Origin: Candidatus Woesebacteria bacterium
GTDB lineage: Bacteria > Patescibacteriota > Microgenomatia > UBA8517
Direction of reading: 5' to 3'
Length of the DNA stretch: 64,000 nt
Assembly (NCBI GenBank): GCA_016432525.1
Contig: CP066693.1
Location: forward strand, 547,650-611,649
Part shown: positions 1 to 64,000 of the stretch, piece by piece
How positions within the stretch are numbered: position 1 is the first letter of the stretch
How the letters are laid out: each line of letters starts with the position of its first letter
Translations under genes and position numbers: made by a program
The notes under the pieces: generated by a model
The model's database searches: none
The model's input: only the letters and a program-made list of their open reading frames with translations
What the model was told of the DNA's origin: nothing

Positions 1-1
1 C

Positions 2-1723
2 TCAAGATGGTATACGAATGGCAATCTCGGCTCTTGGCTTATAATTATGAAACAAAAAGTAATTGATGAAGGAAATGTCGACCTCTTATTCTCACCTTTA
101 AAAACCTTACAAAACATAATAATACCAGACATTTTTAAATTATCATTTTCCCTCTTTTTAATCTCGTTAGTTATTGTTTTAATTTGGAAAAGGAAAAAGC
201 TTCTTTGGTTAGGTTTAATAATCATGCTTGCGCCAGTAGCTGTCCCTTATATAACTAATCAAGGTCAAATATTTGAATCATCTCATAGATATATCACCAC
301 ATCCCTTACAGGTTTTGCACTTTTTGTGCCAGTTGTCTTTAGTGAAATTTTCAAAAAAAATAATTTTAAATTCTTCTTTTCTTGTTCAATAGTAATCTTG
401 ATACATTTAATTCTTTTGAATAAACAGCAACTTGATATTATAAAAAATCGAAGTAATCCAACTAGAAAATTCTATGAACAACTAACAAGTGAAATAAAAA
501 CTCTTCCTAAAGGATCTGCGCTATTTTTTGATTCTAGAGATGATGGTATAAGTAAAAGTCAAGTAGGGGATGCTCTTGCAGTTGGATCTATGCCTTCAAC
601 TACATCAGTTGCCTTGCACTACAAAATTGATAGATATGACTTATACCTTCCAGAAAATTTTGATGAGATTTTAAGTTTAATAAGAGCCCAAAAAATTACA
701 AAAGATCATGTTTACACTTTTTATTACAGTTCGACATATGGCCTAACTAATACAAGTTCAGAAACAAAAAAAAATCTATTTAACGGCAGTCAAACAATAA
801 CTTTTATCGATCCTCAAAATATAAACTATAAATTTTCTTCACCTATTTTAGTATCCCTAAATGTCGTAGATAGAGTGAACATCTCTTCTCTAAAGCGCTC
901 GGAAACTAAAGTAAATAATCTAAAAGAATACTTCTCATATATAGAATCTAAAAATAGATACTATCAAAAAGTATCCGCTAGCTCTATTTCAGATTGGAAA
1001 TATCAAGAAATTAGATATTTAGTAGACAGAGATTTAACCACACCTTGGTCGGGAAGTAGGTTTCATTGGCATAACGAACACTCTGAAAGTGTAACCTTAG
1101 ACTTAGGAGAAGTAAGAAAAATTGGTGCAGTAAAAATGTTCCATCAATCAAAATTATTAGTTCCAAGTGAATATTCATATTTTTGTTCTAATGACAATAA
1201 AAACTGGAAGCTGTTAGGGAAATTCTCCTTTATTCCAATTGAAAATACAGGTGTAATAATTGACAAATTTGATCCACAGTTTTGTAGATTTGTAAAAGAT
1301 GAAATAACTAAAACTAAAGCTGACGATTCGCCTCAACTCTTAGAAATGGAAGTAGTTGATGCAGCATATTCTGATTTGGATTTTACCCTTGCAGATAATA
1401 TCCAAAAAAATCCTTTTGATTTTGTCGAGAACCAATCGGATGCCAATTTACTTCAAGAATACTTAACAAGTAATGGTTTAGATTCAAGCTTTTGTTTTTA
1501 TACAGATAAGTCAGAAAAACCATTCTGTCAATCTGTTAAGTTATCAATCAACACAGAAAAAAAATACACGTTAATAGTACCTTCCAATGGAATTGTTCTT
1601 AAAAAAATAATCATACCATCCCCAGATGCTTTAAAAGTTACAATCAAGAATGTGAGCATAAAACCTTTAAAATACTCAGAACTTGAAAATATGAATTATA
1701 TACATGATTATCAAGAATATTAA
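2..1723 (+). CDS. Partial (5'-truncated at window edge) membrane-associated protein with C-terminal discoidin/F5-8 type C-like carbohydrate-binding region
   Basis: Frame is open from nt 2 to the annotated Met at 47, so the gene probably starts upstream of the window. Hydrophobic helices at the N-terminal part; discoidin-like motif region (TPWSGSRFHWHNEHSESVTLDLGEVRKIGAVKMFHQ). Confidence 0.45.
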   Translation, partial: SRWYTNGNLGSWLIIMKQKVIDEGNVDLLFSPLKTLQNIIIPDIFKLSFSLFLISLVIVLIWKRKKLLWLGLIIMLAPVAVPYITNQGQIFESSHRYITTSLTGFALFVPVVFSEIFKKNNFKFFFSCSIVILIHLILLNKQQLDIIKNRSNPTRKFYEQLTSEIKTLPKGSALFFDSRDDGISKSQVGDALAVGSMPSTTSVALHYKIDRYDLYLPENFDEILSLIRAQKITKDHVYTFYYSSTYGLTNTSSETKKNLFNGSQTITFIDPQNINYKFSSPILVSLNVVDRVNISSLKRSETKVNNLKEYFSYIESKNRYYQKVSASSISDWKYQEIRYLVDRDLTTPWSGSRFHWHNEHSESVTLDLGEVRKIGAVKMFHQSKLLVPSEYSYFCSNDNKNWKLLGKFSFIPIENTGVIIDKFDPQFCRFVKDEITKTKADDSPQLLEMEVVDAAYSDLDFTLADNIQKNPFDFVENQSDANLLQEYLTSNGLDSSFCFYTDKSEKPFCQSVKLSINTEKKYTLIVPSNGIVLKKIIIPSPDALKVTIKNVSIKPLKYSELENMNYIHDYQEY

Positions 1724-1726
1724 ATC

Positions 1727-2770
1727 ATGAAACAAAAATTAGTTACAATTATTATTGTCAATTGGAATGGTCTTCATCATTTAAAAAAATGTCTTCCATC
1801 TTTATATAAACAAAATTACAAAAAAATAGAAATTATTCTAGTTGATAACGCATCAACTGATGAGTCTGTGGTTTGGACTAAAAAAAATTTCTCCAAAATC
1901 AAAATAATTAAGAATTCAAAAAATCTGGGTTTTGCTCAAGGAAATAATGTTGGCTATAAAATTGCTTCTGGGGAATATATCTTGTTTCTAAACAATGACA
2001 CTAAAGTTTCGAAAAACTTTTTGAAAGAACTTCTGAAGGTTTTATCATCAGATCCAAAAATAGGAGGAGCACAAAGCAAGATCCTTTTTATGGATAGTCC
2101 TAGTCAATTGGACTCAGCTGGCTCGTACATGACTTACACTGGATTTTTGTATCACTTAGGAATTTATCAAAACCCCAAAAATTTTAAAAAACAATTTGAG
2201 ATTTTTTCTGCTAAAGGAGCTTGCATGATCTTTAAGAAAAAAGTAATAGATAAAATCTTGATAGATGGAAATATCTTCGATAGTCGATTTTTTGCGTATT
2301 TCGAAGAGACAGATTTTTGCCACAGAGTATGGTTGTCAGGTTACAAAATTGTATTTGCACCAAAATCAATAATTTACCATAAATTCGGAGCAACAAGCAT
2401 TCTTCTAGCAAAACCATTTATTGAATATCACTCTTACAAAAATCGAATCAACAGTTATATTAAAAATCTTTCCCTCAAAAATCTTTTGATAATTTTACCT
2501 ATACATATTCTTGCATGCGAATTTCTTTCTTTAATTTTCATATTAAGAAACAAATTCCATGTATTTTTAGCCATACAAAAAGCATTTTTTTGGAATATAA
2601 TCAATTTGCCTAAAACTATAGCCATTCGATTTTATATTCAAAATAAAATTCGAAAAGTGGAAGATCATATATTTTTTCACAAAATTATGCATAATCCAGA
2701 ATTCGATTATTATCTTTCAGCAGTAAAAGGCTGGAATATTACTCAAATCACCAAAAAAAATGAAAAATAA
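1727..2770 (+). CDS. Family 2 glycosyltransferase (rhamnosyl/GalNAc-transferase-like)
   Basis: N-terminal GT-A signature (IIIVNWNG...LYKQNYKKIEIILVDNASTDES); DxD-like region (FLNND); EETDFCHR motif typical of GT2 rhamnosyltransferase-like enzymes. Paralogous to the GT2 genes at 30179 and 35011. Confidence 0.8.
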   Translation: MKQKLVTIIIVNWNGLHHLKKCLPSLYKQNYKKIEIILVDNASTDESVVWTKKNFSKIKIIKNSKNLGFAQGNNVGYKIASGEYILFLNNDTKVSKNFLKELLKVLSSDPKIGGAQSKILFMDSPSQLDSAGSYMTYTGFLYHLGIYQNPKNFKKQFEIFSAKGACMIFKKKVIDKILIDGNIFDSRFFAYFEETDFCHRVWLSGYKIVFAPKSIIYHKFGATSILLAKPFIEYHSYKNRINSYIKNLSLKNLLIILPIHILACEFLSLIFILRNKFHVFLAIQKAFFWNIINLPKTIAIRFYIQNKIRKVEDHIFFHKIMHNPEFDYYLSAVKGWNITQITKKNEK

Positions 2771-5700
2771 ATCAATAATTTTTACTTTAATCTATACGAT
2801 ATTGGGTTTAATAGGCCTATTATTTTTGTCTAAGTTTTGGTTACCTAATGGTTTTACAATAGCTGGCCATGATTCAGGATTATCTCTAGATTCTAAACAA
2901 TTTTTACTTTCCAGGTTGTTTGCTTGGAATCCCAACATAGGTTTTGGTGTAGATAATTCCTTTTTATTCGGAAGTCTCACCTTGCATTTTGTAGATTATT
3001 TATCTTCTTCAATTAGCGGAAATATTTTTGCCGGAAATTGGTTAAATATCTTTTTCTGGCTAGGGTTAATATTTATCTCCGCGGTATTCTTTGCCAACCA
3101 CTTTAAAAACACTTTTGGAGAATATTTTGTTTTTATTTTCCCTCCACTTGTTATTTTTAATTTCTACCTTTTCCAATCGATATTTATTTTAGAACGAGCA
3201 AAATACAGTATATTAATTGGAATATTATTTTTTGTACCCATCCTTCTCAAATTTCTAAATAAAAAAATTTCTCTGTCACTAGCCTCAATAATTAGTGCCT
3301 TTATATTTTTTATCTTCAATGGAGGAAGTCTTCTTGGACTCTCTCTTTTTGGTAGCTTATTTGTAATTATCGGATGCATATTCATTTTCAATCTCGCTTC
3401 AGACATAAAAACCAGGAATTTTTCTCAGACAATTCGTTATGTCGTATTTTTATTGTTAACTGCAATAATCTTTGTTTTATTAAATAGCTATCAAATTTTT
3501 CCTTTTCTCCACGAAAGTCGTAGTCAAAGCTATTTTGATGCCCTTGGAGGAGCAGGAACACTTCAAAGCATCGATTGGGTTGATTACATTAGCAAGAACA
3601 CATCTCTCTTAAGTTTGCTTCGATTAGAAGGAGTACCAAGCTGGTATTCTGATTCCATAACCGCAAACCCCGAGCACCCTTACGCCTCGTTTTATTTAGA
3701 CAACGATTCTCAAATTCTTGTAAGTTTTATTTTTCCAGTTTTAGCAATATCTTGTTTTGTTCTTTACAAAAGTCATAAACAAAAAAAATTATTGTCCCTT
3801 TTTGGTTTAATTGTAATTACTTCAGCTTTTCTCTCAAGTGGAACCCATCCTCCTCTTGGTTCAATTTACACATTTTTGTATAAACACTTACCTGGTTTTT
3901 TTATTTTCAGAAATCCGTATTACAAATTTGCAGGTGGATATTTAATTGGGATGTCAGTACTTATTGCAGGAGCTTTCTCCTTCATAATTACTAAAATAAA
4001 CAAAAAGTTTATATGTCTTTTTTTAAGTTTCTTAATAATCTGTGGATGGATTACCTATCACTACAAACTACTTTTGCCTGATCAGGTTTTCACTTGGAAA
4101 ACAAATTTCACAACTAAGGTAAATATTCCAAGTTATGTTTTTGATTTTTACAAGTGGAACAACTCAGAAAACTTAAAAAATGGAAAAATCCTCCTACTCC
4201 CAAAGCTTAACGATCGATACTTTGCAGACAGTTATGTCTGGAAATATTGGAGTCTTTCTCCGTTAACATACACTCTAGCTACAGTTCCTGGGTTAATTAA
4301 CGAGGCAGATTTAAATGGAGGGGAAATGGCTTGGGTAAACAAAATGTATTCCGCAATCGACTCATCAGATGCCGAAGAAATAAATCTACTAGCTTCAAAA
4401 CTTAACATACGTTATCTTTTACTAAGAAACGATACAGGTAGTTCAGAAGGCAATCAAAAAATACAAAAAACACTTGATAATCTAGCAGGAATCACAAGTT
4501 ATAAAAAATTCGGAGAATGGAGTTTATATCGCGCTGAAAACGTTAACTCAAAAATTATAGATATTTCCCAATCAATCACACTAACATCCAATGAGGGAGC
4601 ATATACTTCCCGTGAATTTGCGCCAAACGAAACAGTAATTACACAAGAAGGTTCTGATGTTGAAAAAACGCTGTCTCCTTTCGCAAACAAAAAAATAAGA
4701 ACATATTTCTGCGACTCTTGTCTACTTGAACAGGTTAATAATGATCAATCTTTACCTCCAACTAGAGTATTGCCAAATTCGCCACTTTATTTTTTGAAAG
4801 ATAGAAATGATCAAAATACAATTAATCAATCTTCAGATGATTCAAGTAAAATCATCAATTATTTAATACTTGCTTTCAGAAAAACTGCTGAAGTTAAATC
4901 AATGGCTGCTATGAACATAGAGGACAGATATCTAAATATAGGAATGCAAAAAATTAACGAATATCTTGCCAACAGCCTTGCGCTTTTAAATAAGCATCCC
5001 GAATTATCAACAAATTATTTAATGGCTAAACAAACTCTCAACACTACCCTTCCACTCTTAAAAGAACTGCAAAAATTTGTAAAAACCCGCGAGTTTAGTC
5101 AAAACCAAGGCAAAATCGGCCAGCTTGTTTACACTGAAATAAACCTTCTCAATAATCTTAATGATTATTATAAACCAATTTATCGTGATATAGATTACTT
5201 AAAAAACAATAAAACATATGAGTTAGGTAAGGAAACTGAATTATATTTGGATATGAACAGTTTAAGTACAGATAAAAATGGAAAAATTCACAAACCCACT
5301 ACAATTTATTACAAAACTGCCAATTCCGAAGAAAAAATTACATTACAAAATACAGACAGTAGGTGGCAAAAAATTAACATGCCAAATAATATGGCAGATA
5401 CTGCAATCCTTACTTTACAGTTCGATCAGCCAGACATGTTTGTACAAGGAAAAAGTGGAATTCATTCTTTTCCTAGTGGAAACCATGGTTGTTCAGAAGG
5501 GAAAATCTATAATTTTAATTCAGACAAGACATATGAAATAAAAATTTTAGTAAACGATAAAGCTCAGCAACTAAATTTATTTTTTCAAAATTCAGGAAGC
5601 AATGAACTAAAAAGAAATGTTGATATCTACCCTATAGAAATCAGTCAACCCTTTATTTATATATATCATCCTGACCACGAAGATAACGATCCAACAGTTT

Positions 5701-6200
5701 ACATTTGTAGTCAAGATAGAGATTTACCCATTATTGGTGCAATATCAATCTACGAACTTACCTCACCTAGGATCCAAGCTATGGAAACAACAGTTGGTTC
5801 ACTTTTCTCATCTAATTCTAAAATCTCCTACCAAATACTAGATAAAACCAAATACTTAATTAACGTAGATGGAAATGGTTACGCTTTTATTACATTCGCG
5901 CAACGCTTTAGCCAGTTCTGGAAACTTTACAAGATTGATAGTAATTTTAATCTTAGCGACAAATTAGCTTGGATAAAAAATTGGACTACTCAAAAACAAA
6001 ATACCTCACATTTTATAGTAAACGGTTTTGAAAACGGTTGGCTCATCAATTCTAATGATCAAAAAACAACATGGGTTTTGGAATATGTTCCTCAAGAATT
6101 TTTCTTTTTAGGTTCTTTAGTTACAATCTTCTCTATACTCGCATTCTTTTTATTTGGCGTTTTCCTTTTAGTAAAAGAATATAAACATGAAAAAGTATAA
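2760..6200 (+). CDS. Large polytopic membrane protein, GT-C-like glycosyltransferase candidate (1146 aa) with big extracytoplasmic domain and C-terminal TM anchor
   Basis: Roughly 12 or more predicted TM helices in the first ~450 aa, a long soluble region, and a final hydrophobic helix. Start overlaps the upstream GT2 stop (atgaaaaaTAA). Architecture resembles YfhO/AftD-like GT-C enzymes. Family not verifiable by eye. Confidence 0.45.
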   Translation: MKNKSIIFTLIYTILGLIGLLFLSKFWLPNGFTIAGHDSGLSLDSKQFLLSRLFAWNPNIGFGVDNSFLFGSLTLHFVDYLSSSISGNIFAGNWLNIFFWLGLIFISAVFFANHFKNTFGEYFVFIFPPLVIFNFYLFQSIFILERAKYSILIGILFFVPILLKFLNKKISLSLASIISAFIFFIFNGGSLLGLSLFGSLFVIIGCIFIFNLASDIKTRNFSQTIRYVVFLLLTAIIFVLLNSYQIFPFLHESRSQSYFDALGGAGTLQSIDWVDYISKNTSLLSLLRLEGVPSWYSDSITANPEHPYASFYLDNDSQILVSFIFPVLAISCFVLYKSHKQKKLLSLFGLIVITSAFLSSGTHPPLGSIYTFLYKHLPGFFIFRNPYYKFAGGYLIGMSVLIAGAFSFIITKINKKFICLFLSFLIICGWITYHYKLLLPDQVFTWKTNFTTKVNIPSYVFDFYKWNNSENLKNGKILLLPKLNDRYFADSYVWKYWSLSPLTYTLATVPGLINEADLNGGEMAWVNKMYSAIDSSDAEEINLLASKLNIRYLLLRNDTGSSEGNQKIQKTLDNLAGITSYKKFGEWSLYRAENVNSKIIDISQSITLTSNEGAYTSREFAPNETVITQEGSDVEKTLSPFANKKIRTYFCDSCLLEQVNNDQSLPPTRVLPNSPLYFLKDRNDQNTINQSSDDSSKIINYLILAFRKTAEVKSMAAMNIEDRYLNIGMQKINEYLANSLALLNKHPELSTNYLMAKQTLNTTLPLLKELQKFVKTREFSQNQGKIGQLVYTEINLLNNLNDYYKPIYRDIDYLKNNKTYELGKETELYLDMNSLSTDKNGKIHKPTTIYYKTANSEEKITLQNTDSRWQKINMPNNMADTAILTLQFDQPDMFVQGKSGIHSFPSGNHGCSEGKIYNFNSDKTYEIKILVNDKAQQLNLFFQNSGSNELKRNVDIYPIEISQPFIYIYHPDHEDNDPTVYICSQDRDLPIIGAISIYELTSPRIQAMETTVGSLFSSNSKISYQILDKTKYLINVDGNGYAFITFAQRFSQFWKLYKIDSNFNLSDKLAWIKNWTTQKQNTSHFIVNGFENGWLINSNDQKTTWVLEYVPQEFFFLGSLVTIFSILAFFLFGVFLLVKEYKHEKV

Positions 6201-6546
6201 AACTGATCAGATCGAAATTGCTATTTATCGCTGGATTATCCGAAAAAGGGTAAAGATAATTCTAAGTCTTATTGCAATTGCGATAATATATCTCTTTTCT
6301 ATATTGCCTTATTTCAATATTTTAATAAGCAAAGAGATGGTTTATTTGATAATTACAATAATAGTTATATTAATTTTTGGTTTAAAGTCACAAACAATAT
6401 TCAAAATAACGGTTTTATTATTATTTCTTACTTTTTTTCTAGTTTTTATAAAACGTGATTATTTAGCAGAATTGGTTGGGGATGTAGTGTTTGTTCTTTT
6501 TGCACTCGGAATTTTTATGCAAATTTTTAAAAATAATGAAAAATAA
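6187..6546 (+). CDS. Small 4-TM membrane protein (possible GtrA-like lipid-linked sugar translocase accessory)
   Basis: 119 aa, four hydrophobic segments, embedded between GT-C-like genes. Assignment to the GtrA family is speculative. Confidence 0.3.
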   Translation: MKKYKTDQIEIAIYRWIIRKRVKIILSLIAIAIIYLFSILPYFNILISKEMVYLIITIIVILIFGLKSQTIFKITVLLLFLTFFLVFIKRDYLAELVGDVVFVLFALGIFMQIFKNNEK

Positions 6547-9022
6547 ATATTTTTGGCTAATTTGCTCAGTTAGTCTTTTTTTAGTAGTTTTAGCTTCATA
6601 CGGTTTTATTTTAAATTTATTTTTTTGGAGAGACGACTACGCACTTTTATATCAATTAAAACAAGGTGGTTTATTTGATTGGCCTTACCAAGCAATTACT
6701 CTAATATATTATCCTTTTTATATTTTCTTCAAAGCCAATCCAGTTTATTATTTTCTAATTTCATTTTTACTTTATTTTGCGTTTTGTTTTCTTTTAGTAA
6801 AATTTGTTCTGTATTTCACGAAAGATAAATTTACTTCTTACCTCTCAGGGCTAATTCTTGCAACAGGTTACATAGGATTAGAAATTATGTATATGGTTGG
6901 CACATCCATGTCTGGTTTAATATATATACTACCCAGCATCTTTATAATTTTCCTATACGAAGAAACTCTTAGAACCAACAAAAAAGCAAAACACATTCTT
7001 CCTTTCAGCTTGTATCTAGTTCTATTATTCCTTTTTCCTCATCGAGCACACTCACTTTTTGCAATCATTTTCTTGACGGATCTGTTCTTCTCTAAGATCA
7101 AAACACCTATTTTAAGCATTAAACGTTTCAAAACTACATTTTTGAGAACAAGTCCTTATCTCATAACCACCGCCATCGCTTTTATTTCTTTGCCTCGATT
7201 TTTTACACCTCAAGCTTCTTCCTCATCTTCATTGCAAGTGATTACTAGTTTTATTAAAAACTTTAACTTAAATTATATAAAATTTTTTTTTGCAGATTTT
7301 ACAAGTTTTTTTATTCCCGACCGTTTTCATCTTTCTCTCACTCAATCTGCTATTTTCGGTTTTTTTTCATTAATAGTAGGTTTAATTTTGATAAAATTAC
7401 CATCAGATAAAAAAACAAAAAATTTTTTGCAATTCTCATTTCTTGTTTGGATAGCAAGTTTTGTTAGTTACTATATAGCTACTCCCGACATAGTATTTTA
7501 CTCAACTCAAAGGTATTTACTTTTCTCATATCCATTTTTAATTCCAATTATTGCTTACTTTTTAAAATATTTGATTTTTGAGAAAAAAAATCTGTCTCTA
7601 AAAATAATTGGGTCGTTACTACTTATATTGCTAATATTTTTTCACTTGAGAGAAACTTTTCTTTACAAAAAAGATATTGTGAAAAGAGCAGAGGCAACAA
7701 CCAACTTTTTTAGTGATCTTCAAAAAGAAGTTCCAGAAATTCACAGAAAAACTATATTCTATTTTGATACAGTTTCAGATCCCGCAACTGAAGATATATT
7801 TGGAGATATCCTAAGAGTGGGTTTTTACCCAACAGAAGCTTCTTTAGCAAGTTATTATGGTGTCAAAATGTCAGACATAAAGATTGCAGATAACTACGAT
7901 GATTATATTAAAGAAAAAAATAATCTTTCAGATTCATACATGTTTTTTTATGACATTTCAAAAAAATTGATAAAAATTACCCCAACAAAAACAAAGCCTC
8001 AAAAATTGCAACTTAATTTTGCCAAGAAACCAATAAGCCAAAAATCCAATATTCTAATCACTCAAGATAAAAGCACCAGCTCAAATAATCTCATTAATTT
8101 AAAAATGGATAATTTTCCACTTTTTGGTCGTCTCTCAATCAATCTAAACTTAACAGCGCAAGATTTAATATCTGAAATTAAAAAATTTCCTTATAAGGAC
8201 GAATCATCGAGTGTTCCAGACAATCTACCAATAAAAATGATTCACGAAAAAAATTATCTCAATACTTTACTTTCTTATATTCAAGATAGAGAAAAATTTA
8301 GAAACCTTGTCCATTTATCATCCAGTAAATACGTTGAAGGCAAAGATCCTAAAAATGCAATAGATGGCAATCTTGATACAGAATGGGAAGCTGACAAAAG
8401 AGACTGGCTAGATACTCAAACAGCATCTCTAGAATTTCAATTTGATAATCTTTTCCTTCTGTCGCAAATAAGATTTATTACTTCACACCCAAGTAGACTA
8501 CCCATCGAATATGAATATTATTATTTTAATGAAAAAGCAGACAGATGGGAGTTATTTTATAAATCTAAAAAAATGAATTATTTAAATAATGTTTATATAA
8601 TAGATTCATTTACTCCGATCAGATCTAAAAAGTTCAAAATGGTTATAACAAAAACGCTAACAGGTGACTTTCCAGGTATATCCGAAATCGAATTACTACC
8701 CAATTCTAATAATGTCGATTCTCGTTTGGCAAATTTCATTATCAACAACCCAATGGCTGATATACAAAGTAAGGATGAGGCAAACATCATTCTCTCTTCC
8801 ATAAAAGAAAATATTAAGCTTTATATTTATCCCATATCAGACAAATATCTAGTTAAAAACGAAGCCGGAAGGATAGAAGTACCTATTTTCCTGGATGGTA
8901 AACCCCACAATTACCACATATCTTTACCACAAGGAGGAACAGTTTTGAAAGCTCTTATACTACAACTTCCTAATATTCCCATAAAAGTAAGTGTCAATTC
9001 AATAAATATTCAAACAGAATAG
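6536..9022 (+). CDS. Polytopic membrane protein with C-terminal F5/8 type C (discoidin) domain
   Basis: The ORF track starts at 6491, but the Met at 6536 gives the canonical ATGAAAAATAA overlap with the upstream stop. N-terminal multi-TM region. C-terminal discoidin-like segment (KDPKNAIDGNLDTEWEADKRDWLDTQTASLEFQFDNLFLLSQIRF). Confidence 0.55.
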   Translation: MKNKYFWLICSVSLFLVVLASYGFILNLFFWRDDYALLYQLKQGGLFDWPYQAITLIYYPFYIFFKANPVYYFLISFLLYFAFCFLLVKFVLYFTKDKFTSYLSGLILATGYIGLEIMYMVGTSMSGLIYILPSIFIIFLYEETLRTNKKAKHILPFSLYLVLLFLFPHRAHSLFAIIFLTDLFFSKIKTPILSIKRFKTTFLRTSPYLITTAIAFISLPRFFTPQASSSSSLQVITSFIKNFNLNYIKFFFADFTSFFIPDRFHLSLTQSAIFGFFSLIVGLILIKLPSDKKTKNFLQFSFLVWIASFVSYYIATPDIVFYSTQRYLLFSYPFLIPIIAYFLKYLIFEKKNLSLKIIGSLLLILLIFFHLRETFLYKKDIVKRAEATTNFFSDLQKEVPEIHRKTIFYFDTVSDPATEDIFGDILRVGFYPTEASLASYYGVKMSDIKIADNYDDYIKEKNNLSDSYMFFYDISKKLIKITPTKTKPQKLQLNFAKKPISQKSNILITQDKSTSSNNLINLKMDNFPLFGRLSINLNLTAQDLISEIKKFPYKDESSSVPDNLPIKMIHEKNYLNTLLSYIQDREKFRNLVHLSSSKYVEGKDPKNAIDGNLDTEWEADKRDWLDTQTASLEFQFDNLFLLSQIRFITSHPSRLPIEYEYYYFNEKADRWELFYKSKKMNYLNNVYIIDSFTPIRSKKFKMVITKTLTGDFPGISEIELLPNSNNVDSRLANFIINNPMADIQSKDEANIILSSIKENIKLYIYPISDKYLVKNEAGRIEVPIFLDGKPHNYHISLPQGGTVLKALILQLPNIPIKVSVNSINIQTE

Positions 9023-9029
9023 ATTCTTA

Positions 9030-10118
9030 TTATCTTATTATGTCTGCGTAAGTTTTTTGATCTTTACCGGTTCGAGTAATGTAATGCCAATCTGTACACT
9101 TGGCACAGGGAGAGTCGGTAGGAATAGTTTGCGAAAGATGATTTTTTCTGATCTCTTGCATCTTGGGAGAATTCCACAATTCCTCAACTTTTCCATCTTC
9201 TGGAAACATTCCAATGTCAAATTCTTGTCTGTCCCATCCATGAGGGCACCATGTTACTCTTATTTGTCCATCTTCATTGCCAACAGCCAAACTTACTCTC
9301 AAGAATGGAAAATGACAGGGCCATCTTTTTAAATTTCCCATTTCAGTTATAACACCATCTACTATTTTTACTTCATCAACATTTTCTTGACCAGTTAAAC
9401 CCGCGTTTGAATTAAGTGGCCGCATAGAAACGCTGTCTACTCCAAGTTTTGCAGCCAATTTTACAAATTCATCTACAATGCCTTCAGTTTCTGGTCTCAA
9501 AATCATATTCATCATAATTTTAGTACCCACTTTTCTGCCGTCTTTCTTCATTAGTTCTCTCCGATTAACTAAGTTCGATATGTTTTTTATTACAGTCTGA
9601 AAATAATTCGTGCCGCTTTGCGATTTTCTAACAATTGAGTAAAGATCTTCTCTTGGTGAATCTACACTTACATTAATCATAGATATATTGGCTTGTAAAA
9701 GCTGTAATGCCATTTGATCATCCAAAAGAATACCATTAGTTGTCATTCCAATTCGAAAATTTCTATCAGTCGAATATTTAACTATATCAACAATTCTGGG
9801 ATGCATAAGAGGCTCTCCGTTTGCTGTTAATTGCAAAGCAGGCTTAGTAGGCCAAGTAGCAATCTCATCCAATGCTCTAAATAAAACTCTCGCGTCCATA
9901 AAAGGAGGTCTTACTTCTTCACCTCGATGTAAAGCTTTTGTGCGCGCAAGCATACGCTCAGGGAGAGGGCAGTGGGGACATGCCAAGTTACATATATTTT
10001 CAACGACATCTAAATTCACCGATCTGGGAAGTCCCTGCCAATGTCTAATTTCCAACTCTGTTGGAGGTTCGCCAAGCGTAGTTCTTAACACCTCAATTCG
10101 CGAATTTTCAGCGCTCAT
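9030..10118 (-). CDS. Radical SAM enzyme with C-terminal SPASM/twitch-like Cys cluster
   Basis: CNLACPHCP (CxxxCxxC) near the N-terminus. C-terminal cysteines (CPHGW...CAKCTDWHY). G+C visibly higher than neighbours. Last gene of the minus-strand Arn-like operon. Confidence 0.75.
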   Translation of the reverse strand: MSAENSRIEVLRTTLGEPPTELEIRHWQGLPRSVNLDVVENICNLACPHCPLPERMLARTKALHRGEEVRPPFMDARVLFRALDEIATWPTKPALQLTANGEPLMHPRIVDIVKYSTDRNFRIGMTTNGILLDDQMALQLLQANISMINVSVDSPREDLYSIVRKSQSGTNYFQTVIKNISNLVNRRELMKKDGRKVGTKIMMNMILRPETEGIVDEFVKLAAKLGVDSVSMRPLNSNAGLTGQENVDEVKIVDGVITEMGNLKRWPCHFPFLRVSLAVGNEDGQIRVTWCPHGWDRQEFDIGMFPEDGKVEELWNSPKMQEIRKNHLSQTIPTDSPCAKCTDWHYITRTGKDQKTYADIIR

Positions 10119-10134
10119 TGTTATTTATTGTACA

Positions 10135-11205
10135 TTAGCTCTTAGCCTTGTCAAGGATGCTTAAAGGCAAAACAAAATGATAAGAATATTCTTTTTTAAT
10201 TCTTTCTAAACCCAAATTGATTAATCTTTGCATTTCTTTTGACTTAAAAACTTTTGTAAAAAAGAAATAAGGCTTTTCGCTGCTTCCCCATTGAACCTTA
10301 AAATTATAAGGTCCACCCCCTCTAGGTTTAGAAGATTGCCAATTAAAATATTTAAATTTATGCATTTTGGACCACTTCATTACTTGAAAAATTAATAAAT
10401 ACATTGCCCCATTTTTATAAGACTCTAAGCTTCCTGAGTAAATATAAGTATCAATTACACGTTTGGAATAAAGAGTAAGGCAGCCGGCAACTACCTGTTC
10501 GTTTTTATCTATTATAAAGAAAAATCTACCAAAATTATTCTGAACTAAAAATTTAATCGAATTTAAAAGTAGTTTTCTAGGTAGAGGAGTAACTGATAAT
10601 TCCTTGTGTCTTAGGCGATGTATTTTATACCAAGAATTAAAGTAATAAGTTGAGGTACTAGCAATAACCTTAAATCCATTATTTTTCGCTTTTTTAAGCA
10701 TTCTTTTTAAGTTATTTCGAAAGTGAGAATTGTTTCTTGGAATTGCTTGAAGGTCAATGTACAAAGTATAGTTTTCTAAATCGTAAGTTGGTTTCCAAAT
10801 CTTCCGATACAAATTAACATCAGGCCAAAAAGGTGAAGATATCAAAGTCGCAGCAATAGCATTTTCTTTTTTTGCAAATGTTGCTAGAGAACTGAATATT
10901 CTAGTATAGATCTCTACTTTTTTTTTCTTATAACCATTTTTTATAATGATTCCCCCCAAAGGTCCAGAGTATGGTACAGAATTAATAATATTTCCAAATT
11001 TTGACTTAAAAACAAAAAGAGGAAGTGCCCCTATTGTTTTATTTTCGTGAAACACTAAAATTACCCAAAATTTATCTTTTCCAAAACTCTCAATTACATG
11101 CGCCCAAAAAATACTCTGTTGAAAATAATAATTATCATTTTCTTCCAAAAACTTTTGATAAAGCTTAATATCTTTTGATCTTGACGATACGATAAGCGTT
11201 TTCAT
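10135..11205 (-). CDS. FemAB-family / Acetyltransf_6 (BioF2-like) acyl- or aminoacyl-transferase
   Basis: About 350 aa, GNAT-like duplicated fold pattern. Overlaps the DegT stop by 4 nt (translational coupling). This family commonly N-acylates amino sugars in glycan loci. Confidence 0.5.
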   Translation of the reverse strand: MKTLIVSSRSKDIKLYQKFLEENDNYYFQQSIFWAHVIESFGKDKFWVILVFHENKTIGALPLFVFKSKFGNIINSVPYSGPLGGIIIKNGYKKKKVEIYTRIFSSLATFAKKENAIAATLISSPFWPDVNLYRKIWKPTYDLENYTLYIDLQAIPRNNSHFRNNLKRMLKKAKNNGFKVIASTSTYYFNSWYKIHRLRHKELSVTPLPRKLLLNSIKFLVQNNFGRFFFIIDKNEQVVAGCLTLYSKRVIDTYIYSGSLESYKNGAMYLLIFQVMKWSKMHKFKYFNWQSSKPRGGGPYNFKVQWGSSEKPYFFFTKVFKSKEMQRLINLGLERIKKEYSYHFVLPLSILDKAKS

Positions 11206-12305
11206 TTAATAAGCTTAAAAAGCCCTTGGTTCAAAGTCCTAATTACATGTCTTTGATCTTTTGCTGTAAGTGAAGGATATATTGGAAGCAACATACTTGC
11301 TTTTTCTAAATACTCGCTATTTTCGAATTTAGCTTTGTAATTTTTATAGTATGGGTGTTTGTGTATGGGATAAATCCCCTCTTTTGCGATAATACCATTT
11401 TCCTTTAGAATCTTGATTAATTCATCTCGAATTTTTAAGTATTTTGGTTTCAGGCTAACAGGATAAGATTGCCAATTGGGTTTAGAAAAAGATTGTAATT
11501 TCACAGTATCTAAATAAGGGTTGTTTTTAAGGCTTTTTGTATAAAAACCAGAAATACTGTTTCTTTTGCTTAAAAATTTTTTTAAATTATTAAGTTGAAC
11601 TAAACCAATAGCCGACTGAATATCGGTAATTCTTAAATTAAAACCTAATTCAGTCAAAAGGTCGACATTATTTGTTCTTATTAATCCATGGTTTCGTAAA
11701 GATTTAATTCTTTCGATGAGTTTTCTGTTAGATGAAACAATCATTCCCCCTTCAGCAGTGGTTATAATCTTTCTGGGGTGGAAACTAAAACAAACAAGCT
11801 TTCCTTTAGATCCAATATATGAGCCTTTATATTTTGATCCCAACGCGCAAGCAGCATCTTCTATAACCGCAATTTTATTTTTTCTTGCAAATGCATAAAT
11901 TTGATCAAGATCACAAGGAAATCCAAATTGATGGACAACAATAATGGCTTTTGTTTTTTGACTAATTTTTTTTTGAATGTTTTTAAGGCTCATATTACTA
12001 TCTGCTTCTACGTCACAAAAAACTGGTTTTGCTTGAGTTAGATTTATTACATACGAAGAAGCTATAAAAGAATAAGATGGAGTAATTACTTCATCGTTTT
12101 TCTTAAGATCCAAAGTTTTAAGTGCTAAATATAAAGCTGCAGTGCCTGAAGATACAGCAACAGCATACTTAGCGTTTATGAATTTAGCAAATTCACTTTC
12201 AAATTTTTCAGTTTCAGGGCCGTTCATAATCCAACCAGAAGTAATCACTTTTTTTATTGCGTCAATTTCCTTTTTGCCTAGGTCAGGTTTTGAAATTGGT
12301 ATCAT
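11202..12305 (-). CDS. DegT/DnrJ/EryC1/StrS family PLP-dependent sugar aminotransferase (ArnB-like)
   Basis: MIPISKPDLGKKEIDAIKKVITSGWIMNGPETEKFESEFAKFINAKYAVAVSSGTAALYLAL is the classic DegT N-terminus; a presumed PLP-binding lysine lies downstream. Confidence 0.85.
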   Translation of the reverse strand: MIPISKPDLGKKEIDAIKKVITSGWIMNGPETEKFESEFAKFINAKYAVAVSSGTAALYLALKTLDLKKNDEVITPSYSFIASSYVINLTQAKPVFCDVEADSNMSLKNIQKKISQKTKAIIVVHQFGFPCDLDQIYAFARKNKIAVIEDAACALGSKYKGSYIGSKGKLVCFSFHPRKIITTAEGGMIVSSNRKLIERIKSLRNHGLIRTNNVDLLTELGFNLRITDIQSAIGLVQLNNLKKFLSKRNSISGFYTKSLKNNPYLDTVKLQSFSKPNWQSYPVSLKPKYLKIRDELIKILKENGIIAKEGIYPIHKHPYYKNYKAKFENSEYLEKASMLLPIYPSLTAKDQRHVIRTLNQGLFKLIK

Positions 12306-12311
12306 CTCAAA

Positions 12312-13286
12312 TTAAAGAGGTTCCTTGATATTATTGTCCCTATACCAAGCTATAGACTTTAAAAGCCCACTTTCTAAATCAACTTTAGGTTGATATCTCA
12401 AAATTTCTTCAGCTTTTTGAACATTAGGAACTCGCAAATCTATATCAACACCCTTATGTGGTACAAAAGATATTTTAGATTTAGAATTGGAAAGCCTGAT
12501 TATTATTTTTGCCAAGGAAAGTATTGTAACAGTACCTTCTGGATTACCAACATTAAAAATTTCTCCTAAAGCTTTCTTTTCCTGGGCTGCAGTAAGTGTT
12601 GCGCTCACCAAATCATCAATATAGCACCAAGCCCTGATCTGGTTTCCATTTCCAGTTACCTCGATTGGTAAATTTGAAAGAGCCTTTCTAATAAATATCT
12701 GGATTGCACCTTCACCTACTTGCCCAGGACCGTAAATATTAAAAGGCCTAATCGATGTCAAAGGTAATTTAAATTCTTGTGAATAAGAAAATACCAAACT
12801 TTCACCTGCAAGTTTACTAATTCCATAACACCACCTCATCTGTTTAAGTTCCCCTTGTGCAGTAGGTGCGTCCTCTTTTACACCAAAAACAGTTGGGCCA
12901 TATACCTCACTGGTAGAAAAATATATAAACCTTTCAATAGGTAGATCTTTTACAGATTGTAATACATTATATGTACCAACAGCATTCACCTCCATAGTTT
13001 TTGTTGGTTGACGATAATAATCAGTTACCCCAGCCATAGCAGCTAAATGAAATACTATCTGAGGTTTAAAAAAAGAAGTTACTCCTCTTAGTAAATTAGC
13101 ATCCAAAATGTCACCTTTGACAAAATTAACATCAGAAATACCATTTTCTTTTGGAAAATATTTCATAGCATCTCTACGCAAATTATCATAGACAACAATA
13201 TCATTATTTGCTGCCAGCTTTCTAACTAAAGTTGAACCTATAAAACCTGCTCCTCCTGTTATTAGAATTCTCTTATTTTTAATCAT
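12312..13286 (-). CDS. NAD-dependent sugar epimerase/dehydratase (UDP-glucuronate decarboxylase / ArnA C-terminal domain-like)
   Basis: Rossmann motif ILITGGAGFIGS; YxxxK catalytic pair (YGISK). Confidence 0.85.
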   Translation of the reverse strand: MIKNKRILITGGAGFIGSTLVRKLAANNDIVVYDNLRRDAMKYFPKENGISDVNFVKGDILDANLLRGVTSFFKPQIVFHLAAMAGVTDYYRQPTKTMEVNAVGTYNVLQSVKDLPIERFIYFSTSEVYGPTVFGVKEDAPTAQGELKQMRWCYGISKLAGESLVFSYSQEFKLPLTSIRPFNIYGPGQVGEGAIQIFIRKALSNLPIEVTGNGNQIRAWCYIDDLVSATLTAAQEKKALGEIFNVGNPEGTVTILSLAKIIIRLSNSKSKISFVPHKGVDIDLRVPNVQKAEEILRYQPKVDLESGLLKSIAWYRDNNIKEPL

Positions 13287-13364
13287 CTTCTAAGATCTAC
13301 CTAAATCGAGATAGATAATTGCACATTTTTTTAATTTGGTCTAGAGTCAGTTCAGTGCGCTAGC

Positions 13365-14066
13365 CTATAAAAGCTGCTGTCTAAGAGAGATGAGATCTCT
13401 TAAATAGCGTAGATATCTTATTGGATTATTGTATTTTGACGACCCAGCAGTTCTCCTGTGAAATACGGCTTTCTGCTGTTTAAATTTAAATCCTTTTCTG
13501 TACAATTTAATAAGAAGTTCAGCTGGGGCAAAGGTATCTTCTGAGTGGATATGTATATTTTTTAAAACATTTTTTCTGTATAGCTGTACAAAATGAAAGT
13601 CATTTATTGGAACGTTAAAGAAAATTTTTACTAGAGTATAACTTACTAAAGAGGTAATTTTTCTGAAAAAAGGATTTGCAGATCTGTCTTTTCTAGTAAA
13701 AACTACAACATCGCTCGTTTCCATCTTGTTTGTCACTTTATTTAAATCAGATAAATCAAATGGTTGATCAGCCGAATTATGAAAAACCCATTTATATTTA
13801 GCGATTTTAAAGCCATCGAGTATAGATTTTCCAACACCTAAATTCTTTTTATGGGTGAGTATAACTATATGTTTCTTCTCTTTTTTGAGTTTTTGCAATA
13901 TGAAAGCAGTTTTATCTTCAGACCCATCATCAACTACAATAATCTCATATTTTTTGCATAGTTTTTGTAACTCTTTTGTATAAATTCCAATTGTTTCTTT
14001 GATTACCTCTTCCTCATTAAGTACTGGAACAATTAAAGATAGGGATTCGATTCTCTTCGCTTTCAT
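13365..14066 (-). CDS. GT2 polyprenyl-phosphate sugar synthase (DPM1/ArnC/GtrB-like)
   Basis: LSLIVPVLNEEEVI...YEIIVVDDGSEDKT GT-A signature. Overlaps the stop of the upstream GT-C gene by 4 nt. Confidence 0.75.
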   Translation of the reverse strand: MKAKRIESLSLIVPVLNEEEVIKETIGIYTKELQKLCKKYEIIVVDDGSEDKTAFILQKLKKEKKHIVILTHKKNLGVGKSILDGFKIAKYKWVFHNSADQPFDLSDLNKVTNKMETSDVVVFTRKDRSANPFFRKITSLVSYTLVKIFFNVPINDFHFVQLYRKNVLKNIHIHSEDTFAPAELLIKLYRKGFKFKQQKAVFHRRTAGSSKYNNPIRYLRYLRDLISLRQQLL

Positions 14067-15940
14067 AATTTAGAAAAAAAACTACTAATAATTATAAATA
14101 ATATAGTAGAAAACATAATTAGCAAACCAATAATAAAACTTTCTGGCCTGTATATAAGATCAATATATCTTCCTTTGCCATTAGACTTTACTTGAATTGT
14201 TCCTACAACAGTTTCGTTAACAGGTATTTTCCCGCCATCCATATAAGCGCTCCACCCAGAATTGTAAACTTCAGGAATATTGATTTGGTTATCAGAAGTG
14301 TCAAATCTAATCTTATTTGGTGAATAAATTAAATAATTCGGATTTGTAAAAAGTTCGTTTTTATAGATTAAATAACCATCAATTTTATTAACAAAAGAAA
14401 GATTTTTTCTATCAATTTCGTAAGGAGAAATAACGTATTTGACTCTGAAAGTCGTTAAAGATGGAGGATAAGGTCTAAACTTTTCGTAATTATAAATTTC
14501 ATAAGGCGGGATAGCCAAGGTATACTTATTTCTCCAAAAAGCTTGATAAAGTTGCTGAGAATAATCATAATAATTTTTTTGTTGTAATGTTCCATATCCA
14601 TCCACGGATTGGATATTATAAATGGCCAATTTTTTTTGAGATAAACACTTTGTAGTGCACAAAACTCTAAAATTATCTTTATCCTCTTTTAAAAATAGAT
14701 AAATCCGGTTCGAAACTAAATCATAATTTGAATCAATCGGTTTCATCATTTTTATCCATGAGGTAATTAAAAGCTCACCACATGTAATTAAAGCCAAAAA
14801 AATTACTAAAACTTTATATTTAGTATGACAATACATCTCGAAAGCAAATCCCGCCAAAAACAAAACTAAAAAAATAACAATAAACCAGAATCTTGTAGAT
14901 ACTCTCAGTAGCAAATACCAATTTTGGGATAGTAATGATTGATAAATAGGCGAAACGTTGTTCAAGCTTATTGGAATTACTATCAAAATAGAAAAACCGA
15001 TTAAAATTTTTAGTTTTCTTCTAATTTGCAAAAAACCAAAAAAGGCGAGTATTAAAGTACCCAACCCCAAAGCAATACATTTTTCAGTATCAAGATTCCA
15101 TAAAAATCTATAACCTAAAAAAATAGGGGACACACTCGAAATAAAAAAATCCCTTAATCCTGACCATTTTGGATAAACATCTGGATTTGTGATCAAAAGA
15201 AGTCTTGTAGTTTCATGGCTCCATTCAAGTTGTGGGAGAAACGCTATTGAAATAAGACCAAACATAAAACCAAAGGCTACTAAAAAGTAGATTATTTTTT
15301 TTCTGAAATCTACTCTTTTGGTCAAGATTAGAAAAAGGTAAACAAAAAAAACACATATTACTGATATCGAAAAAATTAAAACGTGAGTAAAAAAAATAGC
15401 TGCCAAACTTATTGCCAAAAATATAGACTTCTTAATTGTAGGTTTAGAAAAAAGAAGGACTGTAAATAAAAATACCCATGGAAGCCAACCGTAAGAATAA
15501 ATAAGCCCTAAATGTCCTGCTTCTACATATGCAGAAAGTTTAGGAGAAAAAACATAAAATGCTGCCAAAACAAGACTTGTATTCTCACTAAATTTAAACC
15601 CTTTCTTAGATAGTAGATAAATTCCCAAAGTAGCCCAAAATATATGTAAAAAAACGCTTACTAAAAAGGCAGTATCTAAATTCAAAAAAAGAAAAATAAA
15701 ATTAGGAATATAAAAAATCGGCGATTGGGGATCTGTAATCAACGGCATCCCAGAAAAAAATAAATTATTCCAAAGTGGAATTGAGTGATTGATCAAAAGT
15801 TGTGATTTAACAAAAAAAATTGTGGGCCAAAAAAATTCCTCTAAGTCATTTCCTCTTGATACCAAAATAGAGGGATACATTATAAAAGGAAGACACGTTA
15901 AAACCGCTAAAAAAAACAAAATCATTAATGATTTTTTCAT
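14063..15940 (-). CDS. GT-C fold membrane glycosyltransferase (YfhO/ArnT-like)
   Basis: 625 aa with about 13 TM helices and a C-terminal periplasmic domain. N-terminal region resembles YfhO-family loop motifs. Paired with an ArnC/GtrB-like GT2. Confidence 0.5.
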   Translation of the reverse strand: MKKSLMILFFLAVLTCLPFIMYPSILVSRGNDLEEFFWPTIFFVKSQLLINHSIPLWNNLFFSGMPLITDPQSPIFYIPNFIFLFLNLDTAFLVSVFLHIFWATLGIYLLSKKGFKFSENTSLVLAAFYVFSPKLSAYVEAGHLGLIYSYGWLPWVFLFTVLLFSKPTIKKSIFLAISLAAIFFTHVLIFSISVICVFFVYLFLILTKRVDFRKKIIYFLVAFGFMFGLISIAFLPQLEWSHETTRLLLITNPDVYPKWSGLRDFFISSVSPIFLGYRFLWNLDTEKCIALGLGTLILAFFGFLQIRRKLKILIGFSILIVIPISLNNVSPIYQSLLSQNWYLLLRVSTRFWFIVIFLVLFLAGFAFEMYCHTKYKVLVIFLALITCGELLITSWIKMMKPIDSNYDLVSNRIYLFLKEDKDNFRVLCTTKCLSQKKLAIYNIQSVDGYGTLQQKNYYDYSQQLYQAFWRNKYTLAIPPYEIYNYEKFRPYPPSLTTFRVKYVISPYEIDRKNLSFVNKIDGYLIYKNELFTNPNYLIYSPNKIRFDTSDNQINIPEVYNSGWSAYMDGGKIPVNETVVGTIQVKSNGKGRYIDLIYRPESFIIGLLIMFSTILFIIISSFFSKL

Positions 15941-16119
15941 TTAATATCTTTGGGCATAGATTTTAGTATAATCTAGAAAAAATATGAACAGCAGAATTTT
16001 GATTCTAATATCTTTTTTTGGATTTCTAATCATTTCATTTATGCTACTCACCAATCATTGGGGTATCGCAATAAGAATTATAAATTATTTGTTTTTCTTA
16101 CTATTATTTATAGTTTTAT

Positions 16120-18762
16120 ATGAATTTTTTAAAACAAAATAAAAAACTTATTTTTTTTCTAATTCTTCCCATCGTTCTAATTTTTAGAAATTTTTTGATT
16201 AAAGGTCCAACAATATGGGGAGACGCCCCCTATTTTTTCAAAGAAGGTTTAGCTGAGCTCACTTTTCCCATGTCTGCACAAATCTCTAGGGGAAACCCAT
16301 TTGGCGGAGTTAATAATTTTTTATGGATATACCCGTTAATGTATATTTATGGTTTCTTAGGAAAGTACCTTAATCTCGGAAACGACATAATTATAAGAAT
16401 TCTTTTCTATCTTCCCTCTATTGTGTTTTCTGTTATAGGTTCAATCCTGCTTGCAAAAAAATTCAAATTCTCAAAAAAAGTTCAGTTCTTTACAGCTCTA
16501 ATCTACTTAATAAACACATACTATCTTTTACTGGTTGATGGCGGACAAGTGGGTATAGTTTTATCTTATGGAATCTTTCCTTTGGCTACGGTTTGTTTTT
16601 TAAATTTTCTAGAACTACCATCTGTTTTTACTTTCCTAATCTCACTATTAACACTTCAGCTTCTGACAATTGCTGATTTCAGAATAGCAGCTATCTGTAT
16701 TTTTTTTAGTTTTCTGATTGACAGCAGAAAAAACTTTAAATCGTTAATTTATTTATTAGTCTCCCTAGTAGCTATCAATAGTTATTGGCTTATTCCAGCT
16801 TTAAAAATATCTCAACCAGAAGTAAGTAGTGCATCTTCCTTGCAATTAGTATCCCTCTTAAATCCATTTTTTTTATTTCAACCACATTGGCCTGGAAATA
16901 TTTTTGGTAAAGTAAACCCTCCAAATTTTTACTTTGTAGGCCTTCCTTTTCTAATTTTTTTACCATTATTGCTAAAAAAAGCTAACAAAACTCTTTTAAA
17001 ATTTTATCTAATTCTTCTTTTGTTTATTTTTTTATCAAAAGGTGAGACTTATCCCGCAGGATTCTTCTACAGATTTTTTATAAACAAAATTCCATTTGGA
17101 TCAGTATTTCGAGATTCCACTAAATTTTTTATTCCTCTCGTTTTAATTTCAGGAATTTTTATTGGGAAAAGTGTAGAAATTATAAAATCCAAACTCTTTG
17201 CATTTTTGGTTTTTATTTACATATTATTTCTGATTAATCCGGTTTTAATAGGAAAGATGAACGGCATATTAGGAAAAATTCCAAATACTTCAAATTTTAG
17301 CAATTTATACGAATATGTTTCTCAAAAAGAGGGATTTTTCAGAACTGCATACTTTCCAGAGCAAAGTCCGTTTACATTTCATACGGAAGAAAAACAGGCT
17401 CTAAACGCAAAAGATCTTACAAATTTTAGACCTTTCGCCTCTATAAATGTCGGTACCGGCGATCGATTTAATTTTATAAATAATAACGAATATCTGGATT
17501 GGTTTGATATTTTGGGAATTAAGTATTTAATATTTTCAGGGAACCCTCGTCAACCAGTTTTGGATAAATCAGATCAAAAAGATTGGGATAGATTGCTAAA
17601 TCTTGTTAAGAATAATAAAAATCTAGAAAAAATAAATATTGGCACCAATCTTCCAATTTTTCAGACAAAATCATCCAAACAGCATTTGTATGGTGTTTCA
17701 AAAATGTATTTAGTAATTGGTCCTGATGATATTTACCAAAGGATTAGAAAAGTAAACAAAAACTTTTTAATTGGAAATCAAGGCTTTTTGTTTGTAGAAG
17801 ACGGAAAACTAAATCTAGAAGAACTAACAAATCTTCCCGATAAATCTCTAAATTTGATTTTCGACGACAAAGGTATAACGGATTTAAAAATGGGATTCTT
17901 GAAAAGTTCATTTGTGAATCCAGACATGTCCACAACATCACAATGGGCAATAAGAAGACCTGAGGATTATTTAAACTGGAAATACGAACTCCTCATAAAT
18001 AAGATAGATACCCACGATTTTGACTATAATCTCGGGGTCGCTTTTTCTTCTCAACCATCAGAAGAAATTAAATTTAACGTAAGTACCTCAAGTAGCGGAG
18101 AGTATTATCTATTAGTTAGAAATATGTCAGCAGAGAATTCTCAAGATCTGAAATGGGAAATTGAAAATTATCAAGGAAGTATAAAAAATACTAAAAGCAA
18201 AAATTTTCAATGGTCAGAAGTTGGCCCTCTCAAATTAAAGGCTGGGCAATATACATTAACTTTTAAAAATACAAAAGGGTTTCAAGTTCTAAATACTTTC
18301 GTATTAGTTAATAAAAAAGATTTAGAAGAAGCGTTGTCAAAAGCAAATAATTTAGTTAATCGTTTTGAAAAAATAGATCTCACCAAAACAGATATCGATA
18401 AAATAAATAATATCAACACTCTTTTCCAAAGTTCCTGGGTAAAAATAAATTTTACAAAAATAGACAGCGAAAATTACAGAATTGAAAATCCTAAAAATAA
18501 TTTTTGGATTATTTTTTCAGATAAATTTGAGAAAAATTGGAAGGTTAAAACAATGAGCGACTATATAGACCCTTTACCTGTCTACTCCATGCTCAACGCC
18601 TATTATATAAATAATACAAAATCAGAACTTAATTTAATCTACACTGGTCAAAAATATGTCGATCAAGGAATATATTTATCAATTGTTTCCTCTCTAATTA
18701 TTTTAGTGATTCTAGGTTTTATTTTTCTAAGAAACAAAAAAAGATTTAAGAAGGCAAAATAA
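16120..18762 (+). CDS. Large polytopic membrane protein, GT-C-like (880 aa), C-terminal TM anchor
   Basis: N-terminal multi-TM region, large soluble domain, terminal hydrophobic helix (YLSIVSSLIILVILGFIFL). Convergent with a GT2 gene. Confidence 0.45.
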   Translation: MNFLKQNKKLIFFLILPIVLIFRNFLIKGPTIWGDAPYFFKEGLAELTFPMSAQISRGNPFGGVNNFLWIYPLMYIYGFLGKYLNLGNDIIIRILFYLPSIVFSVIGSILLAKKFKFSKKVQFFTALIYLINTYYLLLVDGGQVGIVLSYGIFPLATVCFLNFLELPSVFTFLISLLTLQLLTIADFRIAAICIFFSFLIDSRKNFKSLIYLLVSLVAINSYWLIPALKISQPEVSSASSLQLVSLLNPFFLFQPHWPGNIFGKVNPPNFYFVGLPFLIFLPLLLKKANKTLLKFYLILLLFIFLSKGETYPAGFFYRFFINKIPFGSVFRDSTKFFIPLVLISGIFIGKSVEIIKSKLFAFLVFIYILFLINPVLIGKMNGILGKIPNTSNFSNLYEYVSQKEGFFRTAYFPEQSPFTFHTEEKQALNAKDLTNFRPFASINVGTGDRFNFINNNEYLDWFDILGIKYLIFSGNPRQPVLDKSDQKDWDRLLNLVKNNKNLEKINIGTNLPIFQTKSSKQHLYGVSKMYLVIGPDDIYQRIRKVNKNFLIGNQGFLFVEDGKLNLEELTNLPDKSLNLIFDDKGITDLKMGFLKSSFVNPDMSTTSQWAIRRPEDYLNWKYELLINKIDTHDFDYNLGVAFSSQPSEEIKFNVSTSSSGEYYLLVRNMSAENSQDLKWEIENYQGSIKNTKSKNFQWSEVGPLKLKAGQYTLTFKNTKGFQVLNTFVLVNKKDLEEALSKANNLVNRFEKIDLTKTDIDKINNINTLFQSSWVKINFTKIDSENYRIENPKNNFWIIFSDKFEKNWKVKTMSDYIDPLPVYSMLNAYYINNTKSELNLIYTGQKYVDQGIYLSIVSSLIILVILGFIFLRNKKRFKKAK

Positions 18763-19450
18763 AGTCATAATTCCGTATTTTACAGATCTATAAAAATTTA
18801 TAGAAGAAGAATCAGCAAGATATCGTACAGGGACAGGAATTTCTCCAATTTTAAAATTATTTTTAATAGAATAAATAAGTATTTCCTGGTCAAAAACAAA
18901 ATCATCAGAAAATCTATGGAAGGGAATTTTTTTTAAAACTCTTTTATCAAATGCTCTAAACCCTGTGTGGTATTCAGATAAATTTTGACCTAAAAAAATA
19001 TTCTCAATTATTGTCAAAAAACGGTTTGAAATGTATTTATAAAATGGCATTCCTCCTTCCAAACTTTCTTTTCGAGTTCTTATTCTTGAACCCAACATAA
19101 TATCAAATCTATTATCTATAATTGGTTTCACTAAATCATAAGTTAAAGAACTATCATATTGATAATCGGGGTGAATCATAACGACTATATCAGCACCTTC
19201 GTTTAAAGCAAGAGTGTAACAAGTTTTTTGGTTACCACCATAACCTCTATTCTGTGGGTGAATAAACGTTTTTATGTTTAACTTTTTAGCAAGCTTTACT
19301 GTTTTATCCCTACTTCCATCGTCAACTAAAATTACTTTATCAGCCACTCCCTTAGGTATATCCTCATACGTCCTTTTGAGAGTTTTTTCTGCATTATATG
19401 CGGGCATTACTATTACAATAATGGGCTTTCTTATACTCTTTCTGTTCATA
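18727..19450 (-). CDS. GT2 glycosyltransferase (polyprenyl-phosphate sugar synthase-like)
   Basis: KPIIVIVMPAYNAEKTLKRTYEDIP...VILVDDGSRDKT. The likely start is the internal Met (MNRKSIRK) at 19450 rather than the ORF-track start at 19515. Confidence 0.75.
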
Positions 19451-19467
19451 TTTGATATTATATAACC

Positions 19468-20736
19468 ATGGAAATCCAAGTTAAAAAAATAATAAAAACT
19501 GCAACAATTGTACACTCATTTGCTACACTTTCAGGAACTGCTATTAATTCAATTCTAGGTCTCGGGTTTTATATAATTCTGGCAAGATTTTTAGGAGCAC
19601 AAGCTTTCGGAGTTTTTTCAATTTCAGTAGTCACTCTCACTTTAATTTCAGATATAGCAAGTTTAGGAACAGATACTGGAATCATCAATTTTGTAGGTAA
19701 ATATATTAATAAAGATAAAGAAAAAGCTCTAAAATTTCTAAAACTAGGACTTAAAATAAAATTATTAGTTGGTACTTTAGTAATTATTGTTGGTTGGATT
19801 ATTGCTCCATTTGTAGCCACTTATCTATTAGCAAAACCAGAGCTTGAGTTTCCTTTACGACTTGCCCTCCTTGGAGCTTTTATTGCACTTCTTTTCTCAT
19901 TTGCTACTAGCTCTCTACAAGCAGTACAAAAATTTTGGATTTGGTCCGCAGTAAATATAAGTTCAAATTTATTAAGGCTCATAATTATTTTAACTTTATT
20001 CTCAGCCGGTCTTCTAAGTGTCAACTTAAGTATTCTTACATATGTCACTATTCCATTACTCGGTTTTTTTATGTCTTTATATTTTTTGCCACCTTTTTTA
20101 AAAGCAAAAAACGAAAACTCTGTCAAAAATGAATTTTTTCATTACAATAAATGGGTAGCAGTTTTTATTTTAGTCGCTGCAATTTCTGGCCGTCTCGACA
20201 CCTTTTTAGTTACAAGAATTCTAACTCTTAAAGATGTTGGAATTTATTCTGTTGCTGTTACCCTTTCATCCATAGTCCCTCAAATAGTATCAGCAATAGC
20301 AACAGTAGTAGCTCCTAAAATTGCGGGATTTGATACGAAAGAAAAAGTCATTCTATATTTAAAAAAATTACAAATTTTTGTCACAAGTCTTTCCATTTTG
20401 GGAATATTAAGTGGAATCTTAGTTGGATATATTTTTATCACTAGATTTTATGGAAAGAATTACCTTGATAGTTTTGTTCCCTTCGTAATTTTGCTCATAG
20501 CTCAAGCATTGTTCTTAATTTCGATTCCTGCTCACACAGCAGTTTTTTATTATTTTTCTTATCCAAAACTTTTTGTTTTAGTAAGTCTTGTTAATCTTTC
20601 AATTATTGGAATAGGTGGATGGTTTTTAACTTCCAACTTTGGATTTATTGGAACAGCAATGGCAGTATTAATCGGAAATATTTCAAATTTTGTAATTTCA
20701 GCTATTTGGGTAATTTCTAGATTTAGAAAACAATGA
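19468..20736 (+). CDS. Wzx-type oligosaccharide flippase (MOP/polysaccharide biosynthesis protein family)
   Basis: 422 aa, about 12 TM helices, typical composition and length of Wzx/RfbX flippases. Confidence 0.65.
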   Translation: MEIQVKKIIKTATIVHSFATLSGTAINSILGLGFYIILARFLGAQAFGVFSISVVTLTLISDIASLGTDTGIINFVGKYINKDKEKALKFLKLGLKIKLLVGTLVIIVGWIIAPFVATYLLAKPELEFPLRLALLGAFIALLFSFATSSLQAVQKFWIWSAVNISSNLLRLIIILTLFSAGLLSVNLSILTYVTIPLLGFFMSLYFLPPFLKAKNENSVKNEFFHYNKWVAVFILVAAISGRLDTFLVTRILTLKDVGIYSVAVTLSSIVPQIVSAIATVVAPKIAGFDTKEKVILYLKKLQIFVTSLSILGILSGILVGYIFITRFYGKNYLDSFVPFVILLIAQALFLISIPAHTAVFYYFSYPKLFVLVSLVNLSIIGIGGWFLTSNFGFIGTAMAVLIGNISNFVISAIWVISRFRKQ

Positions 20737-21572
20737 TTACCGCGCATGTATTAGTAAAAAATGAAGGAAATTTTATTTGGTATTCTGTGATGTCAGTTGC
20801 AAATTTTGTAGACAGATTGATGCTTTGGGATACGGGAAGTACAGATAACACATTAATAATCACAAAAGAAATTAAAAAACAGTCAGTTCTTGGAAAAAAA
20901 ATATTTTTGCATTCTTTAGAATTCAAAAAATACGATGAACAAAAAGCCAGACAAATGATGCTTCAGGAAACTCCTGACGGATGGTTTATTGTTGTAGATG
21001 GTGATGAAATTTGGTGGGACGATTCAATCAAAAAAGTTACAGATGAAATTAGAAACAATGGAAACAATATTGAATCAATCGTAGTTCCAACAATTAATCT
21101 TGTTGGAGATATTTTTCATTATCAAGAAAAAGAAGCAGGAAAATACAATTTACTCGGGCGTAAAGGTCATTATAATTTAAGAGCCGTAAATAAAAAAATC
21201 CCAGGGCTTAAGTCCTTAGGAGAGCATGGGGTTTGGGGCTGGGTAGATGAAGACAACAAAATGATTCAAGAAAGATCTGTAAGTAAAATTAAATTTTTAG
21301 ACGCTCCTTATTTACATGCAACCCATTTAAAAAGAGCAGGAGAATTTCAAAAAGACTCAGAAGTGCTAAAAAGATCATCCAAATTAAAACACGAATTGGG
21401 TATAGAGTTTCCTAAAGATTTTTATTATCCAGAAGTCTTTTTTAAATCTAGGCCTAAAATAGTACCGAATGTTTGGGAAAATATGAATTTTATTTTTAAG
21501 TTAAGAAGTTTTTTTGAAACACCTTTACGAAAAATTAACAGAAGATATATGCCAGAAAAAATTGGTTACTAA
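20733..21572 (+). CDS. GT2-like glycosyltransferase (Glyco_tranf_2_4-like)
   Basis: LVKNEGNFIWYSVMSVANFVDRLMLWDTGSTDNT and DGDEIWWDD motifs. Confidence 0.45.
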   Translation: MITAHVLVKNEGNFIWYSVMSVANFVDRLMLWDTGSTDNTLIITKEIKKQSVLGKKIFLHSLEFKKYDEQKARQMMLQETPDGWFIVVDGDEIWWDDSIKKVTDEIRNNGNNIESIVVPTINLVGDIFHYQEKEAGKYNLLGRKGHYNLRAVNKKIPGLKSLGEHGVWGWVDEDNKMIQERSVSKIKFLDAPYLHATHLKRAGEFQKDSEVLKRSSKLKHELGIEFPKDFYYPEVFFKSRPKIVPNVWENMNFIFKLRSFFETPLRKINRRYMPEKIGY

Positions 21573-22270
21573 TGGATTATAAAAATTATCACAGAGATAA
21601 AACTTACAAAGAAAACGAAAGCCTTTTTAAAAATATTTTTGAAAAAAGAGTAAATTTAGCTAGAAAATTTAAAAAAAAACCAGGTTCCGTTTTAGAAATT
21701 GGCGCTTCAAACGGAGTAATGCTTGATATTTTTAAACAAAATGATTGGGAAACATGGGGAGTGGAGCCTTCAAAGAATGCAAATATAGCGCAAAGAAAAG
21801 GTCATAAAATAATAAATGATTTCTTTGAAAAAGCATCTTTACCTAAAAACTATTTTGATTTGGTTATAGCAAACCATACTCTTGAACACTTAGATAACCC
21901 CCTAAGTATTCTAAAAAAGGTGCATAATATTTTAAAAAAAGATGGACTAGTTTTTATAGATGTTCCAAATGCAGGCGGGATCGGATCAGAGTTTTTGGGA
22001 GATAAATGGCCTTATAAATTACCAAAAGAACATAAACATCAATTTACAAAAAACTCATTACAAAAAATATTTGAAGAAGCAGATTTTAAAGTAATCCATT
22101 TTGAATCTCGATCGGGTATTTTTGAGTTCTCAAATCCAATTTTGGAATTATGGCAGTCATTGATAGGTCTCAAAAAAAGATTTTTTACGAATATAATTTT
22201 ATTTCCATATTCACTAGTAACAACTTTATTAAATAGGGGAGATAGCGTAAGTATGATTGGGAGAAAATAA
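21572..22270 (+). CDS. Class I SAM-dependent methyltransferase
   Basis: Motif I LEIGASNGVMLD; the downstream acidic residue pattern is typical of the Methyltransf_11/23 families. Confidence 0.75.
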   Translation: MDYKNYHRDKTYKENESLFKNIFEKRVNLARKFKKKPGSVLEIGASNGVMLDIFKQNDWETWGVEPSKNANIAQRKGHKIINDFFEKASLPKNYFDLVIANHTLEHLDNPLSILKKVHNILKKDGLVFIDVPNAGGIGSEFLGDKWPYKLPKEHKHQFTKNSLQKIFEEADFKVIHFESRSGIFEFSNPILELWQSLIGLKKRFFTNIILFPYSLVTTLLNRGDSVSMIGRK

Positions 22271-22273
22271 ATA

Positions 22274-23632
22274 GTGCACAGAAAATTTTCATTAATAGCA
22301 ATATTGTTCCTGCATTTGTTTTTTTTGAAATCTCTTCAATTTACAGCCTGGCCCGAAATGACTGCTTTTCCATATCTCTTAAATCATGGATTTGTTACTT
22401 ATCGCGATATGGTTCATGCATATCCACCTCTTTTAATAACAGTTTTATCTTTAATTTATAAATTTCTTAGTTACTCTCAAGATGCAGTAAAAATTTCAGG
22501 CTGGAGTTTTATTCTAATAAGCGACTTTTTAATTTTTTTAATTATCAAAAAAATAACCAATAAATTTCAAATCGGAATCATTTCTCTTCTTGGTTATGTG
22601 TTTCTACAAACATTTTTGGAAGGAAATATGATTTGGCCTGATCTGGCTATCATTCCTTTCATTTTAGCTTCCGTCTATTTAGTTTTAAACAAAAAATATT
22701 TTTTCTCAGGAATATTGATTGGGTTAGCTTTCCTAACAAAACAGACAGGGGCTCTGTTTATAATTCCAATTTTTGCCTTTTTAATTTTAGAGAAAGAAAA
22801 AAATAAAAAAATTGCAAGATATGTAGTTGGAGTTTTTGTTGCCATAATCCCATTTTTATTAATTTTAATTAGACAGAATTCTTTTTTGGATTTCTTAAAT
22901 TGGACAATAATTTACCCTTCCAAATATTGGATCAGATTTCCTGGATATGTACAAACGCAGTTAAATCTAAAACAAATTTTAATAATTGCTTTTATATTCA
23001 TTCCAATTGCGTTTGCAGTTTTCTTACACAATAAAATTCTTAAAGACAAAATTTTTTTATTTCTTTTCTTACTTTTACTCGTAGGAATTATAAGCGTATA
23101 CCCAAGATTTTCTTTTTTCCATTTTCAGTCTGCGATAGCAATCACAATATTAATTTATGGATATTTATTCGCAAAAATAAAAAATATTTCAAAATTTTTA
23201 TTTATTTTTATTATTCCATTTCTACTAGTAATAACTTACTTTGGAATTAAAAAAGATTGGAATAAACAAACCAGATTTTTTGAAAATAATAATATAGTTC
23301 TAGCCAGTATTATTGAAAACAAAACGCAAAAAGACGAAAAAATTTACCTACTCGGATTGCCTGCTAATTTATATGTTCTTTCAAATCGACTACCTCCAAA
23401 ACCTTGGCTAGACAACTTTGGTTGGTATTTTGAAATCCCGCAAATTCAGGAAAATACACTTGAAAGTTGGAAGCATGATCCTCCTGTTGCCATCTTTTGG
23501 CAAAACCCACAAAGTGGGCCATGGTACGAAATTGGAAGCTATCAACCTCAAAAAATTACAAATTGGATAAAGAAAAACTATAATAGGGAAAAGGAAATTC
23601 AAAAAGGAATTTGGATGTGGATCAAAAAATGA
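22274..23632 (+). CDS. Polytopic membrane protein, probable GT-C / DUF2029-like glycosyltransferase
   Basis: 452 aa, highly hydrophobic with at least 10 TM helices, in a glycan locus. Confidence 0.4.
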   Translation: MHRKFSLIAILFLHLFFLKSLQFTAWPEMTAFPYLLNHGFVTYRDMVHAYPPLLITVLSLIYKFLSYSQDAVKISGWSFILISDFLIFLIIKKITNKFQIGIISLLGYVFLQTFLEGNMIWPDLAIIPFILASVYLVLNKKYFFSGILIGLAFLTKQTGALFIIPIFAFLILEKEKNKKIARYVVGVFVAIIPFLLILIRQNSFLDFLNWTIIYPSKYWIRFPGYVQTQLNLKQILIIAFIFIPIAFAVFLHNKILKDKIFLFLFLLLLVGIISVYPRFSFFHFQSAIAITILIYGYLFAKIKNISKFLFIFIIPFLLVITYFGIKKDWNKQTRFFENNNIVLASIIENKTQKDEKIYLLGLPANLYVLSNRLPPKPWLDNFGWYFEIPQIQENTLESWKHDPPVAIFWQNPQSGPWYEIGSYQPQKITNWIKKNYNREKEIQKGIWMWIKK

Positions 23633-24693
23633 AAATAGCATTTGTAAGTTTTTACAATGGAGAAATCTTTAGAGGAGTTGAGACATATGTCCATGAATTA
23701 GCAAATCGATTTGTAGACATGGGGTATGAAGTTGTTGTTTATCAAAATGGTCCTAAAATTCCACTTACTAAATACAAAACCAAAGAAATAAGATTAAAAA
23801 TAGATTGGAATAAACGACCATCTAAATTCTTAAAAGTAATATATTTCGATTATTGGAATCTACTTGTCGGAAAATTCACTTTAAAGTTAGCAATAAGCAT
23901 CTTTAATGAAAAACCAAAAATAATAATAAGCGGGAATGGTGGATGGCAACCAGCAATTTTAAGAATTATTACATGGCTCTATGGTGGAAAATTAATTATA
24001 AGCAGCCAGGCGGGAATTGGTTTCGATGATATAAACAATCTATTTTGTTTTCCTAATGTTTTTGTAGCAATATCAACCTATGCGCAAATGTGGGCTAAAA
24101 AAATTAACCCACTTGTTAGAGTAGAAAAAATTTCAAACGGCGTTGACATGCAAAAATTTCAACCTAAAGGTGAGAAGTTAGACATTAACTTACCCAGCCC
24201 AATAATATTGTCGGTTGGAGCACTTACTCAAATGAAGCGTCATGAATTAAGCATAAAGGCTTTTTTGATGGTAAAAAAAGGATCACTGTTAATTGTCGGA
24301 CAAGGTGAGCTTTATGAGTATTTAACTAAACTAGCAAAACAAATGATTCCTGGTAGATTTAAAATCCTGAATTTGCCATACAAAGAAATAGATAAAGCTT
24401 ACAGATCTGCAGATTTATTTATCTATCCAACTTCTAATTATGAATCTTTTGGAATATCGATGCTCGAAGCAATGGCGTCAGGTTTACCAGTTGTTGCCAA
24501 TGATGACCCAATTAGAAAAGAAATAATCGGTAATGCAGGTTTAGTAGTAAATCCACAAAATTCTGAGTCTTATGCTAAAGCAATAGAAAAAGCACTAGAT
24601 ACTAGTTGGGGAAATAAACCAAGAGAACAAGTAGAAAAATTCGATTGGGATAAAATAGCGCTTGATTACGTTAATCTTTTTAAATCATTATGA
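23611..24693 (+). CDS. GT4 (group 1) glycosyltransferase
   Basis: GT-B architecture with the C-terminal E-x7-E-like region (SMLEAMASGLPVVAND). Confidence 0.75.
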   Translation: MDVDQKMKIAFVSFYNGEIFRGVETYVHELANRFVDMGYEVVVYQNGPKIPLTKYKTKEIRLKIDWNKRPSKFLKVIYFDYWNLLVGKFTLKLAISIFNEKPKIIISGNGGWQPAILRIITWLYGGKLIISSQAGIGFDDINNLFCFPNVFVAISTYAQMWAKKINPLVRVEKISNGVDMQKFQPKGEKLDINLPSPIILSVGALTQMKRHELSIKAFLMVKKGSLLIVGQGELYEYLTKLAKQMIPGRFKILNLPYKEIDKAYRSADLFIYPTSNYESFGISMLEAMASGLPVVANDDPIRKEIIGNAGLVVNPQNSESYAKAIEKALDTSWGNKPREQVEKFDWDKIALDYVNLFKSL

Positions 24694-25514
24694 AAGTTTC
24701 AATAATTATTCCAACTTTTAATGAAGAAAAAACAATAGCTGACTGTCTTTTATCTCTTGCTAAACAAACATACAAAGATTTTGAAATTATTGTTGTTGAT
24801 GATGGCTCAACCGACCAAACCTTACAAAATCTGAAAGATTTTAAAATAAAAACTTTTTCTCAGAATCATAAAGGACCGGCAGTAGCAAGAAATTTGGGCG
24901 CAGAACACTCTAAAGGAAAAATATTAGTTTTTGTCGACGCCGATATGACTTTTGATTTTAATTTTATTAAAAATCTAATAAACCCAATTTTAGAAAAAAA
25001 ATCAAAAGGAACTTTTAGTAGAGACGAGTTTGTAGCAAATTGGGACAACATTTGGGCTAGGTGCTGGAATATAAATAGTAATTTGCCTCCTAAACGAAGG
25101 CTTTCCAAAAACTATCCCGAACACCAAAAAGTTTTTCGTAGTATTCTAAAAAAAGAATTTGATAAAGTAAACGGCTTTTCAAAAGGCGGATATACTGACG
25201 ACTGGACCTTGTCAGAAAAGTTGGGTTACGAAGCAACCGTTTCTGAGAATGCAATTTATTATCACAAAAATCCAGATACTCTCACGGAAATTTTCAAACA
25301 AGCAAAATGGATCGGGAAAAGAGATTACAAGTTTGGGTTGATCGGTGAAATTTACACAGTTTTAAAGTCATTGCTTCCAATATCTTTGCTAATAGGGTTA
25401 GTCAAATCTACTATTAATCTTAATTTTTATTTTTTAATTTTTAAAGTAGTTTATGATTTCGGAATTTTTGTAGGAATTTTAGAGATGATAATAGTTGGTA
25501 AATACTCAAAATGA
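24690..25514 (+). CDS. GT2 polyprenyl-phosphate sugar synthase-like with C-terminal TM helices
   Basis: KVSIIIPTFNEEKTIADCLLSLAKQTYKDFEIIVVDDGSTDQT; hydrophobic C-terminus as in GtrB/ArnC. Immediately upstream of an ArnT/PMT-like GT-C gene. Confidence 0.75.
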   Translation: MKVSIIIPTFNEEKTIADCLLSLAKQTYKDFEIIVVDDGSTDQTLQNLKDFKIKTFSQNHKGPAVARNLGAEHSKGKILVFVDADMTFDFNFIKNLINPILEKKSKGTFSRDEFVANWDNIWARCWNINSNLPPKRRLSKNYPEHQKVFRSILKKEFDKVNGFSKGGYTDDWTLSEKLGYEATVSENAIYYHKNPDTLTEIFKQAKWIGKRDYKFGLIGEIYTVLKSLLPISLLIGLVKSTINLNFYFLIFKVVYDFGIFVGILEMIIVGKYSK

Positions 25515-26845
25515 TTTTTTTAATTTTATTTTTAGGATTAGTAATTAGGCTTATTTCTCTTAACCAATCATTTTGGCTTGACGAAGCAACGAGTATGCTG
25601 TCTACAAAAATGTCCCTTACTCATTTTTTTAGCAATTTTATTGTTGGGGATTTTCATCCTCCTCTCTACTATTTATCTCTTCGTTTCTGGGTGAACCTTT
25701 TAGGTAGCAACGAAATAAGTGCGCGAAGTTTATCAATTATTTTTGCCTTATTAACTATTTATGTAATCTTTTTGATAGGAAAAGCAGTCTTTAACAAAAA
25801 AGCAGGGATGATAGCTGCGTTGCTATTAGCAACATCCCCTCTTCACATTTACTACTCGCAAGAAGCTCGAATGTATACAATGTCAACTTTTCTAGCCTCG
25901 TTATCTGTTTATTTCTTCACTAAAATCGCAAAAGAAAAGGGTAGGGTAGGAGATTTCATATGTTTTTCAATATCAATAGCATTTCTTGGAATAACCGATT
26001 ACTTGCCCCTTTTAATTTTGCCTTTTTTTTGGATATTTGCAATTTTAACTAAACAAAAATATTCCTGGTGGAAAAAATTCATATTTTTCCATTTACCATT
26101 AATATTGATTTGGGCAATCTGGTTCCCCTATTTTTCAAAACAATTAAGTGGGGGACTGAAAGTTGCCTCATCTTCCCCACTTTGGGTATCCATCCTTGGA
26201 GGATTTTCTTTTAAAGAAATTTTATTAATCCCGACTAAATTCATAATTGGAAGAATAAGTAGTATCTACGTTCTTCCAGCACTTCCAATTATTGGGTATT
26301 TATTTTACAAATCAACTAAATCCTTTCAAAAGACAAAACTCTTTTTTCTCTGGCTATTTATTCCATTATTCGTTTCCATTTTGATAAGTATAAAAATTCC
26401 AGTACTAAATTATTTCAGATTTTTATTTATACTCCCTGCTTTTTATCTAATAATCTCATTTGGTCTTATGAATATAGACAAAAAACTACAAAAAAAACTT
26501 TTGATTATAATTATTCTTGTTAACATTGCCGCATCCTTTATTTATTTACGAAATTCCAAGTATCAAAGAGAAGATTGGAAGGATCTATCTACGTTTCTAA
26601 ATAATAGCTCAGTTGTTTTTCCTTCAAAATCTCAACGAGAGGCACTTCTCTACTACAATCCAAATGCCAATATCGTTGAGCCACAAAATTTAAATACAAA
26701 TTACAAAGAATTATATTTAATGCGTTACGTCGTCGACATTACAGATCCCAAAGATCTAGTTCGGGAAAGAATCGAAAATCTGAATTACAAAAAAACTGGT
26801 GAATACGACTTCAACGGTGTTATAGTATGGAAATACCAAAAATGA
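25511..26845 (+). CDS. GT-C glycosyltransferase of the ArnT/PMT (GT39/GT83) family
   Basis: The N-terminal loop (FWLDEATSMLST...GDFHPPLYYLSLRFWV) carries the DE motif and HPPL element characteristic of PMT_2/ArnT proteins; multiple TM helices. Confidence 0.7.
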   Translation: MIFLILFLGLVIRLISLNQSFWLDEATSMLSTKMSLTHFFSNFIVGDFHPPLYYLSLRFWVNLLGSNEISARSLSIIFALLTIYVIFLIGKAVFNKKAGMIAALLLATSPLHIYYSQEARMYTMSTFLASLSVYFFTKIAKEKGRVGDFICFSISIAFLGITDYLPLLILPFFWIFAILTKQKYSWWKKFIFFHLPLILIWAIWFPYFSKQLSGGLKVASSSPLWVSILGGFSFKEILLIPTKFIIGRISSIYVLPALPIIGYLFYKSTKSFQKTKLFFLWLFIPLFVSILISIKIPVLNYFRFLFILPAFYLIISFGLMNIDKKLQKKLLIIIILVNIAASFIYLRNSKYQREDWKDLSTFLNNSSVVFPSKSQREALLYYNPNANIVEPQNLNTNYKELYLMRYVVDITDPKDLVRERIENLNYKKTGEYDFNGVIVWKYQK

Positions 26846-27921
26846 AAATTGCTATAGATATCTCTCAAATTGTCTACGAGACTGGTGTCTCTGTTTATAC
26901 TCAAAATTTAGTCAAAAATTTATTTGCAATAGATACAAAAAATGAATATATTTTGTTTGGTGGATCTTTGAGAAAACTCAAATATTTAAAAAAATTCACA
27001 CAATCTCTAAAAGGCAACTTTAAAGCCAAAATATTTCCAATTCCACCTACGGCAGCAAATTTAATTTTTAATAAACTCCGCTTCCCTACGATTGAATCTT
27101 TTGTTGGAAAAATTGATGTTTTCCACTCATCTGATTGGACTCAACCACAGTCAAAAGCTTTCAAAGTAACAACGATTCACGACCTTGCACCAATTTTATT
27201 TAAAAACGAAACTCATCCAAAAACGATAGATGCTCACACACGTCGCCTTGAATGGGTTAAAAAAGAAGTAGATAGGATCATAGTCCCCAGTAATTCAATT
27301 AATAAAGATTTAATGAAACTAAATGTCGATAAAGATAAAGTAAGAGTTATTCCGGAGGCAGCTGATGAAATATTTAAACCTCAATCTGAGGACAAAATAA
27401 TAAATCTTAGAAATAAATATAATATTAAAAAGGATTACTTACTTTGTATTGGTGTGGGTGGAAGAAAAAATACTCAAAGAGTCATAGAGGCCTTTAATAA
27501 ATGTAATACAAATAATAATCTAGAGATAGTTTTAATAGGCAAAAATCTAGAATTCAAAAATCAAAAAGACACAATTTTTACAGGCCATGTTCCAAAAGCA
27601 GAGTTGCCAATCTTCTACTCAGGCGCACAAGCTTTGCTTTACCCATCTCTTTATGAAGGCTTTGGCTTGCCTATCCTAGAGGCCTTTGTCTGTCACTGCC
27701 CTGTCGTGACCTCAAACTTAGGGAGTATGAAAGAAGTTGCAGGAACTGGAGCAGTTTTGGTAGAACCTAAAAACGTTGATTCAATTACAGATGGAGTCCT
27801 AAAAATTCTTAAAAATAGAAATTCTTATATCTCAAAAGGAGCCAAACAAGCCAAAAACTTTTCTTGGCAAAAAACAGCAGCGCTCACACTTAAAGTCTAT
27901 CAGGAAGGTAAAATAGAATAA
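26827..27921 (+). CDS. GT4 glycosyltransferase
   Basis: GT-B fold; EGFGLPILEAFVCHCPVVTS motif. Confidence 0.8.
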   Translation: MEIPKMKIAIDISQIVYETGVSVYTQNLVKNLFAIDTKNEYILFGGSLRKLKYLKKFTQSLKGNFKAKIFPIPPTAANLIFNKLRFPTIESFVGKIDVFHSSDWTQPQSKAFKVTTIHDLAPILFKNETHPKTIDAHTRRLEWVKKEVDRIIVPSNSINKDLMKLNVDKDKVRVIPEAADEIFKPQSEDKIINLRNKYNIKKDYLLCIGVGGRKNTQRVIEAFNKCNTNNNLEIVLIGKNLEFKNQKDTIFTGHVPKAELPIFYSGAQALLYPSLYEGFGLPILEAFVCHCPVVTSNLGSMKEVAGTGAVLVEPKNVDSITDGVLKILKNRNSYISKGAKQAKNFSWQKTAALTLKVYQEGKIE

Positions 27922-29045
27922 TGATCATAGGTCTTGACGGAAACGAAGCAAATATTGAAAACAGAGTTGGAGTAAATGTATACGCATTCGAGCTCCTCAC
28001 TGCTATCTCCAAACTACAGGAGAATTGGAAAAATAAACATACAATTATAGTTTATCTTAAAAGGAATCCTCTTCCTGACATGCCTAGAGAAACAAAAAAT
28101 TTCAAATACAAAATTTTACCTGGACGAAAAATTTGGATTCTCACTCGTCTTACTCCATATCTATTACCAAATCCTGACAAGTTAGACCTTTTCTTTACTC
28201 CAAGTCATTATTTACCTTTAATTTTAAAAATTCCATCAGTTTGCTCAATCATGGACTTAGGTTACCTCAATTCTTCGGAACAATTTAAAAAATATGACTT
28301 TTGGCAACTCAAATATTGGACTGCCAGCTCCTTACAGAAGGCTAAAAAAATAATAGCCATATCGGAAAGCACTAAAAAAGATATTTTACGACACTATCCA
28401 AACACAGCTAAAAAAATTGAAGTTACTCTTCTTGCTTATGATAAAAATAAATTCAATCAAAAAACTATAAATAAAGATGTGCGACAAGTCAAAAACAAAT
28501 ACCACATTAACAAAAACTATATCCTATTTTTAGGTACTTTAAAACCTAGTAAAAACATCGAAGGTTTACTACTCGCTTTTGCAAAAATAAGTAAAGAATT
28601 CCCTGATATTGAATTAGTTATTTCCGGGAAAAAAGGTTGGCTATTTGAAAGTATCTTCCATAAAGCAAAAGAATTAAATCTAGAAAATAGAGTTATCTTT
28701 ACAGGTTTCGTAGATGAAAAAGATAAGCCTTCCCTTATCGGGTCAGCTAAAATATTCTGCCTTCCTTCGTTCTGGGAAGGTTTTGGCCTTGATGTGTTAA
28801 ATGCCCTCGCATCAGGGGTTCCGTGTATTATATCTGATCGTGGGAGTCTTCCAGAAGTTGGTGGGTTAGTAGCTTTATATGCGGACCCTCAAAATACTGA
28901 TTCAATTGCCTATAATTTGAAAAAAGTTTTATCTATGAAAAAAGTAGAATATAATAAGCTATCCAGAAATTCAGCTAAATGGGCACAAAAATTTGATTGG
29001 GAAAAAACTGCTAATAAAACCTTGAAAATTCTGGAAAGCATTTAA
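27921..29045 (+). CDS. GT4 glycosyltransferase
   Basis: EGFGLDVLNALASGVPCIISDRGSLPEV motif. Confidence 0.8.
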   Translation: MIIGLDGNEANIENRVGVNVYAFELLTAISKLQENWKNKHTIIVYLKRNPLPDMPRETKNFKYKILPGRKIWILTRLTPYLLPNPDKLDLFFTPSHYLPLILKIPSVCSIMDLGYLNSSEQFKKYDFWQLKYWTASSLQKAKKIIAISESTKKDILRHYPNTAKKIEVTLLAYDKNKFNQKTINKDVRQVKNKYHINKNYILFLGTLKPSKNIEGLLLAFAKISKEFPDIELVISGKKGWLFESIFHKAKELNLENRVIFTGFVDEKDKPSLIGSAKIFCLPSFWEGFGLDVLNALASGVPCIISDRGSLPEVGGLVALYADPQNTDSIAYNLKKVLSMKKVEYNKLSRNSAKWAQKFDWEKTANKTLKILESI

Positions 29046-29048
29046 AAC

Positions 29049-29645
29049 ATGTTTAAAGACAAAAACGGGAACAATCTAAGTCTTGGTCAGGCTTTTCCTA
29101 AAATAACTAATCGTATTTTTAATTATTGGCTAGATTTTGAATTAATGCTTTTAAGGTGGGTAGGTCTCGTTCCATCTCATCGTTTCCGTAAATTCTTTTA
29201 CCAACTCGCAGGAATAAAGATAGGTTCAGGATCTGTTATTCATATGTGGGCTAATTTTTTTGATCCAAGAAATATTGAAATTGGTGAAGATTCAATAATT
29301 GGTGACCACATCTTTCTAGATGGTCGCAGCAAACTTACAATTGGCAACCATGTTGATATAGCCTCTCAAGTTTTAATCTATAATTCAGAACATAATCTTG
29401 AAAGTTCTGAATTCAAAGCCAGAAACGAAAAGGTTGAAATTGGAAATTACGTCTTTATCGGTCCAAGGGTCATAATTTTACCTGGTGTTACGATTGGAAA
29501 AGGTGCAGTTGTCGCAGCTGGAGCAGTTGTAACAAAGAGCGTTATGGATTTTGAAATCGTAGGTGGAGTTCCAGCTAAAGCAATAGGTGAGAGAAAAAAT
29601 AAAAAACCAGACTATAAACTCGGTCGAGCTCGCCTTTTCCAATAA
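29049..29645 (+). CDS. Hexapeptide-repeat (left-handed beta-helix) sugar O-/N-acetyltransferase (WcaF/LacA-like)
   Basis: Imperfect hexapeptide repeats (IGEDSIIGDHIFLDG...IGNHVDIASQVLIY...IGNYVFIGPRVIILPGVTIGKGAVVAAGAVV). Confidence 0.75.
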   Translation: MFKDKNGNNLSLGQAFPKITNRIFNYWLDFELMLLRWVGLVPSHRFRKFFYQLAGIKIGSGSVIHMWANFFDPRNIEIGEDSIIGDHIFLDGRSKLTIGNHVDIASQVLIYNSEHNLESSEFKARNEKVEIGNYVFIGPRVIILPGVTIGKGAVVAAGAVVTKSVMDFEIVGGVPAKAIGERKNKKPDYKLGRARLFQ

Positions 29646-29653
29646 GTTTAAAA

Positions 29654-30178
29654 ATGAAAAAAATCATTCCAGGATTATATGTATTAATTTCAATTGCCTT
29701 TTGTATTTATCTTGTTCTTCCCTCAAGAGGCTTCCCTGATCCTTTACCTGGATCAGTCAGATCAGATGAAGAAGGAGATAACGAAACTTCACTTAGGCGT
29801 GCTTATTTCACAAACTTGCAGCGCGAGGAAATAATAAATTATTACAAAAAAGAATTTTGGTATCTTCCTACTCTCAGATTAAATTACCCTCCAGAAGATG
29901 CTCAAACTCTTATCCGAGATCAAACCAGAAGCACTTTTCTAGAAGAACTGGTTCACCCATTTCGCGAATCGTTTTATATAAATGGATTTAAACCAATAAA
30001 AGCAAAAGATGACATTTGGTATAAAGGGGTTCATTATGTTGAAAAAATAACAGTTGTTTATGTACCAAATAGCCCAATAATTAGACTTTTGGTAATTATT
30101 CCCACACAATTTTTTGTCTGGATTGTAATTGCGCAGTTTCTAAAGTCAATTAAAGAATTTAGGTTAAAAAAAATATAG
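29654..30178 (+). CDS. Small membrane protein, unknown function
   Basis: N-terminal and C-terminal hydrophobic helices; 174 aa. Confidence 0.35.
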   Translation: MKKIIPGLYVLISIAFCIYLVLPSRGFPDPLPGSVRSDEEGDNETSLRRAYFTNLQREEIINYYKKEFWYLPTLRLNYPPEDAQTLIRDQTRSTFLEELVHPFRESFYINGFKPIKAKDDIWYKGVHYVEKITVVYVPNSPIIRLLVIIPTQFFVWIVIAQFLKSIKEFRLKKI

Positions 30179-31072
30179 ATGCTTGATCTTTCAATAATCA
30201 TAGTAAGCTTCAATACAGAAAAATTAACTCTGGACTGTATCAAATCAATATTATCTTCAAATCCGAAAATCAAATATGAAATTATCTTAATAGATAACGC
30301 ATCAAATGATTCAACTGTTAAAAAAATTAGCAATCTAAAACCTAAAAATATTAGGATAATTAAAAACTCTGAAAATCTTGGATTTGCCAAAGCCAATAAT
30401 CAGGGAATGAAGATTGCCAAAGGTCGTTATATTCTTCTATTAAATTCAGATACCAAACTTAACGATGACATTTTAACCAACATGACAAATTGGATGGAAG
30501 AAAATAAAAATGTTGGAATAGCAAGCTGTGCTCTAAAAAATAAAGACAACTCTTTTCAGGGAACAGGAGGTTTTTTTCCAAGCCTTCCCAAAATCTTCTC
30601 CTGGATGTTTTTTCTTGAAGATATTCCCTTTCTTGATTCTATAATCAAGCCTTTTCACCCATATCATCCCAATTCACCTTTCTATAAAGGAGAAAATTTT
30701 TACAAAAAAGAGCACGAACAAGATTGGGTTACAGGAGCTTTTTTCTTCGTAAGAAGAAAAGTAATTGATGATATTGGGCTCTTTGATGAAAAATATTTTA
30801 TGTATGTAGAAGAAGTCGACTTTTGCTTGAGAGCTAAAAAAAAGGGCTGGAAAGTATTCTTTACTCCAATTGGAGCGGTTACTCATTACGGGGGTGCAAG
30901 TGGAACTTCCGATTTTTCAATTATTGCCGAATTTAATGGAATTAAATATTTCTTTCAAAAAAATTATCCAAAATGGCAATATCCAATACTTTTGTTAATG
31001 CTAAAATTGGGAAGTCTTATTAGATCTTTTTTCAAAGGAGCAGTTTATGCAAAAACTTTTAAAGAAATTTGA
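30179..31072 (+). CDS. GT2 glycosyltransferase (rhamnosyltransferase-like)
   Basis: LSIIIVSFNTEKLTLDCIKSIL...YEIILIDNASNDSTV; EEVDFCLR motif. Paralog of 1727..2770 and 35011..35916. Confidence 0.8.
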   Translation: MLDLSIIIVSFNTEKLTLDCIKSILSSNPKIKYEIILIDNASNDSTVKKISNLKPKNIRIIKNSENLGFAKANNQGMKIAKGRYILLLNSDTKLNDDILTNMTNWMEENKNVGIASCALKNKDNSFQGTGGFFPSLPKIFSWMFFLEDIPFLDSIIKPFHPYHPNSPFYKGENFYKKEHEQDWVTGAFFFVRRKVIDDIGLFDEKYFMYVEEVDFCLRAKKKGWKVFFTPIGAVTHYGGASGTSDFSIIAEFNGIKYFFQKNYPKWQYPILLLMLKLGSLIRSFFKGAVYAKTFKEI

Positions 31073-32405
31073 TTCACTACTAAAATTCGGGGTAGCAGCA
31101 ATTCTTATTGCTGTTCCTCTGTATCCCAAATTTCCATTCATAAACGTCCCAGGAACTTATGTGTCTATAAGAATAGAAGATTTTTTAGTTTTTTTTGTAG
31201 TCTTAATCTCAACTCTTCTTTTTCTGAAAGATCTGAAAGTTAAAAATCTAAAAGAAAAAATTAAATCAATTTTTAAAAATAAATTTGCCGTTAGCTTTAT
31301 TCTTTTTTTTGCTATTACTCTTCTCTCTGTTCTTTCTGGAATTTTCCTTACAAAAACAGTAGTTTTTCATATCGGTTTTCTTCACTGGGCTCGCCGTATC
31401 CAGTATATGATTTTATTTTTTGTTGGAATTCAGGTAGTTAAGTCAATCAAAGATGTTAAATTTTTTACAAAATGTTTAATGATCGTAATAGTTTTTGTTT
31501 TTTTCTTTGGAATTGGCCAAAAATATTTTGGATTACCAGTTATTACTACACAAAATTCAGAATACTCAAAAGGCATAGCCTTGCGCTTTATGCAGGGAAG
31601 TCATTTGATATCAACTTTTGCAGGACACTATGATCTTTCAACATTTTTAATATTAGTATCTCCACTTCTTTACACAACACTAGTAAGTGACATATCAAAA
31701 AAACCAAAAGTTTTAATTCTTTTTTGTATGCTTTCCTCCCTCTGGTTACTTTCAAATGCTGCTGCTCGAATCTCTTTTGTAGCCTACGAAGGAGCAATTG
31801 TATTAACTCTGATCCTGGTGAAAAAGTATAAATTTATTGCTTTATTTTTAGTTATTTCTGCAATTTTTGCTCTTTTTTCTCCAAATTTAGTTTCAAGATT
31901 TACTAACATTTTTGATGTAACTATCAAAAAAATAATAACAAGTACTCATGTTCAAGTTTATGCCCAAGAAGAATCACCAACACCTACTCCAATACCAGTT
32001 GTAGAAGATAGGTCAACATCAATTAGATTAAATGTCGAATGGCCAAGGGCAATTCGAGCTTTTGAAATTAATCCATTTTTAGGAACTGGTTTTTCCTCAA
32101 TTAGTCTAGCAACAGACAACGATTACTTAAGGGTTTTAGGTGAAGCTGGAATTTTGGGATTTTTATCTTTCATAACTATATTTATTAGAATCATTAAAAA
32201 ACTTTTAGATGAAATTAATCTTAAATCTAAAAATTTCAAAAATGCCTATTTAATTGCCTTAATTGCCACTCTTCCAGCAATTTTTCTAAACTCGCTATTT
32301 ATTGATGTATTTGAGGCTTCAAAGTTTGCAATGATTTTTTGGCTAATGTTAGGATTCGGGGTAGGTTTACAAAAAATTAAAGATGAAAATATTAAAGACT
32401 TTTAA
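31047..32405 (+). CDS. O-antigen ligase / Wzy-like polymerase family membrane protein
   Basis: About 10-12 TM helices with a large periplasmic loop late in the sequence. Composition and length fit the Wzy_C family. By eye only. Confidence 0.5.
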   Translation: MQKLLKKFDSLLKFGVAAILIAVPLYPKFPFINVPGTYVSIRIEDFLVFFVVLISTLLFLKDLKVKNLKEKIKSIFKNKFAVSFILFFAITLLSVLSGIFLTKTVVFHIGFLHWARRIQYMILFFVGIQVVKSIKDVKFFTKCLMIVIVFVFFFGIGQKYFGLPVITTQNSEYSKGIALRFMQGSHLISTFAGHYDLSTFLILVSPLLYTTLVSDISKKPKVLILFCMLSSLWLLSNAAARISFVAYEGAIVLTLILVKKYKFIALFLVISAIFALFSPNLVSRFTNIFDVTIKKIITSTHVQVYAQEESPTPTPIPVVEDRSTSIRLNVEWPRAIRAFEINPFLGTGFSSISLATDNDYLRVLGEAGILGFLSFITIFIRIIKKLLDEINLKSKNFKNAYLIALIATLPAIFLNSLFIDVFEASKFAMIFWLMLGFGVGLQKIKDENIKDF

Positions 32406-33834
32406 GTTCAAAAAAATACTAACGATTATAATTTTATCAATTATCTTGATTGGTGGATTTGCAGTAAGGCTTTATAAAATCAACTCTCCAATTGCTGATT
32501 GGCATTCCTGGCGCCAAGCAGACACAGCCTCTGTTGCAAGAATATATTCAGATAGGGGAATTGATCTTCTTCATCCGCGCTACTACGATGTCTCAAGCAT
32601 ACAAACGGGTTATTACAACGGCGATGGTCTTCGATATGTCGAGTTTCCTGTATATAACGTTGCTCATGTTGTTTTGTATAAATTAATCCCTAATCTGGGA
32701 TTTGAAGTCGCGGGCCGTTTAATTACAATTTTTAGTTCACTCACAACTGCCTTCCTTATATATCTTCTTTGTAAAAGATATATAAACAAAACAGCAGCTT
32801 TTTTTGGCGCATTCTTTTTTGCATTTTTACCATTTAACATTTTCTTTAGTCGTGTAATTTTGCCCGAAGAAATGGCTGTTATGTTTGCAATTGCCTCAGT
32901 TTATATATTTTCAATTTTTACTCAAAAAGAAAAAAACCTCTATCTTTTTCTATCGGCAATATCATTTTCATTGGCAATTCTAGTAGATCCATATGTTGCT
33001 TTTTATTCTATTCCAATTATTTATCTTGCACTTAAAAAATATGGTCTAAAATCTTTCTTTAAAGTTACTTTTTATCTTGCATTAGATCTAGCTTTAGTTC
33101 CATTATTTTTATGGAGAGCCTATTTTTTTGAAAAAGTTGTAGGAATTCCTCCAGTTGAATGGGCTTTTAATGGAGATGGAATCCGTTTCAGGCCAGCCTT
33201 TTGGTGGTGGATCTTTGGTCAAAGATTGGGAAGTCTGATTCTTGGCATTTGGGGAACAGCTTTATTTGTCTTAGGTTTCGCTAAAAACGACAAAAAGAAC
33301 TTATTTGTTGAATCAATGGCGCTTGGTGCATTTATTTTTGTTTCAGTTGTTGCAACAGCAAATGTCAGACACGATTACTATCAGTCAATGATAATTCCTG
33401 CCGTTGTCTTTGTCCTTGCCAAAGGAACTTCTTATGTTTGGAACTTAGGTAAAATTAGACCAAAACTAGTTATTTTCGCTTCAATTTTTCTAATGCTCTT
33501 AATTGGAGCATATCAGGTCAAAGAATACTACAAAATCAATCACCCCGAATTTATGTTAGCCGGTGCATATATCGACAAAATTGCTCCTAAAGATGCCAAA
33601 GTCATAGCTCCAAATAATGGAGACACTGCATTTCTTTACCAAACCAAACGTTTCGGTTGGCCAGTTTTAGATCGCTCAATCGATGAAACAATTACCTTAG
33701 GTGCCAAATATTATGTTTCTGTGACTTTTAACGATACAGATACAGTTAACTTCAAAAAAAGGTTCAAAACAATTGAAGAAAACCAACAGTTCATAGTTCT
33801 CGACCTCACAAAAGAAATCAGTAAAAAGAAATGA
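32383..33834 (+). CDS. GT-C glycosyltransferase, PMT/ArnT-like (GT39/83)
   Basis: The first periplasmic loop carries WRQADTASVAR and DGLRYVEFPVYN, which resemble the PMT-family catalytic loop; multiple TM helices. Confidence 0.6.
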   Translation: MKILKTFKFKKILTIIILSIILIGGFAVRLYKINSPIADWHSWRQADTASVARIYSDRGIDLLHPRYYDVSSIQTGYYNGDGLRYVEFPVYNVAHVVLYKLIPNLGFEVAGRLITIFSSLTTAFLIYLLCKRYINKTAAFFGAFFFAFLPFNIFFSRVILPEEMAVMFAIASVYIFSIFTQKEKNLYLFLSAISFSLAILVDPYVAFYSIPIIYLALKKYGLKSFFKVTFYLALDLALVPLFLWRAYFFEKVVGIPPVEWAFNGDGIRFRPAFWWWIFGQRLGSLILGIWGTALFVLGFAKNDKKNLFVESMALGAFIFVSVVATANVRHDYYQSMIIPAVVFVLAKGTSYVWNLGKIRPKLVIFASIFLMLLIGAYQVKEYYKINHPEFMLAGAYIDKIAPKDAKVIAPNNGDTAFLYQTKRFGWPVLDRSIDETITLGAKYYVSVTFNDTDTVNFKKRFKTIEENQQFIVLDLTKEISKKK

Positions 33835-35024
33835 AAATTTTAATGCTCGTTCCCTTTCTTCCTAACGCCTCAATGTCCGGAGGTCAAACCAGATGGTATA
33901 ACCTCATTAAATATATGTCTGCTTCTCATGAAATTACCCTTTTTTCTTTGATAAAAGATGAGTCAGAAAGGCGTTTCGTGCCAGAACTTGAAAAATACTG
34001 TAAAAAAGTTCGCGTTTTTAAGCGTCCCAAATCTCCTTGGACTTTTAGAAATCTGTTTCTTACCGCCTTTAGTTTTTATCCCCTTTTGGTCATTAGAAAT
34101 TACTCATCAAAAGAAAAACACGCAATCAAAAAAGAGCTAAAAGAAGAAAAATATGATCTTATTCATGCAGAGGCCTTTTATGTTATGCCTCATGTTCCAA
34201 AAACCAAAATCCCATCAATTTTGGTTGAACAAACAATCGAGTATATGGTTTATAAACACTATGTTGACACAGAAGTTCCTTGGATTCTAAAACCAATTTA
34301 TCTTTTGGATATTCTAAAACTTCGTTTTTGGGAGCTTTACTTCTGGAAAAAAACGAACCAGTTAGTTGCAGTTTCTTCAAGCGATAAAAAAATCATGCAA
34401 AAATTAATTCCCGGAATAGATGTTGATATCATTCCAAATGGAGTAGACGCTCAATTTTACGTTTCCAAAAAAGCTGAAAAACTATCACCCCCCAGAGTTT
34501 TGTATGGCGTCACCAATTTCGAATGGCTCCAAAATATTGAAGCAGTTCAAACATTGATACAAGATGTCTGGCCTGAGGTTCATGAAAAATTTCCCAAAGC
34601 CAAACTCTGGATTGTGGGACGTCTAATACCCAAATGGATCGTTGAATTATCTCAAAAACGATCAGATATAGAAATTACAGAGTCAATTCCAGATGCAAGA
34701 GATGCGTATCTTAAGTCAACTCTTATGGTCGCTCCCATTAAAGGTTCAGGTGGAACAAGATTAAAGATTTTGGAGGCAATGGCAGCTGGCCTACCTGTTA
34801 TTTCAACAAGCATTGGAGTAGCTGGCCTTGATTTAGAAAATGGAAAGCATGCAATTATAAAGGATAAACCAAGTGAATTGGCTCAAGAAACCATAAGACT
34901 TCTCAAAAACCCACTTCTTGCCAAAAAAATAGGACTTGCTGGTCAAAAATTTGCCAAAGAGAATTATGATTGGAAAAAACTGGTAGAAATTCAAGATAAA
35001 ATTTACAAAGATGTACTATCCTAA
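33831..35024 (+). CDS. GT4 glycosyltransferase
   Basis: GT-B fold; GGTRLKILEAMAAGLPVISTSIG motif. Confidence 0.8.
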   Translation: MKILMLVPFLPNASMSGGQTRWYNLIKYMSASHEITLFSLIKDESERRFVPELEKYCKKVRVFKRPKSPWTFRNLFLTAFSFYPLLVIRNYSSKEKHAIKKELKEEKYDLIHAEAFYVMPHVPKTKIPSILVEQTIEYMVYKHYVDTEVPWILKPIYLLDILKLRFWELYFWKKTNQLVAVSSSDKKIMQKLIPGIDVDIIPNGVDAQFYVSKKAEKLSPPRVLYGVTNFEWLQNIEAVQTLIQDVWPEVHEKFPKAKLWIVGRLIPKWIVELSQKRSDIEITESIPDARDAYLKSTLMVAPIKGSGGTRLKILEAMAAGLPVISTSIGVAGLDLENGKHAIIKDKPSELAQETIRLLKNPLLAKKIGLAGQKFAKENYDWKKLVEIQDKIYKDVLS

Positions 35025-35916
35025 AATGCTTTCAATAATCATTCTAAATTACAACACAAAAGATCTTTTAAAAGATTGTATCCTTTCTCTTGTAAAGTTA
35101 AAAGATAAAACCAATTTTGAGATTATTGTCGTTGATAATGGGTCCGTTGACGGCTCAGTTGAATTGGTTGAAAGTTTAAAAATTAAAAACTTAAAAATTA
35201 TTGAAAATAAAGCTAATTTAGGTTTTGCCAAAGGAAATAACTCAGCCCGCAGCGTTGCTAAAGGAAAATATATTCTTTTTCTAAATTCAGATACCATCAC
35301 CAAAAACAACTGTCTTGATTTTCCAGTTAACTATTTAGAAGATCACCGTGATGTTGGTGCAATTACATGCAAAGTTATCCTGAAAAATGGAAAACTTGAT
35401 CCTGATACCAGAAGATCTTTTCCAACTCCATTTGTCGCATTTACTCATTTTTCCCATTTAGATAGAATTTTTCCAAAATCAGAAGTCTTTTCTAAATATT
35501 GGTATGGATTTATTTCTGATACTTTATCTCACGAAATTGACTCTCTTCAAGGTGCGTATTTTCTTGCAAAAAAAGATATTTTAGATTCTGTAAATTGGTT
35601 TGACGAAGATTATTTTTTAGATGGCGAAGATATTGATTTATGTTTCAAGATAAAAGATAAAGGCTACAAAATTGTTTACTTGCCAACTTCAGAAATCACT
35701 CATTTAAAGGGTGCAACTAAAGGCAAAAATCAAAATTTCAAAACTTCATTTAAATCTAGACTTCAGTTTCTTTTAGCTGGTGTTAATTCAATGGAAATAT
35801 TTTACACAAAAAGGCTAAGTAAAAACTATAATTTTATTGTTAATTTCTTAGTAATTTCTGGAATCAATTCCCTAAAACTTTTTAGATTTATGAGACTCCT
35901 TGTAAATTACATATGA
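35011..35916 (+). CDS. GT2 glycosyltransferase (rhamnosyltransferase-like)
   Basis: LSIIILNYNTKDLLKDCILSL...FEIIVVDNGSVDGSV; DGEDIDLCFK motif. Confidence 0.8.
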   Translation: MYYPKMLSIIILNYNTKDLLKDCILSLVKLKDKTNFEIIVVDNGSVDGSVELVESLKIKNLKIIENKANLGFAKGNNSARSVAKGKYILFLNSDTITKNNCLDFPVNYLEDHRDVGAITCKVILKNGKLDPDTRRSFPTPFVAFTHFSHLDRIFPKSEVFSKYWYGFISDTLSHEIDSLQGAYFLAKKDILDSVNWFDEDYFLDGEDIDLCFKIKDKGYKIVYLPTSEITHLKGATKGKNQNFKTSFKSRLQFLLAGVNSMEIFYTKRLSKNYNFIVNFLVISGINSLKLFRFMRLLVNYI

Positions 35917-37067
35917 AAATATTAATTGATGCTCGTCTTTACGGACTTGAGAATGCAGGCTTAGGTCGTTATCTCATCAATTTAATACGTGAACTTCAGA
36001 ATATCGATCTTAAAAACGATTACACTATCTTTCTCAAAAAAAAATATTATGAAAGTTTAATAGTTCCTAAAAATTGGAAAAAAGTTAAAGTAAACATTCG
36101 CCACTATTCACTCTTTGAACAAATGTTTTTACCGTTAATTATCAAAAAAGAAAACCCCGATCTTGTTCATTTTCCACATTTCAATATTCCAATTTTGTTT
36201 AATGGGAATTTTGTTGTAACTATCCACGACCTTTTAATGCACAGAGAAAAAGGGACATCGGCAACCACACTTTTTCCTCCTTTTTATTTCGCAAAAAGGG
36301 TAGGTTACAAAAAAACTTTTAAACATGCAGTTTTCGATTCTCAAAAAATAATTGTCCCAAGTAACTCAGTAAAAAGAGATATTGTCTCTTATTATAAAAT
36401 TCCTGAAGAAAAAATATCTGTAACTTATGAAGGTTTTGATGAAAATATTCACTCAAATTTAAAAAACGGAGATATTTTTAAAAACTTTCTAATAGATAGG
36501 CCATATTTTATGTATGCCGGAAACGCATACCCCCATAAAAATTTAAAAAGACTGATTGAAGCAACTCAGAGTTTAAATAACGCTCTTGGGCAAAAAATTT
36601 TGCTAGTTTTAGTTTGTCCTCGAAATGTTTTTGTCAAAAGACTCGAAAAATCAATCAAATTTTATAAAGCTGAAAATTCAGTTAGGATAATAAACTATAT
36701 AAGTGATAGCATTCTTTCTTTTCTTTACAAAAATTCCCTTGGTTTAGTTTACCCATCATTTTCTGAAGGTTTTGGTCTTCCCGGACTTGAGGCAATGGCA
36801 AATGGGACTTTAGCTTTAGTTTCAGATATCGCTGTTTTTAAAGAAATCTATAAAAATCATGCAATTTATTTTAATCCTTACGATTTCACATCAATTGAGA
36901 AAGAAATGAAAGAAGTATATGCTATGGACTTGAAAAAAAGAGCCAGGAAAGTTAAATTGGCAAAAAGTTTTGTAAAAAGATACAGCTGGCACAAAATGGC
37001 ACTTGAAACTTTAAAAATTTATGAAGAAACCTACAAAAAAAATAGCCTTAGTTTACGATCGGGTTAA
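35913..37067 (+). CDS. GT4 glycosyltransferase
   Basis: EGFGLPGLEAMANGTLALVSD motif; GT-B architecture. Confidence 0.75.
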   Translation: MKILIDARLYGLENAGLGRYLINLIRELQNIDLKNDYTIFLKKKYYESLIVPKNWKKVKVNIRHYSLFEQMFLPLIIKKENPDLVHFPHFNIPILFNGNFVVTIHDLLMHREKGTSATTLFPPFYFAKRVGYKKTFKHAVFDSQKIIVPSNSVKRDIVSYYKIPEEKISVTYEGFDENIHSNLKNGDIFKNFLIDRPYFMYAGNAYPHKNLKRLIEATQSLNNALGQKILLVLVCPRNVFVKRLEKSIKFYKAENSVRIINYISDSILSFLYKNSLGLVYPSFSEGFGLPGLEAMANGTLALVSDIAVFKEIYKNHAIYFNPYDFTSIEKEMKEVYAMDLKKRARKVKLAKSFVKRYSWHKMALETLKIYEETYKKNSLSLRSG

Positions 37068-38109
37068 TAAATGGGGTGGGGCAGAGCGTGTTTTATTAGC
37101 CCTCAACGAAATTTTCCCCGACGCACCTCTTTACACTTCAGTCTATTCTCCCAAAAGTGCCAGTTGGGCCAAAGTTTTTCCAAATGTAATCCCCTCTTTT
37201 TTACAAAAAATTCCACTTGTTAAAGAAAAACACGAATATATACCTTTCCTTATGCCTTTAGCTTTTGAAAATTTAAAATTAAAAGATTATGACGCAGTTA
37301 TCTCTGTGACAAGTGAATCCGCCAAAGGAATAATAACAGGGAAAAACACAGTCCATATTTGTTATTGTTTAACCCCAACCCGGTATCTTTGGAGTGGTTA
37401 TAAATCCTATTTCAAAAATAAAACCCTTAAAAAATTAAGCCAACCAATAGTCTCTTATCTTAGAAATTGGGATAAGATGTCCGCTCAAAAGCCCGACTAT
37501 ATGATCGCAATTTCAACTACTGTCCAAAATCGTATTAAAAAATATTACAATCGCGATTCAATAATAATCCACCCGCCTGTCGAAACCAAAAATTTCAAAA
37601 TCAGTAATAAAAGATCTAAAAATTTCCTAATAGTTGGGCGGCTAGTTCCTTACAAAAAAGTAGACTTGGCAATTAAAGCTTTTAATAAGCTTAATCTTCC
37701 TTTAACTGTAGTTGGTTCAGGGTCAGAAGAGCGTTATTTGAAAAGTATCGCTAGAGAAAATATAACTTTTAAAAATTTTGTTAAAGAAAAAGAACTTTCC
37801 GAAATTTATAACTCCTCAAAAGCATTAATTTTTCCCCAAATTGAAGATTTTGGCATAGTCGCGGTTGAATCTCACGCCTCGGGCATTCCTGTTATAGCTT
37901 TTAAAAAAGGAGGAAGCTTGGATACAATAATAGATGGAGTCAATGGAATCTACTTTGAAAGACAAACTGTGAAAAGTTTGCTAAAATCAGTTAAACGTTT
38001 TAATTCGTTACGTTTTGATAGTAAAATCATTAAAAACAGTGCTAAAAGATTTGATAAAAAAATTTTCAAGAAAAAGATTACCAAGTTCGTTGAACGTGTT
38101 ACAAAATAA
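37021..38109 (+). CDS. GT4 glycosyltransferase
   Basis: N-terminal KIALVYDRVNKWGGAERV; C-terminal EDFGIVAVESHASGIPVIAF. Confidence 0.75.
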   Translation: MKKPTKKIALVYDRVNKWGGAERVLLALNEIFPDAPLYTSVYSPKSASWAKVFPNVIPSFLQKIPLVKEKHEYIPFLMPLAFENLKLKDYDAVISVTSESAKGIITGKNTVHICYCLTPTRYLWSGYKSYFKNKTLKKLSQPIVSYLRNWDKMSAQKPDYMIAISTTVQNRIKKYYNRDSIIIHPPVETKNFKISNKRSKNFLIVGRLVPYKKVDLAIKAFNKLNLPLTVVGSGSEERYLKSIARENITFKNFVKEKELSEIYNSSKALIFPQIEDFGIVAVESHASGIPVIAFKKGGSLDTIIDGVNGIYFERQTVKSLLKSVKRFNSLRFDSKIIKNSAKRFDKKIFKKKITKFVERVTK

Positions 38110-39235
38110 TTACAAAGACCATTTATTTGCATTAGTATTAGCGGGTGGAGGCGGAACCAGGTTGTGGCCAAAATCTCGCGAAAAGACTCCAAAACAATTC
38201 TTAAAACTTTTCTACAACAAAACTCTTACTCAAATTACAATAGAAAGATTTAAAAAAATTCTGCCCCTCTCAAAAATATTTATCGTCACAGTTTCAGAAG
38301 ATTACAAAAAGGAAATTTTAAAAGAAATTCCAGACTTTCTTCCTAAAAATATAATTGTAGAGCCTTTAAGGCGTGAAACTGGGCCAGCCCACGGAATTGG
38401 TGCAACTTTCATAAAAAAGCAAGATCCGGATGCAGTTATTATTACAGAATCAGCTGATAGACTAGTCGATCCAATAAATCTTTATCTTAAAACTTTGACC
38501 ACTGCTGCAAAAGTAGCCTTCAATGACAGAATGTTAATCGCTGTAGGAGTCAAACCTCAATATCCACACACAGGTTTAGGACATATTAAAAAAGGAAAAG
38601 AATATATAAAAATCAATGACAATACATTTTATAAAGTAGAAAAATTCATCGAAAAACCTCCACTTGCCTTAGCTAAAAAATACACAAAATCTGGAAATTA
38701 TTACTGGAATGCAGGTCAATATGTTTGGCGCGCTGATGAATATTTAAAAGCCTTGGATCTTTACGAGCCAGAAATATCAAAAGGTCTCCAAGAAATTGAA
38801 AAGGAAATAGATACTTCAAGAGAACTGAAAACTATAAAAGAAGTTTATGAAAAACTTCCACTAAAAACAAAAGAAGGAAAACCCCTTTCGGTTGATTATA
38901 CAGTTTCAGAAAGAGCCAAAAACATGATTGTAATAGGTGGAGATTTTTATTGGTCAGATATTGGCGATTGGAAAGAAGTTTGGAATAATCTTAAAAAAGA
39001 TGAAAATGGAAACGTCATAATTGACGGAGAAGAAAAAGGTGGAGAGATTATGAATATAGATGCAACCGACTCTTTAATTCACACCAATGGACGCATGATT
39101 GCAATAATAGATGTAGATAACATTGTTGTAGTTGATACAAAAGATTCACTCTTGATTTGTAGTAAAAGTCGTGCCCAAAATGTTAAAAAAATCGTAGAAG
39201 AGCTAAAAGCTAGAAAGCAAAAAGACCTTCTTTAA
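38096..39235 (+). CDS. manC: Mannose-1-phosphate guanylyltransferase (GDP-mannose pyrophosphorylase)
   Basis: ALVLAGGGGTRLWPKSREKTPKQFL is the nucleotidyltransferase signature of ManC/CpsB. The ORF track's Met at 38015 lies inside the upstream gene; a GTG (38096) or TTG (38090) start just before the conserved N-terminus is more plausible. Confidence 0.7.
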   Translation: MLQNNYKDHLFALVLAGGGGTRLWPKSREKTPKQFLKLFYNKTLTQITIERFKKILPLSKIFIVTVSEDYKKEILKEIPDFLPKNIIVEPLRRETGPAHGIGATFIKKQDPDAVIITESADRLVDPINLYLKTLTTAAKVAFNDRMLIAVGVKPQYPHTGLGHIKKGKEYIKINDNTFYKVEKFIEKPPLALAKKYTKSGNYYWNAGQYVWRADEYLKALDLYEPEISKGLQEIEKEIDTSRELKTIKEVYEKLPLKTKEGKPLSVDYTVSERAKNMIVIGGDFYWSDIGDWKEVWNNLKKDENGNVIIDGEEKGGEIMNIDATDSLIHTNGRMIAIIDVDNIVVVDTKDSLLICSKSRAQNVKKIVEELKARKQKDLL

Positions 39236-39240
39236 TTTAT

Positions 39241-39882
39241 ATGATTTACCATTTAGTAAAAAGAACGATAGATCTTACACTCGCCTCTTTTTTATTAATA
39301 ATCTTCTCTCCTATTATATTGACAACAGCAATAACAATTAAACTGACCTCGAAAGGCCCTATTTTTGCAGACACTCCAAAACGTGTTGGAAAAAATGGCA
39401 ATCTTTTTTATCCTTACAAATTTCGCTCAATGATTGTAAATGCTTATAATCTCCTGAAAACTGATCCCAAATTCAAAAAAGCTTACGAAGAACAGCAAAA
39501 AGCAGGGAATTATAAAATTAAAAATGACCCGAGGGTTACTCCAGTTGGAAAATTTATAAGAAAACACTCTATTGACGAAATACCCCAATTAATTAATGTC
39601 CTAAAAGGAGAAATGAGCATAGTTGGTCCCCGACCTTATTACCCTGAAGAACTTGAGAAACAACAAAGACTTTATCCTCAAACTAAAAAACTTGTAAAAG
39701 AGGTTTTATCTGTTCAACCGGGTATAACAGGGCATTGGCAAGTATCTGGTCGATCAGAGGTTCTTTTTGACAAAAGAATTGCAATGGATGCTTTTTATGC
39801 TCGAAAAAAGTCCGTTTCGCTTGATATACAAATTCTTCTCAAAACCCCTTGGGCAATGATTTCTGGAAAGGGAGCCGTCTGA
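39241..39882 (+). CDS. Initiating polyprenyl-phosphate hexose-1-phosphate transferase (small bacterial sugar transferase, PglC/WbaP C-terminal domain-like)
   Basis: A single N-terminal TM helix followed by the conserved region KGPIFADTPKRVGKNGNLFYPYKFRSM...SIVGPRP of the Bac_transf family. Confidence 0.85.
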   Translation: MIYHLVKRTIDLTLASFLLIIFSPIILTTAITIKLTSKGPIFADTPKRVGKNGNLFYPYKFRSMIVNAYNLLKTDPKFKKAYEEQQKAGNYKIKNDPRVTPVGKFIRKHSIDEIPQLINVLKGEMSIVGPRPYYPEELEKQQRLYPQTKKLVKEVLSVQPGITGHWQVSGRSEVLFDKRIAMDAFYARKKSVSLDIQILLKTPWAMISGKGAV

Positions 39883-39901
39883 TATAATATAATTAATTCC
39901 A

Positions 39902-41935
39902 ATGCCCGAAAAAGATCTAAATATTCCACAAATAAAACCATCGATTATTGATCCACCTCAAATCCATTTGGAAAGTGCTAAAAACATAGAAGGTGATATT
40001 GCTCCCAACTCAAAAGTGAAACTACCCAAGTTTAAATTCAAAATCAACTCCAAACTTCTCAAAATACTAGGAATTACAGGAGGCACAATACTTGCCATAA
40101 TCTTAATTTTTGCTATTTTGATTGGAATTCCAGCATATTCTGTCTATCAAAAATCTAAACTTTTAACCTCTGATATGAATTTGGCGAAAGAAGCCTTCAA
40201 GTCTCAAGATATCAATAAAGTAAAAGATGTTCTCACAAAATCAAAAACAGATCTAACAGCTTTTAATAGTTCGTATCAAAAACTAGCCCTTTTAAAAGTA
40301 ATTCCAATTGTTTCAAATTATTATAGCGATGGCCAGTCGGCCCTAAATGCTGGAGGTTATGCTCTCGATACTGGTGAAGTCGTCATAAAAACAATAGAGC
40401 CTTATGCAGATATAATTGGATTTACAGCAGGAGCTGCTAAACCAAAAGATGGTGGAGAGTCAGCAAACCAAAGAATTGATTTTCTTATAAAGACAATTAA
40501 CGATGTTCTACCAAAACTCGATGAAATCTCTCAAAAAGCCAAACTTGCCCAGGCCGAGATAAATAAAATAGATGCTGCACGTTACCCGCAAAACTTTAGA
40601 GGAATAAAAATACAAGAAAAAATTCGCGAAGTTCAAACTCTGATGGACGAGGCTACTCAATTTATTTCTCAAGGCCAACCTCTCTTAAAGGAAGCGCCTT
40701 ACTTACTAGGTAAAGATTCACCCAGAACTTACCTTGTTCTTTTCCAAAACGACAAAGAACTTCGTCCAACTGGTGGATTTATAACTGGATATTCAGTTAT
40801 GAAAGTGGTTAATGGTAAATTTGAACCAGTCTCATCAAATGATATTTATAATTTAGATTCGCTCTATTCTGGAAACATCGCAGCTCCCGATCCAATGATT
40901 AAATATCTTAAAGGCCCTTACGTAATATCAAATAAACTTCGCTTGCGAGATATGAATTGGTCTCCAGATTTCAAAACCAGTATGGATTCATTTGCAACTG
41001 AGGCCAAAAAAGTAGGAATTGGAAATATAGATGGAATAATTTCAGTAGATACCCAAGTTTTAGTTAAACTTCTAAATGTAATTGGAGTAATTGGAGTACC
41101 TGGTTTTGGGAATTATTCAACTCAAATCGATGCAAGATGTAATTGCCCTCAGGTAATTTACGAGCTCGAAAGCTTTGCGGATATAGAAGGGCCTGTTGTT
41201 TGGAGCGAAAACGAACCAGGTAAAATTGTTTTTGCCCCACCAAATTACGACAACAGAAAAAAGATATTAGGCCCGTTAATGAACTCAATCATGGCAAATG
41301 CTTTCGGTCAGCCAAAAGCAAAACTCCCCCAACTTTTCCAGGCAGCTTGGGAATCTCTAACCGAAAAGCATATTCTTTTCTATTCACTAAACTCAGATGC
41401 CCAAAAGGCAGCAGAAGAATTTAACATTGCAGGCCGTCTTAAAGACTATACAGGCGATTACCTTGAAATAAACGATGCAAACTTGGGAGGACGCAAATCA
41501 AATCTTTATGTAACTCAGGAGGTAGTCCAAAATGTTTCAAAAGCAAACGATGGAAGTCTGACCGTAAATCTTGAAATCACATATAAAAATACCCAAAGTC
41601 AAGATGGTTGGCTAAATTCAGTTCTCCCAAGTTATGTTAGGGTTTATGTTCCAAAAGATTCTCAATTAATATCAACAGAAGGATTTGAAGATAAAACTGA
41701 CCCCTATGAAGATTTGGGAAAAACTGTTTTTGCAGGACTATATAGGCTACGTCCGCTTGGAGTTTCAAAACTAACTCTCAAGTACAAGCTTCCTTTTAAA
41801 GTAACAAATGGCAGATATGATCTATTAATCCAAAAACAGCCAGGACTAGATGCTCCTAACTATACAGTTCAAATAAATCGCCAAAGTGAAGAATTTCAGC
41901 TTAAAACAGATCGTGAATTCCACTTCAAAATTTGA
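39902..41935 (+). CDS. DUF4012 domain membrane-anchored protein
   Basis: N-terminal TM anchor; the LVLFQNDKELRPTGGFITGYSVMKVVNGKF segment matches the DUF4012 core as I remember it. The family is common next to glycan loci in CPR and actinobacteria. Confidence 0.55.
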   Translation: MPEKDLNIPQIKPSIIDPPQIHLESAKNIEGDIAPNSKVKLPKFKFKINSKLLKILGITGGTILAIILIFAILIGIPAYSVYQKSKLLTSDMNLAKEAFKSQDINKVKDVLTKSKTDLTAFNSSYQKLALLKVIPIVSNYYSDGQSALNAGGYALDTGEVVIKTIEPYADIIGFTAGAAKPKDGGESANQRIDFLIKTINDVLPKLDEISQKAKLAQAEINKIDAARYPQNFRGIKIQEKIREVQTLMDEATQFISQGQPLLKEAPYLLGKDSPRTYLVLFQNDKELRPTGGFITGYSVMKVVNGKFEPVSSNDIYNLDSLYSGNIAAPDPMIKYLKGPYVISNKLRLRDMNWSPDFKTSMDSFATEAKKVGIGNIDGIISVDTQVLVKLLNVIGVIGVPGFGNYSTQIDARCNCPQVIYELESFADIEGPVVWSENEPGKIVFAPPNYDNRKKILGPLMNSIMANAFGQPKAKLPQLFQAAWESLTEKHILFYSLNSDAQKAAEEFNIAGRLKDYTGDYLEINDANLGGRKSNLYVTQEVVQNVSKANDGSLTVNLEITYKNTQSQDGWLNSVLPSYVRVYVPKDSQLISTEGFEDKTDPYEDLGKTVFAGLYRLRPLGVSKLTLKYKLPFKVTNGRYDLLIQKQPGLDAPNYTVQINRQSEEFQLKTDREFHFKI

Positions 41936-42010
41936 CCTAAATCTCTAGCTTGCATATAATTCCCTTAGCCAATAAAGGCAATTCGCACAATTTCAGTATA
42001 AGAGGTAAAA

Positions 42011-42325
42011 ATGTCGTTGAGTGTGACTCAGAAACTTGCTAAAGACCAATTCGACAAAAAATACCAAGAAGTAATTAAAAGAATCAACATAGCCTTTGGG
42101 AGAGTCGATGCAAACGGGTCAGATGATCTGCGTGAAACCTTAATTCTCATCTCCGACTTTACAAAGACCTTAAATGAACAACAAATTCCATTCAATCACA
42201 AGGAGCCAGGTAAACTTCCCACTTTTGGACAAACTATAAATTCATGCTTCTCGTTCATTCATGGTTTGCTAAATGATTTAGAAAAACTACTTGAAGAACA
42301 ATCTCAGCCTGTTTCTAAATCATAA
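42011..42325 (+). CDS. Hypothetical small protein
   Basis: 104 aa, no recognisable motif; followed by a strong intrinsic terminator. Confidence 0.4.
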   Translation: MSLSVTQKLAKDQFDKKYQEVIKRINIAFGRVDANGSDDLRETLILISDFTKTLNEQQIPFNHKEPGKLPTFGQTINSCFSFIHGLLNDLEKLLEEQSQPVSKS

Positions 42326-42331
42326 TTTTTT

Positions 42332-42374
42332 CCAGGAATCTTCTCTTAAAGCCAAAGATTCCTGGAATTTTTTT
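42332..42374 (+). terminator. Rho-independent terminator
   Basis: Perfect 11-bp stem CCAGGAATCTT / AAGATTCCTGG with a 12-nt loop, followed by AATTTTTTT. Confidence 0.55.
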
Positions 42375-42389
42375 AAGCTATAATATGCT

Positions 42390-42935
42390 GTGAGATTTAA
42401 AACTTTTAAAAGTGAAGGAATAATTATTTCTCGCAAAAACTTCTCAGAAGCAGATCGCTTAATTACTTTGTTCACCAAAGATTTTGGCAAAATCACTCTT
42501 CTTGCAAAGGGCGTTCGAAAACCAAAAAGCAGAAAACGCGGTTCTCTCGAAATCTTTACTCTTGTGAGTTTTCAAGCCTCAGAAACAAATTCAATTAATT
42601 TAATTACAGAAGTAACTGCAATAAATAATTTTCCAAAAATTAGAAATAATCTAAAACGTACATCAGTAGCCTTTTTTATCTGTGAACTCGTTTCTCGCCT
42701 TACTCAATACGAAGAGCCTCATCTTGATTTATTTTTTTTAGTAGTTAATACTCTCAAAAATTTACAAACCTCGCAAAAACTAAGAGTTTTAAGAGAAAAT
42801 TTTATAAAAGATAGTGTAGTTCTCTTAGGCTTTTGGCCCTCATACAAAAAAATCGACTTTCCTGATAAATTGGTTGAAGAAATTGCCGAAAAAAGACTGT
42901 CTAGTATAAAAATCGGAAAACTCTTAAGCTCGTGA
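42390..42935 (+). CDS. recO: DNA repair protein RecO (short form)
   Basis: The N-terminal OB-fold pattern (EGIIISRKNFSEADRLITLFTKDFGKITLLAKGVRKPKSRK) matches the conserved RecO N-terminus. Its 181-aa length is shorter than the roughly 240 aa typical of RecO. Confidence 0.6.
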   Translation: MRFKTFKSEGIIISRKNFSEADRLITLFTKDFGKITLLAKGVRKPKSRKRGSLEIFTLVSFQASETNSINLITEVTAINNFPKIRNNLKRTSVAFFICELVSRLTQYEEPHLDLFFLVVNTLKNLQTSQKLRVLRENFIKDSVVLLGFWPSYKKIDFPDKLVEEIAEKRLSSIKIGKLLSS

Positions 42936-42965
42936 TACAATATTTCTCACGAGGTAGACGCTAAT

Positions 42966-44066
42966 ATGGCAAATACAATCAAATGCCCACATTGTGGAAA
43001 AATAGTTGAAATTACAGAAGCTCTTCGACACGAAATCAAAGTCGAAGTAGATGCTGAATTCGAGAAGCAAATAAGGGAAAAAGTTAAAGAAGAAACGTCG
43101 TTAGAAATTGAAAATCTTGAAAAATCGCTTAAAGAAAAAGAGAGAAAAGAAGATGAAAGGCGAGCTATAGAATTAAAATTACGAGAAGAGAATCGAAAAC
43201 TCATGGAAAAAGATAAAGATCGGGAAATCGAACTTCAAAGAAAAATAGACGAAGAAAGACAAAAAATAGAAGAAGAAGCTTTAAAGAGAGCATCCGAAGA
43301 GCATAGATTAAAAGATTTAGATAAGGAAAAGAAAATTTCAGATATGGAAAAGCTCATAGAGGAATTAAAAAGGAAAGCTCAACAAGGATCTCAACAAACA
43401 CAAGGAGAAGTATTGGAGCTAGATTTAGAAGAAAATTTACGATCAAACTATCCTCAAGATGATATTGAACCTGTTGGAAAAGGAGTCAAGGGAGCAGATA
43501 TTCGACAAATTGTTAAAAGTCCTAAAGGTAACATTTGTGGCGTGATCCTTTGGGAAAGCAAAAGGACCAAGAATTGGATTGACGAGTGGGCTACTAAATT
43601 AAAAACAGATTTGAGATCTGAAAAGGCAGACATTCCTGTTATTGTGACAACATCCGTACCTAAGAGTATTTCAAACGGATTGGGTTTTTATGAAGGAGTC
43701 TGGGTAGTTAAATTTGAACTAGCTCTGGTTCTAGCTCAACTTCTACGTAAGAATATTTTAGATGTAGCACGTCAAAAAGCCGTAAATGCTCAAAAGAGTG
43801 ATAAAGCGAGCTTATTGTATGATTATGTAATGGGGCATGAGTTTAGACAACAAGTTGAAGCTGTGGTTGAAATATTCAAAGAAGAGCAGGAACTCATTCA
43901 AAAAGAACGAACCGTATTCGAAAAAATTTGGAAAGCTAGAGAAGCAAGGAATAAGCGTTTAATTACATCAACTGCAAGCATCTATGGTGGCATCCAAGGA
44001 CTTGTTGGTACTTCAATGCCTCTGGTCAAAGGTTTAGAGATCGAAGAGCTTGAAAGTGGAGAGTAA
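42966..44066 (+). CDS. DUF2130-like protein: N-terminal zinc ribbon, long coiled-coil, C-terminal domain with a PD-(D/E)xK-like motif
   Basis: CPHCG zinc ribbon at residues 7-11; a K/E-rich coiled-coil of about 150 aa; C-terminal GADIRQIV...VILWESKRTK resembling a D...ExK nuclease motif. Confidence 0.5.
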   Translation: MANTIKCPHCGKIVEITEALRHEIKVEVDAEFEKQIREKVKEETSLEIENLEKSLKEKERKEDERRAIELKLREENRKLMEKDKDREIELQRKIDEERQKIEEEALKRASEEHRLKDLDKEKKISDMEKLIEELKRKAQQGSQQTQGEVLELDLEENLRSNYPQDDIEPVGKGVKGADIRQIVKSPKGNICGVILWESKRTKNWIDEWATKLKTDLRSEKADIPVIVTTSVPKSISNGLGFYEGVWVVKFELALVLAQLLRKNILDVARQKAVNAQKSDKASLLYDYVMGHEFRQQVEAVVEIFKEEQELIQKERTVFEKIWKAREARNKRLITSTASIYGGIQGLVGTSMPLVKGLEIEELESGE

Positions 44067-44105
44067 AAGTTGACAAAACAACTTCGTTTGCTACAAAATA
44101 AATAA

Positions 44106-44846
44106 ATGAAAAAGTTTCTACCATTTATTCTTCTCGGAGGTGGAGTAATAGTCTTCATTGTAGTTTTTATGTTTATCAAAAAATCTTTTCAGCCAGCAGC
44201 CGAGCCGACCCCAACAGATGAACCAGTTGTTGAGCTTAAGACTGAAGAAAGTCCTGTTACTTCTCTAACTCCCTCAGCCGATGGTCATTGGCTCAAGCTT
44301 AAAGTTGAAGGAATAAAGCTTAGTGCAAAAAGCATGGATTATGAACTTTTATACACCCTTCCTGATGGCCGCACACAGGGAGTTCCAGGTACAATAGATC
44401 TAAAAGGCCAAGACGCAATTCAAAGAGATTTACTTTTAGGTTCAGAATCCTCGGGAAAGTTTAGATATGATCAAGGGGTAAAAGGTGGAACTTTAACTCT
44501 CAAGTTCAGAGACAATTCTGGAAAATTAACTGGCAAACTCACAACAAACTTTACTCTTTCAAGTAATACAACAAATTTAGCCTCCTCAGATTCCAGTTTT
44601 AAATTCACTCTAGCATCGGATAACGGAAAAACTTTTTATATAGCAATGAAAACATTTGGGCTTCCAGATAAGGCTCCAGGTGTTTTAGCCTCAGGTCCTT
44701 ACGGAATATTTCCATCAGACACAATTTCTCATAAAGGAACAGTTACTTTAAGTGGTTCAAAGCCTTATGAATGGAATGGTGGAAGCTGGCAAAGCATTGA
44801 TACAAGCTCTTCTGTTGAGACCGGAATCTTCATTGGTACCAATTGA
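44106..44846 (+). CDS. Membrane-anchored extracytoplasmic protein, unknown function
   Basis: N-terminal TM helix (LPFILLGGGVIVFIVVFMFI) then a Thr/Ser/Gly-rich beta-like domain. Confidence 0.4.
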   Translation: MKKFLPFILLGGGVIVFIVVFMFIKKSFQPAAEPTPTDEPVVELKTEESPVTSLTPSADGHWLKLKVEGIKLSAKSMDYELLYTLPDGRTQGVPGTIDLKGQDAIQRDLLLGSESSGKFRYDQGVKGGTLTLKFRDNSGKLTGKLTTNFTLSSNTTNLASSDSSFKFTLASDNGKTFYIAMKTFGLPDKAPGVLASGPYGIFPSDTISHKGTVTLSGSKPYEWNGGSWQSIDTSSSVETGIFIGTN

Positions 44847-44911
44847 TCTCTTCTTGACATCTACTACTAAAATATATCAAAATGAATAGATCCAAAACTT
44901 TGTAGAACTAA

Positions 44912-45751
44912 ATGCACAAAAGTGTACTTGTTAAAGAAATAATTGATAGCCTGCACATTAATAGTCAATCTCGGATAATAGATGCAACTCTAGGAGCTGG
45001 TGGCCACACACAAGAAATAGTTAAAAGAGGAGCAAAAGTCTTAGGTGTCGAAACAGATCCAAAAATGCTTGAAATTGCCCGAAAAAACCTAGAAAGCTTC
45101 AAGGATAGAGTAATTTTTGCAAAAGGAAACTTTAAAGATATCGACTCAATAGCAAAAAATAACAATTTTGAAAAAGTGGACGCAATTTTATTTGATCTTG
45201 GAATAAGTAGCTTTCATATAGACGATTTCAAAAGAGGTTTTAGCTTTAGAGAGCGTGAAAGCCTTCTTGATATGAGGCTTGATCCAGATAGTCTTGCACT
45301 TAAAGGATCAGATCTACTAAACACTCTAAGAGAAGATCAGCTAAAAGAACTTTTTTCAGTATCAATTACAGAGCCTGATTTATCTAGACTTGTCAGAAAA
45401 ATCATAAATTATAGAATTCAAAACTTAATAAAAACTGTTGGCCAATTCAAAGAAATTGTTGATTCAGTTTCCTCTAGAGGTAGAAGCTTAATTCCATCTA
45501 CTCTCGCATTTATGGCAGTAAGAATAGCAGTTAATTCAGAACTTGATGTTTTAAGCCAAGCTCTTCCAAAAGCATATTCACTGCTTAAAAAGGATGGAAA
45601 ACTTTTGATTATAAGTTTTCATTCAGGCGAGGATAGTATAGTTAAGAAATTTTTTAAAAAAGAAGGAATTCTCATTATACCCACAAAAGAAGAGATTGAC
45701 GAAAATAGCCGTGCTCGGTCAGCAAAACTTAGGATTCTTACAAAAACATGA
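44912..45751 (+). CDS. rsmH: 16S rRNA (cytosine1402-N4)-methyltransferase RsmH (MraW)
   Basis: HKSVLVKEIIDSL...IDATLGAGGHTQEI...FDLGISS motifs of RsmH; first gene of the dcw cluster. Confidence 0.85.
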   Translation: MHKSVLVKEIIDSLHINSQSRIIDATLGAGGHTQEIVKRGAKVLGVETDPKMLEIARKNLESFKDRVIFAKGNFKDIDSIAKNNNFEKVDAILFDLGISSFHIDDFKRGFSFRERESLLDMRLDPDSLALKGSDLLNTLREDQLKELFSVSITEPDLSRLVRKIINYRIQNLIKTVGQFKEIVDSVSSRGRSLIPSTLAFMAVRIAVNSELDVLSQALPKAYSLLKKDGKLLIISFHSGEDSIVKKFFKKEGILIIPTKEEIDENSRARSAKLRILTKT

Positions 45752-46035
45752 TTAAAAATAAAAAAGTAAAAATCAACTTAATAATTATCGCCCTACTTTT
45801 CTTGGCCAATGTTTTAGTTTCAGTTGGAAATGGGAATTTTGGGTCAAACCTAGTAGATGTCGAAAAAAAATCACTTACACTGACTGAAGAGAACAAAAAA
45901 ATAAAACAACAGATAATAGCCTCTGACTCTCTAACAAAAATTGAACAACAAGAGCTCCAAAATGGTTTCCAAAAACCAGACAATATTGTCTATATAAAGA
46001 CTATTCCAACAGTCGCTCAAGCTTCCACTAAATAA
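45748..46035 (+). CDS. ftsL: FtsL-like cell division protein (small bitopic membrane protein with coiled-coil)
   Basis: 95 aa, one TM helix then a coiled-coil segment; positioned between rsmH and ftsI as ftsL is in dcw clusters. Confidence 0.45.
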   Translation: MIKNKKVKINLIIIALLFLANVLVSVGNGNFGSNLVDVEKKSLTLTEENKKIKQQIIASDSLTKIEQQELQNGFQKPDNIVYIKTIPTVAQASTK

Positions 46036-46038
46036 GAA

Positions 46039-47739
46039 GTGAAAAAAAGATTAACTGCTCTTTCATTAATCTATGTAGTAAGTATTCTTTTTATTTCAGT
46101 CCGTCTCTTTTTTTGGCAAATTGTAAAAGGATCCTCCCTTTCCCAAATTGCAACATCTCAATATCAAAGTCAGTCTCAAACTAAAGCTTTTCGTGGGGCA
46201 ATTCTTGACAGTGGTGGTTCATATCTTGTTGCAAGTGTCACCTCCTGGAGATTATTTGCAAATCCTCCAAAAATTAAGGATAACAAAAAAGTTATAGCAA
46301 ATACTCTTGCCCCACTTCTAGTTGAGGACCCAAAAGATATAAAAGATGAAGTTTCTCTTATAGAGAATGATCTCAATAGTAACTCTCCTTATATTCCAAT
46401 AAAAGAAAAAATAAGCGATGATGTAAAGAAAAAAATTGAGAATTTAAGTTTTACAGGATTGGGATTTGAAAGTATTGAAGATCGTCTATATCCAGAAGGC
46501 TCAAGTTCAGCCCAACTTTTAGGTTTTGTTGGCAAAGATAAGGAAGGCGGAGATGTTGGTTACTTTGGCTTAGAAGGTTATTACGACCTTCCTCTTAAAG
46601 CAAAAACAGGCTTTACAATTAGAGATACTGATCCATTTGGCCATCCAATTCTTTCAGGCGATTTAAGCTCGGTTCCTGAACTTGGAGGCGTAGATTTAGT
46701 AACCTCAATAAATAAAGGTATCCAACTTTTGGTTGAGCAAAAACTTTCAAAAGCAATGGAAACCTATGAAGCCAAATTGGGAAATGTCATAATTATGGAT
46801 CCTAAGGATGGCAAAATTCTAGCAATGGCTTCCTATCCCTCTTTCGACCCAAGAAAATACTATGATTATAGTAACGAACTTTTTAAAAATCCTAATATTT
46901 CAGATAGTTTCGAGCCAGGCTCCATTTTCAAGCCTCTGGTAATGGCAGCTGGCTTTGACTCTAAGGTTATTAATAAAAACACTTTCTGTGACATTTGTGA
47001 TAAACCTTACAAAGTTGATAAGTATCAGATAGAAACTTGGAACCAACAATACTTTCCCAATTCTTCCATGACAGATATTATTGTTCATTCGGATAATGTT
47101 GGAATGACTTTTGTGGGTCTAAAGCTTGGAGGTAAGCGCTTAATAGATTATATAGATAAATTTGGGATCGGTCACTTAACTGGAATTGATTTACAAGGTG
47201 AGGATACTCCTCCTTCAAGAAAAAAAGATGAATGGAACATAGTCGATGAGGTCACCGCGACTTTTGGACAAGGAGTTGCAGTAACTCCTATCCAAATGAT
47301 AAGGAGTCTATCTACAATTGCCAATGGTGGCTTCTTAGTAAGACCTCATGTAGTCCAAAGTATTAAAAAAGATGATTTTACAAAAAACGTAGAATTAGAT
47401 GCTCCAACTAGAGTAATAACCAAAGATGCAGCAAACACAGTAAAAGATATGATGATTAAAGCAGTTAAAGACGGTGAAGCAAAATGGGCAATGCCAAAAG
47501 GCTTTTTGATAGCCGGAAAAACAGGAACAGCTCAAATTCCAGTTGCCGGACATTACGACTCAAAAAAAACAATCGCAAGCTTTGTAGGTTTTGCTCCAGC
47601 CAATGATCCAAAATTTATCATGTTAGTTTCGTTAACTGAACCTCAAAGCTCTCAGTGGGGAGCAGAAACAGCAGCTCCCTTGTGGGCAGATATTGCTCGC
47701 GATTTATTCCCAATGCTTGGTATCCATCCAGAAAATTGA
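46039..47739 (+). CDS. ftsI: Class B penicillin-binding protein / peptidoglycan D,D-transpeptidase FtsI
   Basis: N-terminal TM anchor; SxxK (SIFKP), SxN (HSDN) and KTG (KTGTA) active-site motifs in the correct order. Confidence 0.85.
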   Translation: MKKRLTALSLIYVVSILFISVRLFFWQIVKGSSLSQIATSQYQSQSQTKAFRGAILDSGGSYLVASVTSWRLFANPPKIKDNKKVIANTLAPLLVEDPKDIKDEVSLIENDLNSNSPYIPIKEKISDDVKKKIENLSFTGLGFESIEDRLYPEGSSSAQLLGFVGKDKEGGDVGYFGLEGYYDLPLKAKTGFTIRDTDPFGHPILSGDLSSVPELGGVDLVTSINKGIQLLVEQKLSKAMETYEAKLGNVIIMDPKDGKILAMASYPSFDPRKYYDYSNELFKNPNISDSFEPGSIFKPLVMAAGFDSKVINKNTFCDICDKPYKVDKYQIETWNQQYFPNSSMTDIIVHSDNVGMTFVGLKLGGKRLIDYIDKFGIGHLTGIDLQGEDTPPSRKKDEWNIVDEVTATFGQGVAVTPIQMIRSLSTIANGGFLVRPHVVQSIKKDDFTKNVELDAPTRVITKDAANTVKDMMIKAVKDGEAKWAMPKGFLIAGKTGTAQIPVAGHYDSKKTIASFVGFAPANDPKFIMLVSLTEPQSSQWGAETAAPLWADIARDLFPMLGIHPEN

Positions 47740-48643
47740 CTGATTCTGATATAATTATATACGTTGTGGAAAGTTAATCATGGAAAACATAGAAAAAAAA
47801 GTAGTCTTAGTCATATATAGATGCGAATTAGGAAAAACTGAATTTCAAAAACAATTTAGTTTTTAAATGACGATACTCCACCAGAAGCACTACCTTGTAT
47901 ATGTGAATCAAAAAATCAAGAACATTCTGCTGTTATTTCTAAAATAGAAGTCGTAGAGCTATCTCAACCTCGAAGTCTTGAAAGAAAACTTTAAAAATAA
48001 TTAATGTTTAAAGATAGAAGACCAGGGATAGGTGAAGGAGAAGCAAACCAATATATTTATGCCTATGTCGATCAAAAAAAAGCAGGGTTCGATACGGCAG
48101 CAGTTTTAAAAGAATTGCAAACTTTTTACCCTTCAGACCTAAATATTAACAACTCGCAAAGATTCCCAACTATAATTTTGGGAATCGGATGTGTTTACCA
48201 TCTTCGGCTGCAATGTGTATTAACTTAATTAAAGGTCGACGGATAATAAGCGATTCAAACGAAACTTCTATTAAAGTAAGCGATATTTATAGACTACTGC
48301 TTCCACTTCACGGTAAAAACCTAGATTCACTATTCCCTTCCTTCCAGTGAAAGACAAGCTGATGACGAGAAAGTGCATTGTCAAAGGGCGCCGATTATCT
48401 CAATGAGGTCCGAACCAAGCAGGGGGACTGCAATCTGAAGAAGCTTGCTTGGGCGATGATGTGATTCATCAATTGACATCGGTTATAAGGTCATGATAGA
48501 GGAAGTAGGGGAGGGGATGCAACCGTGTGATATTGGGCCAAGAGACCTTCGTAGCCGAAACTTCCTAGAACTGTACAAGACTATACAAATGAGCAGGGCA
48601 TTGGCTCAGAGAGATCTATACTGATCACGCATGACAGATTGAC

Positions 48644-49024
48644 TTGGCAGAGGGGATCATGGCTGTACCACTTGTCCTCATCGTTGACGATGATCCTGCG
48701 CAGTTGATGTTGTATAGCCTGGTACTGCGACCGTTACCGTGCTACATTGCAACGGCACCGAGCGGCGAAGCAGCGCTCAAGCTGCTTGAGAATGCGCACC
48801 CGGCACTCCTGATAGTCGATATTCTCTTGCCCGGAATGAGTGGGGCAGATGTGATACGTACCATTAGGAAGGATGCGCAGTTTGCGCCAATGAAAATTGT
48901 TGCCCTAACTGTTGTTCCACACATGCTTGCCCAGGAGGATACGGCTCTTTGCAATGTCGTGCTTGCCAAACCAATCGGTGTGGCACAACTCAAACAAGTG
49001 ATTCGAGACTTGTTGGGTGTATAG
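48644..49024 (+). CDS. Stand-alone response regulator receiver (REC, CheY-like) domain protein
   Basis: LVLIVDDDPAQL (acidic pocket); phospho-acceptor Asp in LLIVDILLPGMSG; the downstream conserved residues of REC domains are present; 126 aa with no output domain. Confidence 0.75.
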   Translation: MAEGIMAVPLVLIVDDDPAQLMLYSLVLRPLPCYIATAPSGEAALKLLENAHPALLIVDILLPGMSGADVIRTIRKDAQFAPMKIVALTVVPHMLAQEDTALCNVVLAKPIGVAQLKQVIRDLLGV

Positions 49025-49426
49025 GTGGCTGATCCTCCCGTATTCCGATTCCAGTCGGCGGGACAAGGTAATTCTCGTTGCCCCAACAGTACAGCGAGAA
49101 TCTGTTCTTTGTCGCGCAAAGTCGCGGAATGTTGGAAAAGTCAGGCGAAAGGTGAGCCACGATCAAAGCGTCTAAAGCGTATGAAGTTAAATGTCGAGAA
49201 AACCAGTGTGAGTGAGAGTTTGGACCTGCAATCCATCCTTAAGTGTCCAGTATGCGGGTTTTCCAAAGAGGAAATCATGCCGACGGATAGTTGCCAATTC
49301 TTCTATACTTGCACAAATTGTCACACACGACTACGGCCTAAGCCTGGCGATTGCTGCGTGTTTTGCTCGTATGGGAGCAAAAAATGTCCGTCCAAACAGA
49401 GGGAGGAGTCCGATCAATTGCCGTAG
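49025..49426 (+). CDS. Cys-rich small protein with GDCCVxC-like metal-binding motif
   Basis: CPVCG...CTNCH...GDCCVFCSYG...C cluster; translational junction ATG right after the REC stop; the alternative start at the Met at 49181 gives about an 81-aa product. Overlaps a convergent small ORF at its 3' end. Confidence 0.4.
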   Translation: MADPPVFRFQSAGQGNSRCPNSTARICSLSRKVAECWKSQAKGEPRSKRLKRMKLNVEKTSVSESLDLQSILKCPVCGFSKEEIMPTDSCQFFYTCTNCHTRLRPKPGDCCVFCSYGSKKCPSKQREESDQLP

Positions 49427-49523
49427 TCTGCGCCGTTTCCATCAAGCTACAGGAGGAAAGGGGAATAAGGGCGGTAACGAAAACCAGTACAATGAGACGC
49501 ACAATAATACTTTTTTGCGACAT
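49338..49523 (-). CDS. Possible small lipoprotein (61 aa)
   Basis: MSQKSIIVRLIVLVFVTALIPLSSC has a signal peptide with a lipobox-like LSSC. Overlaps the 3' end of the plus-strand Cys-rich ORF, so one of the two may be spurious. Confidence 0.25.
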   Translation of the reverse strand: MSQKSIIVRLIVLVFVTALIPLSSCSLMETAQTTAIDRTPPSVWTDIFCSHTSKTRSNRQA

Positions 49524-49826
49524 GTTTTAGGCGCAGGGATTGGATGGAAGGGGGTATAACAAGGATAGGACTTACGCAGTTGGAGGGGTTCTTGGCGCTA
49601 CGAGCCGATTCCGCAGAAATGCCCAAACCGGCGTTTTGCTGCACAGGAAGCCTAACTTGGGGTTCAACTGCGTAACTCCTACCCCTACAGAGTCACTTAG
49701 GGAGAGCTAGAATGGGCAGCAAACTCAAGAAAAAAGCTCTGGCTTATAGTCTGAGCAAAGGGGGTGACGACACTATTGGGGCTATGGGGTGGAACACAGG
49801 GGTGATCGTTAACCCTTTCGATGATT

Positions 49827-50639
49827 TTATGTCGAATCCCGAAGTATGTCGATCACCGTAGTGATCAATCGGTCGTTTTGAAGTGCAAAAGTATGAACGG
49901 ACTGCCTATTGGTGTCGATTCCTTGGATTATGATATGAGGTTGTGTTGCACACAGAACTCTGCCTTCATCTAGACCAACTATCTCATCGCCCTCTGTAAC
50001 TATGTTTATAATTCGCTGTACTGGGGAATTCCCCTCAGCGCAGCCTTCGATAATCCTCATCAAACCATTCGTCCGAAGTTCTTGGAACACTAGCGGAGGC
50101 TGCTGCGAACCAAGAAACGGTCTATTCTTTTCAAGAAAATTTGCCTTGTAGGCTTCCCAGTATTTGTCTGAGCCTCGCAATGGTGAGTTTATGATGGTTA
50201 TAGACCGCACCCGCTTCACAGTATCTGATTTTGCGCGAGATCGAGTGATAGCCCAATATAATGCGATAGTTCCCATTAATGAATGGCATACCATATCTAC
50301 AACAGACCGTCTATAAAACTTAAGAAAATCATCAAACTGATATGCAAAATCAGAAATTGACTGAATAACCGTATCCTTTTTGGAATAAGAGAATCCTGGA
50401 TCACGGTATCCTAACCACTGTATAGATACATACGTATCTTTTACTTTGATCTGCTGATGAATGGCCTGAGCTAAAAGATCGAATGATTTTCTGCCTTCGT
50501 ACCAGTTTTGCAGGGAACCTGGCCCCAAAAGAATGAGCCGATCCTGCTGTGAATGCACCTCAGCTTCATTTTTGTTACGAGCAGAGATGCTTACAGCCCG
50601 CATGAACTTTCCAATTTTCTCTTCTTCACTGTCCGGCAT
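49827..50639 (-). CDS. Hypothetical protein (270 aa), weak alpha/beta-hydrolase-like features
   Basis: G+C-rich ORF with good coding look; CHSLMG resembles but does not match a GxSxG nucleophile elbow; no firm family assignment. Confidence 0.3.
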   Translation of the reverse strand: MPDSEEEKIGKFMRAVSISARNKNEAEVHSQQDRLILLGPGSLQNWYEGRKSFDLLAQAIHQQIKVKDTYVSIQWLGYRDPGFSYSKKDTVIQSISDFAYQFDDFLKFYRRSVVDMVCHSLMGTIALYWAITRSRAKSDTVKRVRSITIINSPLRGSDKYWEAYKANFLEKNRPFLGSQQPPLVFQELRTNGLMRIIEGCAEGNSPVQRIINIVTEGDEIVGLDEGRVLCATQPHIIIQGIDTNRQSVHTFALQNDRLITTVIDILRDST

Positions 50640-50674
50640 AAAGATCCTGCTAAAGTAGCGATGAAATAAATAAA

Positions 50675-50704
50675 GGCTTGCTCATCTTATCCGTTGAGCA
50701 AGTC
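50675..50704 (-). terminator. Candidate intrinsic terminator for the minus-strand 183-aa gene
   Basis: GGCTTGCTCA - 10-nt loop - TGAGCAAGTC hairpin immediately downstream (minus-strand sense) of the stop at 50763, followed by a T-rich run on the minus strand. Confidence 0.35.
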
Positions 50705-50762
50705 TTATAGAATACACTATATGTAGTTAGTGGTCGAATTATATGGAAGTCAAACTGCCGCT

Positions 50763-51314
50763 TCAATCAATATGTTCAATTCGCCCAGAAGAAAATACCC
50801 TTATGTCGTGTGACTCAACAGTTCCACGCAAGACAGTGCCATTATCTGCTATTGGCGGAGAAAAACAAGCCCATTGCGCATTGAGATCAATTTGAATCTT
50901 AGAAATCAGAGAATGATATGGTTTGCACTGACGGTCAAACTTCGCGTGTCGAACATCCAACTTGAAATGCGGCGCTCTGCTGAAAAGGTCGCGTGTAACT
51001 GTCAAAATAACCGTGTCATCCTTGGTATGGAGCAGACTGTCTTCGACGAGAGAGATTTCATAAACAGCAACTTCTTGATCTGAATCAGGATCATCGCTCT
51101 TCTGTTGGACTTCGACAGGATTTCCAAAAACATGAGCAAGTTCACTTATCCAATCAACGTTGCTGTCCGTATAATTGATTTCCCGAAGATCGGCTGCTAC
51201 GGACACTTTTCGATTTCGTTCAAAAGAATGATGAGGTTGCGTGCTCTCTGAGCGATTAATAATCGAGGCAACAAATCCTCTCAATCGACTCTTTTCTCTT
51301 TCTTTAGAAGCCAT
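50763..51314 (-). CDS. Hypothetical protein (183 aa)
   Basis: G+C-rich ORF, acidic central region, no recognisable motif. Confidence 0.35.
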   Translation of the reverse strand: MASKEREKSRLRGFVASIINRSESTQPHHSFERNRKVSVAADLREINYTDSNVDWISELAHVFGNPVEVQQKSDDPDSDQEVAVYEISLVEDSLLHTKDDTVILTVTRDLFSRAPHFKLDVRHAKFDRQCKPYHSLISKIQIDLNAQWACFSPPIADNGTVLRGTVESHDIRVFSSGRIEHID

Positions 51315-51463
51315 GATTGCTCCCTACATGTGAAGGATGATGAGTATTCCGATCGCCCGACGCGCGAATCGGCAATAGCTCATCCTCCAATAAGATGACA
51401 CAATAAGATAACATATAATGACATTATCATGTTTTTGTGCTATTATGTCAACCCGTTAAAGTG

Positions 51464-51483
51464 TTAACATGCTGTCATGTTAA
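51464..51483. promoter_or_regulatory. Perfect palindrome TTAACATG-N4-CATGTTAA (candidate operator) in divergent promoter region
   Basis: 8-bp inverted arms with a 4-bp spacer overlapping the first ATG of the wHTH ORF; related half-sites (GTTAACA, ACATTATCATG) occur 30-70 bp upstream. Confidence 0.35.
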
Positions 51484-51737
51484 GATTCAGGGGGAATGGT
51501 CTGATCATGAACGAGGGCCTCTCAATTTATGCTAATAAGATCTTGGATTTACTGCGCCAGCGGGGCGAATGGATGAAAAGGAGTGAAATTGCAAAAGGGT
51601 TAGGCCGCAAACGCTTGACTGGCAGCCACCTTACTGCACTGGCAATACTTGAGGAGCGCAAACTCATCGAGGTTGAAAAGCGGCCAGACAATCGCCCAAT
51701 CGGACTTATATTCTTTTACAGAGCAATCAACGATTGA
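51477..51737 (+). CDS. Small winged-helix DNA-binding protein (putative transcriptional regulator)
   Basis: ILDLLRQRGEWMKRSEIAKGLGRKRLTGSHLTALAILEERKLIEV is a wHTH-like pattern; the true start is possibly the Met at 51507 (MNEGLSIY). Confidence 0.4.
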   Translation: MLRFRGNGLIMNEGLSIYANKILDLLRQRGEWMKRSEIAKGLGRKRLTGSHLTALAILEERKLIEVEKRPDNRPIGLIFFYRAIND

Positions 51738-52012
51738 GTTTCTGCTTCCTGGGTTTGGGTCGTCTTGGGCCGTCCCTCACAACACGGACACTCGAAGCGC
51801 TTGGGGCGATAGCGGATCACAACTTCCCAGCCAAAACTGGGCAGATGTCTCACCTGTACCCACTCACTGTACCCGGCAAAGCGCCGTATCTCCCGTCCAC
51901 AACGTTTACAGTGTGTGCTTTCCACACTGATGCTCAGTTGCTTGGCTCCCTGTACCTCGACCTTCACCACCTCTACATCAGGTAGATCCAATGGAATGGT
52001 GAGTTCGGCCAC
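51716..52012 (-). pseudogene. ISL3-family transposase, N-terminal zinc-finger fragment only (truncated)
   Basis: LDLPDVEVVKVEVQGAKQLSISVESTHCKRCGREIRRFAGYSEWVQVRHLPSFGWEVVIRYRPKRFECPCCEGRP matches the ISL3 N-terminus (C-x2-C ... RFxC-x2-C zf-ISL3). Stops after 98 aa, so no catalytic DDE region. Confidence 0.6.
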
Positions 52013-52155
52013 CCTACTCTCTCACTTCGTTTGCTCCCTACCCCTGCCTAATACTACTCCCACAGGTACGCCCGACTCCAGAATCTCCCAATGAACCGAA
52101 TTTCCTCGGTCATTTGCCGAACATCTTCTGCATCTAACCTGTTTTTCGCTATGAT

Positions 52156-52299
52156 TGTCAGTTTTAACGAAAAATGAAAGGATTTTTTACAACAAAATTG
52201 AAATCATAAATTAAACTTATCCCTTATTATTGGGATAAATAGTAAATAGACATTTCATTTTTCACATAAATTCTGTTACAAATTTCGTTAAAACTGACA
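52156..52299. repeat. Perfect 17-bp inverted repeat pair (TGTCAGTTTTAACGAAA / TTTCGTTAAAACTGACA) flanking a 110-bp A+T-rich spacer; MITE-like
   Basis: Copy 1 at 52156-52172, reverse-complement copy 2 at 52283-52299; the second arm overlaps the 3' end of the toxin ORF. Confidence 0.5.
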
Positions 52300-52633
52300 G
52301 CTTGTGATCATTTCTGGATTTTTTTACTATATGTAAATAGTGGATTGTACGATAATTGGTGATGAAGAAGATTCTGATCCAGTGTTTTCGTTTGGGGAGT
52401 CTTAGTTCCCGCAGTTTACCATCAATCTGTCCTGTATGTAGACTGCCCAGTAAATTTCCCTCTTGCTTGTGTCGTCTGATAAGTTGTTCTACAGCGCTTC
52501 GCTCTAAATTTGGCAACCTCTCGATATATTCTTGAACTGGTGACCGGCCTTGTTTCGTTTTGTAGAACTCGACTGCAAATCGCGGTTTCTCCAACCTGGC
52601 CTCCTTCTCGTTACGCACCGGATAGTGAGCCAA
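52262..52633 (-). CDS. Type II toxin, RelE/ParE superfamily, Gp49/HigB-like (DUF891-type)
   Basis: VEFYKTKQGRSPVQEYIERL...GKLRELRL...RIFF...IHYLHIVKKSRNDH follows the Gp49-like toxin consensus (xEFy...G..pv..f...l.....LRelR....RifY......i.LLH.F.KKt.k.p). No adjacent HTH antitoxin ORF is evident. Confidence 0.55.
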   Translation of the reverse strand: MAHYPVRNEKEARLEKPRFAVEFYKTKQGRSPVQEYIERLPNLERSAVEQLIRRHKQEGNLLGSLHTGQIDGKLRELRLPKRKHWIRIFFITNYRTIHYLHIVKKSRNDHKLSVLTKFVTEFM

Positions 52634-52703
52634 CAGGCAGTCCTAATTTTCAATTTTTGAAATCAAAAAAGGACTCGAATCCTTTTTAACTACCGATCAC
52701 AGA

Positions 52704-53093
52704 ATGAAAATAATAAAACATAAATCAGGATGTATAATAATCGATGATACTTACAACAATAATCCTCAGGCAGCACTTAAAGCTTTAAAGACATTGGAAT
52801 CAGTGTCTAGTGGTAAAAAAATTGGAATAGTTTTTGGTGACATGCTTGAATTAGGCAAAAATGAGGCTAAATTTCACAAGAAAATAGCTCGAAAAATACA
52901 AAAATTAAAACCAAAATTTATAGTTTTAGTAGGTAACGCAACAAAAGGTTTGATCAAAGAATCTTTCTGGTTTGAAAAAAACCAAACTAAAGAAATAGTA
53001 ATGACTCTCAAAAAACTAATAAAAAAAGACTTCGTGGTTCTTTTTAAAGGTTCTCGATCAATCGGTCTGGATGATATAATATCTAAGTTATGA
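52704..53093 (+). pseudogene. murF: murF remnant: C-terminal domain only of UDP-MurNAc-tripeptide--D-Ala-D-Ala ligase
   Basis: IIDDTYNNNPQAALKALKTLESV...KIGIVFGDMLELGKNEAKFHKKIA...KGSRSIGLDDII is the Mur ligase C-terminal domain. The reading frame is closed upstream, so only about 129 of the expected 430-460 aa are present. Confidence 0.6.
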
Positions 53094-54142
53094 ATGTCCC
53101 AAACATTCTCCCTTTGGTTTTAGGGTTAATTCTGTTCTCGTTCTTTGTTTCGAGCCTTCTAGTTGTTCCATTTATTAACCTTCTTTACAAAATCAAGCTT
53201 ACCCGTCGTCGAGAAGCAATGGGTAAGAAAAAAACTCTTTTTGAAAAACTTCATGATATCAAATCAGGTACACCAATTGGAGGTGGGGTTTTGATAATTG
53301 TCATAGTTGTTACCCTTTTTGCAGTCCTTTTTCCAATCCTTTTAAATTTTGGAGTTTTTATTCATTCATCTTTTAATCTCTTTAAAGAACTTCTAGTCAT
53401 ATTTTTTACATTCATTTCGTTTGGTCTTTTAGGACTTCTCGATGACTTTGTAAAAACATTTGGAAAACCCAAAACAGGAAACGTAGGTGCTGTTTTTGGT
53501 CTAACTAAAAAACAAAAATTTTCAATTCAATGGGTTCTTGCCTTAATTACAGCCTTTATCCTTTATCAATTTTTGGGAATCCATATCCTTCATCTTCCAC
53601 TTCTCAACTCAGTTATAGATCTCGGAATTTTTTATGTTCCTTTTGCAGCAACAGTCATAGTCTTCTTTGCAAATGCCTTTAATTTCACAGACGGGCTTGA
53701 TGGCTTAGCATCTGGCCTACTTGTAATTTATTTAATTAGCTATATCTTTATAAGTGCAGGTAACCTTGATACAACTCTTTTTATGTTCATTTCAATTTGG
53801 CTCGGCGCAATAATTGCCTTCCTTTACTTTAATGTTTATCCTGCTCGTGTTTTTCTGGGGGATGCAGGAGCTCTTTCTTTTGGTTCAACCATAGCACTCA
53901 TTGGTTTATTAACAGGAAATGTCGCAACTCTTTTTGTGATTGGTGGGATTTTTGTAATTGAAGCAGCCTCAAGTGCAATTCAAATCATCTCAATCAAATT
54001 CTTCAACAAAAGGGTTTTTCCTCTTGCTCCAATTCATCACAGCTTCTTGGCAATTGGCTGGGAAGAACCAAAAATTGTGATGAGAGCCTGGATTGCAGGT
54101 ATAATTTTGGCAATTTTTGGGCTTTGGCTTGCCGCAATTTAA
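53090..54142 (+). CDS. mraY: Phospho-N-acetylmuramoyl-pentapeptide transferase MraY
   Basis: About 10 TM helices; NAFNFTDGLDGLASG and VFLGDAGALSFGSTIA motifs. Confidence 0.85.
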   Translation: MNVPNILPLVLGLILFSFFVSSLLVVPFINLLYKIKLTRRREAMGKKKTLFEKLHDIKSGTPIGGGVLIIVIVVTLFAVLFPILLNFGVFIHSSFNLFKELLVIFFTFISFGLLGLLDDFVKTFGKPKTGNVGAVFGLTKKQKFSIQWVLALITAFILYQFLGIHILHLPLLNSVIDLGIFYVPFAATVIVFFANAFNFTDGLDGLASGLLVIYLISYIFISAGNLDTTLFMFISIWLGAIIAFLYFNVYPARVFLGDAGALSFGSTIALIGLLTGNVATLFVIGGIFVIEAASSAIQIISIKFFNKRVFPLAPIHHSFLAIGWEEPKIVMRAWIAGIILAIFGLWLAAI

Positions 54143-55214
54143 AATGCAAAAAAAACCAGTTGATCGCCTTCTTTTAATTCTCACATTTCTCCTTACACTA
54201 ATAGGTATAATTTTTGTAGCCGATGTTTCAGCTCCACAAGCAAAAGCTTTCTTTTCCGACAGCTACTTTTTTGTAAAACAACAATTGATTTGGGGAGTTT
54301 TAGGAATAATTGCGCTAATAGTTGCAAGTAAAATTCACTATATTTTTTGGAAAAAAATTTCATACTATTTATTTTTCGCAAATATCTTTTTACTAATCTT
54401 GGTTTTGATTCCGCATTTTGGTAATAAGCTTCTTGGAGCTAGGCGGTGGATTAGTTTTGGGCCTATTACAATTCAACCATCAGAGTTGGTAAAACTAACT
54501 CTTGCTCTTTACATTGCAAATCTTGCTGATAGGAAAAAAGAAGTTCTTTATTATTTAATTCCAGTCGCACTCGTTGCAGGGCTCATTATGCTTGAGCCAG
54601 ATCTAGGAACAACAATTATTGTTGTTGCAATTGGTCTAACTCAAATATTTCTTGCAGGTATTCCTCTTGTTTATTTAGCATCAATTTTAGGTACAGGGGG
54701 AATTGTCGGATTCATATTAATAGTTTTTTCAAATTATAGAAAAACAAGATTTATGCATTTCTTAAGCGGTCTGAAAGATCCATTGGATAGCTCCTATCAT
54801 GTAAAACAAATTCTTTTCGCTTTAGGATCAGGTGGTCTTTTCGGAGTAGGTATTGGCCAATCAAAACAAAAATATCTTTTTTTGCCTGAGGCGGCAACAG
54901 ATTCTGTTTTTGCAATAATTGCAGAAGAAATAGGATTTTTTGGAAGTCTTGCAATTATTATTCTTTTACTTTTGATAGTTTTAAGAATTTTTAAGATTGC
55001 CAAAAGCGCACCTGACACTTTTTCCAACATCTTGGTTAGTGGAATAGGTATCTGGCTTGGAATTCAAATCCTAATCAATCTTGGCTCAATTGTAGCCCTT
55101 ATTCCCTTAACTGGCGTACCACTACCGTTCTTTTCATATGGAGGCTCAAGCTTGACAATGTTGCTTTTAGGTATTGGAATAGTATTAAACATAAGTAAAT
55201 ATGCAAAAAAATAA
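54117..55214 (+). CDS. ftsW: SEDS-family peptidoglycan glycosyltransferase FtsW
   Basis: RWISFGPITIQPSELVKLTLALYIAN and the C-terminal PLTGVPLPFFSYGGSS motifs of the FtsW/RodA family; position between mraY and murG. Confidence 0.8.
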   Translation: MGFGLPQFKMQKKPVDRLLLILTFLLTLIGIIFVADVSAPQAKAFFSDSYFFVKQQLIWGVLGIIALIVASKIHYIFWKKISYYLFFANIFLLILVLIPHFGNKLLGARRWISFGPITIQPSELVKLTLALYIANLADRKKEVLYYLIPVALVAGLIMLEPDLGTTIIVVAIGLTQIFLAGIPLVYLASILGTGGIVGFILIVFSNYRKTRFMHFLSGLKDPLDSSYHVKQILFALGSGGLFGVGIGQSKQKYLFLPEAATDSVFAIIAEEIGFFGSLAIIILLLLIVLRIFKIAKSAPDTFSNILVSGIGIWLGIQILINLGSIVALIPLTGVPLPFFSYGGSSLTMLLLGIGIVLNISKYAKK

Positions 55215-56283
55215 TATAGTTATAACAGGCGGGCATGCAGCAACAACGGCCCTGGCAACGATACAAAGCTTAAAAACCAAAGACCCAAATTTAGAAATTT
55301 ACTTTATAGGTGTAAAAAAAGCACTCGAAGGAAAAAATACTCAGACATTAGAATCGCAAATTTTTCCACAAATTGGAGTTTATTATCGTACAATTACCAT
55401 GGGCCGTCTTCAAGCCAAATTCACAAGATATACAATTCCCTCTCTTCTCAAAATCCCAATTGGTTTTTACAATTCTTTAAACTTGCTTCTAAAAATACGA
55501 CCAAAACTGATCCTTTCTTTTGGTGGCTTTGCATCAATTCCAGTCTGTTTTTGGGGATATTTGCTAAAAATTCCAATAATAATCCATGAACAAACCGTTT
55601 CTGTGGGTCTTGCCAACAAAATTTCCTCTATATTTGCAACAAAAATAGCCTTGGCAAGAGAAGAAAGTAAAGCCTTTTTCCCGATCTCAAAAACTATTTT
55701 AACCGGAAACCCAATTCTTGGATCAATTGTAAACATCAAGCCTAAAAACAAAATAGGTTCACCTCCAGTTATTTTCATAACATGTGGCTCTCGTGGCTCC
55801 CAGACAATAAATAATGCTTTATTTCCAATTCTGGAAAAGCTAGCTAAAAACTTTAAAATCATCCATCAAACAGGTGAGTTAGATTTCGAAAAGTTCAATA
55901 AATTGAATCTAAAAAATTACAAAGCCTACAAGATTATATCACCTTTCGAGATAGGTTCATTTTATAAAACGGCAGACATAATAATTTCCAGATCTGGAGC
56001 CAATACCATTGCAGAAATTATGCTTCTAAAGATTCCTTCGATTATTATCCCCATTCCATGGACAAGATATAATGAACAAACAAAAAACGCTTTATTTGCG
56101 AAAAAATATGCTCCTATAGAAATAATAAAACAAGATTTGCTAAGCCCAGATTTACTGTTTCAAAAAATATATTTTTTGAAAAACAATTGGAGCACTCTCA
56201 AGAAACAAAACAATAAAAGTTTTCAAAATGATACAAAAGCAGCAAAAAATCTGACCAATCTAGTATTTGAATACATAAAGTGA
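55201..56283 (+). CDS. murG: Lipid II synthase MurG (GT28)
   Basis: IVITGGHAATTALA N-terminal glycine-rich motif; C-terminal GANTIAEIMLLKIPSIIIP region; position in the dcw cluster. Confidence 0.8.
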   Translation: MQKNNIVITGGHAATTALATIQSLKTKDPNLEIYFIGVKKALEGKNTQTLESQIFPQIGVYYRTITMGRLQAKFTRYTIPSLLKIPIGFYNSLNLLLKIRPKLILSFGGFASIPVCFWGYLLKIPIIIHEQTVSVGLANKISSIFATKIALAREESKAFFPISKTILTGNPILGSIVNIKPKNKIGSPPVIFITCGSRGSQTINNALFPILEKLAKNFKIIHQTGELDFEKFNKLNLKNYKAYKIISPFEIGSFYKTADIIISRSGANTIAEIMLLKIPSIIIPIPWTRYNEQTKNALFAKKYAPIEIIKQDLLSPDLLFQKIYFLKNNWSTLKKQNNKSFQNDTKAAKNLTNLVFEYIK

Positions 56284-56969
56284 ACAAAAAAATAATTTAC
56301 TTCCTAGAATTTGGAATAATTGTTATAATCGTTACTATTTTTTTGAAGAAATTTTTAATAGTTAAAAAAATCAGATGTATAAGTGACATTAGCTGTAGTA
56401 TCACTCTTACCCAGAAACTTCAAAAAGCTCAAAATCTACCTCTTTTTACATCAAAATCAACGGTTTTAGATATTCTAAAAAAAGAAGTTACAGTTAAAAA
56501 CTATTCAATGAGAATAAAACCGCCCGATAGTTTAGAAGTTTATATTATAGAGAGAAAAGAAAGTGCAGGCTTTGCCGCAAATGGAAAGTTTGTTTACGTC
56601 GACGATGAAGATGTTGTTATAAAATTCTCAGACAAAAAAGATAATGTTCCGCAGATTAATATCTACGATGGTAAAAATTATAAATTTAGAATAGGTGACA
56701 AGCTCCCAGAAAATCTAGTATTCGCTAGTGCTTTATCTCGCGATCTCTCAAATTTGTATGCAATTAAAGAAATTACTTTAGGAAAAACTGACATTTCAGC
56801 CAATTTTCCAAACCTAAAAGTTTTCTTCCCCACAAAAGATGACGAAGACCTTTTAATTGGAAGGCTGAAATTCGTTCTTTCCTGGTTGAACAATAGTTTC
56901 TTACCTTCTAAAATGAAAACACTGGATCTAAGATTCAAAAATCCAGTCGTGAGAAGCGAAAATGGGTAA
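56280..56969 (+). CDS. ftsQ: Cell division protein FtsQ/DivIB-like (POTRA domain)
   Basis: N-terminal TM helix, then a POTRA-like region (VKNYSMRIKPPDSLEVYIIERKESAGFAANGKFVYVDDEDVVI); position before ftsA. Confidence 0.55.
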   Translation: MNKKIIYFLEFGIIVIIVTIFLKKFLIVKKIRCISDISCSITLTQKLQKAQNLPLFTSKSTVLDILKKEVTVKNYSMRIKPPDSLEVYIIERKESAGFAANGKFVYVDDEDVVIKFSDKKDNVPQINIYDGKNYKFRIGDKLPENLVFASALSRDLSNLYAIKEITLGKTDISANFPNLKVFFPTKDDEDLLIGRLKFVLSWLNNSFLPSKMKTLDLRFKNPVVRSENG

Positions 56970-58242
56970 AAATAAAATAATTGCTGCGATTGATATAGGA
57001 TCATCAAAAATAACAACTTTAATAGCGCAACTTGTTGTTGATCAAGTAACTCTTGATTCTTCATTAAACATAGTAGGTGTGGCAGTTGCTCAATCAAAGG
57101 GAGTTAAAAAAGGTCAAATTGTCGACATCGAAGATGCAGTTGAAGCAACAATTCTTTCTGTTGAAGCAGCTGAAAGAATGGCAGGATATAACCTAAACAG
57201 CGCTTTTATTTCAGTAGCTGGAGGCCATATTGGTTGCCAAAATTCAACAGGTGTAGTTGCCGTCTCAGATCCAAACGGTGAAGTAACTCCAGGTGATGTT
57301 GAAAGAGTAATTGAAGGAGCCAAAGCAGTTTCACTTCCAACATCCAGAGAAATTATCCACGTTATTCCAAGACAGTTCACAGTTGACGGAGAACAAGGAG
57401 TTAAAGATCCTGTTGGCATGGCAGGTGTTCGTCTTGAAGTAGACACTCATCTAGTAACAGCCTCAGCGGCAGCTTTAAAAAACCTCTCCAAAACTGTAAA
57501 CGAAGTAGGAATAAAAATCGACGAAGCAGTCTTTTCGGGTTTAGCAAGCTCATTTACAACTCTCACGGAAACTGAAAAAGAGCTTGGCTGTGTTCTTGTG
57601 GATATTGGGGCAGGGACAACATCAGTAGCTGCCTTTGTTGATGGCTCTCTTTCCTATTCATCTTCAATTCCAATTGGAGCTCGAAACGTAACAAACGATT
57701 TAGCAATTGGCTTAAGAGTTTCTCTCGAATCTGCTGAAAAAATAAAACTCGCGCTCTCTAGCAAAAAAAAGCAAGGAAAGGTTGAAGAAAAAGCAGAATT
57801 TTTTGATATAGGAACCCTTTCAGGTGAGGAAAGCAAAAAAGTTTCAAGAAGAACGTTAGTTGAAGGAATAATAAAACCAAGACTAAATGAAATATTTACC
57901 ATGGTTAAACTCGATTTAGAAAAATCAAATATTATAAATAGAATCCCATCAGGTGCAATCATTACAGGTGGAGGATCGCAAACTGTAGGGCTTTTGGAAT
58001 CAGCTAAAAAAACTTTAGCTCTTCCAGTAAGAATAGGAATCCCAACCGGAGTTACTGGCTTAATAGATGACATAGGCACTCCAGCTTTTTCAACTGCAGT
58101 CGGATTAATTCTTTACGCAAAAGAAAAAGAAGGTTTCAAAGAAATTCCTCAAAAAAATTTTGCACCTAAAATTAAAATGCCCACCAAAGGCATTCACTTA
58201 CCTAATAAAATTATAGATATAATAAAAAATCTTCTGCCTTGA
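56962..58242 (+). CDS. ftsA: Cell division protein FtsA
   Basis: IIAAIDIGSSKITTLIAQ actin-fold phosphate-1 motif; DIGAGTTSVAAF phosphate-2; GGGSQTVGL adenosine motif. Confidence 0.85.
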   Translation: MGKNKIIAAIDIGSSKITTLIAQLVVDQVTLDSSLNIVGVAVAQSKGVKKGQIVDIEDAVEATILSVEAAERMAGYNLNSAFISVAGGHIGCQNSTGVVAVSDPNGEVTPGDVERVIEGAKAVSLPTSREIIHVIPRQFTVDGEQGVKDPVGMAGVRLEVDTHLVTASAAALKNLSKTVNEVGIKIDEAVFSGLASSFTTLTETEKELGCVLVDIGAGTTSVAAFVDGSLSYSSSIPIGARNVTNDLAIGLRVSLESAEKIKLALSSKKKQGKVEEKAEFFDIGTLSGEESKKVSRRTLVEGIIKPRLNEIFTMVKLDLEKSNIINRIPSGAIITGGGSQTVGLLESAKKTLALPVRIGIPTGVTGLIDDIGTPAFSTAVGLILYAKEKEGFKEIPQKNFAPKIKMPTKGIHLPNKIIDIIKNLLP

Positions 58243-58293
58243 TGCTTGTAATAAAAACATTCACGATGTAGAATCGTGGGAAATATATAATAA

Positions 58294-59439
58294 ATGGCAC
58301 TAGTCAAACCAGATTCAGCTAGAATCGCAAAAATTAAAGTAATGGGAGTAGGTGGTGGTGGTGGAAATGCAGTAGCTTCGATGGTTGATGGTGGCCAAAT
58401 AAACGGTGTCGAATTTATAGCTTTAAATACAGATGCCCAAGTTCTCCTCGCAAGTCAGGTTCCAACCAAACTCCAGATTGGAGAAAAACTTACCAAGGGC
58501 CTGGGAGTGGGAGGTCACCCCGAAATTGGTGCTCAAGCTGCAGAAGAATCAACAGAAAAAATAAAGGAGGTATTAATTGATGTAGATATGACTTTCATTA
58601 CAGCAGGAATGGGTGGGGGAACTGGTACTGGTGCAGCTCCTGTAATTGCTCGACTTGCCAAAGAATCAGGCTCCCTTACTGTCGCAGTTGTCACAAAACC
58701 ATTTGCTTTCGAAGGAGCCAGGCGCATGATGCTAGCAGAAGAAGGAATAGAAAAATTAAGAAAAGAAGTTGATACTTTAATTGTTATTCCAAATCAAAGG
58801 CTTTTGGATGTTGTTGATCGAAAAATGACTCTTCTAGAAGCATTCAAAGTTGCAGATAGCGTTTTGGGTCAGGCTGTTGCAGGAATTGCCGAAATTATCA
58901 CAACTCCAGGTCTCGTTAACGTTGACTTTGCAGATGTTAAAGCCATTATGTCCGATGCAGGTTCCGCACTTCTTGGAATTGGAACTGGTGTTGGAGAAAA
59001 TCGTGCACAAATGGCAGCCCGTGCAGCAGTTTCATCTCCACTTTTAGATCTTTCAATAGAAGGAGCTCGCGGAGTTCTTTTCAACATTGCAGGTGGGCCT
59101 GACCTTACAATGTTTGAGGTAGACGAAGCAGCTCGTGTCATTTCAACAACAGCTGATCCTGATGCGAATATCATGTTTGGAGCTGTTATTAAAGAGGATA
59201 TGTCTGATCAAATTAGAATTACAGTTATTGCAACAGGATTTGACGGCTCAGCCGCAGAAATTCATGAAATTCACTCAGCTCCACCCCCACCTCCAATTCA
59301 GGGAGTAGTAAGTGAAGGAATTAAAAAAGAGGAAGAACCTATGGATGAAGATCAAAAAGAAGAATTTGCAAACCCCCGCGACAAAGATGAATTTGGTGAT
59401 GAATTCGAAATACCTGCTTTCCTTCGTAAAGTCCACTAA
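58294..59439 (+). CDS. ftsZ: Cell division GTPase FtsZ
   Basis: Tubulin signature [10 protein letters not shown]; T7 loop NVDFADV; the conserved C-terminal peptide [11 protein letters not shown]. Confidence 0.9.
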
Positions 59440-59459
59440 CATTGATCCATAATTATTTT

Positions 59460-59503
59460 AGTGTTATAATTTTTAAATTTAGTTAGCTCTTTAAGGAGGC
59501 ATC
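59460..59503 (+). promoter_or_regulatory. Promoter -10 and ribosome-binding site for small gene
   Basis: TATAAT at 59466-59471; AAGGAGG at 59493-59499, 4 nt before a TTG start. Confidence 0.35.
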
Positions 59504-59809
59504 TTGTATTCAAAAAAGCTGCGAGGAGGCCATGAAGATTTTATATCTTCAGCTAGGAATCTCTATGAATTTTTAAAATGTCTAGATATAGTTGCAGGTG
59601 TTGCTCCCTGTAGAATCATACCTGGACATGGGCATAGGGCAGATAAAACAAAAATTAAAGTTGTAAATGAAACTGGATGTCTTCGGGTTAAAGTTATTGA
59701 AAGTAATAAATTTCAATTTTTGCAAATATATTCAAGCAATATTCAAGGAGTAAAAACAGAAATTGAAAGATTTGCACAAGCTAACAATAAGTTTGAATTC
59801 ATTAGTTAA
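59504..59809 (+). CDS. Small conserved-looking hypothetical protein (101 aa), TTG start
   Basis: A perfect SD (AAGGAGG), the TATAAT box and an immediate intrinsic terminator bracket the ORF. No recognisable family. Confidence 0.45.
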   Translation: MYSKKLRGGHEDFISSARNLYEFLKCLDIVAGVAPCRIIPGHGHRADKTKIKVVNETGCLRVKVIESNKFQFLQIYSSNIQGVKTEIERFAQANNKFEFIS

Positions 59810-59848
59810 GCGCCTTATTGGCACAAAAAACCATAAAGGCGCTTTTTT
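59810..59848 (+). terminator. Rho-independent terminator
   Basis: GCGCCTT - loop - AAGGCGC stem directly after the TAA stop, followed by TTTTTT. Confidence 0.55.
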
Positions 59849-59859
59849 CTTGCGAAAAA

Positions 59860-60072
59860 TTGGCCTTTGTGATATTCTACTCGGTTCGGCTGGTATACAG
59901 GTCGAACAATGCCTTACGCAGATGTGGGAGTTTAAGTTTTCTACAAACTACCCCTTTTGGGTTAGACATATTTTTAAACTGGGTGGGGATCTCTTCTCGT
60001 TTCACATCATCTCCCCACCCAGTATTCTTCTTTTCTTTCCTATTCAGATGTTTTCATCTATAATACCCATAA
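59860..60072 (+). promoter_or_regulatory. Candidate T-box riboswitch / attenuator leader of ileS
   Basis: AAACTGGGTGGGGA resembles the T-box consensus (AAnnnGGGUGGnACC). It forms the 5' arm of a 12-bp terminator hairpin (CTGGGTGGGGA / TCCCCACCCAG, 59979-60022) followed by a U-rich tract, about 50 nt before the ileS ATG. An upstream CCCC run could form the alternative antiterminator. Confidence 0.4.
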
Positions 60073-62982
60073 ATGGCCAAAAAACAATACTTTGACTCAG
60101 TTGATTTAAAAATAAATTTCCCCGAAGAAGAGAAAAAATTGCTTAAATTCTGGTACGAAAACGATGTTGTCGCTAAATATTTAAATAAAAATAAAACTTC
60201 TAAAAAATACTTCTCTTTTATGGATGGACCAATTACAGCAAATAACCCAATGGGAGTTCACCATGCTTGGGGTCGAACATATAAAGATCTTTGGCAGAGA
60301 TTCAATAATATGAGAGGATTTCGCGAACGTTTTCAAAATGGCTTTGACTGTCAAGGTTTGTGGGTAGAAGTGGAAGTAGAAAAAGAATTGGGACTACGCA
60401 ATAAAAAAGATATTGAGGCCTTAGTTCCCGGTAACAAAAAGGAAAGCATTGCCAAATTTGTAAATCTTTGTAAAGAAAGAGTAGAAAGGTTCAGTAATAT
60501 TCAAACCCAACAATCTAAACGCCTTGGTAATTTTATGGATTGGGACAATTCATATTTCACAATGTCTGATGAAAATAATTACACCATCTGGCATTTTCTA
60601 AAAGTCTGCCACGAAAAAGGTTGGATTTATAAAGGTACTGATTCAGTTCCATGGTGCCCCAGATGCGAAACTGCAATTTCTCAGCACGAGATGCTAACTG
60701 AGGATTATAAGGAAATTACACATAAATCTGTATATTTAGAATTTCCAATAGTAGATCGCAGTCGGGAATATCTTTTGGTCTGGACTACAACCCCATGGAC
60801 CATTCCAGCAAATATTGCTGTAGCTGTTGATGAAAAGATGGACTATGTTTTAGTGGAAGGAAAAACTGGGGACAAATATTGGATAGTTAAGGAAAGACTA
60901 GATGCAGTTTTTGGTAAAGACTTCAAGAAAAAAATTAAAACCGTCAAAGGCAAAGAACTCGTTGGATTAAAATACACAAGTGCATTCGATGATATTTCGG
61001 CAATAGCCAAAGTAGCAAAAGAAAATGAAGAGTTGTTTCATAAAGTTATAGCCACAGATCCACTAATTTTGCCTATCGCTGGAACCGAAGGTACTGGTCT
61101 CGTTCATACAGCAGTATCTGCGGGAGCAGAAGACTTCAAGCTGGGCAAAAAATATGGTTTACCCATGATACCTGTCATTCAGGATAATGCCGATTACCTT
61201 CCAGGTCTTAATTTTTTAAGTGGCCAAAATGCCAAAAAACATCCAGAAATAATAATAGATTATTTGTTATCAAGAGAGAAAGAAAATTGGATCTTTAAAG
61301 TCGAGAATTATACACACAGATATCCAGCATGTTGGCGTTGTAAAACTGAACTTGTCTGGAAGGTTGCCGATGAGTGGTACATTTCAATGGATAAGGTTGA
61401 CCCAAAAGATTCAAAGAAAAGAACTTTAAGAAAAGAAATGGTCGATGTTGCCAAAAAAATAAATTGGATTCCAAAATTTGGTCTAGACCGCGAACTTGAT
61501 TGGCTCTCTAACATGCACGATTGGCTCATCTCAAAACCAAATCGTTATTGGGGATTGGCTCTTCCAATTTATGAATGTAAAAAATGTGGAAATTTTGAAG
61601 TTATTGGTAGTAAAGAGGAATTAAAGGAAAAAGCAGTTGAAGGTTGGAAAAATTTTGATGGTCATTCTCCACACAAACCATGGATAGATGAAGTCAAAAT
61701 TAAATGTGACAAATGTGATGAAATCGTTGATAGACTTGCTGATGTAGGAAATGTCTGGCTTGATGCAGGTATCGTTCCTTTTTCTACAATTTCAGAAAAT
61801 AACCAAGGTGATCCTTTATACAAAACTGATAAAACCAAATGGCAAAAATGGTTTCCAGTAGATTTCATAACTGAAAGCTTTCCAGGTCAATTCAAAAATT
61901 GGTTTTATTCGCTTATTGCAATGGCAACAGTTTTGGAAAACAAAAATCCATTTAAATCTGTTTTGGGTTTTGCAAGTCTTCTTGCAGAAGACGGCCGTCC
62001 AATGCACAAAAGTTGGGGCAACGCAATAGAATTTAATGAAGGTGCAGACAAAATTGGAGTTGATGTCATGCGCTGGATGTATGTCAGACAAAACCCAACA
62101 GATAATCTTCTCTTTGGCTTTAAAATTGCAGATGAAGTTCGTCGCAAATTCCATTTAAAACTTTGGAATATCTATAACTACTTTGTAACTTATGCAAATT
62201 TAGACAATTGGGACCCGCTGAAGAATAAAGACAATAGTCAAAACATCTTAGATAAATGGATTATAAGCAGATTAAATGAGGTTATTAAAAAAACAACTAA
62301 AGATCTTGAAAAGTACGATGCTTACTCTGCCTCCTCAGAAATAGAAAATTTTGTTGATGATTTATCAAATTGGTATATAAGAAGGTCAAGAGAACGTGAA
62401 GACAGAGAAAATTTTTATAATACTACTTATCAAGTTTTAGTCACTTTATCAAAACTTTTAGCTCCCTTTACACCATTTGTTGCAGATATTATTTACAAAA
62501 ATTTAACAAAAAAAGAGTCAGTTCACTTAAGTGACTGGCCAAAAGCTAAACTCGAAAGTAAAGAAATAATTGATCAAATGACATTGGTGAGAGCTGTTAC
62601 AGAAAAAGCTCATTCGCTTAGAAAAGAAAAATCCATTCCTCTTCGTCAACCTTTGTTATCTTTAAAAACTAGTTATGAATTCACCCTCGATCTTAAAGAA
62701 ATTTTAAAAGAAGAATTAAACGTTAAAGATATTTTAAAAGGTAAAAAAGCTGCAGAATTAGATACAACTATAACTCCCGAGCTTGAAGAAGAAGCCAAAG
62801 CTCGTGAATTAATCAGAAAAATTCAGGCAAAAAGAAAAGAGATGAATGTAGATCTTACTCAAAAAGTTGAAATTTCAAATGAATGGTTTCCAAAAGACGA
62901 AAAACTTACTCAGAAAATTATTGAAAAAACCTTGGCTACCTCGTTGCAAAAAGGGGAATTTAGCGTTAAGGTAAGTGGATGA
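60073..62982 (+). CDS. ileS: Isoleucyl-tRNA synthetase
   Basis: Class I HIGH motif region (PITANNPMGVHHAWGRTYKD), KMSKS-like PMHKSWGN, zinc-binding Cys clusters, and a 969-aa length typical of type 2 IleS. Confidence 0.9.
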   Translation: MAKKQYFDSVDLKINFPEEEKKLLKFWYENDVVAKYLNKNKTSKKYFSFMDGPITANNPMGVHHAWGRTYKDLWQRFNNMRGFRERFQNGFDCQGLWVEVEVEKELGLRNKKDIEALVPGNKKESIAKFVNLCKERVERFSNIQTQQSKRLGNFMDWDNSYFTMSDENNYTIWHFLKVCHEKGWIYKGTDSVPWCPRCETAISQHEMLTEDYKEITHKSVYLEFPIVDRSREYLLVWTTTPWTIPANIAVAVDEKMDYVLVEGKTGDKYWIVKERLDAVFGKDFKKKIKTVKGKELVGLKYTSAFDDISAIAKVAKENEELFHKVIATDPLILPIAGTEGTGLVHTAVSAGAEDFKLGKKYGLPMIPVIQDNADYLPGLNFLSGQNAKKHPEIIIDYLLSREKENWIFKVENYTHRYPACWRCKTELVWKVADEWYISMDKVDPKDSKKRTLRKEMVDVAKKINWIPKFGLDRELDWLSNMHDWLISKPNRYWGLALPIYECKKCGNFEVIGSKEELKEKAVEGWKNFDGHSPHKPWIDEVKIKCDKCDEIVDRLADVGNVWLDAGIVPFSTISENNQGDPLYKTDKTKWQKWFPVDFITESFPGQFKNWFYSLIAMATVLENKNPFKSVLGFASLLAEDGRPMHKSWGNAIEFNEGADKIGVDVMRWMYVRQNPTDNLLFGFKIADEVRRKFHLKLWNIYNYFVTYANLDNWDPLKNKDNSQNILDKWIISRLNEVIKKTTKDLEKYDAYSASSEIENFVDDLSNWYIRRSREREDRENFYNTTYQVLVTLSKLLAPFTPFVADIIYKNLTKKESVHLSDWPKAKLESKEIIDQMTLVRAVTEKAHSLRKEKSIPLRQPLLSLKTSYEFTLDLKEILKEELNVKDILKGKKAAELDTTITPELEEEAKARELIRKIQAKRKEMNVDLTQKVEISNEWFPKDEKLTQKIIEKTLATSLQKGEFSVKVSG

Positions 62983-63989
62983 GGGTAGCCATATCTGTTT
63001 TGATAATTTTATCGATAATTACTCTTCGAGCAATTTACCCTAGTATTTTTCCTAATTATTTTTTATATATCATAATTTCGATCGTCGCGTTTATTTGCTT
63101 TTCCAGACTTGATTTTGAAATACTTGAAGTTTTTTATAAACATTTCTATGTAATCTCGGTAGTTTTGTTAATTATTACTCTTTTGATAGGACAGGCAACC
63201 CGCGGTGTTGTCCGCTGGATTCCTTTGGGACCCATTAATTTCCAGCCAACAGAAATAGCTCGACCTTTTCTTCTTTTATTTTTTGCTAAATTCTTATCAG
63301 AGCAAAGAATTACAATTAAAAGATTTATTCTTGCCTTAATTTTGTTCGCAATTCCATTTTTACTAATTTGGTTTCAGCCATCTCTTGGTGTTGCTGTGGT
63401 CACAACGATAGGTATAATAGGAATTACTCTAACAACCGGAATAGAAAAAAGAATTATTCTCATATCAATAATTACAGTTGTTGCACTTTTACCAATTATT
63501 TGGCAACTTTTAAGGCCTTACCAAAAAACTAGAATTATTGATTTGTTAAACTCAGGTAAACGAGAAGCAAATTATAATAGTCTGCAATCAATGATTTCAG
63601 TCGGATCAGGTGAAATTAATGGAAGAGGGTTGGGAAAAGGTGCCGAAACTCAGCTTTATTTTTTACCAGAGCGCCATACAGATTTTATATTTGCTTCGAT
63701 TTCGGAAGAGTTAGGGACAGTAGGCTCTATGCTTGTTATTCTAACCTCTTTTTATCTCCTATATCAAATAATTATAATTTCAGAAAGCACAAAAAATATT
63801 GTTGCTCGCACATTTGCCATAGGTATCTTCATGACCTTGTTTATGCAAACTTTTGTTCATATTGGCATGAATATGGGTTTGACTCCTGTAACAGGTCTTC
63901 CTCTTCCTTTAGTCTCGGCAGGGGGCTCGTCATTAGTTGCTACCATGGCTAGTTATGGCATGTTACTTGGAATTAAAAGAAATTCGTAG
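62979..63989 (+). CDS. rodA: SEDS-family peptidoglycan glycosyltransferase RodA/FtsW paralog
   Basis: RWIPLGPINFQPTEIARPFLLLFFAKFLSE and C-terminal PVTGLPLPLVSAGGSS motifs; second SEDS copy in the window. Confidence 0.7.
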   Translation: MRVAISVLIILSIITLRAIYPSIFPNYFLYIIISIVAFICFSRLDFEILEVFYKHFYVISVVLLIITLLIGQATRGVVRWIPLGPINFQPTEIARPFLLLFFAKFLSEQRITIKRFILALILFAIPFLLIWFQPSLGVAVVTTIGIIGITLTTGIEKRIILISIITVVALLPIIWQLLRPYQKTRIIDLLNSGKREANYNSLQSMISVGSGEINGRGLGKGAETQLYFLPERHTDFIFASISEELGTVGSMLVILTSFYLLYQIIIISESTKNIVARTFAIGIFMTLFMQTFVHIGMNMGLTPVTGLPLPLVSAGGSSLVATMASYGMLLGIKRNS

Positions 63990-64000
63990 TAAAATAGGTA

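Follow-up and report, generated by a model that had tools for sequence, protein, structure and literature searches.

Predicted GT-C glycosyltransferases and two candidate polyprenyl-phosphate glycosyltransferases in a probable envelope-glycan locus of Candidatus Woesebacteria

The genome of a member of Candidatus Woesebacteria (Microgenomates, candidate phyla radiation) carries a single probable envelope-glycan locus of ~42 kb, which raises the question of whether the glycosyltransferases of the locus make up a set of separate decoration modules or one pathway. The initial annotation paired five small GT2 genes (1727, 13365, 18727, 24690, and 30179, each named by its first coordinate) with five large membrane protein genes (2760, 14063, 16120, 25511, and 32383). 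It interpreted these as five modules that may decorate the surface in a combinatorial or phase-variable manner. All of the open reading frames that it named are where it placed them, and the gene calls of the source assembly are the same as ours. The window, which is the whole 64,000-nucleotide stretch that was analyzed, holds the larger part of the locus. Families were assigned by Pfam, NCBIfam, and PDB sequence searches, with hhalign for profile-profile links, while topology is based on a Kyte-Doolittle hydropathy scan and one AF2 model.

Layout of the locus and its GT-C enzymes

Nearly all locus genes overlap or are separated by <20 nt, and they are translationally coupled in long operons (Table 1). 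The locus ends at position 41935, after which come the housekeeping genes RecO, MraW, and PBP (Pfam). It contains eight GT-C-type genes, seven GT2 genes, and six genes for GT4 enzymes. The initial count was wrong, having missed 22274, 6536, and the gene at the left window edge (<1-1723), which is complete in the source contig (L055:832-3192, 786 aa).

Table 1. Genes of the locus by predicted class
Coordinates	Strand	Feature	Length (aa)	Basis or remark
2-1723	+	GT-C-type, PMT_2-like TM domain + F5/8 type C ectodomain	C-terminal 573 of 786
1727-2770	+	GT2, ordinary Leloir type	347	Pfam GT2, E 3e-25
2760-6200	+	AftD-like GT-C	1146	PF11847 homologues, PDB AftD, hhalign
6187-6546	+	Small membrane protein, ~4 hydrophobic segments	119	TM scan, relatives
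6536-9022	+	GT-C-type, PMT_2-like TM domain + F5/8 type C / CBM_AftD-like ectodomain	828
9030-10118	-	Radical SAM/SPASM protein		Pfam, NCBIfam
10135-11205	-	FemAB-family acyl/aminoacyl transferase		Pfam, NCBIfam
11202-12305	-	DegT aminotransferase		Pfam, NCBIfam
12312-13286	-	NDP-hexose 4,6-dehydratase-like		Pfam, NCBIfam
13365-14066	-	Candidate ArnC-like polyprenyl-phosphate glycosyltransferase (GT2)	233	PDB, NCBIfam
14063-15940	-	YfhO/PTPS_related-like GT-C	625	Homologue domains, hhalign
16120-18762	+	AftD-like GT-C, CBM-like ectodomains + C-terminal TM	880
18727-19515	-	Candidate DPM1/DPMS-like polyprenyl-phosphate glycosyltransferase (GT2)	262 as called	PDB, NCBIfam
19468-20736	+	Wzx/MOP-family flippase, 12 TM		Pfam Polysacc_synt, Polysacc_synt_3; NCBIfam MOP flippase
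20733-21572	+	GT2, ordinary		Pfam; conserved core
21572-22270	+	SAM methyltransferase		Pfam; conserved core
22274-23632	+	GT-C, PMT_2/GT87-like	452	PMT_2 39.5 bits, GT87 34.8 bits, both above gathering score
23611-24693	+	GT4		Pfam
24690-25514	+	GT2, TarS/TarP/K4CP-like, C-terminal hydrophobic hairpin	274	PDB, hhalign, Foldseek
25511-26845	+	GT-C, PMT_2 family	444	PMT_2 56.2 bits, cutoff 26.1
26827-27921	+	GT4		Pfam
27921-29045	+	GT4		Pfam
29049-29645	+	Hexapeptide acyltransferase		Pfam
29654-30178	+	Protein with two hydrophobic segments	174	TM scan
30179-31072	+	GT2, ordinary	297	NCBIfam MftF, rhamnosyltransferase best
31047-32405	+	Wzy_C-domain protein (polymerase, ligase, or O-oligosaccharyltransferase type), 10 TM		Pfam Wzy_C 44.7 bits, cutoff 31.7
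32383-33834	+	GT-C, PMT_2/PMT family	483	PMT_2 49.8 bits, PMT 32.3 bits, both above cutoff
33831-35024	+	GT4		Pfam, NCBIfam
35011-35916	+	GT2, ordinary		Pfam, NCBIfam
35913-37067	+	GT4		Pfam, NCBIfam
37021-38109	+	GT4		Pfam, NCBIfam
38015-39235	+	ManC-like mannose-1-P guanylyltransferase (GDP-mannose-type nucleotidyltransferase)		Pfam
39241-39882	+	Initiating polyprenyl-phosphate phosphoglycosyltransferase		NCBIfam EPS_sugtrans, WbaP-type C-terminal domain, E 2e-74
39902-41935	+	DUF4012 membrane protein		Pfam

The proposal that the large membrane proteins are GT-C enzymes is borne out by Pfam, the domains of homologues, hhalign, and acidic motifs after TM1. The five large genes named in the initial annotation encode polytopic proteins with 8 to 12 hydrophobic segments (Kyte-Doolittle), and directly after TM1 each family conserves one acidic motif (WGDAP, GHD, RGND, FWxDD, WLDEA, or WPE). 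Three of the eight GT-Cs (2760, 14063, and 16120) resemble AftD/YfhO and have carbohydrate-binding ectodomains. In the 2760 protein, whose family conserves GHD, ~11 TM segments at the N-terminus are followed by a large ectodomain and then by a TM segment at the C-terminus. PF11847 (AftD GT-C) is present in 37 of 120 of its homologues among the matches listed, and the sole PDB match of the family profile is Mycobacterium abscessus AftD (E 5e-5). By hhalign, this family matches the 16120 family, in which WGDAPYF is invariant, over its full length (99.7%, E 8e-26). The 14063 protein itself has a weak YfhO match (E 8e-4) that is below the cutoff, while its homologues among the matches listed carry PF09586 (YfhO; 14), PF10131 (9), PF20176 (2), and PF11847 (1). 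Its family conserves RGNDL...WP and also matches the 16120 family (98.3%, E 2e-14).

The other five GT-Cs are PMT_2-like (<1-1723, 6536, 22274, 25511, and 32383). The <1-1723 protein has a Pfam F5_F8_type_C match (E 2.5e-9) and is paralogous over its full length to the 6536 protein (E 8e-46). After TM1 the two share a motif, which reads YFWQDD in the former and FWRDD in the latter. A database protein identical to residues 16 to 843 of the 6536 open reading frame begins at M16. Members of the 6536 family contain F5_F8_type_C (32 of 40), CBM_AftD (9 of 40), and PMT_2 (4 of 40), and hhalign links this family to the 25511 PMT_2 family (96.2%, E 2e-9, 321 columns); in that alignment FWxDD falls opposite WLDEA. 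The 22274 family, with an invariant W-P-E, is linked to the 25511 family (95.5%), with an invariant W-x-D-E-A.

One possible role for such enzymes is mainly protein glycosylation. The targets of O-mannosylation by the PMT_2/PMT-type GT-Cs would then be proteins that are secreted or on the surface (pilins, S-layer, and the like), and the Wzy_C protein would be a PglL/PilO-type O-oligosaccharyltransferase that moves an Und-PP-linked glycan to protein. However, PMT_2 is also the family of the Gram-positive polymer-decorating GT-Cs GtlB, GacL, and CsdD (PMC8035078), and the locus has no candidate target protein gene. In addition, the CBM-type ectodomains on the three largest, AftD/YfhO-like GT-Cs suggest that the acceptors are glycans. 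We consider protein glycosylation as the main role to be rather unlikely.

Classification of the GT2 enzymes and small membrane proteins

Pfam Glycos_transf_2 matches all five small genes (E 1e-22 to 1e-34). The polyprenyl-phosphate (Pren-P) sugar synthase signature that had been attributed to all of them is supported by NCBIfam and PDB searches for 13365 and 18727 but not for 1727, 24690, and 30179. The best PDB matches of 13365 are ArnC (E 3e-18, residues 6 to 227), GtrB, and DPMS, and its best NCBIfam matches are ArnC, PgfS, and PpgS. It consists of a catalytic domain and juxtamembrane region without the TM hairpin. For 18727, which has no TM segment, the best PDB match is PfDPMS (E 4e-7) and the best NCBIfam matches are AglJ, PpgS, and Dol-P-hexose transferase. 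This gene is convergent with 16120 and overlaps its neighbors on both sides, and its true start is probably later than the called one. With the Pren-P glycosyltransferase residues listed in PMC12690121 as the reference, 13365 keeps ArnC R128, R137, and R205, and 18727 retains the GSR arginine (DPMS R117), K160 (DPMS R131), and D-Y-Q. In place of the leading Asp of DXD, which has been proposed to act as the catalytic base of ArnC/DPMS, 13365 has Ser and 18727 has His. Based on these similarities, 13365 and 18727 are candidate Pren-P glycosyltransferases, and none of the other three named GT2s resembles this class (ArnC/GtrB/DPMS).

The five ordinary GT2s (1727, 24690, 30179, 20733, and 35011) are nearest to TarS/TarP, K4CP, and GalT1. 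The 1727 protein best matches HpsN and rhamnosyltransferase in NCBIfam, and its PDB matches are GalT1, 6p61, and TarS, with no ArnC, GtrB, or DPMS match in that search. The best PDB matches of 30179 are 6p61 and K4CP, and DPMS and GtrB are matched by its N-terminus alone (E ~3e-5). We rejected 1727, 24690, and 30179 as Pren-P sugar synthases, their acceptor halves being unlike those of Pren-P glycosyltransferases, so that three of the five proposed GtrB/GtrC-like pairs fall.

The 24690 protein might instead be a divergent, membrane-anchored Pren-P glycosyltransferase, which would give the locus at least three donor synthases. Consistent with this, it has two C-terminal hydrophobic helices, its gene is coupled by a 4-nt overlap to the GT-C gene 25511, an adjacency seen in 34 related loci (that is, most), and, in our own reading, a Lys/Arg lies 26 residues past the DXD Asp, which is the spacing of ArnC R128 and DPMS R117. 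The DPMS match of its family profile reaches residue 123 but is confined to residues 1 to 123, and the hhalign match to the DPM1-like set covers the N-terminal 105 columns and no further. In contrast, the best PDB match of the profile is K4CP (E 9e-36, residues 3 to 184), over the full domain 24690 is most similar to K4CP, TarS, TarP, and GalT1, the top Foldseek matches are TarP, TarS, CgT, and RmlT (model pLDDT 66), and DADMT stands in place of a DXDLQ motif. By sequence, 24690 does not appear to be a Pren-P glycosyltransferase, and we regard that assignment as quite unlikely.

Two small proteins, 6187 and 29654, had been proposed to be GtrA-like. The first is indeed a small membrane protein and is conserved, but neither shows GtrA similarity, and no recognizable GtrA-type flippase was found in the window. 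The 6187 gene is translationally coupled to 2760 and is the sole open reading frame of 70 to 220 aa in the window with at least three hydrophobic segments. After their 2760 homologue, 23 related loci have an open reading frame of 118 to 159 aa in the corresponding position, with detectable similarity in 16 of the 23, and no GtrA match was found in 22 family members. The 6187 protein is possibly a partner or a flippase, and by sequence not a GtrA. The 29654 protein, with two hydrophobic segments and no Pfam or NCBIfam match, was rejected as GtrA-like.

Conservation in related Microgenomates

We compared 52 species-representative Microgenomates loci, examining +/-10 kb. The genes of a core block (16120-Wzx-GT2-MT-GT-C-GT4-GT2-GT-C-GT4-GT4) follow one another in the same order in much of this set, including many Woese-, Blackburn-, and Daviesbacteria species. 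The 20733 GT2 is present in 43 of the 52 loci, the 21572 methyltransferase in 44, and the 22274 GT-C in 42, and the median number of GT-C genes within +/-10 kb is 4. Two features of the locus are real and nonrandom: how densely it is packed with GT-C genes and how well its gene order is conserved between species. Retention of the core order in so many species favors a core pathway over an accessory, switchable one, and the locus looks like a core envelope pathway. The 6536-13365 segment is absent from most related loci and thus varies between lineages. A DPM1-like GT2 is nearby in 9 loci, adjoining a GT-C in 7 of them. Most related loci have none within +/-10 kb, and donor synthases are therefore not obligatory in the locus.

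These data bear on whether the locus is five independent GtrB/GtrA/GtrC or CsbB/GtcA/YfhO-like modules, each with its own lipid-linked sugar and one decoration. The neighbors 13365/14063 and 18727/16120 fit that pattern, as do the variable 6536-13365 segment and the GtrB-like C-terminal hairpin of 24690, which precedes a PMT_2 GT-C in 34 loci. However, 1727, 24690, and 30179 are nearest to acceptor-glycan GT2s, with acceptor halves that cannot be aligned with those of Pren-P glycosyltransferases, and no GtrA homologue was found. GT2/GT-C adjacency, which had been taken as the signature of the modules, amounts to five pairs among 34 genes compared with 3.3 expected (permutation P=0.20) and does not exceed chance in a locus so dense in GT genes. 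Simple-sequence and homopolymer tracts in the locus do not exceed the base-composition expectation. Phase-variable or combinatorial decoration is unsupported, given this lack of excess repeats, the long coupled operons, and the core order kept among relatives. Classification of the GT2s already largely refutes the five modules, and we judge them very unlikely; the initial reading is partly supported, by the GT-C identity and by two pairs with a candidate Pren-P glycosyltransferase.

A proposed pathway

The explanation that we favor, and consider reasonably probable, is a conserved Wzx/Wzy-type envelope-glycan (glycopolymer or glycoconjugate) locus in which many GT-Cs share few polyprenyl-P-sugar donors. 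The phosphoglycosyltransferase 39241 would start the glycan on undecaprenyl phosphate, GT4 and GT2 enzymes would lengthen it in the cytoplasm, Wzx 19468 would then flip it, and the Wzy_C protein 31047 would polymerize or ligate it. The GT-Cs would extend and branch the glycan at the outer face of the membrane, with the acidic motif after TM1 catalyzing transfer from polyprenyl-P-monosaccharides. These lipid donors would be made by only two (or a few) synthases and be common to several GT-Cs. A single C55-P-sugar synthase and a single flippase can supply several GT-Cs, TM-less GT-A enzymes with separate membrane partners are known, and so are Wzx-type flippases in such glycosylation systems (PMC8035078).

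Plausibly, 18727 turns the ManC product into polyprenyl-P-mannose (or the equivalent for a different hexose), which would serve the GT87/PMT_2-type and AftD-like enzymes. The sugar-nucleotide modification genes at 9030-13286 (minus strand) stand downstream of 13365, which the GT-C gene 14063 overlaps by 4 nt, and the minus-strand operon 14063-13365-12312-11202-10135-9030 may be an Arn-like module in which the dehydratase, aminotransferase, and acyltransferase would together yield an N-acylated 4-amino-4,6-dideoxyhexose nucleotide, from which 13365 would put the sugar on polyprenyl phosphate for transfer outside by 14063. Which sugars are used, whether the acceptor is a polysaccharide, a lipid, or a protein, and which donor serves each GT-C are all inferred here.

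Evidence against this explanation is that both Pren-P candidates lack TM helices as well as the first DXD Asp, that the window has no recognizable GtrA-type flippase, and that a DPM1-like GT2 is missing within +/-10 kb in most related loci. The conserved, coupled GT2/GT-C pair 24690-25511 is left without an explanation other than adjacency.

With many GT-Cs, few lipid donors, and a conserved core polymer, the proposed system would be nearer to mycobacterial arabinogalactan/lipoarabinomannan (LAM) assembly than to GtrABC-type accessory serotype conversion. In this ultra-small candidate-phyla-radiation bacterium, a compact gene cluster of ~42 kb appears to be given over to a surface glycan, with eight predicted large membrane glycosyltransferases compared with only two candidate lipid-sugar donor synthases. 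Relatives retain the greater part of the cluster, which therefore does not appear to consist of five decoration modules that can be switched.

Extent of the locus and its GT-C enzymes

The glycan locus is very compact. Between the left window edge and position 41935, nearly all adjacent genes overlap or lie <20 nt apart, and the genes downstream of 41935 are housekeeping genes (RecO, DUF2130, MraW, and PBP). The GC content of the window is ~30%, the gene calls of the source assembly agree with our ORF calls, and every ORF named in the initial annotation is present at its coordinates. The products of 2760 and 16120 (ORFs are named by their start positions) are 100% identical to hypothetical proteins HY044_03005 and HY044_03055 of a Candidatus Woesebacteria MAG; Woesebacteria are part of the Microgenomates, inside the CPR/Patescibacteria. 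The locus contains seven GT2 genes (1727, 13365, 18727, 20733, 24690, 30179, and 35011) and eight GT-C-type genes, and this one locus takes up ~4.6% of the 0.92-Mb contig. The leftmost GT-C gene, called as an ORF of 558 aa (47 to 1723), really runs past the window edge. The full gene in the source contig (L055:832-3192) encodes 786 aa. Its product is paralogous to the 6536 protein over the full length (E = 8e-46) and shares the YFWQDD motif after TM1. A second ORF terminates upstream of this gene (L055:2-835), so the locus may continue further leftwards. The last gene of the locus (39902 to 41935), directly 3' of the putative initiating phosphoglycosyltransferase gene, encodes a DUF4012 protein of 677 aa with 2 TM segments, perhaps with a part in chain-length control, export, or ligation. 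No LCP-type ligase or Wzz-type protein was found among the scanned ORFs (through 47739).

The large membrane proteins that neighbor the five GT2s of the initial annotation are polytopic, and their proposed identity as GT-C enzymes is borne out by Pfam, hhalign, the domains of homologues, and the TM1 motifs; the count was even understated, at five rather than eight. The large membrane proteins have a polytopic N-terminal TM domain with a GT-C fold. Above Pfam gathering cutoffs, 22274 matches PMT_2 and GT87, 25511 matches PMT_2, and 32383 matches PMT_2 and PMT. An alignment of the 6536 family with the PMT_2 family of 25511 spans 321 columns (96.2%, E = 2e-9) and places FWxDD opposite WLDEA; the 40 members of the 6536 family carry F5/8 type C (32/40), CBM_AftD (9/40), and PMT_2 (4/40) domains. 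The AftD/YfhO-like proteins 2760, 14063, and 16120 are linked to one another by family alignments: in hhalign, the 16120 family is matched by the 2760 family over the full length (99.7%, E = 8e-26) and also by the 14063 family (98.3%, E = 2e-14). PF11847, the AftD GT-C domain, is present in 37 of the 120 listed homologues of 2760, and AftD is the sole PDB match of the 2760 family profile (E = 5e-5). Domains among the listed 14063 homologues are YfhO (14), PTPS_related (9), PF20176 (2), and PF11847 (1). The 16120 family profile gave only weak ectodomain matches to PDB sequences (E of 0.17 or worse), and 16120 had to be placed by fold search. The AftD-type layout, in which the GT-C domain is followed by CBM ectodomains and then by a C-terminal TM segment, was found, at ~10% identity to AftD. 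Assignment of the large membrane proteins as transporters or Wzy polymerases was rejected, with Wzy_C and MOP flippase matches confined to 31047 and 19468.

The catalytic residues of GT-C enzymes sit directly after TM1 (PMC8035078). Of the eight GT-C families, the six listed in the table were aligned, and an acidic motif is conserved at this position in each of them. These motifs are predicted to be extracytoplasmic on the basis of hydropathy and the positive-inside rule.

Conserved TM1-proximal residues of the GT-C families and positions of other features in the window and in related loci
Feature	Position	Strand	Remark
GT-C 16120	D35 (WGDAP)		invariant or nearly so
GT-C 2760	H37-D38		invariant or nearly so
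GT-C 14063	N31-D32		invariant or nearly so
GT-C 6536	D34 (FWxDD)		invariant or nearly so
GT-C 25511	D24-E25		invariant or nearly so
GT-C 22274	E28		invariant or nearly so
6187-family relative (example)	L001:6912-7277
6187-family relative (example)	L020:6973-7341
Response-regulator receiver	48644-49024		by eye
ISL3-transposase zinc-finger fragment	51716-52012	-	by eye
RelE/HigB-type toxin	52262-52633	-	by eye

Downstream of the locus, ~4.5 kb at positions 48200 to 52700 has a GC content of 0.41 to 0.54 versus ~0.30 to 0.37 on both flanks. This stretch (for what its ORFs look like by eye, see the table) lies within a cell-division/cell-wall cluster, between PBP (46039 to 47739) and a 129-aa ORF (52704 to 53093) that appears by eye to be a MurF C terminus; murF may be truncated. 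Neither Rfam nor ARAGORN gave matches, so that rRNA or tRNA genes do not explain the high GC at 48 to 52 kb. Either a foreign island or a chimera in the MAG assembly could account for the stretch.

Candidate lipid-sugar synthases and small membrane proteins

The initial annotation had read five adjacent GT2/GT-C gene pairs as an exceptional arrangement. In so GT-dense a locus, such adjacency does not exceed chance: for 34 genes, 5 adjacent pairs are observed versus 3.3 expected (permutation P = 0.20). All five named small genes encode GT2s (Pfam E of 1e-22 to 1e-34), and we judged all five by one criterion, namely, which solved structures and curated families they resembled and over what length. 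Judged in this way, the polyprenyl-phosphate synthase signature ascribed to all five is upheld for 13365 and 18727 but not for 1727, 24690, and 30179, whose structure and family matches and acceptor half point elsewhere. GtrB/GtrC logic thus fits two of the five pairs and fails in three.

In the PDB search, 13365 matches ArnC over residues 6 to 227 (ArnC residues 7 to 226; E = 3e-18), with GtrB and DPMS next, and 18727 matches PfDPMS over chain residues 25 to 218 (E = 4e-7); in both, the similarity takes in the entire catalytic domain, acceptor half included. Top NCBIfam matches are ArnC, PgfS, and PpgS for 13365 and AglJ, PpgS, and Dol-P-hexose transferase for 18727. In polyprenyl-phosphate glycosyltransferases (Pren-P GTs), the acceptor phosphate is bound by basic residues (ArnC R128/R137, DPMS R117/R131, and GtrB R122/K132), ArnC R205 is another residue listed for the class, and the extended DXD motif is D-A-D-L-Q, with its first Asp proposed as the catalytic base (PMC12690121). 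R125, R135, and R205 of 13365 align with ArnC R128, R137, and R205. In 18727, R144, which belongs to a GSR motif invariant in 10 relatives, corresponds to DPMS R117, and K160 corresponds to DPMS R131, which is Lys in GtrB too. The DXD region reads S-A-D-Q-P in 13365 and H-P-D-Y-Q in 18727, so that the first Asp is replaced by Ser and His, respectively, while the second is retained in both and the Gln is retained in 18727. Related DPM1-like genes of other loci have the canonical DADGQ or DADLA. The hydropathy scan found no hydrophobic segment or TM helix in 13365 or 18727; GtrB, ArnC, and PfDPMS are anchored by C-terminal TM helices. Pren-P GTs that have no TM segments and are paired with separate membrane partners have been described (PMC8035078), so that the lack of TM helices is compatible with Pren-P GT activity. 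Both proteins are credible, somewhat atypical members of the class.

The best matches of 1727, 24690, and 30179 are GalT1, K4CP, TarS, TarP, and 6p61, and ArnC, GtrB, and DPMS are either absent from their matches or restricted to the N-terminal 90 to 125 residues, the nucleotide-binding half. For 24690, a 34-sequence family profile matches K4CP over residues 3 to 184 (E = 9e-36), with DPMS confined to residues 1 to 123, and a profile-profile comparison (hhalign) of this family with ten DPM1-like sequences aligns 105 N-terminal columns only. Foldseek gave TarP, TarS, CgT, and RmlT as top matches for a model of 24690; this result is supporting evidence only, because the model was built from an alignment of window paralogues only and is of low confidence (pLDDT 66, C-terminal half poor). 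With the resemblance to DPMS limited to the N-terminal half and the K4CP match extending beyond it, we consider it quite improbable that 24690 is a divergent Pren-P GT.

The DPM1-like gene 18727 (18727 to 19515, minus strand) lies antisense between two plus-strand genes and, as called, overlaps 16120 by 36 nt and the Wzx gene by 48 nt. The true start probably lies downstream of the called GTG, because the Pfam match begins at residue 35 and orthologues have ~245 aa. In other genomes, the gene is found at differing positions, as if independently inserted.

Two small membrane proteins, 6187 and 29654, had been put forward as GtrA-like. The second has two hydrophobic segments only and no Pfam or NCBIfam match, and we do not retain it. 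The first is a real conserved gene for a small polytopic protein but has no GtrA similarity: PF04138 is matched neither by 6187 nor by 21 positional orthologues, even at E ≤ 5, and no Pfam or NCBIfam family matches 6187. It has 119 aa and four hydrophobic segments, and is coupled to an AftD-like gene; no other ORF of 70 to 220 aa in the 64-kb window has three or more hydrophobic segments. In 23 related loci, an ORF of 118 to 159 aa occupies the same position, directly 3' of the AftD-like gene, and 16 of these are detectably similar. P-Y-F-N-L and A-E motifs are conserved in this family (~120 aa), whose genes in Microgenomates always immediately follow that of the AftD-like GT-C. GtrA/GtcA flippases have ~120 aa and 3 to 4 TM helices and are encoded with GT-A/GT-C genes; the likeness of 6187 to them in size, TM number, and gene context is mere resemblance. 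The sole recognizable flippase of the locus is the Wzx protein at 19468.

Conservation across Microgenomates

When GTDB species representatives were scanned with the 16120 family, 52 distinct loci were obtained, many of them interrupted by contig ends; the lineages named for them are Woesebacteria, Blackburnbacteria, Daviesbacteria, Gottesmanbacteria, and other Microgenomates/Patescibacteria. A block recurs in fixed order: 16120, Wzx, GT2 (20733), methyltransferase, GT-C (22274), GT4, GT2 (24690), GT-C (25511), GT4, GT4. The Wzx, GT2, methyltransferase, and GT-C genes are each found in 42 to 44 of the 52 loci, the 24690-25511 adjacency in 34, and at least 8 consecutive core genes in window order in 23. 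Homologues of 2760 and 14063 are mostly upstream of the core block, and the number of GT-C genes within ±10 kb has a median of 4 and a maximum of 5. Only 9 of the 52 loci have a DPM1-like GT2 gene within ±10 kb; its position varies, and it adjoins a GT-C gene in 7 of the 9. The 6536-13365 segment, which carries a GT-C gene, the amino-sugar genes, and the gene for the ArnC-like GT2, is particular to this lineage.

The suggestion of phase-variable decoration found no support. TRF found only low-score tandem arrays of ≤4 copies; the longest A/T runs, of 9 nt, number six versus an expectation of 3.8, and G/C runs of ≥7 nt are absent. No SSR or homopolymer signature is present in the GT genes or upstream of them, and the core gene order is kept across species. 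Nor does comparison of the 52 loci show five switchable modules; it shows an ordered core plus lineage-specific additions. Based on the order kept in relatives and the absence of SSR or homopolymer signatures, we conclude that the locus is a conserved core pathway with lineage-specific add-ons rather than a set of switchable modules.

Variants that may have arisen by fusion or duplication of locus components occur in three related loci: a 1067-aa ORF with a Wzy_C protein as best match, between the 30179 and 32383 homologues (L054); a 1124-aa ORF with a 14063-like best match (L045); and two 14063 paralogues (L007). Among L003 to L054, many GTDB MAG records bear the title "uncultured Gammaproteobacteria bacterium," and one bears "Candidatus Woesearchaeota archaeon." The Microgenomates-type gene content and 35 to 45% identity to Woesebacteria proteins suggest that such records are mislabeled.

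Relation to known systems and a possible pathway

Like this locus, the CsbB/GtcA/YfhO, GtlA/GtlB, GacI/GacJ/GacK/GacL, and GtrABC systems combine a GT-A Pren-P GT with a GT-C that transfers sugar outside the membrane, and they have GT-C families in common with it (YfhO and PMT_2 types). Multicomponent systems offer precedents for synthases without TM helices, for flippases of the Wzx type, and for a single synthase that supplies several GT-Cs (PMC8035078). Unlike these systems, this locus has eight GT-Cs versus two recognizable donor synthases and no GtrA/GtcA homologue, and its GT-Cs lie inside the conserved core of a polymer-synthesis locus rather than in accessory pairs.

In gene content, the minus-strand operon 14063-13365-12312-11202-10135-9030 is similar to the Arn (PmrHFIJKLM) pathway for lipid A aminoarabinose: its genes include a GT-C, an ArnC-like GT2, an SDR-type 4,6-dehydratase, a DegT (ArnB-family) aminotransferase, and a FemAB-type N-acyltransferase. 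Unlike in Arn, the GT-C is YfhO-like, not ArnT, the GT2 has no TM helices, and homologues of ArnD and ArnE/F are absent. The dehydratase belongs to the 4,6-dehydratases, which indicates a 6-deoxyhexose rather than the pentose of Arn. To our knowledge, CPR bacteria have no lipid A.

Wzx/Wzy O-antigen, capsule, and secondary cell-wall loci share with this locus a Bac_transf phosphoglycosyltransferase, GT4 and GT2 enzymes, a MOP flippase, Wzy_C, and sugar-nucleotide genes in one operon, but GT-C content is far higher here, and the order, usually strain variable in such loci, is kept across many species. We regard it as unlikely that the locus serves mainly protein O-glycosylation.

In its logic, the closest analogue is the mycobacterial/corynebacterial machinery for arabinogalactan and LM/LAM (AftA-D, EmbA-C, and PimE/Mpt, with DPA and PPM donors). 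AftD (PF11847) uses decaprenyl-phospho-arabinofuranose as donor and arabinan as acceptor. Identity to AftD is low, the scanned window ORFs include no DPA pathway genes (UbiA-type prenyltransferase, DprE1/2), and unlike the actinobacterial machinery, the locus has Wzx/Wzy-type components and belongs to a CPR host with a ~0.9-Mb contig.

In the pathway that we propose, the 39241 phosphoglycosyltransferase would initiate synthesis, and GT4 and GT2 enzymes would extend the glycan in the cytoplasm. Wzx would flip the product, the Wzy_C protein (31047) would polymerize or ligate it, and the GT-Cs would extend and branch the glycan outside the membrane, their donors being polyprenyl-phosphate sugars from a few synthases common to several GT-Cs. 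From family names, we guess that ManC (38015), 18727, and the enzymes of the GT87/PMT_2 type take part in polyprenyl-phosphate-mannose chemistry. Tentatively, and as a possibility that falls short of probable, we suggest that Microgenomates (genomes of ~1 Mb) share an undescribed ~40-kb glycan-assembly locus whose GT-Cs, up to eight and three of them AftD/YfhO-like with CBM ectodomains, build a complex, branched envelope heteropolysaccharide outside the membrane that is a functional analogue of actinobacterial arabinogalactan/lipomannan, and that the 6187-family protein replaces GtrA as partner or flippase.

Each component is from a known family. Their combination is unusual: eight GT-Cs, three of them AftD/YfhO-like, inside a Wzx/Wzy-type locus of a CPR genome, with a core kept in relatives, only two recognizable donor synthases, and no GtrA. 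In the literature on CPR/Microgenomates with GT-C, AftD, or cell envelope, we found general reviews only and no published description of this locus. Adjacency of GT2 and GT-C genes alone overpredicts GtrABC-like modules in GT-dense loci. The locus supplies sets of genes that can be tested: those for two candidate synthases of lipid-linked sugars, for an amino-sugar module of the Arn type, for the three enzymes that resemble AftD, and for a new small membrane protein that may be a partner. CPR/Patescibacteria are ultra-small, with reduced genomes, and as far as we know, all cultivated members are episymbionts. The CPR surface is the site of host contact. The share of the contig given to this one locus, its eight GT-Cs, and a core kept across Woese-, Blackburn-, and Daviesbacteria imply a complex surface glycopolymer under selective maintenance.

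Follow-up and report, generated by a model that had tools for sequence, protein, structure and literature searches.

Organization of the locus

The window (the whole stretch of 64,000 nucleotides that was analysed) comes from a groundwater MAG of Candidatus Woesebacteria with a tiny genome of ~0.9 Mb, and the operon described here lies on its 916,571-bp contig. Six co-directional minus-strand ORFs span positions 9030-15940, the ORF list agreeing with these edges to the base. Their products correspond to GenBank QQG47088.1-QQG47093.1, two of the six (the GT-C and the Fem-like protein) being labelled 'hypothetical'. The genes and the neighbouring features are the following:

6187-6546, plus strand: small membrane protein of 119 aa with ~4 TM helices by hydropathy, overlapping the start of the 843-aa gene
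6491-9022, plus strand: 843-aa ORF, PMT_2-like (GT-C) with a discoidin (F5/8 type C) domain, convergent on the operon
9030-10118, minus strand: 362-aa radical SAM enzyme, Twitch-like or abridged SPASM, for which a single auxiliary Fe-S site is predicted (PF04055, E 6e-18)
10135-11205, minus strand: 356-aa Fem-type (double-GNAT, Acetyltransf_6) transferase (PF13480, 24.7 bits, cut-off 22; TIGR03019, E 1e-18)
11202-12305, minus strand: 367-aa DegT/ArnB/PseC-class PLP sugar aminotransferase (PF01041, E 1e-105)
12312-13286, minus strand: 324-aa extended SDR with a UXS/ArnA-type active-site signature (PF01370, E 6e-59)
13365-14066, minus strand: 233-aa GT2 with a short ArnC/GtrB/DPM1-like catalytic domain (PF00535, E 3.8e-22)
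14063-15940, minus strand: 625-aa polytopic membrane protein encoded by the first operon gene, YfhO-like with a GT-C fold (TM prediction, AF2 and Foldseek)
15941-16119, no strand: divergent intergenic region of 179 bp, flanked by the operon and by the paralogous 880-aa GT-C gene (from ORF coordinates and sequence)
16120-18762, plus strand: 880-aa membrane protein, first gene of a block with a Wzx-like flippase, GT2 and methyltransferase; context and not part of the cassette

Along the operon the gene junctions measure -4, +78, +6, -4 and +16 nt. An earlier note on this DNA had called the genes mostly translationally coupled, which is slightly overstated since there are two ATGA overlaps, two very short gaps and one gap of 78 nt. 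The divergent intergenic region is presumed to be the promoter region of the operon, and a promoter scan of its 179 bp gave nothing above chance. The domain content that the note had assigned was recovered by HMM search for GT2, SDR, DegT, Acetyltransf_6 and radical SAM, and through structure for the GT-C. The operon is embedded in a glycan island of ~42 kb with a Wzx-like flippase, Wzy_C, an initiating Bac_transf enzyme, several PMT_2 and many GT1/GT2 genes. This island adjoins the dcw cluster, which is carried in the same window with its genes more than 30 kb away from the Fem-like gene.

Conservation of the cassette across phyla

A cassette core composed of Fem-like, radical SAM, DegT and ArnC-like GT2 genes is found in Nitrospirota, Acidobacteriota, Omnitrophota, Myxococcota, Binatia, Xanthobacteraceae and others. 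At 17 of 21 distinct loci, from at least eight lineages, a gene of the radical SAM family has a close homologue of the Fem-like gene only a few kb away, and the pair is usually accompanied there by DegT and an ArnC-like GT2. This linkage, from a gene-neighbourhood comparison of the kind proposed earlier, is strong evidence for a single pathway. Counted against it is one locus of the candidate phyla radiation (CPR), L010, where Fem, radical SAM and GT2 genes are present and no DegT was found in 11.5 kb. An Omnitrophota locus (L020) carries an equivalent set of genes, with a GT-C gene of the PMT_2 (ArnT) family after it. Regarding the cellular context, lipid A synthesis is not known in CPR bacteria, the group of the host, and the earlier note had argued that without lipid A the acceptor must be something else; the core is shared with diderm phyla too, and therefore the cassette is not confined to cells that lack lipid A.

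The cassette is thus a genuine, conserved and uncharacterised variant of lipid-carrier glycosylation, in which we infer the chemistry of the Fem-type and radical SAM enzymes. With slightly better than even confidence, we regard the operon as a lipid-carrier ('three-component', Arn/Gtr-type) surface glycosylation module that handles a tailored amino sugar.

Probable lipid-carrier loading and membrane transfer

Its alignments indicate that the 233-aa GT2 is most likely a polyprenyl-phosphate sugar synthase. The NCBIfam models aligning over its full length (ArnC over 3-226, PgfS, AglJ and a halo-archaeal Dol-P-hexose transferase) are all polyprenyl-phosphate transferases, and most other GT2 models cover only its N-terminal part. 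Its top seven PDB matches are to ArnC (three times), GtrB and DPMS, with 69.7 bits for ArnC vs 40 for GtrB. The protein does not belong to an unrelated family, as its best full-length alignment is to ArnC, followed by GtrB and DPMS. The absence of TM helices (0 predicted, the two C-terminal ones of ArnC and GtrB being missing) counts against this assignment; the clade includes short TM-less relatives, one example being PpgS, whose NCBIfam model is 226 positions long. The genes for the GT2 and the 625-aa protein share 4 nt.

Hydropathy places ~11 N-terminal TM helices and one C-terminal TM in the 625-aa protein. Pfam YfhO gives it 18.4 bits (cut-off 28.5) over the last 60 residues only, and because of this weak score the GT-C call needed a structure test. 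All top 28 PDB matches obtained by Foldseek with its AF2 model (pLDDT 91.7) are GT-C proteins (STT3, AftD, PglB, AglB, AftA, ALG9/12, ArnT, DPY19), a result that places it in the expected fold and not in an unrelated family. Pfam YfhO is matched by 7 of the 35 family members (best E 1e-15), so that of the 'ArnT/YfhO-like' description the YfhO half holds at family level and the ArnT half does not. Two acidic residues after TM1 are conserved in the family, D32 being nearly invariant and D70 invariant. The protein is a candidate for the extracytoplasmic transferase. It counts against this role that the gene is present without the cassette in three related genomes examined (L011-L013), in synteny with the divergent 880-aa/Wzx/GT2/methyltransferase block; in other CPR genomes it belongs to this conserved neighbouring block, not to the cassette. 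The 880-aa and 625-aa proteins are paralogous in their TM region (BLASTP, 28% over 199 aa, E 1e-9).

A second candidate, as alternative or additional transferase for the cassette, is the product of the 843-aa ORF, whose probable start at 6536 would give 828 aa. It has at least seven TM helices in residues 1-390 and an extracytoplasmic C-terminal domain, F5_F8_type_C being found in all five members of its family (best E 1e-13). Its N-terminal region matches the window's own PMT_2 protein (hhalign probability 90.5%, E 1.4e-6), and D48-D49, right after TM1, are invariant in the family. Homologues adjoin Fem/radical SAM genes in three CPR loci (L003, L007 and L010), so that this protein, and not the 625-aa one, is the membrane protein accompanying the cassette in other CPR genomes. 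The 119-aa protein, which had no match in Pfam or NCBIfam and does not resemble the DUF2304 protein encoded at L013, might possibly be a membrane partner or flippase subunit.

The same membrane genes bear on a rather unlikely reading in which the cassette would make a soluble nucleotide-activated N-acyl amino sugar for cytoplasmic GTs that build an Und-PP-linked repeat unit (Wzx/Wzy), the 233-aa GT2 being a repeat-unit transferase and the GT-C proteins unrelated neighbours. The flippase, Wzy_C, Bac_transf and GT1/GT2 genes of the island speak for it, together with a GT2 that lacks TM helices and scores far under the ArnC cut-off and a 625-aa GT-C conserved without the cassette. All of this has to be set against the full-length and PDB matches of the GT2, its short TM-less clade members, the overlap of its gene with the GT-C gene, and the GT-C genes that follow the cassette elsewhere (PMT_2 in L020, the 843-aa PMT_2-like gene in CPR loci).

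Proposed formation of the amino sugar

In the lipid-carrier reading, the SDR is proposed to act on a nucleotide sugar and to generate an NDP-4-keto sugar. It carries the motifs GGAGFIGS (11-18), STSEVYG (124-130) and YGISK (154-158), and is ~55% identical to PDB 8vr2 (306 bits). The STSEVYG of human UXS aligns with its motif and the Asp of the dehydratase TDE motif is absent, a signature that suggests a decarboxylase role on UDP-glucuronate. Its scores are equal for epimerases and UXS, which counts against the Arn-like reading, and the scanned window ORFs showed no UDP-glucose dehydrogenase. Moreover, the SDR is not orthologous between cassettes; elsewhere its place is taken by a different SDR or by an oxidoreductase of the GFO/IDH/MocA type, which leaves the sugar scaffold variable. 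Of the earlier comparison with the ArnA C-domain, the UXS/ArnA-type signature remains, and decarboxylation is suggested by the motif.

The identification of a DegT aminotransferase was confirmed. NCBIfam gives the DegT protein 318 bits for PseC and 273 bits for ArnB, missing both equivalog cut-offs; indeed, no operon protein reaches those for ArnA, ArnB or ArnC. Its best PDB matches are 8vr5, 8vr3 and ArnB 1mdo at ~207 bits, and the SFHPRK motif provides the Schiff-base Lys (179).

The radical SAM enzyme

The radical SAM protein contains seven Cys, those of CxxxCxxC plus four conserved C-terminal ones. Four auxiliary Cys fit one predicted auxiliary cluster (Twitch-like) and not a full SPASM, PF13186 scoring 20.6 bits, under its cut-off of 21.5; the radical SAM assignment is therefore maintained and the SPASM-type cluster is not. 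A housekeeping identity as MoaA or QueE was ruled out by family search and fold grouping. The protein shares a partial TIM-barrel core and a C-terminal auxiliary-cluster domain with BtrN, DesII, BlsE and anSME, SuiB being another fold relative. BtrN, DesII and BlsE, which modify sugars or cyclitols, belong to pathways that also use DegT-class aminotransferases (BtrS/R, DesI/DesV and BlsH). Sequence identity to the fold relatives is 14-18%, and the family differs in being rare (seven representatives at E<1e-30), distinct and paired with a Fem-like gene; NCBIfam BlsE gives 33 bits (cut-off 400). DesII is the top Foldseek match, with BlsE and BtrN at or near the top, in a ranking that is not discriminating. 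Two chemistries suggested earlier find no support: C-methylation because a methylase domain of the B12 or HemN type is lacking, and epimerisation because no conserved Cys is free as H-donor.

The match to DesII brings in an improbable scenario of desosamine-like DesI/DesII logic, in which the radical SAM enzyme would turn the product of DegT into a keto-deoxy sugar by deamination or oxidation, a second aminotransferase would re-aminate another carbon, and the Fem-like enzyme would acylate an amine other than the first installed. DesII acts on the product of a DegT 4-aminotransferase, and two DegT genes flank the Fem and radical SAM genes in many non-CPR cassettes (L015, L016, L017 and L024), both in its favour. 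There is a single DegT in L020, in L021 and in the window cassette, with no second one among the scanned window ORFs, and the NCBIfam DesI model gives the DegT protein 181 bits for a cut-off of 650; these data, like the undiscriminating fold ranking, argue against it.

The Fem-type transferase

FemAB/Acetyltransf_6 identity, as earlier assigned, is corroborated at family level, with PF13480 matched by all 24 members and PF02388 FemAB by 9 of 24. Certain Acetyltransf_6 proteins possibly act without aa-tRNA, which counts against a tRNA donor. A PDB search with the single sequence gave no match; the family profile matches Weissella FemX (E 2e-6) as well as a peptide synthase that depends on aa-tRNA, and the Phe-Lys catalytic pair of FemX (F304-K305) aligns with F302 (nearly invariant) and K303 (invariant). 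FemX takes a UDP-linked acceptor, and Orf11 of the BD-12 (streptothricin-like) pathway, also of the double-GNAT Acetyltransf_6/FemAB family, puts Gly from Gly-tRNA on an amino-sugar amine (PMC12945691). The similarity to these enzymes is remote, and the surroundings here are those of glycan assembly instead of peptidoglycan or antibiotic synthesis. The Fem-like enzyme is proposed to N-aminoacylate the sugar amine with an aminoacyl-tRNA as donor.

The antibiotic-pathway origin of BlsE, DesII, BtrN and the Fem-like Orf11 and PacB would be in line with a specialised small-molecule route (aminoglycoside or peptidyl-nucleoside-like) instead of envelope glycosylation, a very improbable view given a cassette inside a glycan-assembly island adjoining the dcw cluster, its linkage to ArnC-like GT2 and GT-C genes across phyla and a host genome of this size. 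Scarcely credible is a peptidoglycan cross-bridge transferase near sugar genes by chance: its nearest relatives of known structure, the FemX enzymes, have UDP-MurNAc-pentapeptide as acceptor and the window contains a dcw cluster, but this cluster lies at a distance, and the Fem-like gene is translationally coupled to DegT and, at most loci, linked to radical SAM genes of the one family, usually with DegT and in diderm phyla too.

A model for the pathway and its relation to known systems

In the favoured lipid-carrier module, the SDR would oxidise a nucleotide sugar, perhaps UDP-glucuronate with decarboxylation as in ArnA/UXS, at C4 to an NDP-4-keto sugar, and DegT would transaminate this to a 4-amino sugar. 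The Fem-type enzyme would then acylate the amine with an amino acid from aminoacyl-tRNA, as the thermodynamic and recognition counterpart of Arn N-formylation. Probably after this step, the Twitch-like radical SAM enzyme would abstract an H-atom, either from the ring of the sugar or from the side chain of the newly added aminoacyl group; a dehydrogenation (two-electron oxidation) like those of BtrN, DesII and anSME is judged the most likely chemistry. The short ArnC-like GT2 would load the finished sugar on polyprenyl phosphate at the inner membrane face and, after its flip, transfer to an acceptor in the wall or on the surface would fall to the YfhO-like 625-aa protein, to the PMT_2-like 843-aa protein, which bears a carbohydrate-binding module, or to the two together.

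The Arn-like pathway of the earlier note is largely supported by domains, folds and linkage, and is modified as to GT-C type, SPASM, SDR orthology, lipid-A context and radical chemistry. Like Arn (PmrHFIJKLM; ArnA, ArnB, ArnC and ArnT, which put 4-amino-4-deoxy-L-arabinose on lipid A), the cassette combines an SDR with T-S-E and YxxxK, a DegT enzyme, a proposed N-acylation, an ArnC-like GT2 loading polyprenyl phosphate and GT-C transfer outside the membrane; among solved structures the GT2 is closest to ArnC, and the DegT protein has ArnB among its best relatives. In contrast to Arn, it has a Fem-type transferase in place of the formyltransferase domain, adds a radical SAM step, and combines a GT2 without TM helices with an in-operon GT-C that is YfhO-like and not ArnT (GT83); an ArnD-like deformylase and ArnE/F were not found for it. 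With the Gtr/CsbB-YfhO three-component systems (GtrA flippase, GtrB/CsbB GT2 and GtrC/YfhO GT-C) it shares a GT2 synthase gene coupled to one for a YfhO-like GT-C, a nearby small protein with 4 TM helices (without detectable GtrA similarity in the window's 119-aa protein) and an acceptor outside the membrane. Whereas those systems move plain Glc or GlcNAc directly from UDP-sugars onto wall polymers, the window cassette places four tailoring enzymes ahead of its GT2.

Organization of the operon and its surroundings

Six minus-strand ORFs fill positions 9030 to 15940 of the window, exactly the outer limits proposed in the earlier note, and a further ORF lies directly downstream in convergent orientation:

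9030-10118, minus strand: 362-aa radical SAM protein (PF04055, CxxxCxxC)
10135-11205, minus strand: 356-aa Fem-like protein (PF13480, TIGR03019)
11202-12305, minus strand: 367-aa DegT family protein (PF01041, PLP-lysine motif SFHPRK)
12312-13286, minus strand: 324-aa SDR protein (motifs GGAGFIGS, STSEVYG and YGISK)
13365-14066, minus strand: 233-aa GT2, a short protein of the ArnC/GtrB/DPM1 clade
14063-15940, minus strand: 625-aa GT-C protein, probably of the YfhO kind
6491-9022, plus strand: 843-aa ORF, probable start at 6536, which gives 828 aa

The host is a Candidatus Woesebacteria MAG (CPR/Microgenomates), and the window belongs to a contig of 916,571 bp. All six operon proteins have exact matches in GenBank (QQG47088.1-QQG47093.1), where the NCBI names are generic only and two of the six are 'hypothetical'. 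The junctions between consecutive genes measure -4, +78, +6, -4 and +16 nt; the genes are thus tightly packed, while the translational coupling that had been attributed to most of them is restricted to two pairs. The six genes resemble the surrounding island in both G+C and GC3. Within this set, the radical SAM gene displays a raised G+C content (0.385) with a GC3 of 0.284, and a recent horizontal acquisition of this gene alone was rejected because the excess derives from amino-acid composition and not from third-position bias. Promoter and terminator scans of the operon region gave signals at or below chance and did not inform its boundaries. The strongest sigma-70-like hit in this region (TTGACA-16-TACAAT, 11/12, minus strand, 10154-10127) is placed within the end of the Fem-like gene, just 5' of the radical SAM start codon, and could be a candidate internal promoter in a scan that overall did not rise above chance.

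The operon is embedded in a glycan-assembly island of about 42 kb, after which comes the dcw cell-division cluster. The island comprises GT1 and GT2 genes, three PMT_2 proteins, a Wzx-like flippase, a Wzy_C protein, a sugar-1-phosphate nucleotidyltransferase and a Bac_transf initiating transferase. Positions 1-42000 of the window are unusually rich in polytopic GT-C-like proteins, with members of 558 (cut by the window start), 1146, 843, 625 and 880 aa together with the PMT_2 proteins of 452, 444 and 483 aa and the Wzy_C protein.

Glycosyltransferases and membrane proteins

The proposal that the GT2 is an ArnC-like polyprenyl-phosphate sugar synthase is borne out at the level of clade membership. 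Its full-length alignments are all to polyprenyl-phosphate glycosyl transferases (ArnC, PgfS, AglJ and an archaeal Dol-P-hexose transferase), with residues 3-226 aligning to positions 2-223 of ArnC, and its seven best PDB relatives are ArnC from three species (up to 69.7 bits), GtrB and DPMS. The GT-A catalytic domain can therefore be aligned over its full length to the synthases of this clade. The score against the ArnC equivalog (NF007986) was 78.9 bits, below the cut-off of 529. In addition, no TM helix was predicted in the 233 aa and the C-terminal TM hairpin of the ArnC/GtrB type is thus absent, so that the GT2 is a short, peripheral member of the clade, resembling its TM-less short members (PpgS, DPM1-type). 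In the rival reading, the GT2 is one of the usual transferases that build repeat units for a Wzx/Wzy polymer; the Wzx-like flippase and Wzy_C protein of the island fit this reading, and the uniformly polyprenyl-phosphate character of the full-length matches fits a lipid-loading role.

About 11 TM helices make up the N-terminal part of the 625-aa protein; a soluble domain rich in beta structure and a single C-terminal TM helix complete it. A single-sequence PDB search with this protein found nothing, and a structure or profile was needed to place it. Its AF2 model (pLDDT 91.7) was compared to the PDB with Foldseek, and every one of the top 28 matches (E 1.8e-6 to 8e-2) is a GT-C enzyme, among them STT3, AftD, PglB, AglB, AftA, ALG9/12, ArnT and DPY19. 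After TM1, the family keeps a nearly invariant D32 and an invariant D70, so the protein combines a polytopic N-terminal GT-C fold with the conserved acidic residues of the first extracytoplasmic loop that define the superfamily. Against YfhO (PF09586) it scored 18.4 bits, below the gathering threshold of 28.5 and over the C-terminal 60 residues only, while 7 of 35 homologues match YfhO (best E 1e-15). Of the 'ArnT/YfhO-like' assignment in the earlier note, the YfhO half is supported through the homologues and the ArnT half does not hold: the domain search gave no PMT_2 match and ArnT ranks only 23rd-24th among the fold matches. Since some of its homologues reach YfhO and its best 28 solved fold matches are all GT-C enzymes, the 625-aa protein is a GT-C, probably of the YfhO kind, and not an ArnT/PMT_2 protein.

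A better candidate for an ArnT-family enzyme would be the convergent 843-aa protein. It combines a polytopic N-terminus with an F5/8 type C module, its N-terminal region matches a PMT_2 protein of the window (hhalign probability 90.5%, E 1.4e-6), and its family carries an invariant Asp-Asp directly after TM1. A single-sequence PDB search with this protein found nothing, and hhalign detected no relationship between the 625-aa and 843-aa families. The C-terminal half of the 843-aa protein has a paralogue in the ORF at 47-1723 (hhalign E 4e-42). The start of the 843-aa ORF is overlapped by a 119-aa protein with about four TM helices, for which no family was detectable and no tie to GtrA or DUF2304 was found.

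Predicted enzymes for the synthesis of an amino sugar

The SDR protein carries STSEVYG at residues 124-130 and YGISK at 154-158, and the first of these motifs aligns with the STSEVYG of human UXS. 4,6-Dehydratases require the Asp of a T-D-E pair. The SDR has the Thr-Ser-Glu and Tyr-x3-Lys of enzymes of the ArnA C-terminal domain/UXS type and lacks that Asp. Scores against the ArnA (NF005998, 103 bits) and U4kpxs (NF008872, 113 bits) equivalogs stayed below the cut-offs of 777 and 294, respectively. Because decarboxylases and epimerases are not told apart by scores over the whole sequence, it is the motif that favors a UDP-GlcA decarboxylase. Among the window ORFs scanned, no Ugd that could supply UDP-GlcA was found.

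Membership of the 367-aa protein in the DegT family is clear (PF01041, 354 bits, E 1e-105), with ArnB, PseC and perosamine synthase-type enzymes as relatives; the scores against the equivalogs of ArnB (NF008658, 273 bits) and PseC (TIGR03588, 318 bits) fell short of the cut-offs of 631 and 423.5. Among solved structures, the SDR and the DegT protein are closest to PDB 8vr2, 8vr3 and 8vr5, with 8vr2 the best for the SDR at about 55% identity. A literature search for the activity of these three entries returned nothing relevant; they may be a decarboxylase/aminotransferase set, an assumption that was not used as evidence.

The Fem-like protein and the radical SAM protein

The Fem-like protein matches PF13480 (Acetyltransf_6, 24.7 bits, cut-off 22) and TIGR03019 (FemAB family, E 1e-18), and among 24 of its homologues PF13480 is present in all and PF02388 (FemAB) in nine. 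A single-sequence PDB search found nothing and the family profile was needed, which recovered Weissella FemX (E 2e-6) and an aa-tRNA-dependent peptide synthase. F302-K303 aligns with Phe304-Lys305 of FemX, whose K305 is the recognized catalytic residue, and K303 is invariant. The protein therefore joins an Acetyltransf_6/FemAB domain to the conserved catalytic Lys preceded by Phe that characterizes FemABX enzymes. From this remote homology and the conserved catalytic pair, we propose a putative aa-tRNA-dependent N-aminoacylation of a sugar amine. A Fem-like enzyme, Orf11, glycylates the amine of an amino sugar using Gly-tRNA as the donor (PMC12945691).

The radical SAM protein contains the CxxxCxxC motif (C43, C47, C50) and PF04055 (66 bits, cut-off 29.5), which place it in the superfamily. 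Its family is rare: 1.84 billion proteins yielded seven representatives at E<1e-30. No equivalog-level match to MoaA or QueE was found, and it is not a housekeeping enzyme, an outcome that the earlier note had named as one that would undo the pathway reading. It has seven Cys in total, all conserved in the family, of which C268, C291, C338 and C341 are C-terminal. The SPASM-type cluster that had been assigned to it does not hold, as PF13186, with its 7-Cys motif, scored 20.6 bits, just below the cut-off of 21.5, and four auxiliary Cys are present instead of seven. Since these four are the only C-terminal Cys, the sequence predicts one fully Cys-ligated auxiliary cluster of the Twitch-like kind and not the two of a full SPASM domain. 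The C-methylation or epimerization suggested previously lacks the required features: EpeE/NeoN-type epimerization is disfavored because no spare Cys is left as H-atom donor, and class-B/class-C methylation because a B12-binding or HemN-like domain is lacking. BtrN and SpeY are Twitch enzymes with a single auxiliary cluster, and both are dehydrogenases; by this analogy, dehydrogenation would be the preferred chemistry. Sugar-directed and peptide-directed chemistry are not distinguishable from the fold.

Conservation of the cassette

In CPR genomes, the closest homologues of the radical SAM and Fem genes are always mutually adjacent (loci L002-L010), accompanied by a GT2 of 233-243 aa and by either SDR and DegT (L002, L009) or a GFO/IDH/MocA oxidoreductase (L004-L007, L010). 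Five of six CPR loci also encode, in varying orientation, a homologue of the 843-aa membrane protein with the discoidin module. Members of the 625-aa GT-C family are numerous in CPR (>160 matches). In three related genomes, it keeps a divergent partner block (an 840-870-aa paralogue, Wzx, GT2 and methyltransferase) and is followed by other genes; therefore, in the window, a five-gene cassette lies between two conserved blocks. In the L007 genome, over 6 kb separate the homologue of the 625-aa protein from the locus of the cassette. Co-transcription of the cassette with the 625-aa gene is specific to the genome of the window.

Three of these regions deserve separate description. Immediately 5' of the Fem/radical SAM cassette of L007 (Candidatus Microgenomates JACQJR010000001.1, 1-4702) lies a more canonical Arn-like set, composed of DegT, SDR, DegT, a stand-alone formyltransferase (Formyl_trans_N/C) and a hexapeptide-GT2 fusion, and N-formyl amino-sugar pathways therefore occur in CPR as well. 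L010 (CPR contig SRR22387800_25567) carries GT2, GFO/IDH/MocA, radical SAM, NTP_transferase and Fem-like genes with no DegT within 11.5 kb; a Fem enzyme dependent on a sugar amine is difficult to explain in this arrangement, except with an aminotransferase gene in another part of the genome. L011 (GCA_964357785.1), the genome of the closest 625-aa homologue (61% identity), has no Fem or radical SAM genes at the locus; gene calling splits a nearby DegT (11604-12898) into two ORFs of 220 and 223 aa, which reflects either a frameshifted pseudogene or a mistake in the assembly.

When the Fem profile was run against the species representatives of GTDB, it recovered full-length homologues of about 30-33% identity in Nitrospirota, Acidobacteriota, Omnitrophota, Myxococcota, Binatia, Gemmatimonadota, Chloroflexota, Armatimonadota (Chthonomonadia), Xanthobacteraceae and 'Deltaproteobacteria'. 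The same radical SAM family accompanies the close Fem homologue in 17 of 21 distinct loci (HMM 156-550 bits, all seven Cys aligned); in three of the other four the contig ends next to the Fem gene, leaving a true absence only in L027. This strict pairing, often with overlapping genes, suggests that the two enzymes act in consecutive steps. DegT occurs in nearly all Fem loci, an association to be weighed against the rival reading of the Fem-like protein as an enzyme of peptidoglycan bridge formation, with which its FemX relationship would also agree. The ArnC-like short GT2 is present in 13 loci, and cassettes outside the window often contain a GFO/IDH/MocA enzyme and, likewise often, a second DegT. 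The SDR is non-orthologous between lineages, with STSEVYG+RWxYxxSK only in CPR and SSSEVYG or SSASxYG types elsewhere. An Omnitrophota locus (L020) comprises Fem, radical SAM, GT2, SDR, DegT, a small ORF and a PMT_2 GT-C, the same gene content as the window with the ArnT-family transferase included. In Bacteroidota (L030, L031, L034), more distant Fem-like genes (83-95 bits) stand in the order SDR, DegT, 631-aa, Fem-like, 394-aa and 11-TM protein; no radical SAM of the window family is present there, and these loci may represent a related but distinct amino-sugar acylation cassette.

A proposed envelope-modification pathway

The SDR would generate an NDP-4-keto sugar, with UDP-GlcA decarboxylation favored by its motif, and DegT would convert it to the 4-amine. 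The Fem-type enzyme would then aminoacylate this amine from aa-tRNA, as the functional counterpart of the ArnA formyltransferase, which in the Arn pathway drives an unfavorable transamination and creates the form recognized by ArnC. The Twitch-like radical SAM protein would oxidize or otherwise tailor the sugar or its side chain, the GT2 would load the sugar on polyprenyl phosphate, and a GT-C (the 625-aa and/or the 843-aa protein) would transfer it outside the membrane. Family, fold and motif evidence underlies the SDR, DegT, GT2 and GT-C steps, and remote homology with the conserved catalytic pair underlies the aminoacylation; the radical SAM tailoring is the weakest step. The system would work like Arn, without membership in any Arn equivalog, and like Gtr/CsbB-YfhO glycosylation. 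A DesI/DesII-like order, with deamination followed by re-amination, is a rival to this scheme, to which the second DegT of other cassettes could be accommodated, the single DegT of the operon fitting the direct order. An antibiotic-like small-molecule pathway is another, to be set against the glycan-assembly setting of the operon.

No description of the combination of Fem-like, radical SAM, DegT and ArnC-like GT2 proteins, or of radical SAM with nucleotide sugar and aminoacyl-tRNA, was found in the open-access literature. The locus class is ordinary (glycan biosynthesis), and it is the tailoring pair that is unusual, conserved and experimentally tractable. We tentatively suggest, as a possibility that we hold to be somewhat short of probable, that Fem, a rare Twitch-like radical SAM protein, DegT and an ArnC-like GT2 form a previously undescribed and widespread pathway in which an amino sugar on a lipid carrier receives an amino acid derived from aa-tRNA and undergoes radical tailoring ahead of export. 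The lineages concerned are CPR, Nitrospirota, Acidobacteriota, Omnitrophota, Myxococcota, Binatia, Armatimonadota and Alphaproteobacteria, and this cross-phylum conservation keeps the interest of the locus above average, though all of the chemistry is inferred.

If the proposal were true, the system would be a translation-coupled analogue of Ara4N modification, linking aminoacyl-tRNA pools to envelope chemistry beyond peptidoglycan and lipids, and its product, an aminoacylated, radical-tailored amino sugar on a lipid carrier, would be a new building block of surface glycans. The decorated targets would be wall polymers or surface proteins in monoderm-like CPR cells, and in diderms possibly lipid A/LPS. 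To our knowledge, the genes for many known O-antigen N-aminoacyl sugars are unassigned, and enzymes placing amino acids on sugar amines would thereby be identified. Because the core cassette recurs in diderm phyla, an unrecognized charge-modifying system analogous to Ara4N is possible, with relevance to cationic-peptide resistance. The episymbiotic lifestyle of CPR/Patescibacteria depends on surface contacts, and the cassette offers a testable handle on their nearly unknown cell surface.

A high-G+C stretch in the dcw cluster

Between PBP/FtsI (46039-47739) and mraY (53090-54142), the dcw cluster is interrupted by about 4 kb (48200-52100) with a G+C of 41-54%, compared to about 30% in the genome. 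No tRNA or Rfam match was found there, the latter even at E 0.1. The ORFs of the stretch are all short, and 270-aa and 183-aa proteins within it have no assigned family. The recognizable features in and beside it are:

48644-49024: response-regulator receiver-like protein
49025-49426: Cys-rich small protein
52262-52633: RelE/HigB-like toxin-looking ORF

The stretch looks like a foreign insertion.

Follow-up and report, generated by a model that had tools for sequence, protein, structure and literature searches.

How did a block of G+C-rich DNA come to lie in the dcw cluster of an ultra-small bacterium, directly in front of what is left of its murF gene? Genomes of CPR bacteria are very small and streamlined, mobile elements are scarce in them, and the pathway for peptidoglycan synthesis is among those almost always retained. 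The block lies in a 64,000-nt stretch of DNA (the window, to which all positions refer) from the groundwater Candidatus Woesebacteria genome NC_groundwater_56_Pr7_S2p5_36_9, which belongs to an ultra-small symbiotic bacterium (He et al. 2021). A preliminary description had taken it either for a foreign island inserted at the murE/murF site or for the product of a chimeric contig.

The step in composition claimed there was present in G+C, tetranucleotide usage and GC3. In 500-nt windows, G+C was 0.41–0.51 across 48250–52250 and 0.30–0.40 on either side; at approximately 48.33–52.12 kb it was 0.43–0.54, compared with 0.28–0.36 for the window, and outside the block no 2-kb window in the whole 64 kb exceeded 0.41. 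Tetranucleotide distances from the rest of the window corresponded to z = 6.5–7.6 for 2-kb windows beginning at 48001, 49001 and 50001, the highest value outside the block being 2.6. GC3 was 0.35–0.57 in the island genes and 0.20–0.27 in ftsI, rsmH, mraY, ftsW, murG and the murF stub. The edges had been put at 48230 and 52650. The right one held, being sharp and located between the start of the Gp49 gene (52633) and the first MurF-homologous codon (52647), but the left one was placed nearer 48300–48390 by a 100-nt G+C profile and Markov segmentation. The whole patch spans 48330–52646, roughly 4.3 kb of which ≈35% is non-coding, and consists of a core (48386–52119), an AT-rich spacer and the Gp49 gene. 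It is a compositionally foreign mosaic with at least three classes of composition.

Both native flanks are intact. On the left, ftsI (46039–47739, plus strand), encoding a class B PBP, matched PBP_dimer and Transpeptidase (E = 5e-72), with a GC3 of 0.24 and 43–54% identity to FtsI of relatives, and is intact as the preliminary description had stated. It is followed at 47740–48330 by a host-like AT-rich stretch (G+C 0.28–0.36) with a 74-codon ORF at 48004–48228 (GC3 0.27), for which no family was found in profile scans and no tblastn match among 80 related loci. On the right, mraY (53090–54142, plus strand; Glycos_transf_4) is 52–70% identical to MraY of 80 relatives, and its ATG overlaps the TGA of the murF stub (ATGA). 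Searching 47.7–52.7 kb with murA and murF HMMs yielded nothing significant, including for the N-terminal part of murF.

An assembly chimera, with a Woesebacteria contig incorporating reads of another organism (≈48% G+C) from the same community, could account for the strong compositional step, and would fit the low coverage of the MAG (9x, according to its name) and the breaks within the block in two low-coverage assemblies (at 49037 and at 50103/50124). However, separate assemblies of SRR12113414 and SRR12113415, with contigs of 149.7 and 44.4 kb, respectively, reproduced the block and both junctions at 100% identity. In SRR12113388, the junctions were recovered in two pieces (left, 47480–49037; right, 50124–57717), and the right junction was also present in the authors' MAG at NCBI (contig JACOTY010000018.1). 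The proteins FtsI, receiver, p183 and stub were also encoded, unchanged, on a 916,571-bp contig, and searches for exact matches to the receiver and p183 proteins retrieved only these Woesebacteria contigs and no donor contig. Thus, we observed neither a junction confined to a single assembly nor the insert in a context of its own elsewhere. The contig also re-enters the operon that it had left, in frame with murF, where one join would be normal for a chimera. The chimera that had been offered as an alternative is consequently rejected as extremely improbable, and we conclude that the block is really part of this genome. The breaks are explained by low coverage, and population heterogeneity at this position could fit too. 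The three runs, which presumably come from one site and project, exclude an assembly artefact, but a population-local variant would still fit.

Profile scans defined the gene content of the patch, which agreed essentially with the preliminary list. At 48659–49024 (plus strand) is an orphan response-regulator receiver domain of 121 aa (PF00072, Response_reg, E = 3e-17; GC3 0.54) that lacks an output domain and a neighbouring kinase, and whose best plasmid-borne relatives are <40% identical. A Cys-rich GDCCVxC-domain protein follows at 49181–49426 (plus strand; NF041374, E = 1.9e-28); its 81 aa are counted from an internal ATG, and the frame is open from 49025. The winged-helix-like protein at 51477–51737 (plus strand, 76–86 aa) gave only weak matches (E = 4e-4 to 9e-4), all in the HTH region of Csa3/CasR; NCBI annotates a 76-aa gene at this position. 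Two further ORFs, p183 and p270, had no family in Pfam or NCBIfam. The one listed gene that fell away was a putative lipoprotein, whose sole candidate, an antisense ORF of 61 codons containing a lipobox (49338–49523), is unsupported. Of the island genes, four are antisense to the dcw operon, together amounting to ≈2 kb of coding DNA.

The right part of the patch contains mobile-element debris. The ISL3-family transposase gene at 51716–52012 (minus strand; PF14690, Zn_ribbon_ISL3, E = 5e-6) is a 5′ fragment with only the zinc ribbon, ≈94 of ≈400 codons (NF033550, transpos_ISL3, positions 9–70 of 370), in an ORF of 98 codons that runs into unrelated DNA. A complete element would have a transposase of ≈400 aa, terminal inverted repeats and 8-bp duplications; we saw no such element and no matching inverted repeats. 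The fragment is followed by the AT-rich spacer (52120–52261, G+C 0.21–0.28; 0.21–0.30 when taken as 52120–52300), which holds the left arm of a 24-nt inverted repeat. The full-length Gp49/HigB-family toxin gene at 52262–52633 (minus strand; PF05973, E = 1e-8; GC3 0.43) resembles those of HigB/Gp49–HigA type II toxin–antitoxin systems, but a 250-nt AT-rich non-coding stretch lies where the antitoxin gene normally follows. No ORF of at least 25 codons was found downstream on the minus strand, leaving the toxin gene outside any recognizable toxin–antitoxin module. Pfam, NCBIfam and PHROGs scans detected no integrase, making the ISL3 fragment the sole mobility gene. There was no tRNA anywhere in the 64 kb, no direct or inverted repeats bracketing the block and no RNA family at 47.6–52.8 kb. 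Promoter and terminator predictions did not exceed shuffled expectation, and defence-system and phage libraries returned nothing informative.

Between the GDCCVxC and winged-helix-like genes lies a cassette of two minus-strand genes, p183 (50763–51314, 183 aa) followed by p270 (49827–50639, 270 aa). An alignment-based model of p270 (a single-sequence model reached a pLDDT of only 33) had the α/β-hydrolase fold of esterases and lipases, with a nucleophile–acid–histidine triad at Ser120, Asp218 and His249. Homologues of p183 are 21–26% identical and share a DWI..L...G motif. In three loci (L173, L174 and L175), a p183 homologue lies immediately upstream of a p270 homologue in the same orientation, and the cassette homologues adjoin integrases, relaxase/coupling protein, TIR and RHS genes on contigs of 46–53% G+C. 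Neither protein matched the known anti-phage defence families in PADLOC, no word-level homologues of p270 were found among 5.8 billion proteins, and neither the p270 family nor Gp49 matched viral contigs. The pair is an uncommon module of two genes, one encoding a hydrolase with a catalytic triad, and travels with integrative and conjugative elements.

When the island DNA and proteins were compared with plasmids, only generic or GDCCVxC matches appeared, together with an Acaryochloris ISL3 element at ≈40% identity; the top plasmid matches of the transposase fragment were of the Acaryochloris ISAcma10 type (37–41% identity), and a peptide-pattern scan found no relatives of it in GTDB representative genomes. 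The GDCCVxC protein matched 80 loci in these genomes across many phyla, at 52–71% identity, but its homologues in Bacteroidota, Chloroflexota, Proteobacteria, Acidobacteriota and others shared no neighbours or synteny. Because no donor sequence was found, we infer transfer from composition and phyletic pattern only.

Immediately after the right junction, the murF homology runs in frame from 52647 to 53093 (plus strand) and comprises only the Mur_ligase_C domain. As the preliminary description had it, the last 129 aa of MurF follow from the first ATG, at 52704; the match covers TIGR01143 positions 291–417 of 418. A TAA stop at 52644–52646 directly precedes the homologous frame, and tblastn matches with MurF of relatives begin at 52650–52662. 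The stub aligns to residues ≈264–418 of the ≈418-aa MurF with ≈50% identity and retains all six invariant residues of its region. Approximately 263 codons are gone, leaving no trace in HMM searches, and of the N-terminal, central P-loop (Mur_ligase_M) and C-terminal domains of a MurF only the last is left here. Without its ATP-binding domains, the stub cannot be a working ligase. It has no close paralogue in the protein database. In a MurF-profile search (MurF of 29 relatives), none of the best 120 of 5231 hits lay on the 916,571-bp or 149,672-bp contigs, which is a weak negative. No homologues of Mur ligases, Ddl, MurA or MurB were found elsewhere in the 64 kb, and the Pfam annotations of the downstream 10 kb include no Mur-ligase family.

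A retained function would likewise be compatible with the clean frame of the stub and its conserved residues. As a stand-alone protein (a MraY partner or part of a split ligase, for instance), it would have an open frame, all six invariant residues, an ATG and a stop that overlaps the mraY start. However, Mur ligase chemistry requires the P-loop and central domain, both of which are absent; no Shine-Dalgarno-like sequence precedes the ATG, and none of 66 related loci has another such stub. Two database look-alikes of 137–138 aa, the candidates for a conserved family of stand-alone MurF C-domain proteins, proved to be MurF genes cut by contig ends. Retention as a functional protein is therefore very unlikely.

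In most relatives the order is ftsI, murA, other mur genes, murF and mraY. The interval thus holds murA, several mur genes and murF in relatives, and not only the murE and murF of the preliminary description. A full-length murF (357–461 aa) stands beside mraY in 37 of 66 related loci and is missing from this position in 28. The ftsI–mraY interval is lost or rearranged in ≈40% of relatives; in many, ftsI abuts mraY or only a DAGK or murA gene lies between, and the closest relative (L006, with a 70% identical MraY) is among those with a reduced interval. Small ORFs at this site in relatives that might have been murF stubs turned out to be diacylglycerol kinases. The island occurred in none of 80 related dcw loci. 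Since the interval is so labile, its ancestral content here is uncertain.

Most probably, the patch is composite horizontally acquired DNA, made up of the left-overs of at least one mobile element, that became fixed in the dcw cluster of a Candidatus Woesebacteria population and replaced the 5′ two-thirds of murF along with the content between ftsI and murF. The proposal of a foreign insertion is thereby upheld as to foreignness and changed as to mode, with ≈263 missing murF codons pointing to replacement with deletion instead of simple insertion. Alternatively, there were two unrelated events, in which the mur block was lost or relocated and murF truncated before foreign DNA arrived in a gap that was no longer essential. 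The lability of the interval in relatives, including L006, would favor this order, as would the 590 nt of host-like AT-rich DNA without a homologue between ftsI and the G+C step. On the other hand, the murF break and the edge of the foreign DNA coincide within 13 nt (52634–52646), and the absence of decay in the stub argues against a long gap between truncation and arrival; we consider two separate events unlikely. If replacement is correct, the imported DNA would have entered by illegitimate or IS-associated recombination, with the deletion occurring either at the same time or later. The patch would now be immobile and decaying, as its truncated ISL3 gene, antitoxin-less toxin gene and large non-coding share suggest. 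The clean stub might reflect a recent event, or the presence within its 3′ end of the context for starting mraY translation. The cell would either have another murF elsewhere or no longer need one.

Such events are ordinary in kind, but both the location and the organism are unusual here. The patch resembles classical genomic islands in its sharp compositional step, genes unrelated to the flanks, IS and toxin debris and lineage-specific presence. It differs in having no integrase, tRNA target or flanking direct repeats, in being only ≈4.3 kb long and inside a CPR bacterium's dcw operon, which is otherwise conserved, and in being coupled to a partial murF deletion. IS copies and pseudogenes build up in symbionts whose restriction to a host is recent, and a truncated gene near IS debris in an obligate symbiont-type genome recalls the IS-associated deletions of such bacteria; here, however, there is a single IS fragment, internal to the patch and not at the murF junction, with no relatives in the genomes scanned. 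Peptidoglycan precursor synthesis is eroded or complemented by a partner in some symbionts: in the mealybug Moranella system, host-encoded murF and other genes complete the pathway. The likeness is that murF is missing from its normal place with mraY, murG, ftsW and ftsI retained; the difference is that the loss here concerns this locus and that no complementing partner is known.

A more far-reaching reading, which we regard as unlikely, joins two claims: that the lineage has lost its own UDP-MurNAc-pentapeptide synthesis and depends on its host for a late peptidoglycan precursor, and that p183–p270 is a cassette of two genes, not described before, that serves mobile elements in conflict or defence. 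Under this reading, murF and the other cytoplasmic mur genes would be lost and MraY, MurG, FtsW and FtsI kept, the island would be the scar of that loss, and relatives in which ftsI abuts mraY would perhaps be precursor-dependent likewise.

Should a second murF exist, the locus would represent merely a tidy gene relocation with decay of the old copy. The ftsI–mraY interval appears to be a soft spot in Woesebacteria, and the patch suggests that cells of this type incorporate foreign DNA at random sites, core operons included. The genome thus offers a concrete case for asking whether the cytoplasmic Mur pathway is dispensable in an episymbiont.

The preliminary description had singled out a G+C-rich island in the dcw cluster, between ftsI and a murF remnant, as foreign in composition, and this was borne out by several measures. 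In 500-nt windows, G+C was 0.30–0.40 up to 48.2 kb, 0.41–0.51 at 48.25–52.25 kb and 0.32–0.38 past 52.5 kb, and no 2-kb window of the 64 kb outside the island exceeded 0.41. With tetranucleotide distances taken against the remainder of the window, the 2-kb windows that begin at 48001, 49001 and 50001 reached z = 7.6, 6.5 and 6.5, while the highest value beyond the island was 2.6. GC3 was 0.35–0.57 in the island ORFs, compared with 0.20–0.27 in rsmH, ftsI, the murF stub, mraY, ftsW and murG. Segmentation by third-order Markov log-odds yielded a strongly atypical core at 48386–52119, with borders that are approximate because the model was trained on 48400–52100. On the left, the 100-nt G+C profile climbed between 48275 and 48325. 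On the right, the junction is confined to 52634–52646, since the Gp49 toxin gene, on the opposite strand, starts at 52633.

The murF stub occupies positions 52647–53093 (+ strand). The remnant of 129 amino acids noted previously indeed matches positions 291–417 of 418 in TIGR01143 (murF), corresponding to Mur_ligase_C. When full-length MurF proteins from relatives were used in tblastn searches, the match covered 52650–53090, starting ahead of the annotated ATG (52704), which has no obvious ribosome-binding site before it; the frame is open from 52647, immediately after a TAA at 52644–52646. When aligned with 29 MurF proteins from related genomes, the stub sets in at the final helix preceding the C-terminal domain; it shows 52% identity to its nearest relative and has retained all six residues that are invariant in this part of the protein. 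Against database MurF proteins of ≈418 residues it aligned from residue ≈264 to 418, indicating that the N-terminal and central ATP-binding domains (≈263 codons) are missing. HMMs built from the MurA and MurF proteins of relatives found no murA or murF remnants in 47.7–52.65 kb. The stub ends in a TGA that overlaps the mraY start codon (ATGA).

A chimeric contig had been considered as an alternative to insertion, but exact-protein look-ups recovered the region from several assemblies, all 100% identical to the window. The Logan contigs from SRR12113414 (149,672 bp) and SRR12113415 (44,383 bp) contain the entire island and both junctions. In SRR12113388, a 1,558-bp contig (window 47480–49037) carries the left junction, comprising the end of ftsI, a 74-codon ORF in the AT-rich stretch after it (48004–48228) and the receiver gene, and a 7,594-bp contig (window 50124–57717) carries the right junction. 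The right junction is also included in the NCBI contig JACOTY010000018.1 (GCA_016178105.1; 34,210 bp), which runs from window position 50103. Identical FtsI, receiver, p183 (a small protein encoded in the island), stub and MraY proteins were found on a 916,571-bp contig, and by exact look-up the receiver and p183 turned up in this context only. In addition, a chimera is not expected to return in frame into the same operon. The sequencing runs presumably share project and site. Foreign DNA has been integrated in the chromosome, and murF has been cut to its last domain.

Three contigs stop short within the island (SRR12113388_218189 at 49037, JACOTY010000018.1 at 50103 and SRR12113388_13241 at 50124). 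These breaks are likely due to low coverage, given as 9x in the bin name, which also gives 36% G+C; heterogeneity of 49.0–50.1 kb in the population may be another cause. The 916,571-bp contig has no identical copy of the glycosyltransferase at window 1727–2770, and thus represents another assembly or strain rather than the source of the window. At NCBI, the stub and a partial p270, the product of another island ORF, are Candidatus Woesebacteria proteins (locus tags HYS03_02460 and HYS03_02480). According to supplementary file 25 of He et al., the sample was a 2.5-µm size fraction from site Pr7, Lower Lake, California (PRJNA640378).

Pfam and NCBIfam scans backed the gene list proposed for the island, detecting a receiver domain, a GDCCVxC protein, an ISL3 zinc-ribbon fragment, a Gp49-family toxin and a weak winged-helix protein, together with ORFs of 270 and 183 residues that belong to no family. 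The "putative lipoprotein" on that list is probably a 61-codon ORF at 49338–49523 (− strand), but its status as a gene found no supporting evidence. This ORF has a signal peptide and a lipobox (LSSC), and covers the 3′-terminal part of the GDCCVxC gene in antisense.

The patch is a mosaic. Its first segment (48.39–49.83 kb; G+C ≈0.47–0.52) contains the orphan receiver domain, the GDCCVxC protein and 400 nt of non-coding DNA. The receiver retains the conserved acidic, Thr and Lys residues on inspection of the sequence. GDCCVxC homologues occurred in many phyla at 52–71% identity, with no neighbours in common. Between the GDCCVxC and p270 genes, 138 nt (49555–49692, + strand) fold into a hairpin of -52.8 kcal/mol (z = -3.9; none of 200 shuffles folded as stably) with no Rfam match. 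The second segment (49.83–51.31 kb, − strand; G+C 0.43) encodes p183 and p270. The third (51.48–52.12 kb; G+C 0.47–0.54) holds the small winged-helix ORF together with ≈94 codons from the start of an ISL3 transposase gene; the nearest plasmid-borne relatives of this fragment are of the Acaryochloris ISAcma10 type (37–41% identity), and a search of GTDB representatives found none. In the last segment (52.12–52.65 kb), an AT-rich spacer (G+C 0.21–0.28), standing where an antitoxin gene would be expected, is followed by the full-length Gp49/HigB-type toxin gene (GC3 0.43). The spacer and the toxin gene's 3′ terminus are bracketed by a 24-nt inverted repeat (52156–52179 and 52276–52299; 21 of 24 positions complementary, none expected by chance), which has no further copies within the window and could be a terminator-like structure or the end of a miniature element. 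The coding density of the island is ≈65%, and four of its genes (≈2 kb of coding sequence) run antisense to the rsmH-to-ftsZ operon. The island was found to contain neither an intact mobility gene nor a pair of terminal repeats nor a tRNA.

The genes for p183 (51314–50763, − strand) and p270 (50639–49827, − strand) matched no family in Pfam, NCBIfam, PHROG or PADLOC. The pair is very rare: p270, an alpha/beta-hydrolase with a Ser-Asp-His triad, matched only 11 remote representatives (29–37% identity) of 1.84 billion clusters. Its triad residues Ser120, which lies in an HSxxG motif, Asp218 and His249 do not vary among the homologues. In all three readable loci (L173, 9205–10822; L174, 6306–7862; L175, 9348–10897), with G+C of 46–53%, a p183 homologue lies directly upstream of the p270 homologue in the same orientation. 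In L174 the pair has an integrase, TIR-domain proteins and a CopG antitoxin as neighbours; in L175, a coupling-protein ATPase, a relaxase, an integrase and RHS/Barstar; and in L173, HTH genes and an ImmA-type peptidase. Given this co-orientation and these mobile-element and conflict-related neighbours, p183–p270 (49827–51314) is a conserved cassette carried as cargo by mobile elements. From the genomic context, our guess is a role in conflict, defence or addiction.

The island genes were absent from 80 related dcw loci from metagenomes, with MraY 52–70% identical. The usual order in these loci is ftsI, murA, three to five genes encoding 240–520 residues, murF (357–461 residues) and mraY. The mraY-adjacent gene could be classified in the 66 loci with sufficient upstream sequence: it was a full-length MurF-type ligase in 37, another Mur-ligase-like ORF in one, murA in five (including the closest relative, L006) and ftsI in six, either directly (L029, L032, L037, L066) or with one diacylglycerol kinase (DAGK) gene between (L070, L078). 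Thirteen loci had other genes there, L060 and L062 having the order ftsI, DAGK, mraY, and four had no + strand ORF of at least 90 residues ending beside mraY. A full-length murF beside mraY was absent in 28 of the 66. The interval in Woesebacteria-like genomes ranges from a 4–9 kb mur block to ftsI abutting mraY or parted from it by just one DAGK or murA gene, and this variety shows that it is evolutionarily unstable and highly plastic in this group. The native DNA lost amounts to at least the 0.8 kb of murF.

Since the same genotype was assembled in every sample, either a second murF exists elsewhere in the genome, which we consider probable, or this episymbiont can do without murF. The interval ORFs of relatives, including MurA, MurF and the mur-block genes, matched the 64-kb window only in the stub region (tblastn), and Pfam annotation revealed no Mur ligase in the 10 kb downstream. 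The best 120 of 5231 matches to a profile of the relatives' MurF include none on the 916-kb or 150-kb contigs, which is a weak negative.

Elsewhere, positions 1–42000 are mostly taken up by a large surface-glycan cluster (GT2, GT4, Wzy_C, Polysacc_synt, PMT_2, radical SAM, sugar aminotransferase) with several very large family-less ORFs (1146, 843, 880 and 625 residues). Two FtsW/RodA-family genes are present, one in the dcw cluster (54117–55214) and one right after ileS (62979–63989); many relatives share this arrangement, with a second FtsW match ≈8 kb downstream.

CPR bacteria generally possess competence and pilus genes. Imported DNA may have recombined illegitimately or via the now-truncated IS, with deletion of adjacent native genes, and the patch would now be immobile and decaying. 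The strong GC3 contrast that remains and the undamaged stub suggest that the event was fairly recent; alternatively, the 3′ end of the stub may have been kept because it provides the context in which translation of mraY starts. The patch resembles a genomic island in its composition and debris, but differs in having no integrase, repeats or tRNA. Nor is it an ISL3 element; its Gp49 gene does not make a complete toxin–antitoxin module, and the stub does not qualify as a MurF. The description that fits best is a patch of horizontal transfer, fixed and decaying, that is coupled to a deletion, which is a known kind of event. What stands out is the site that was hit, a dcw operon in the streamlined genome of a CPR bacterium, and the significance would be much greater if the complete genome proved to be without Mur ligases.
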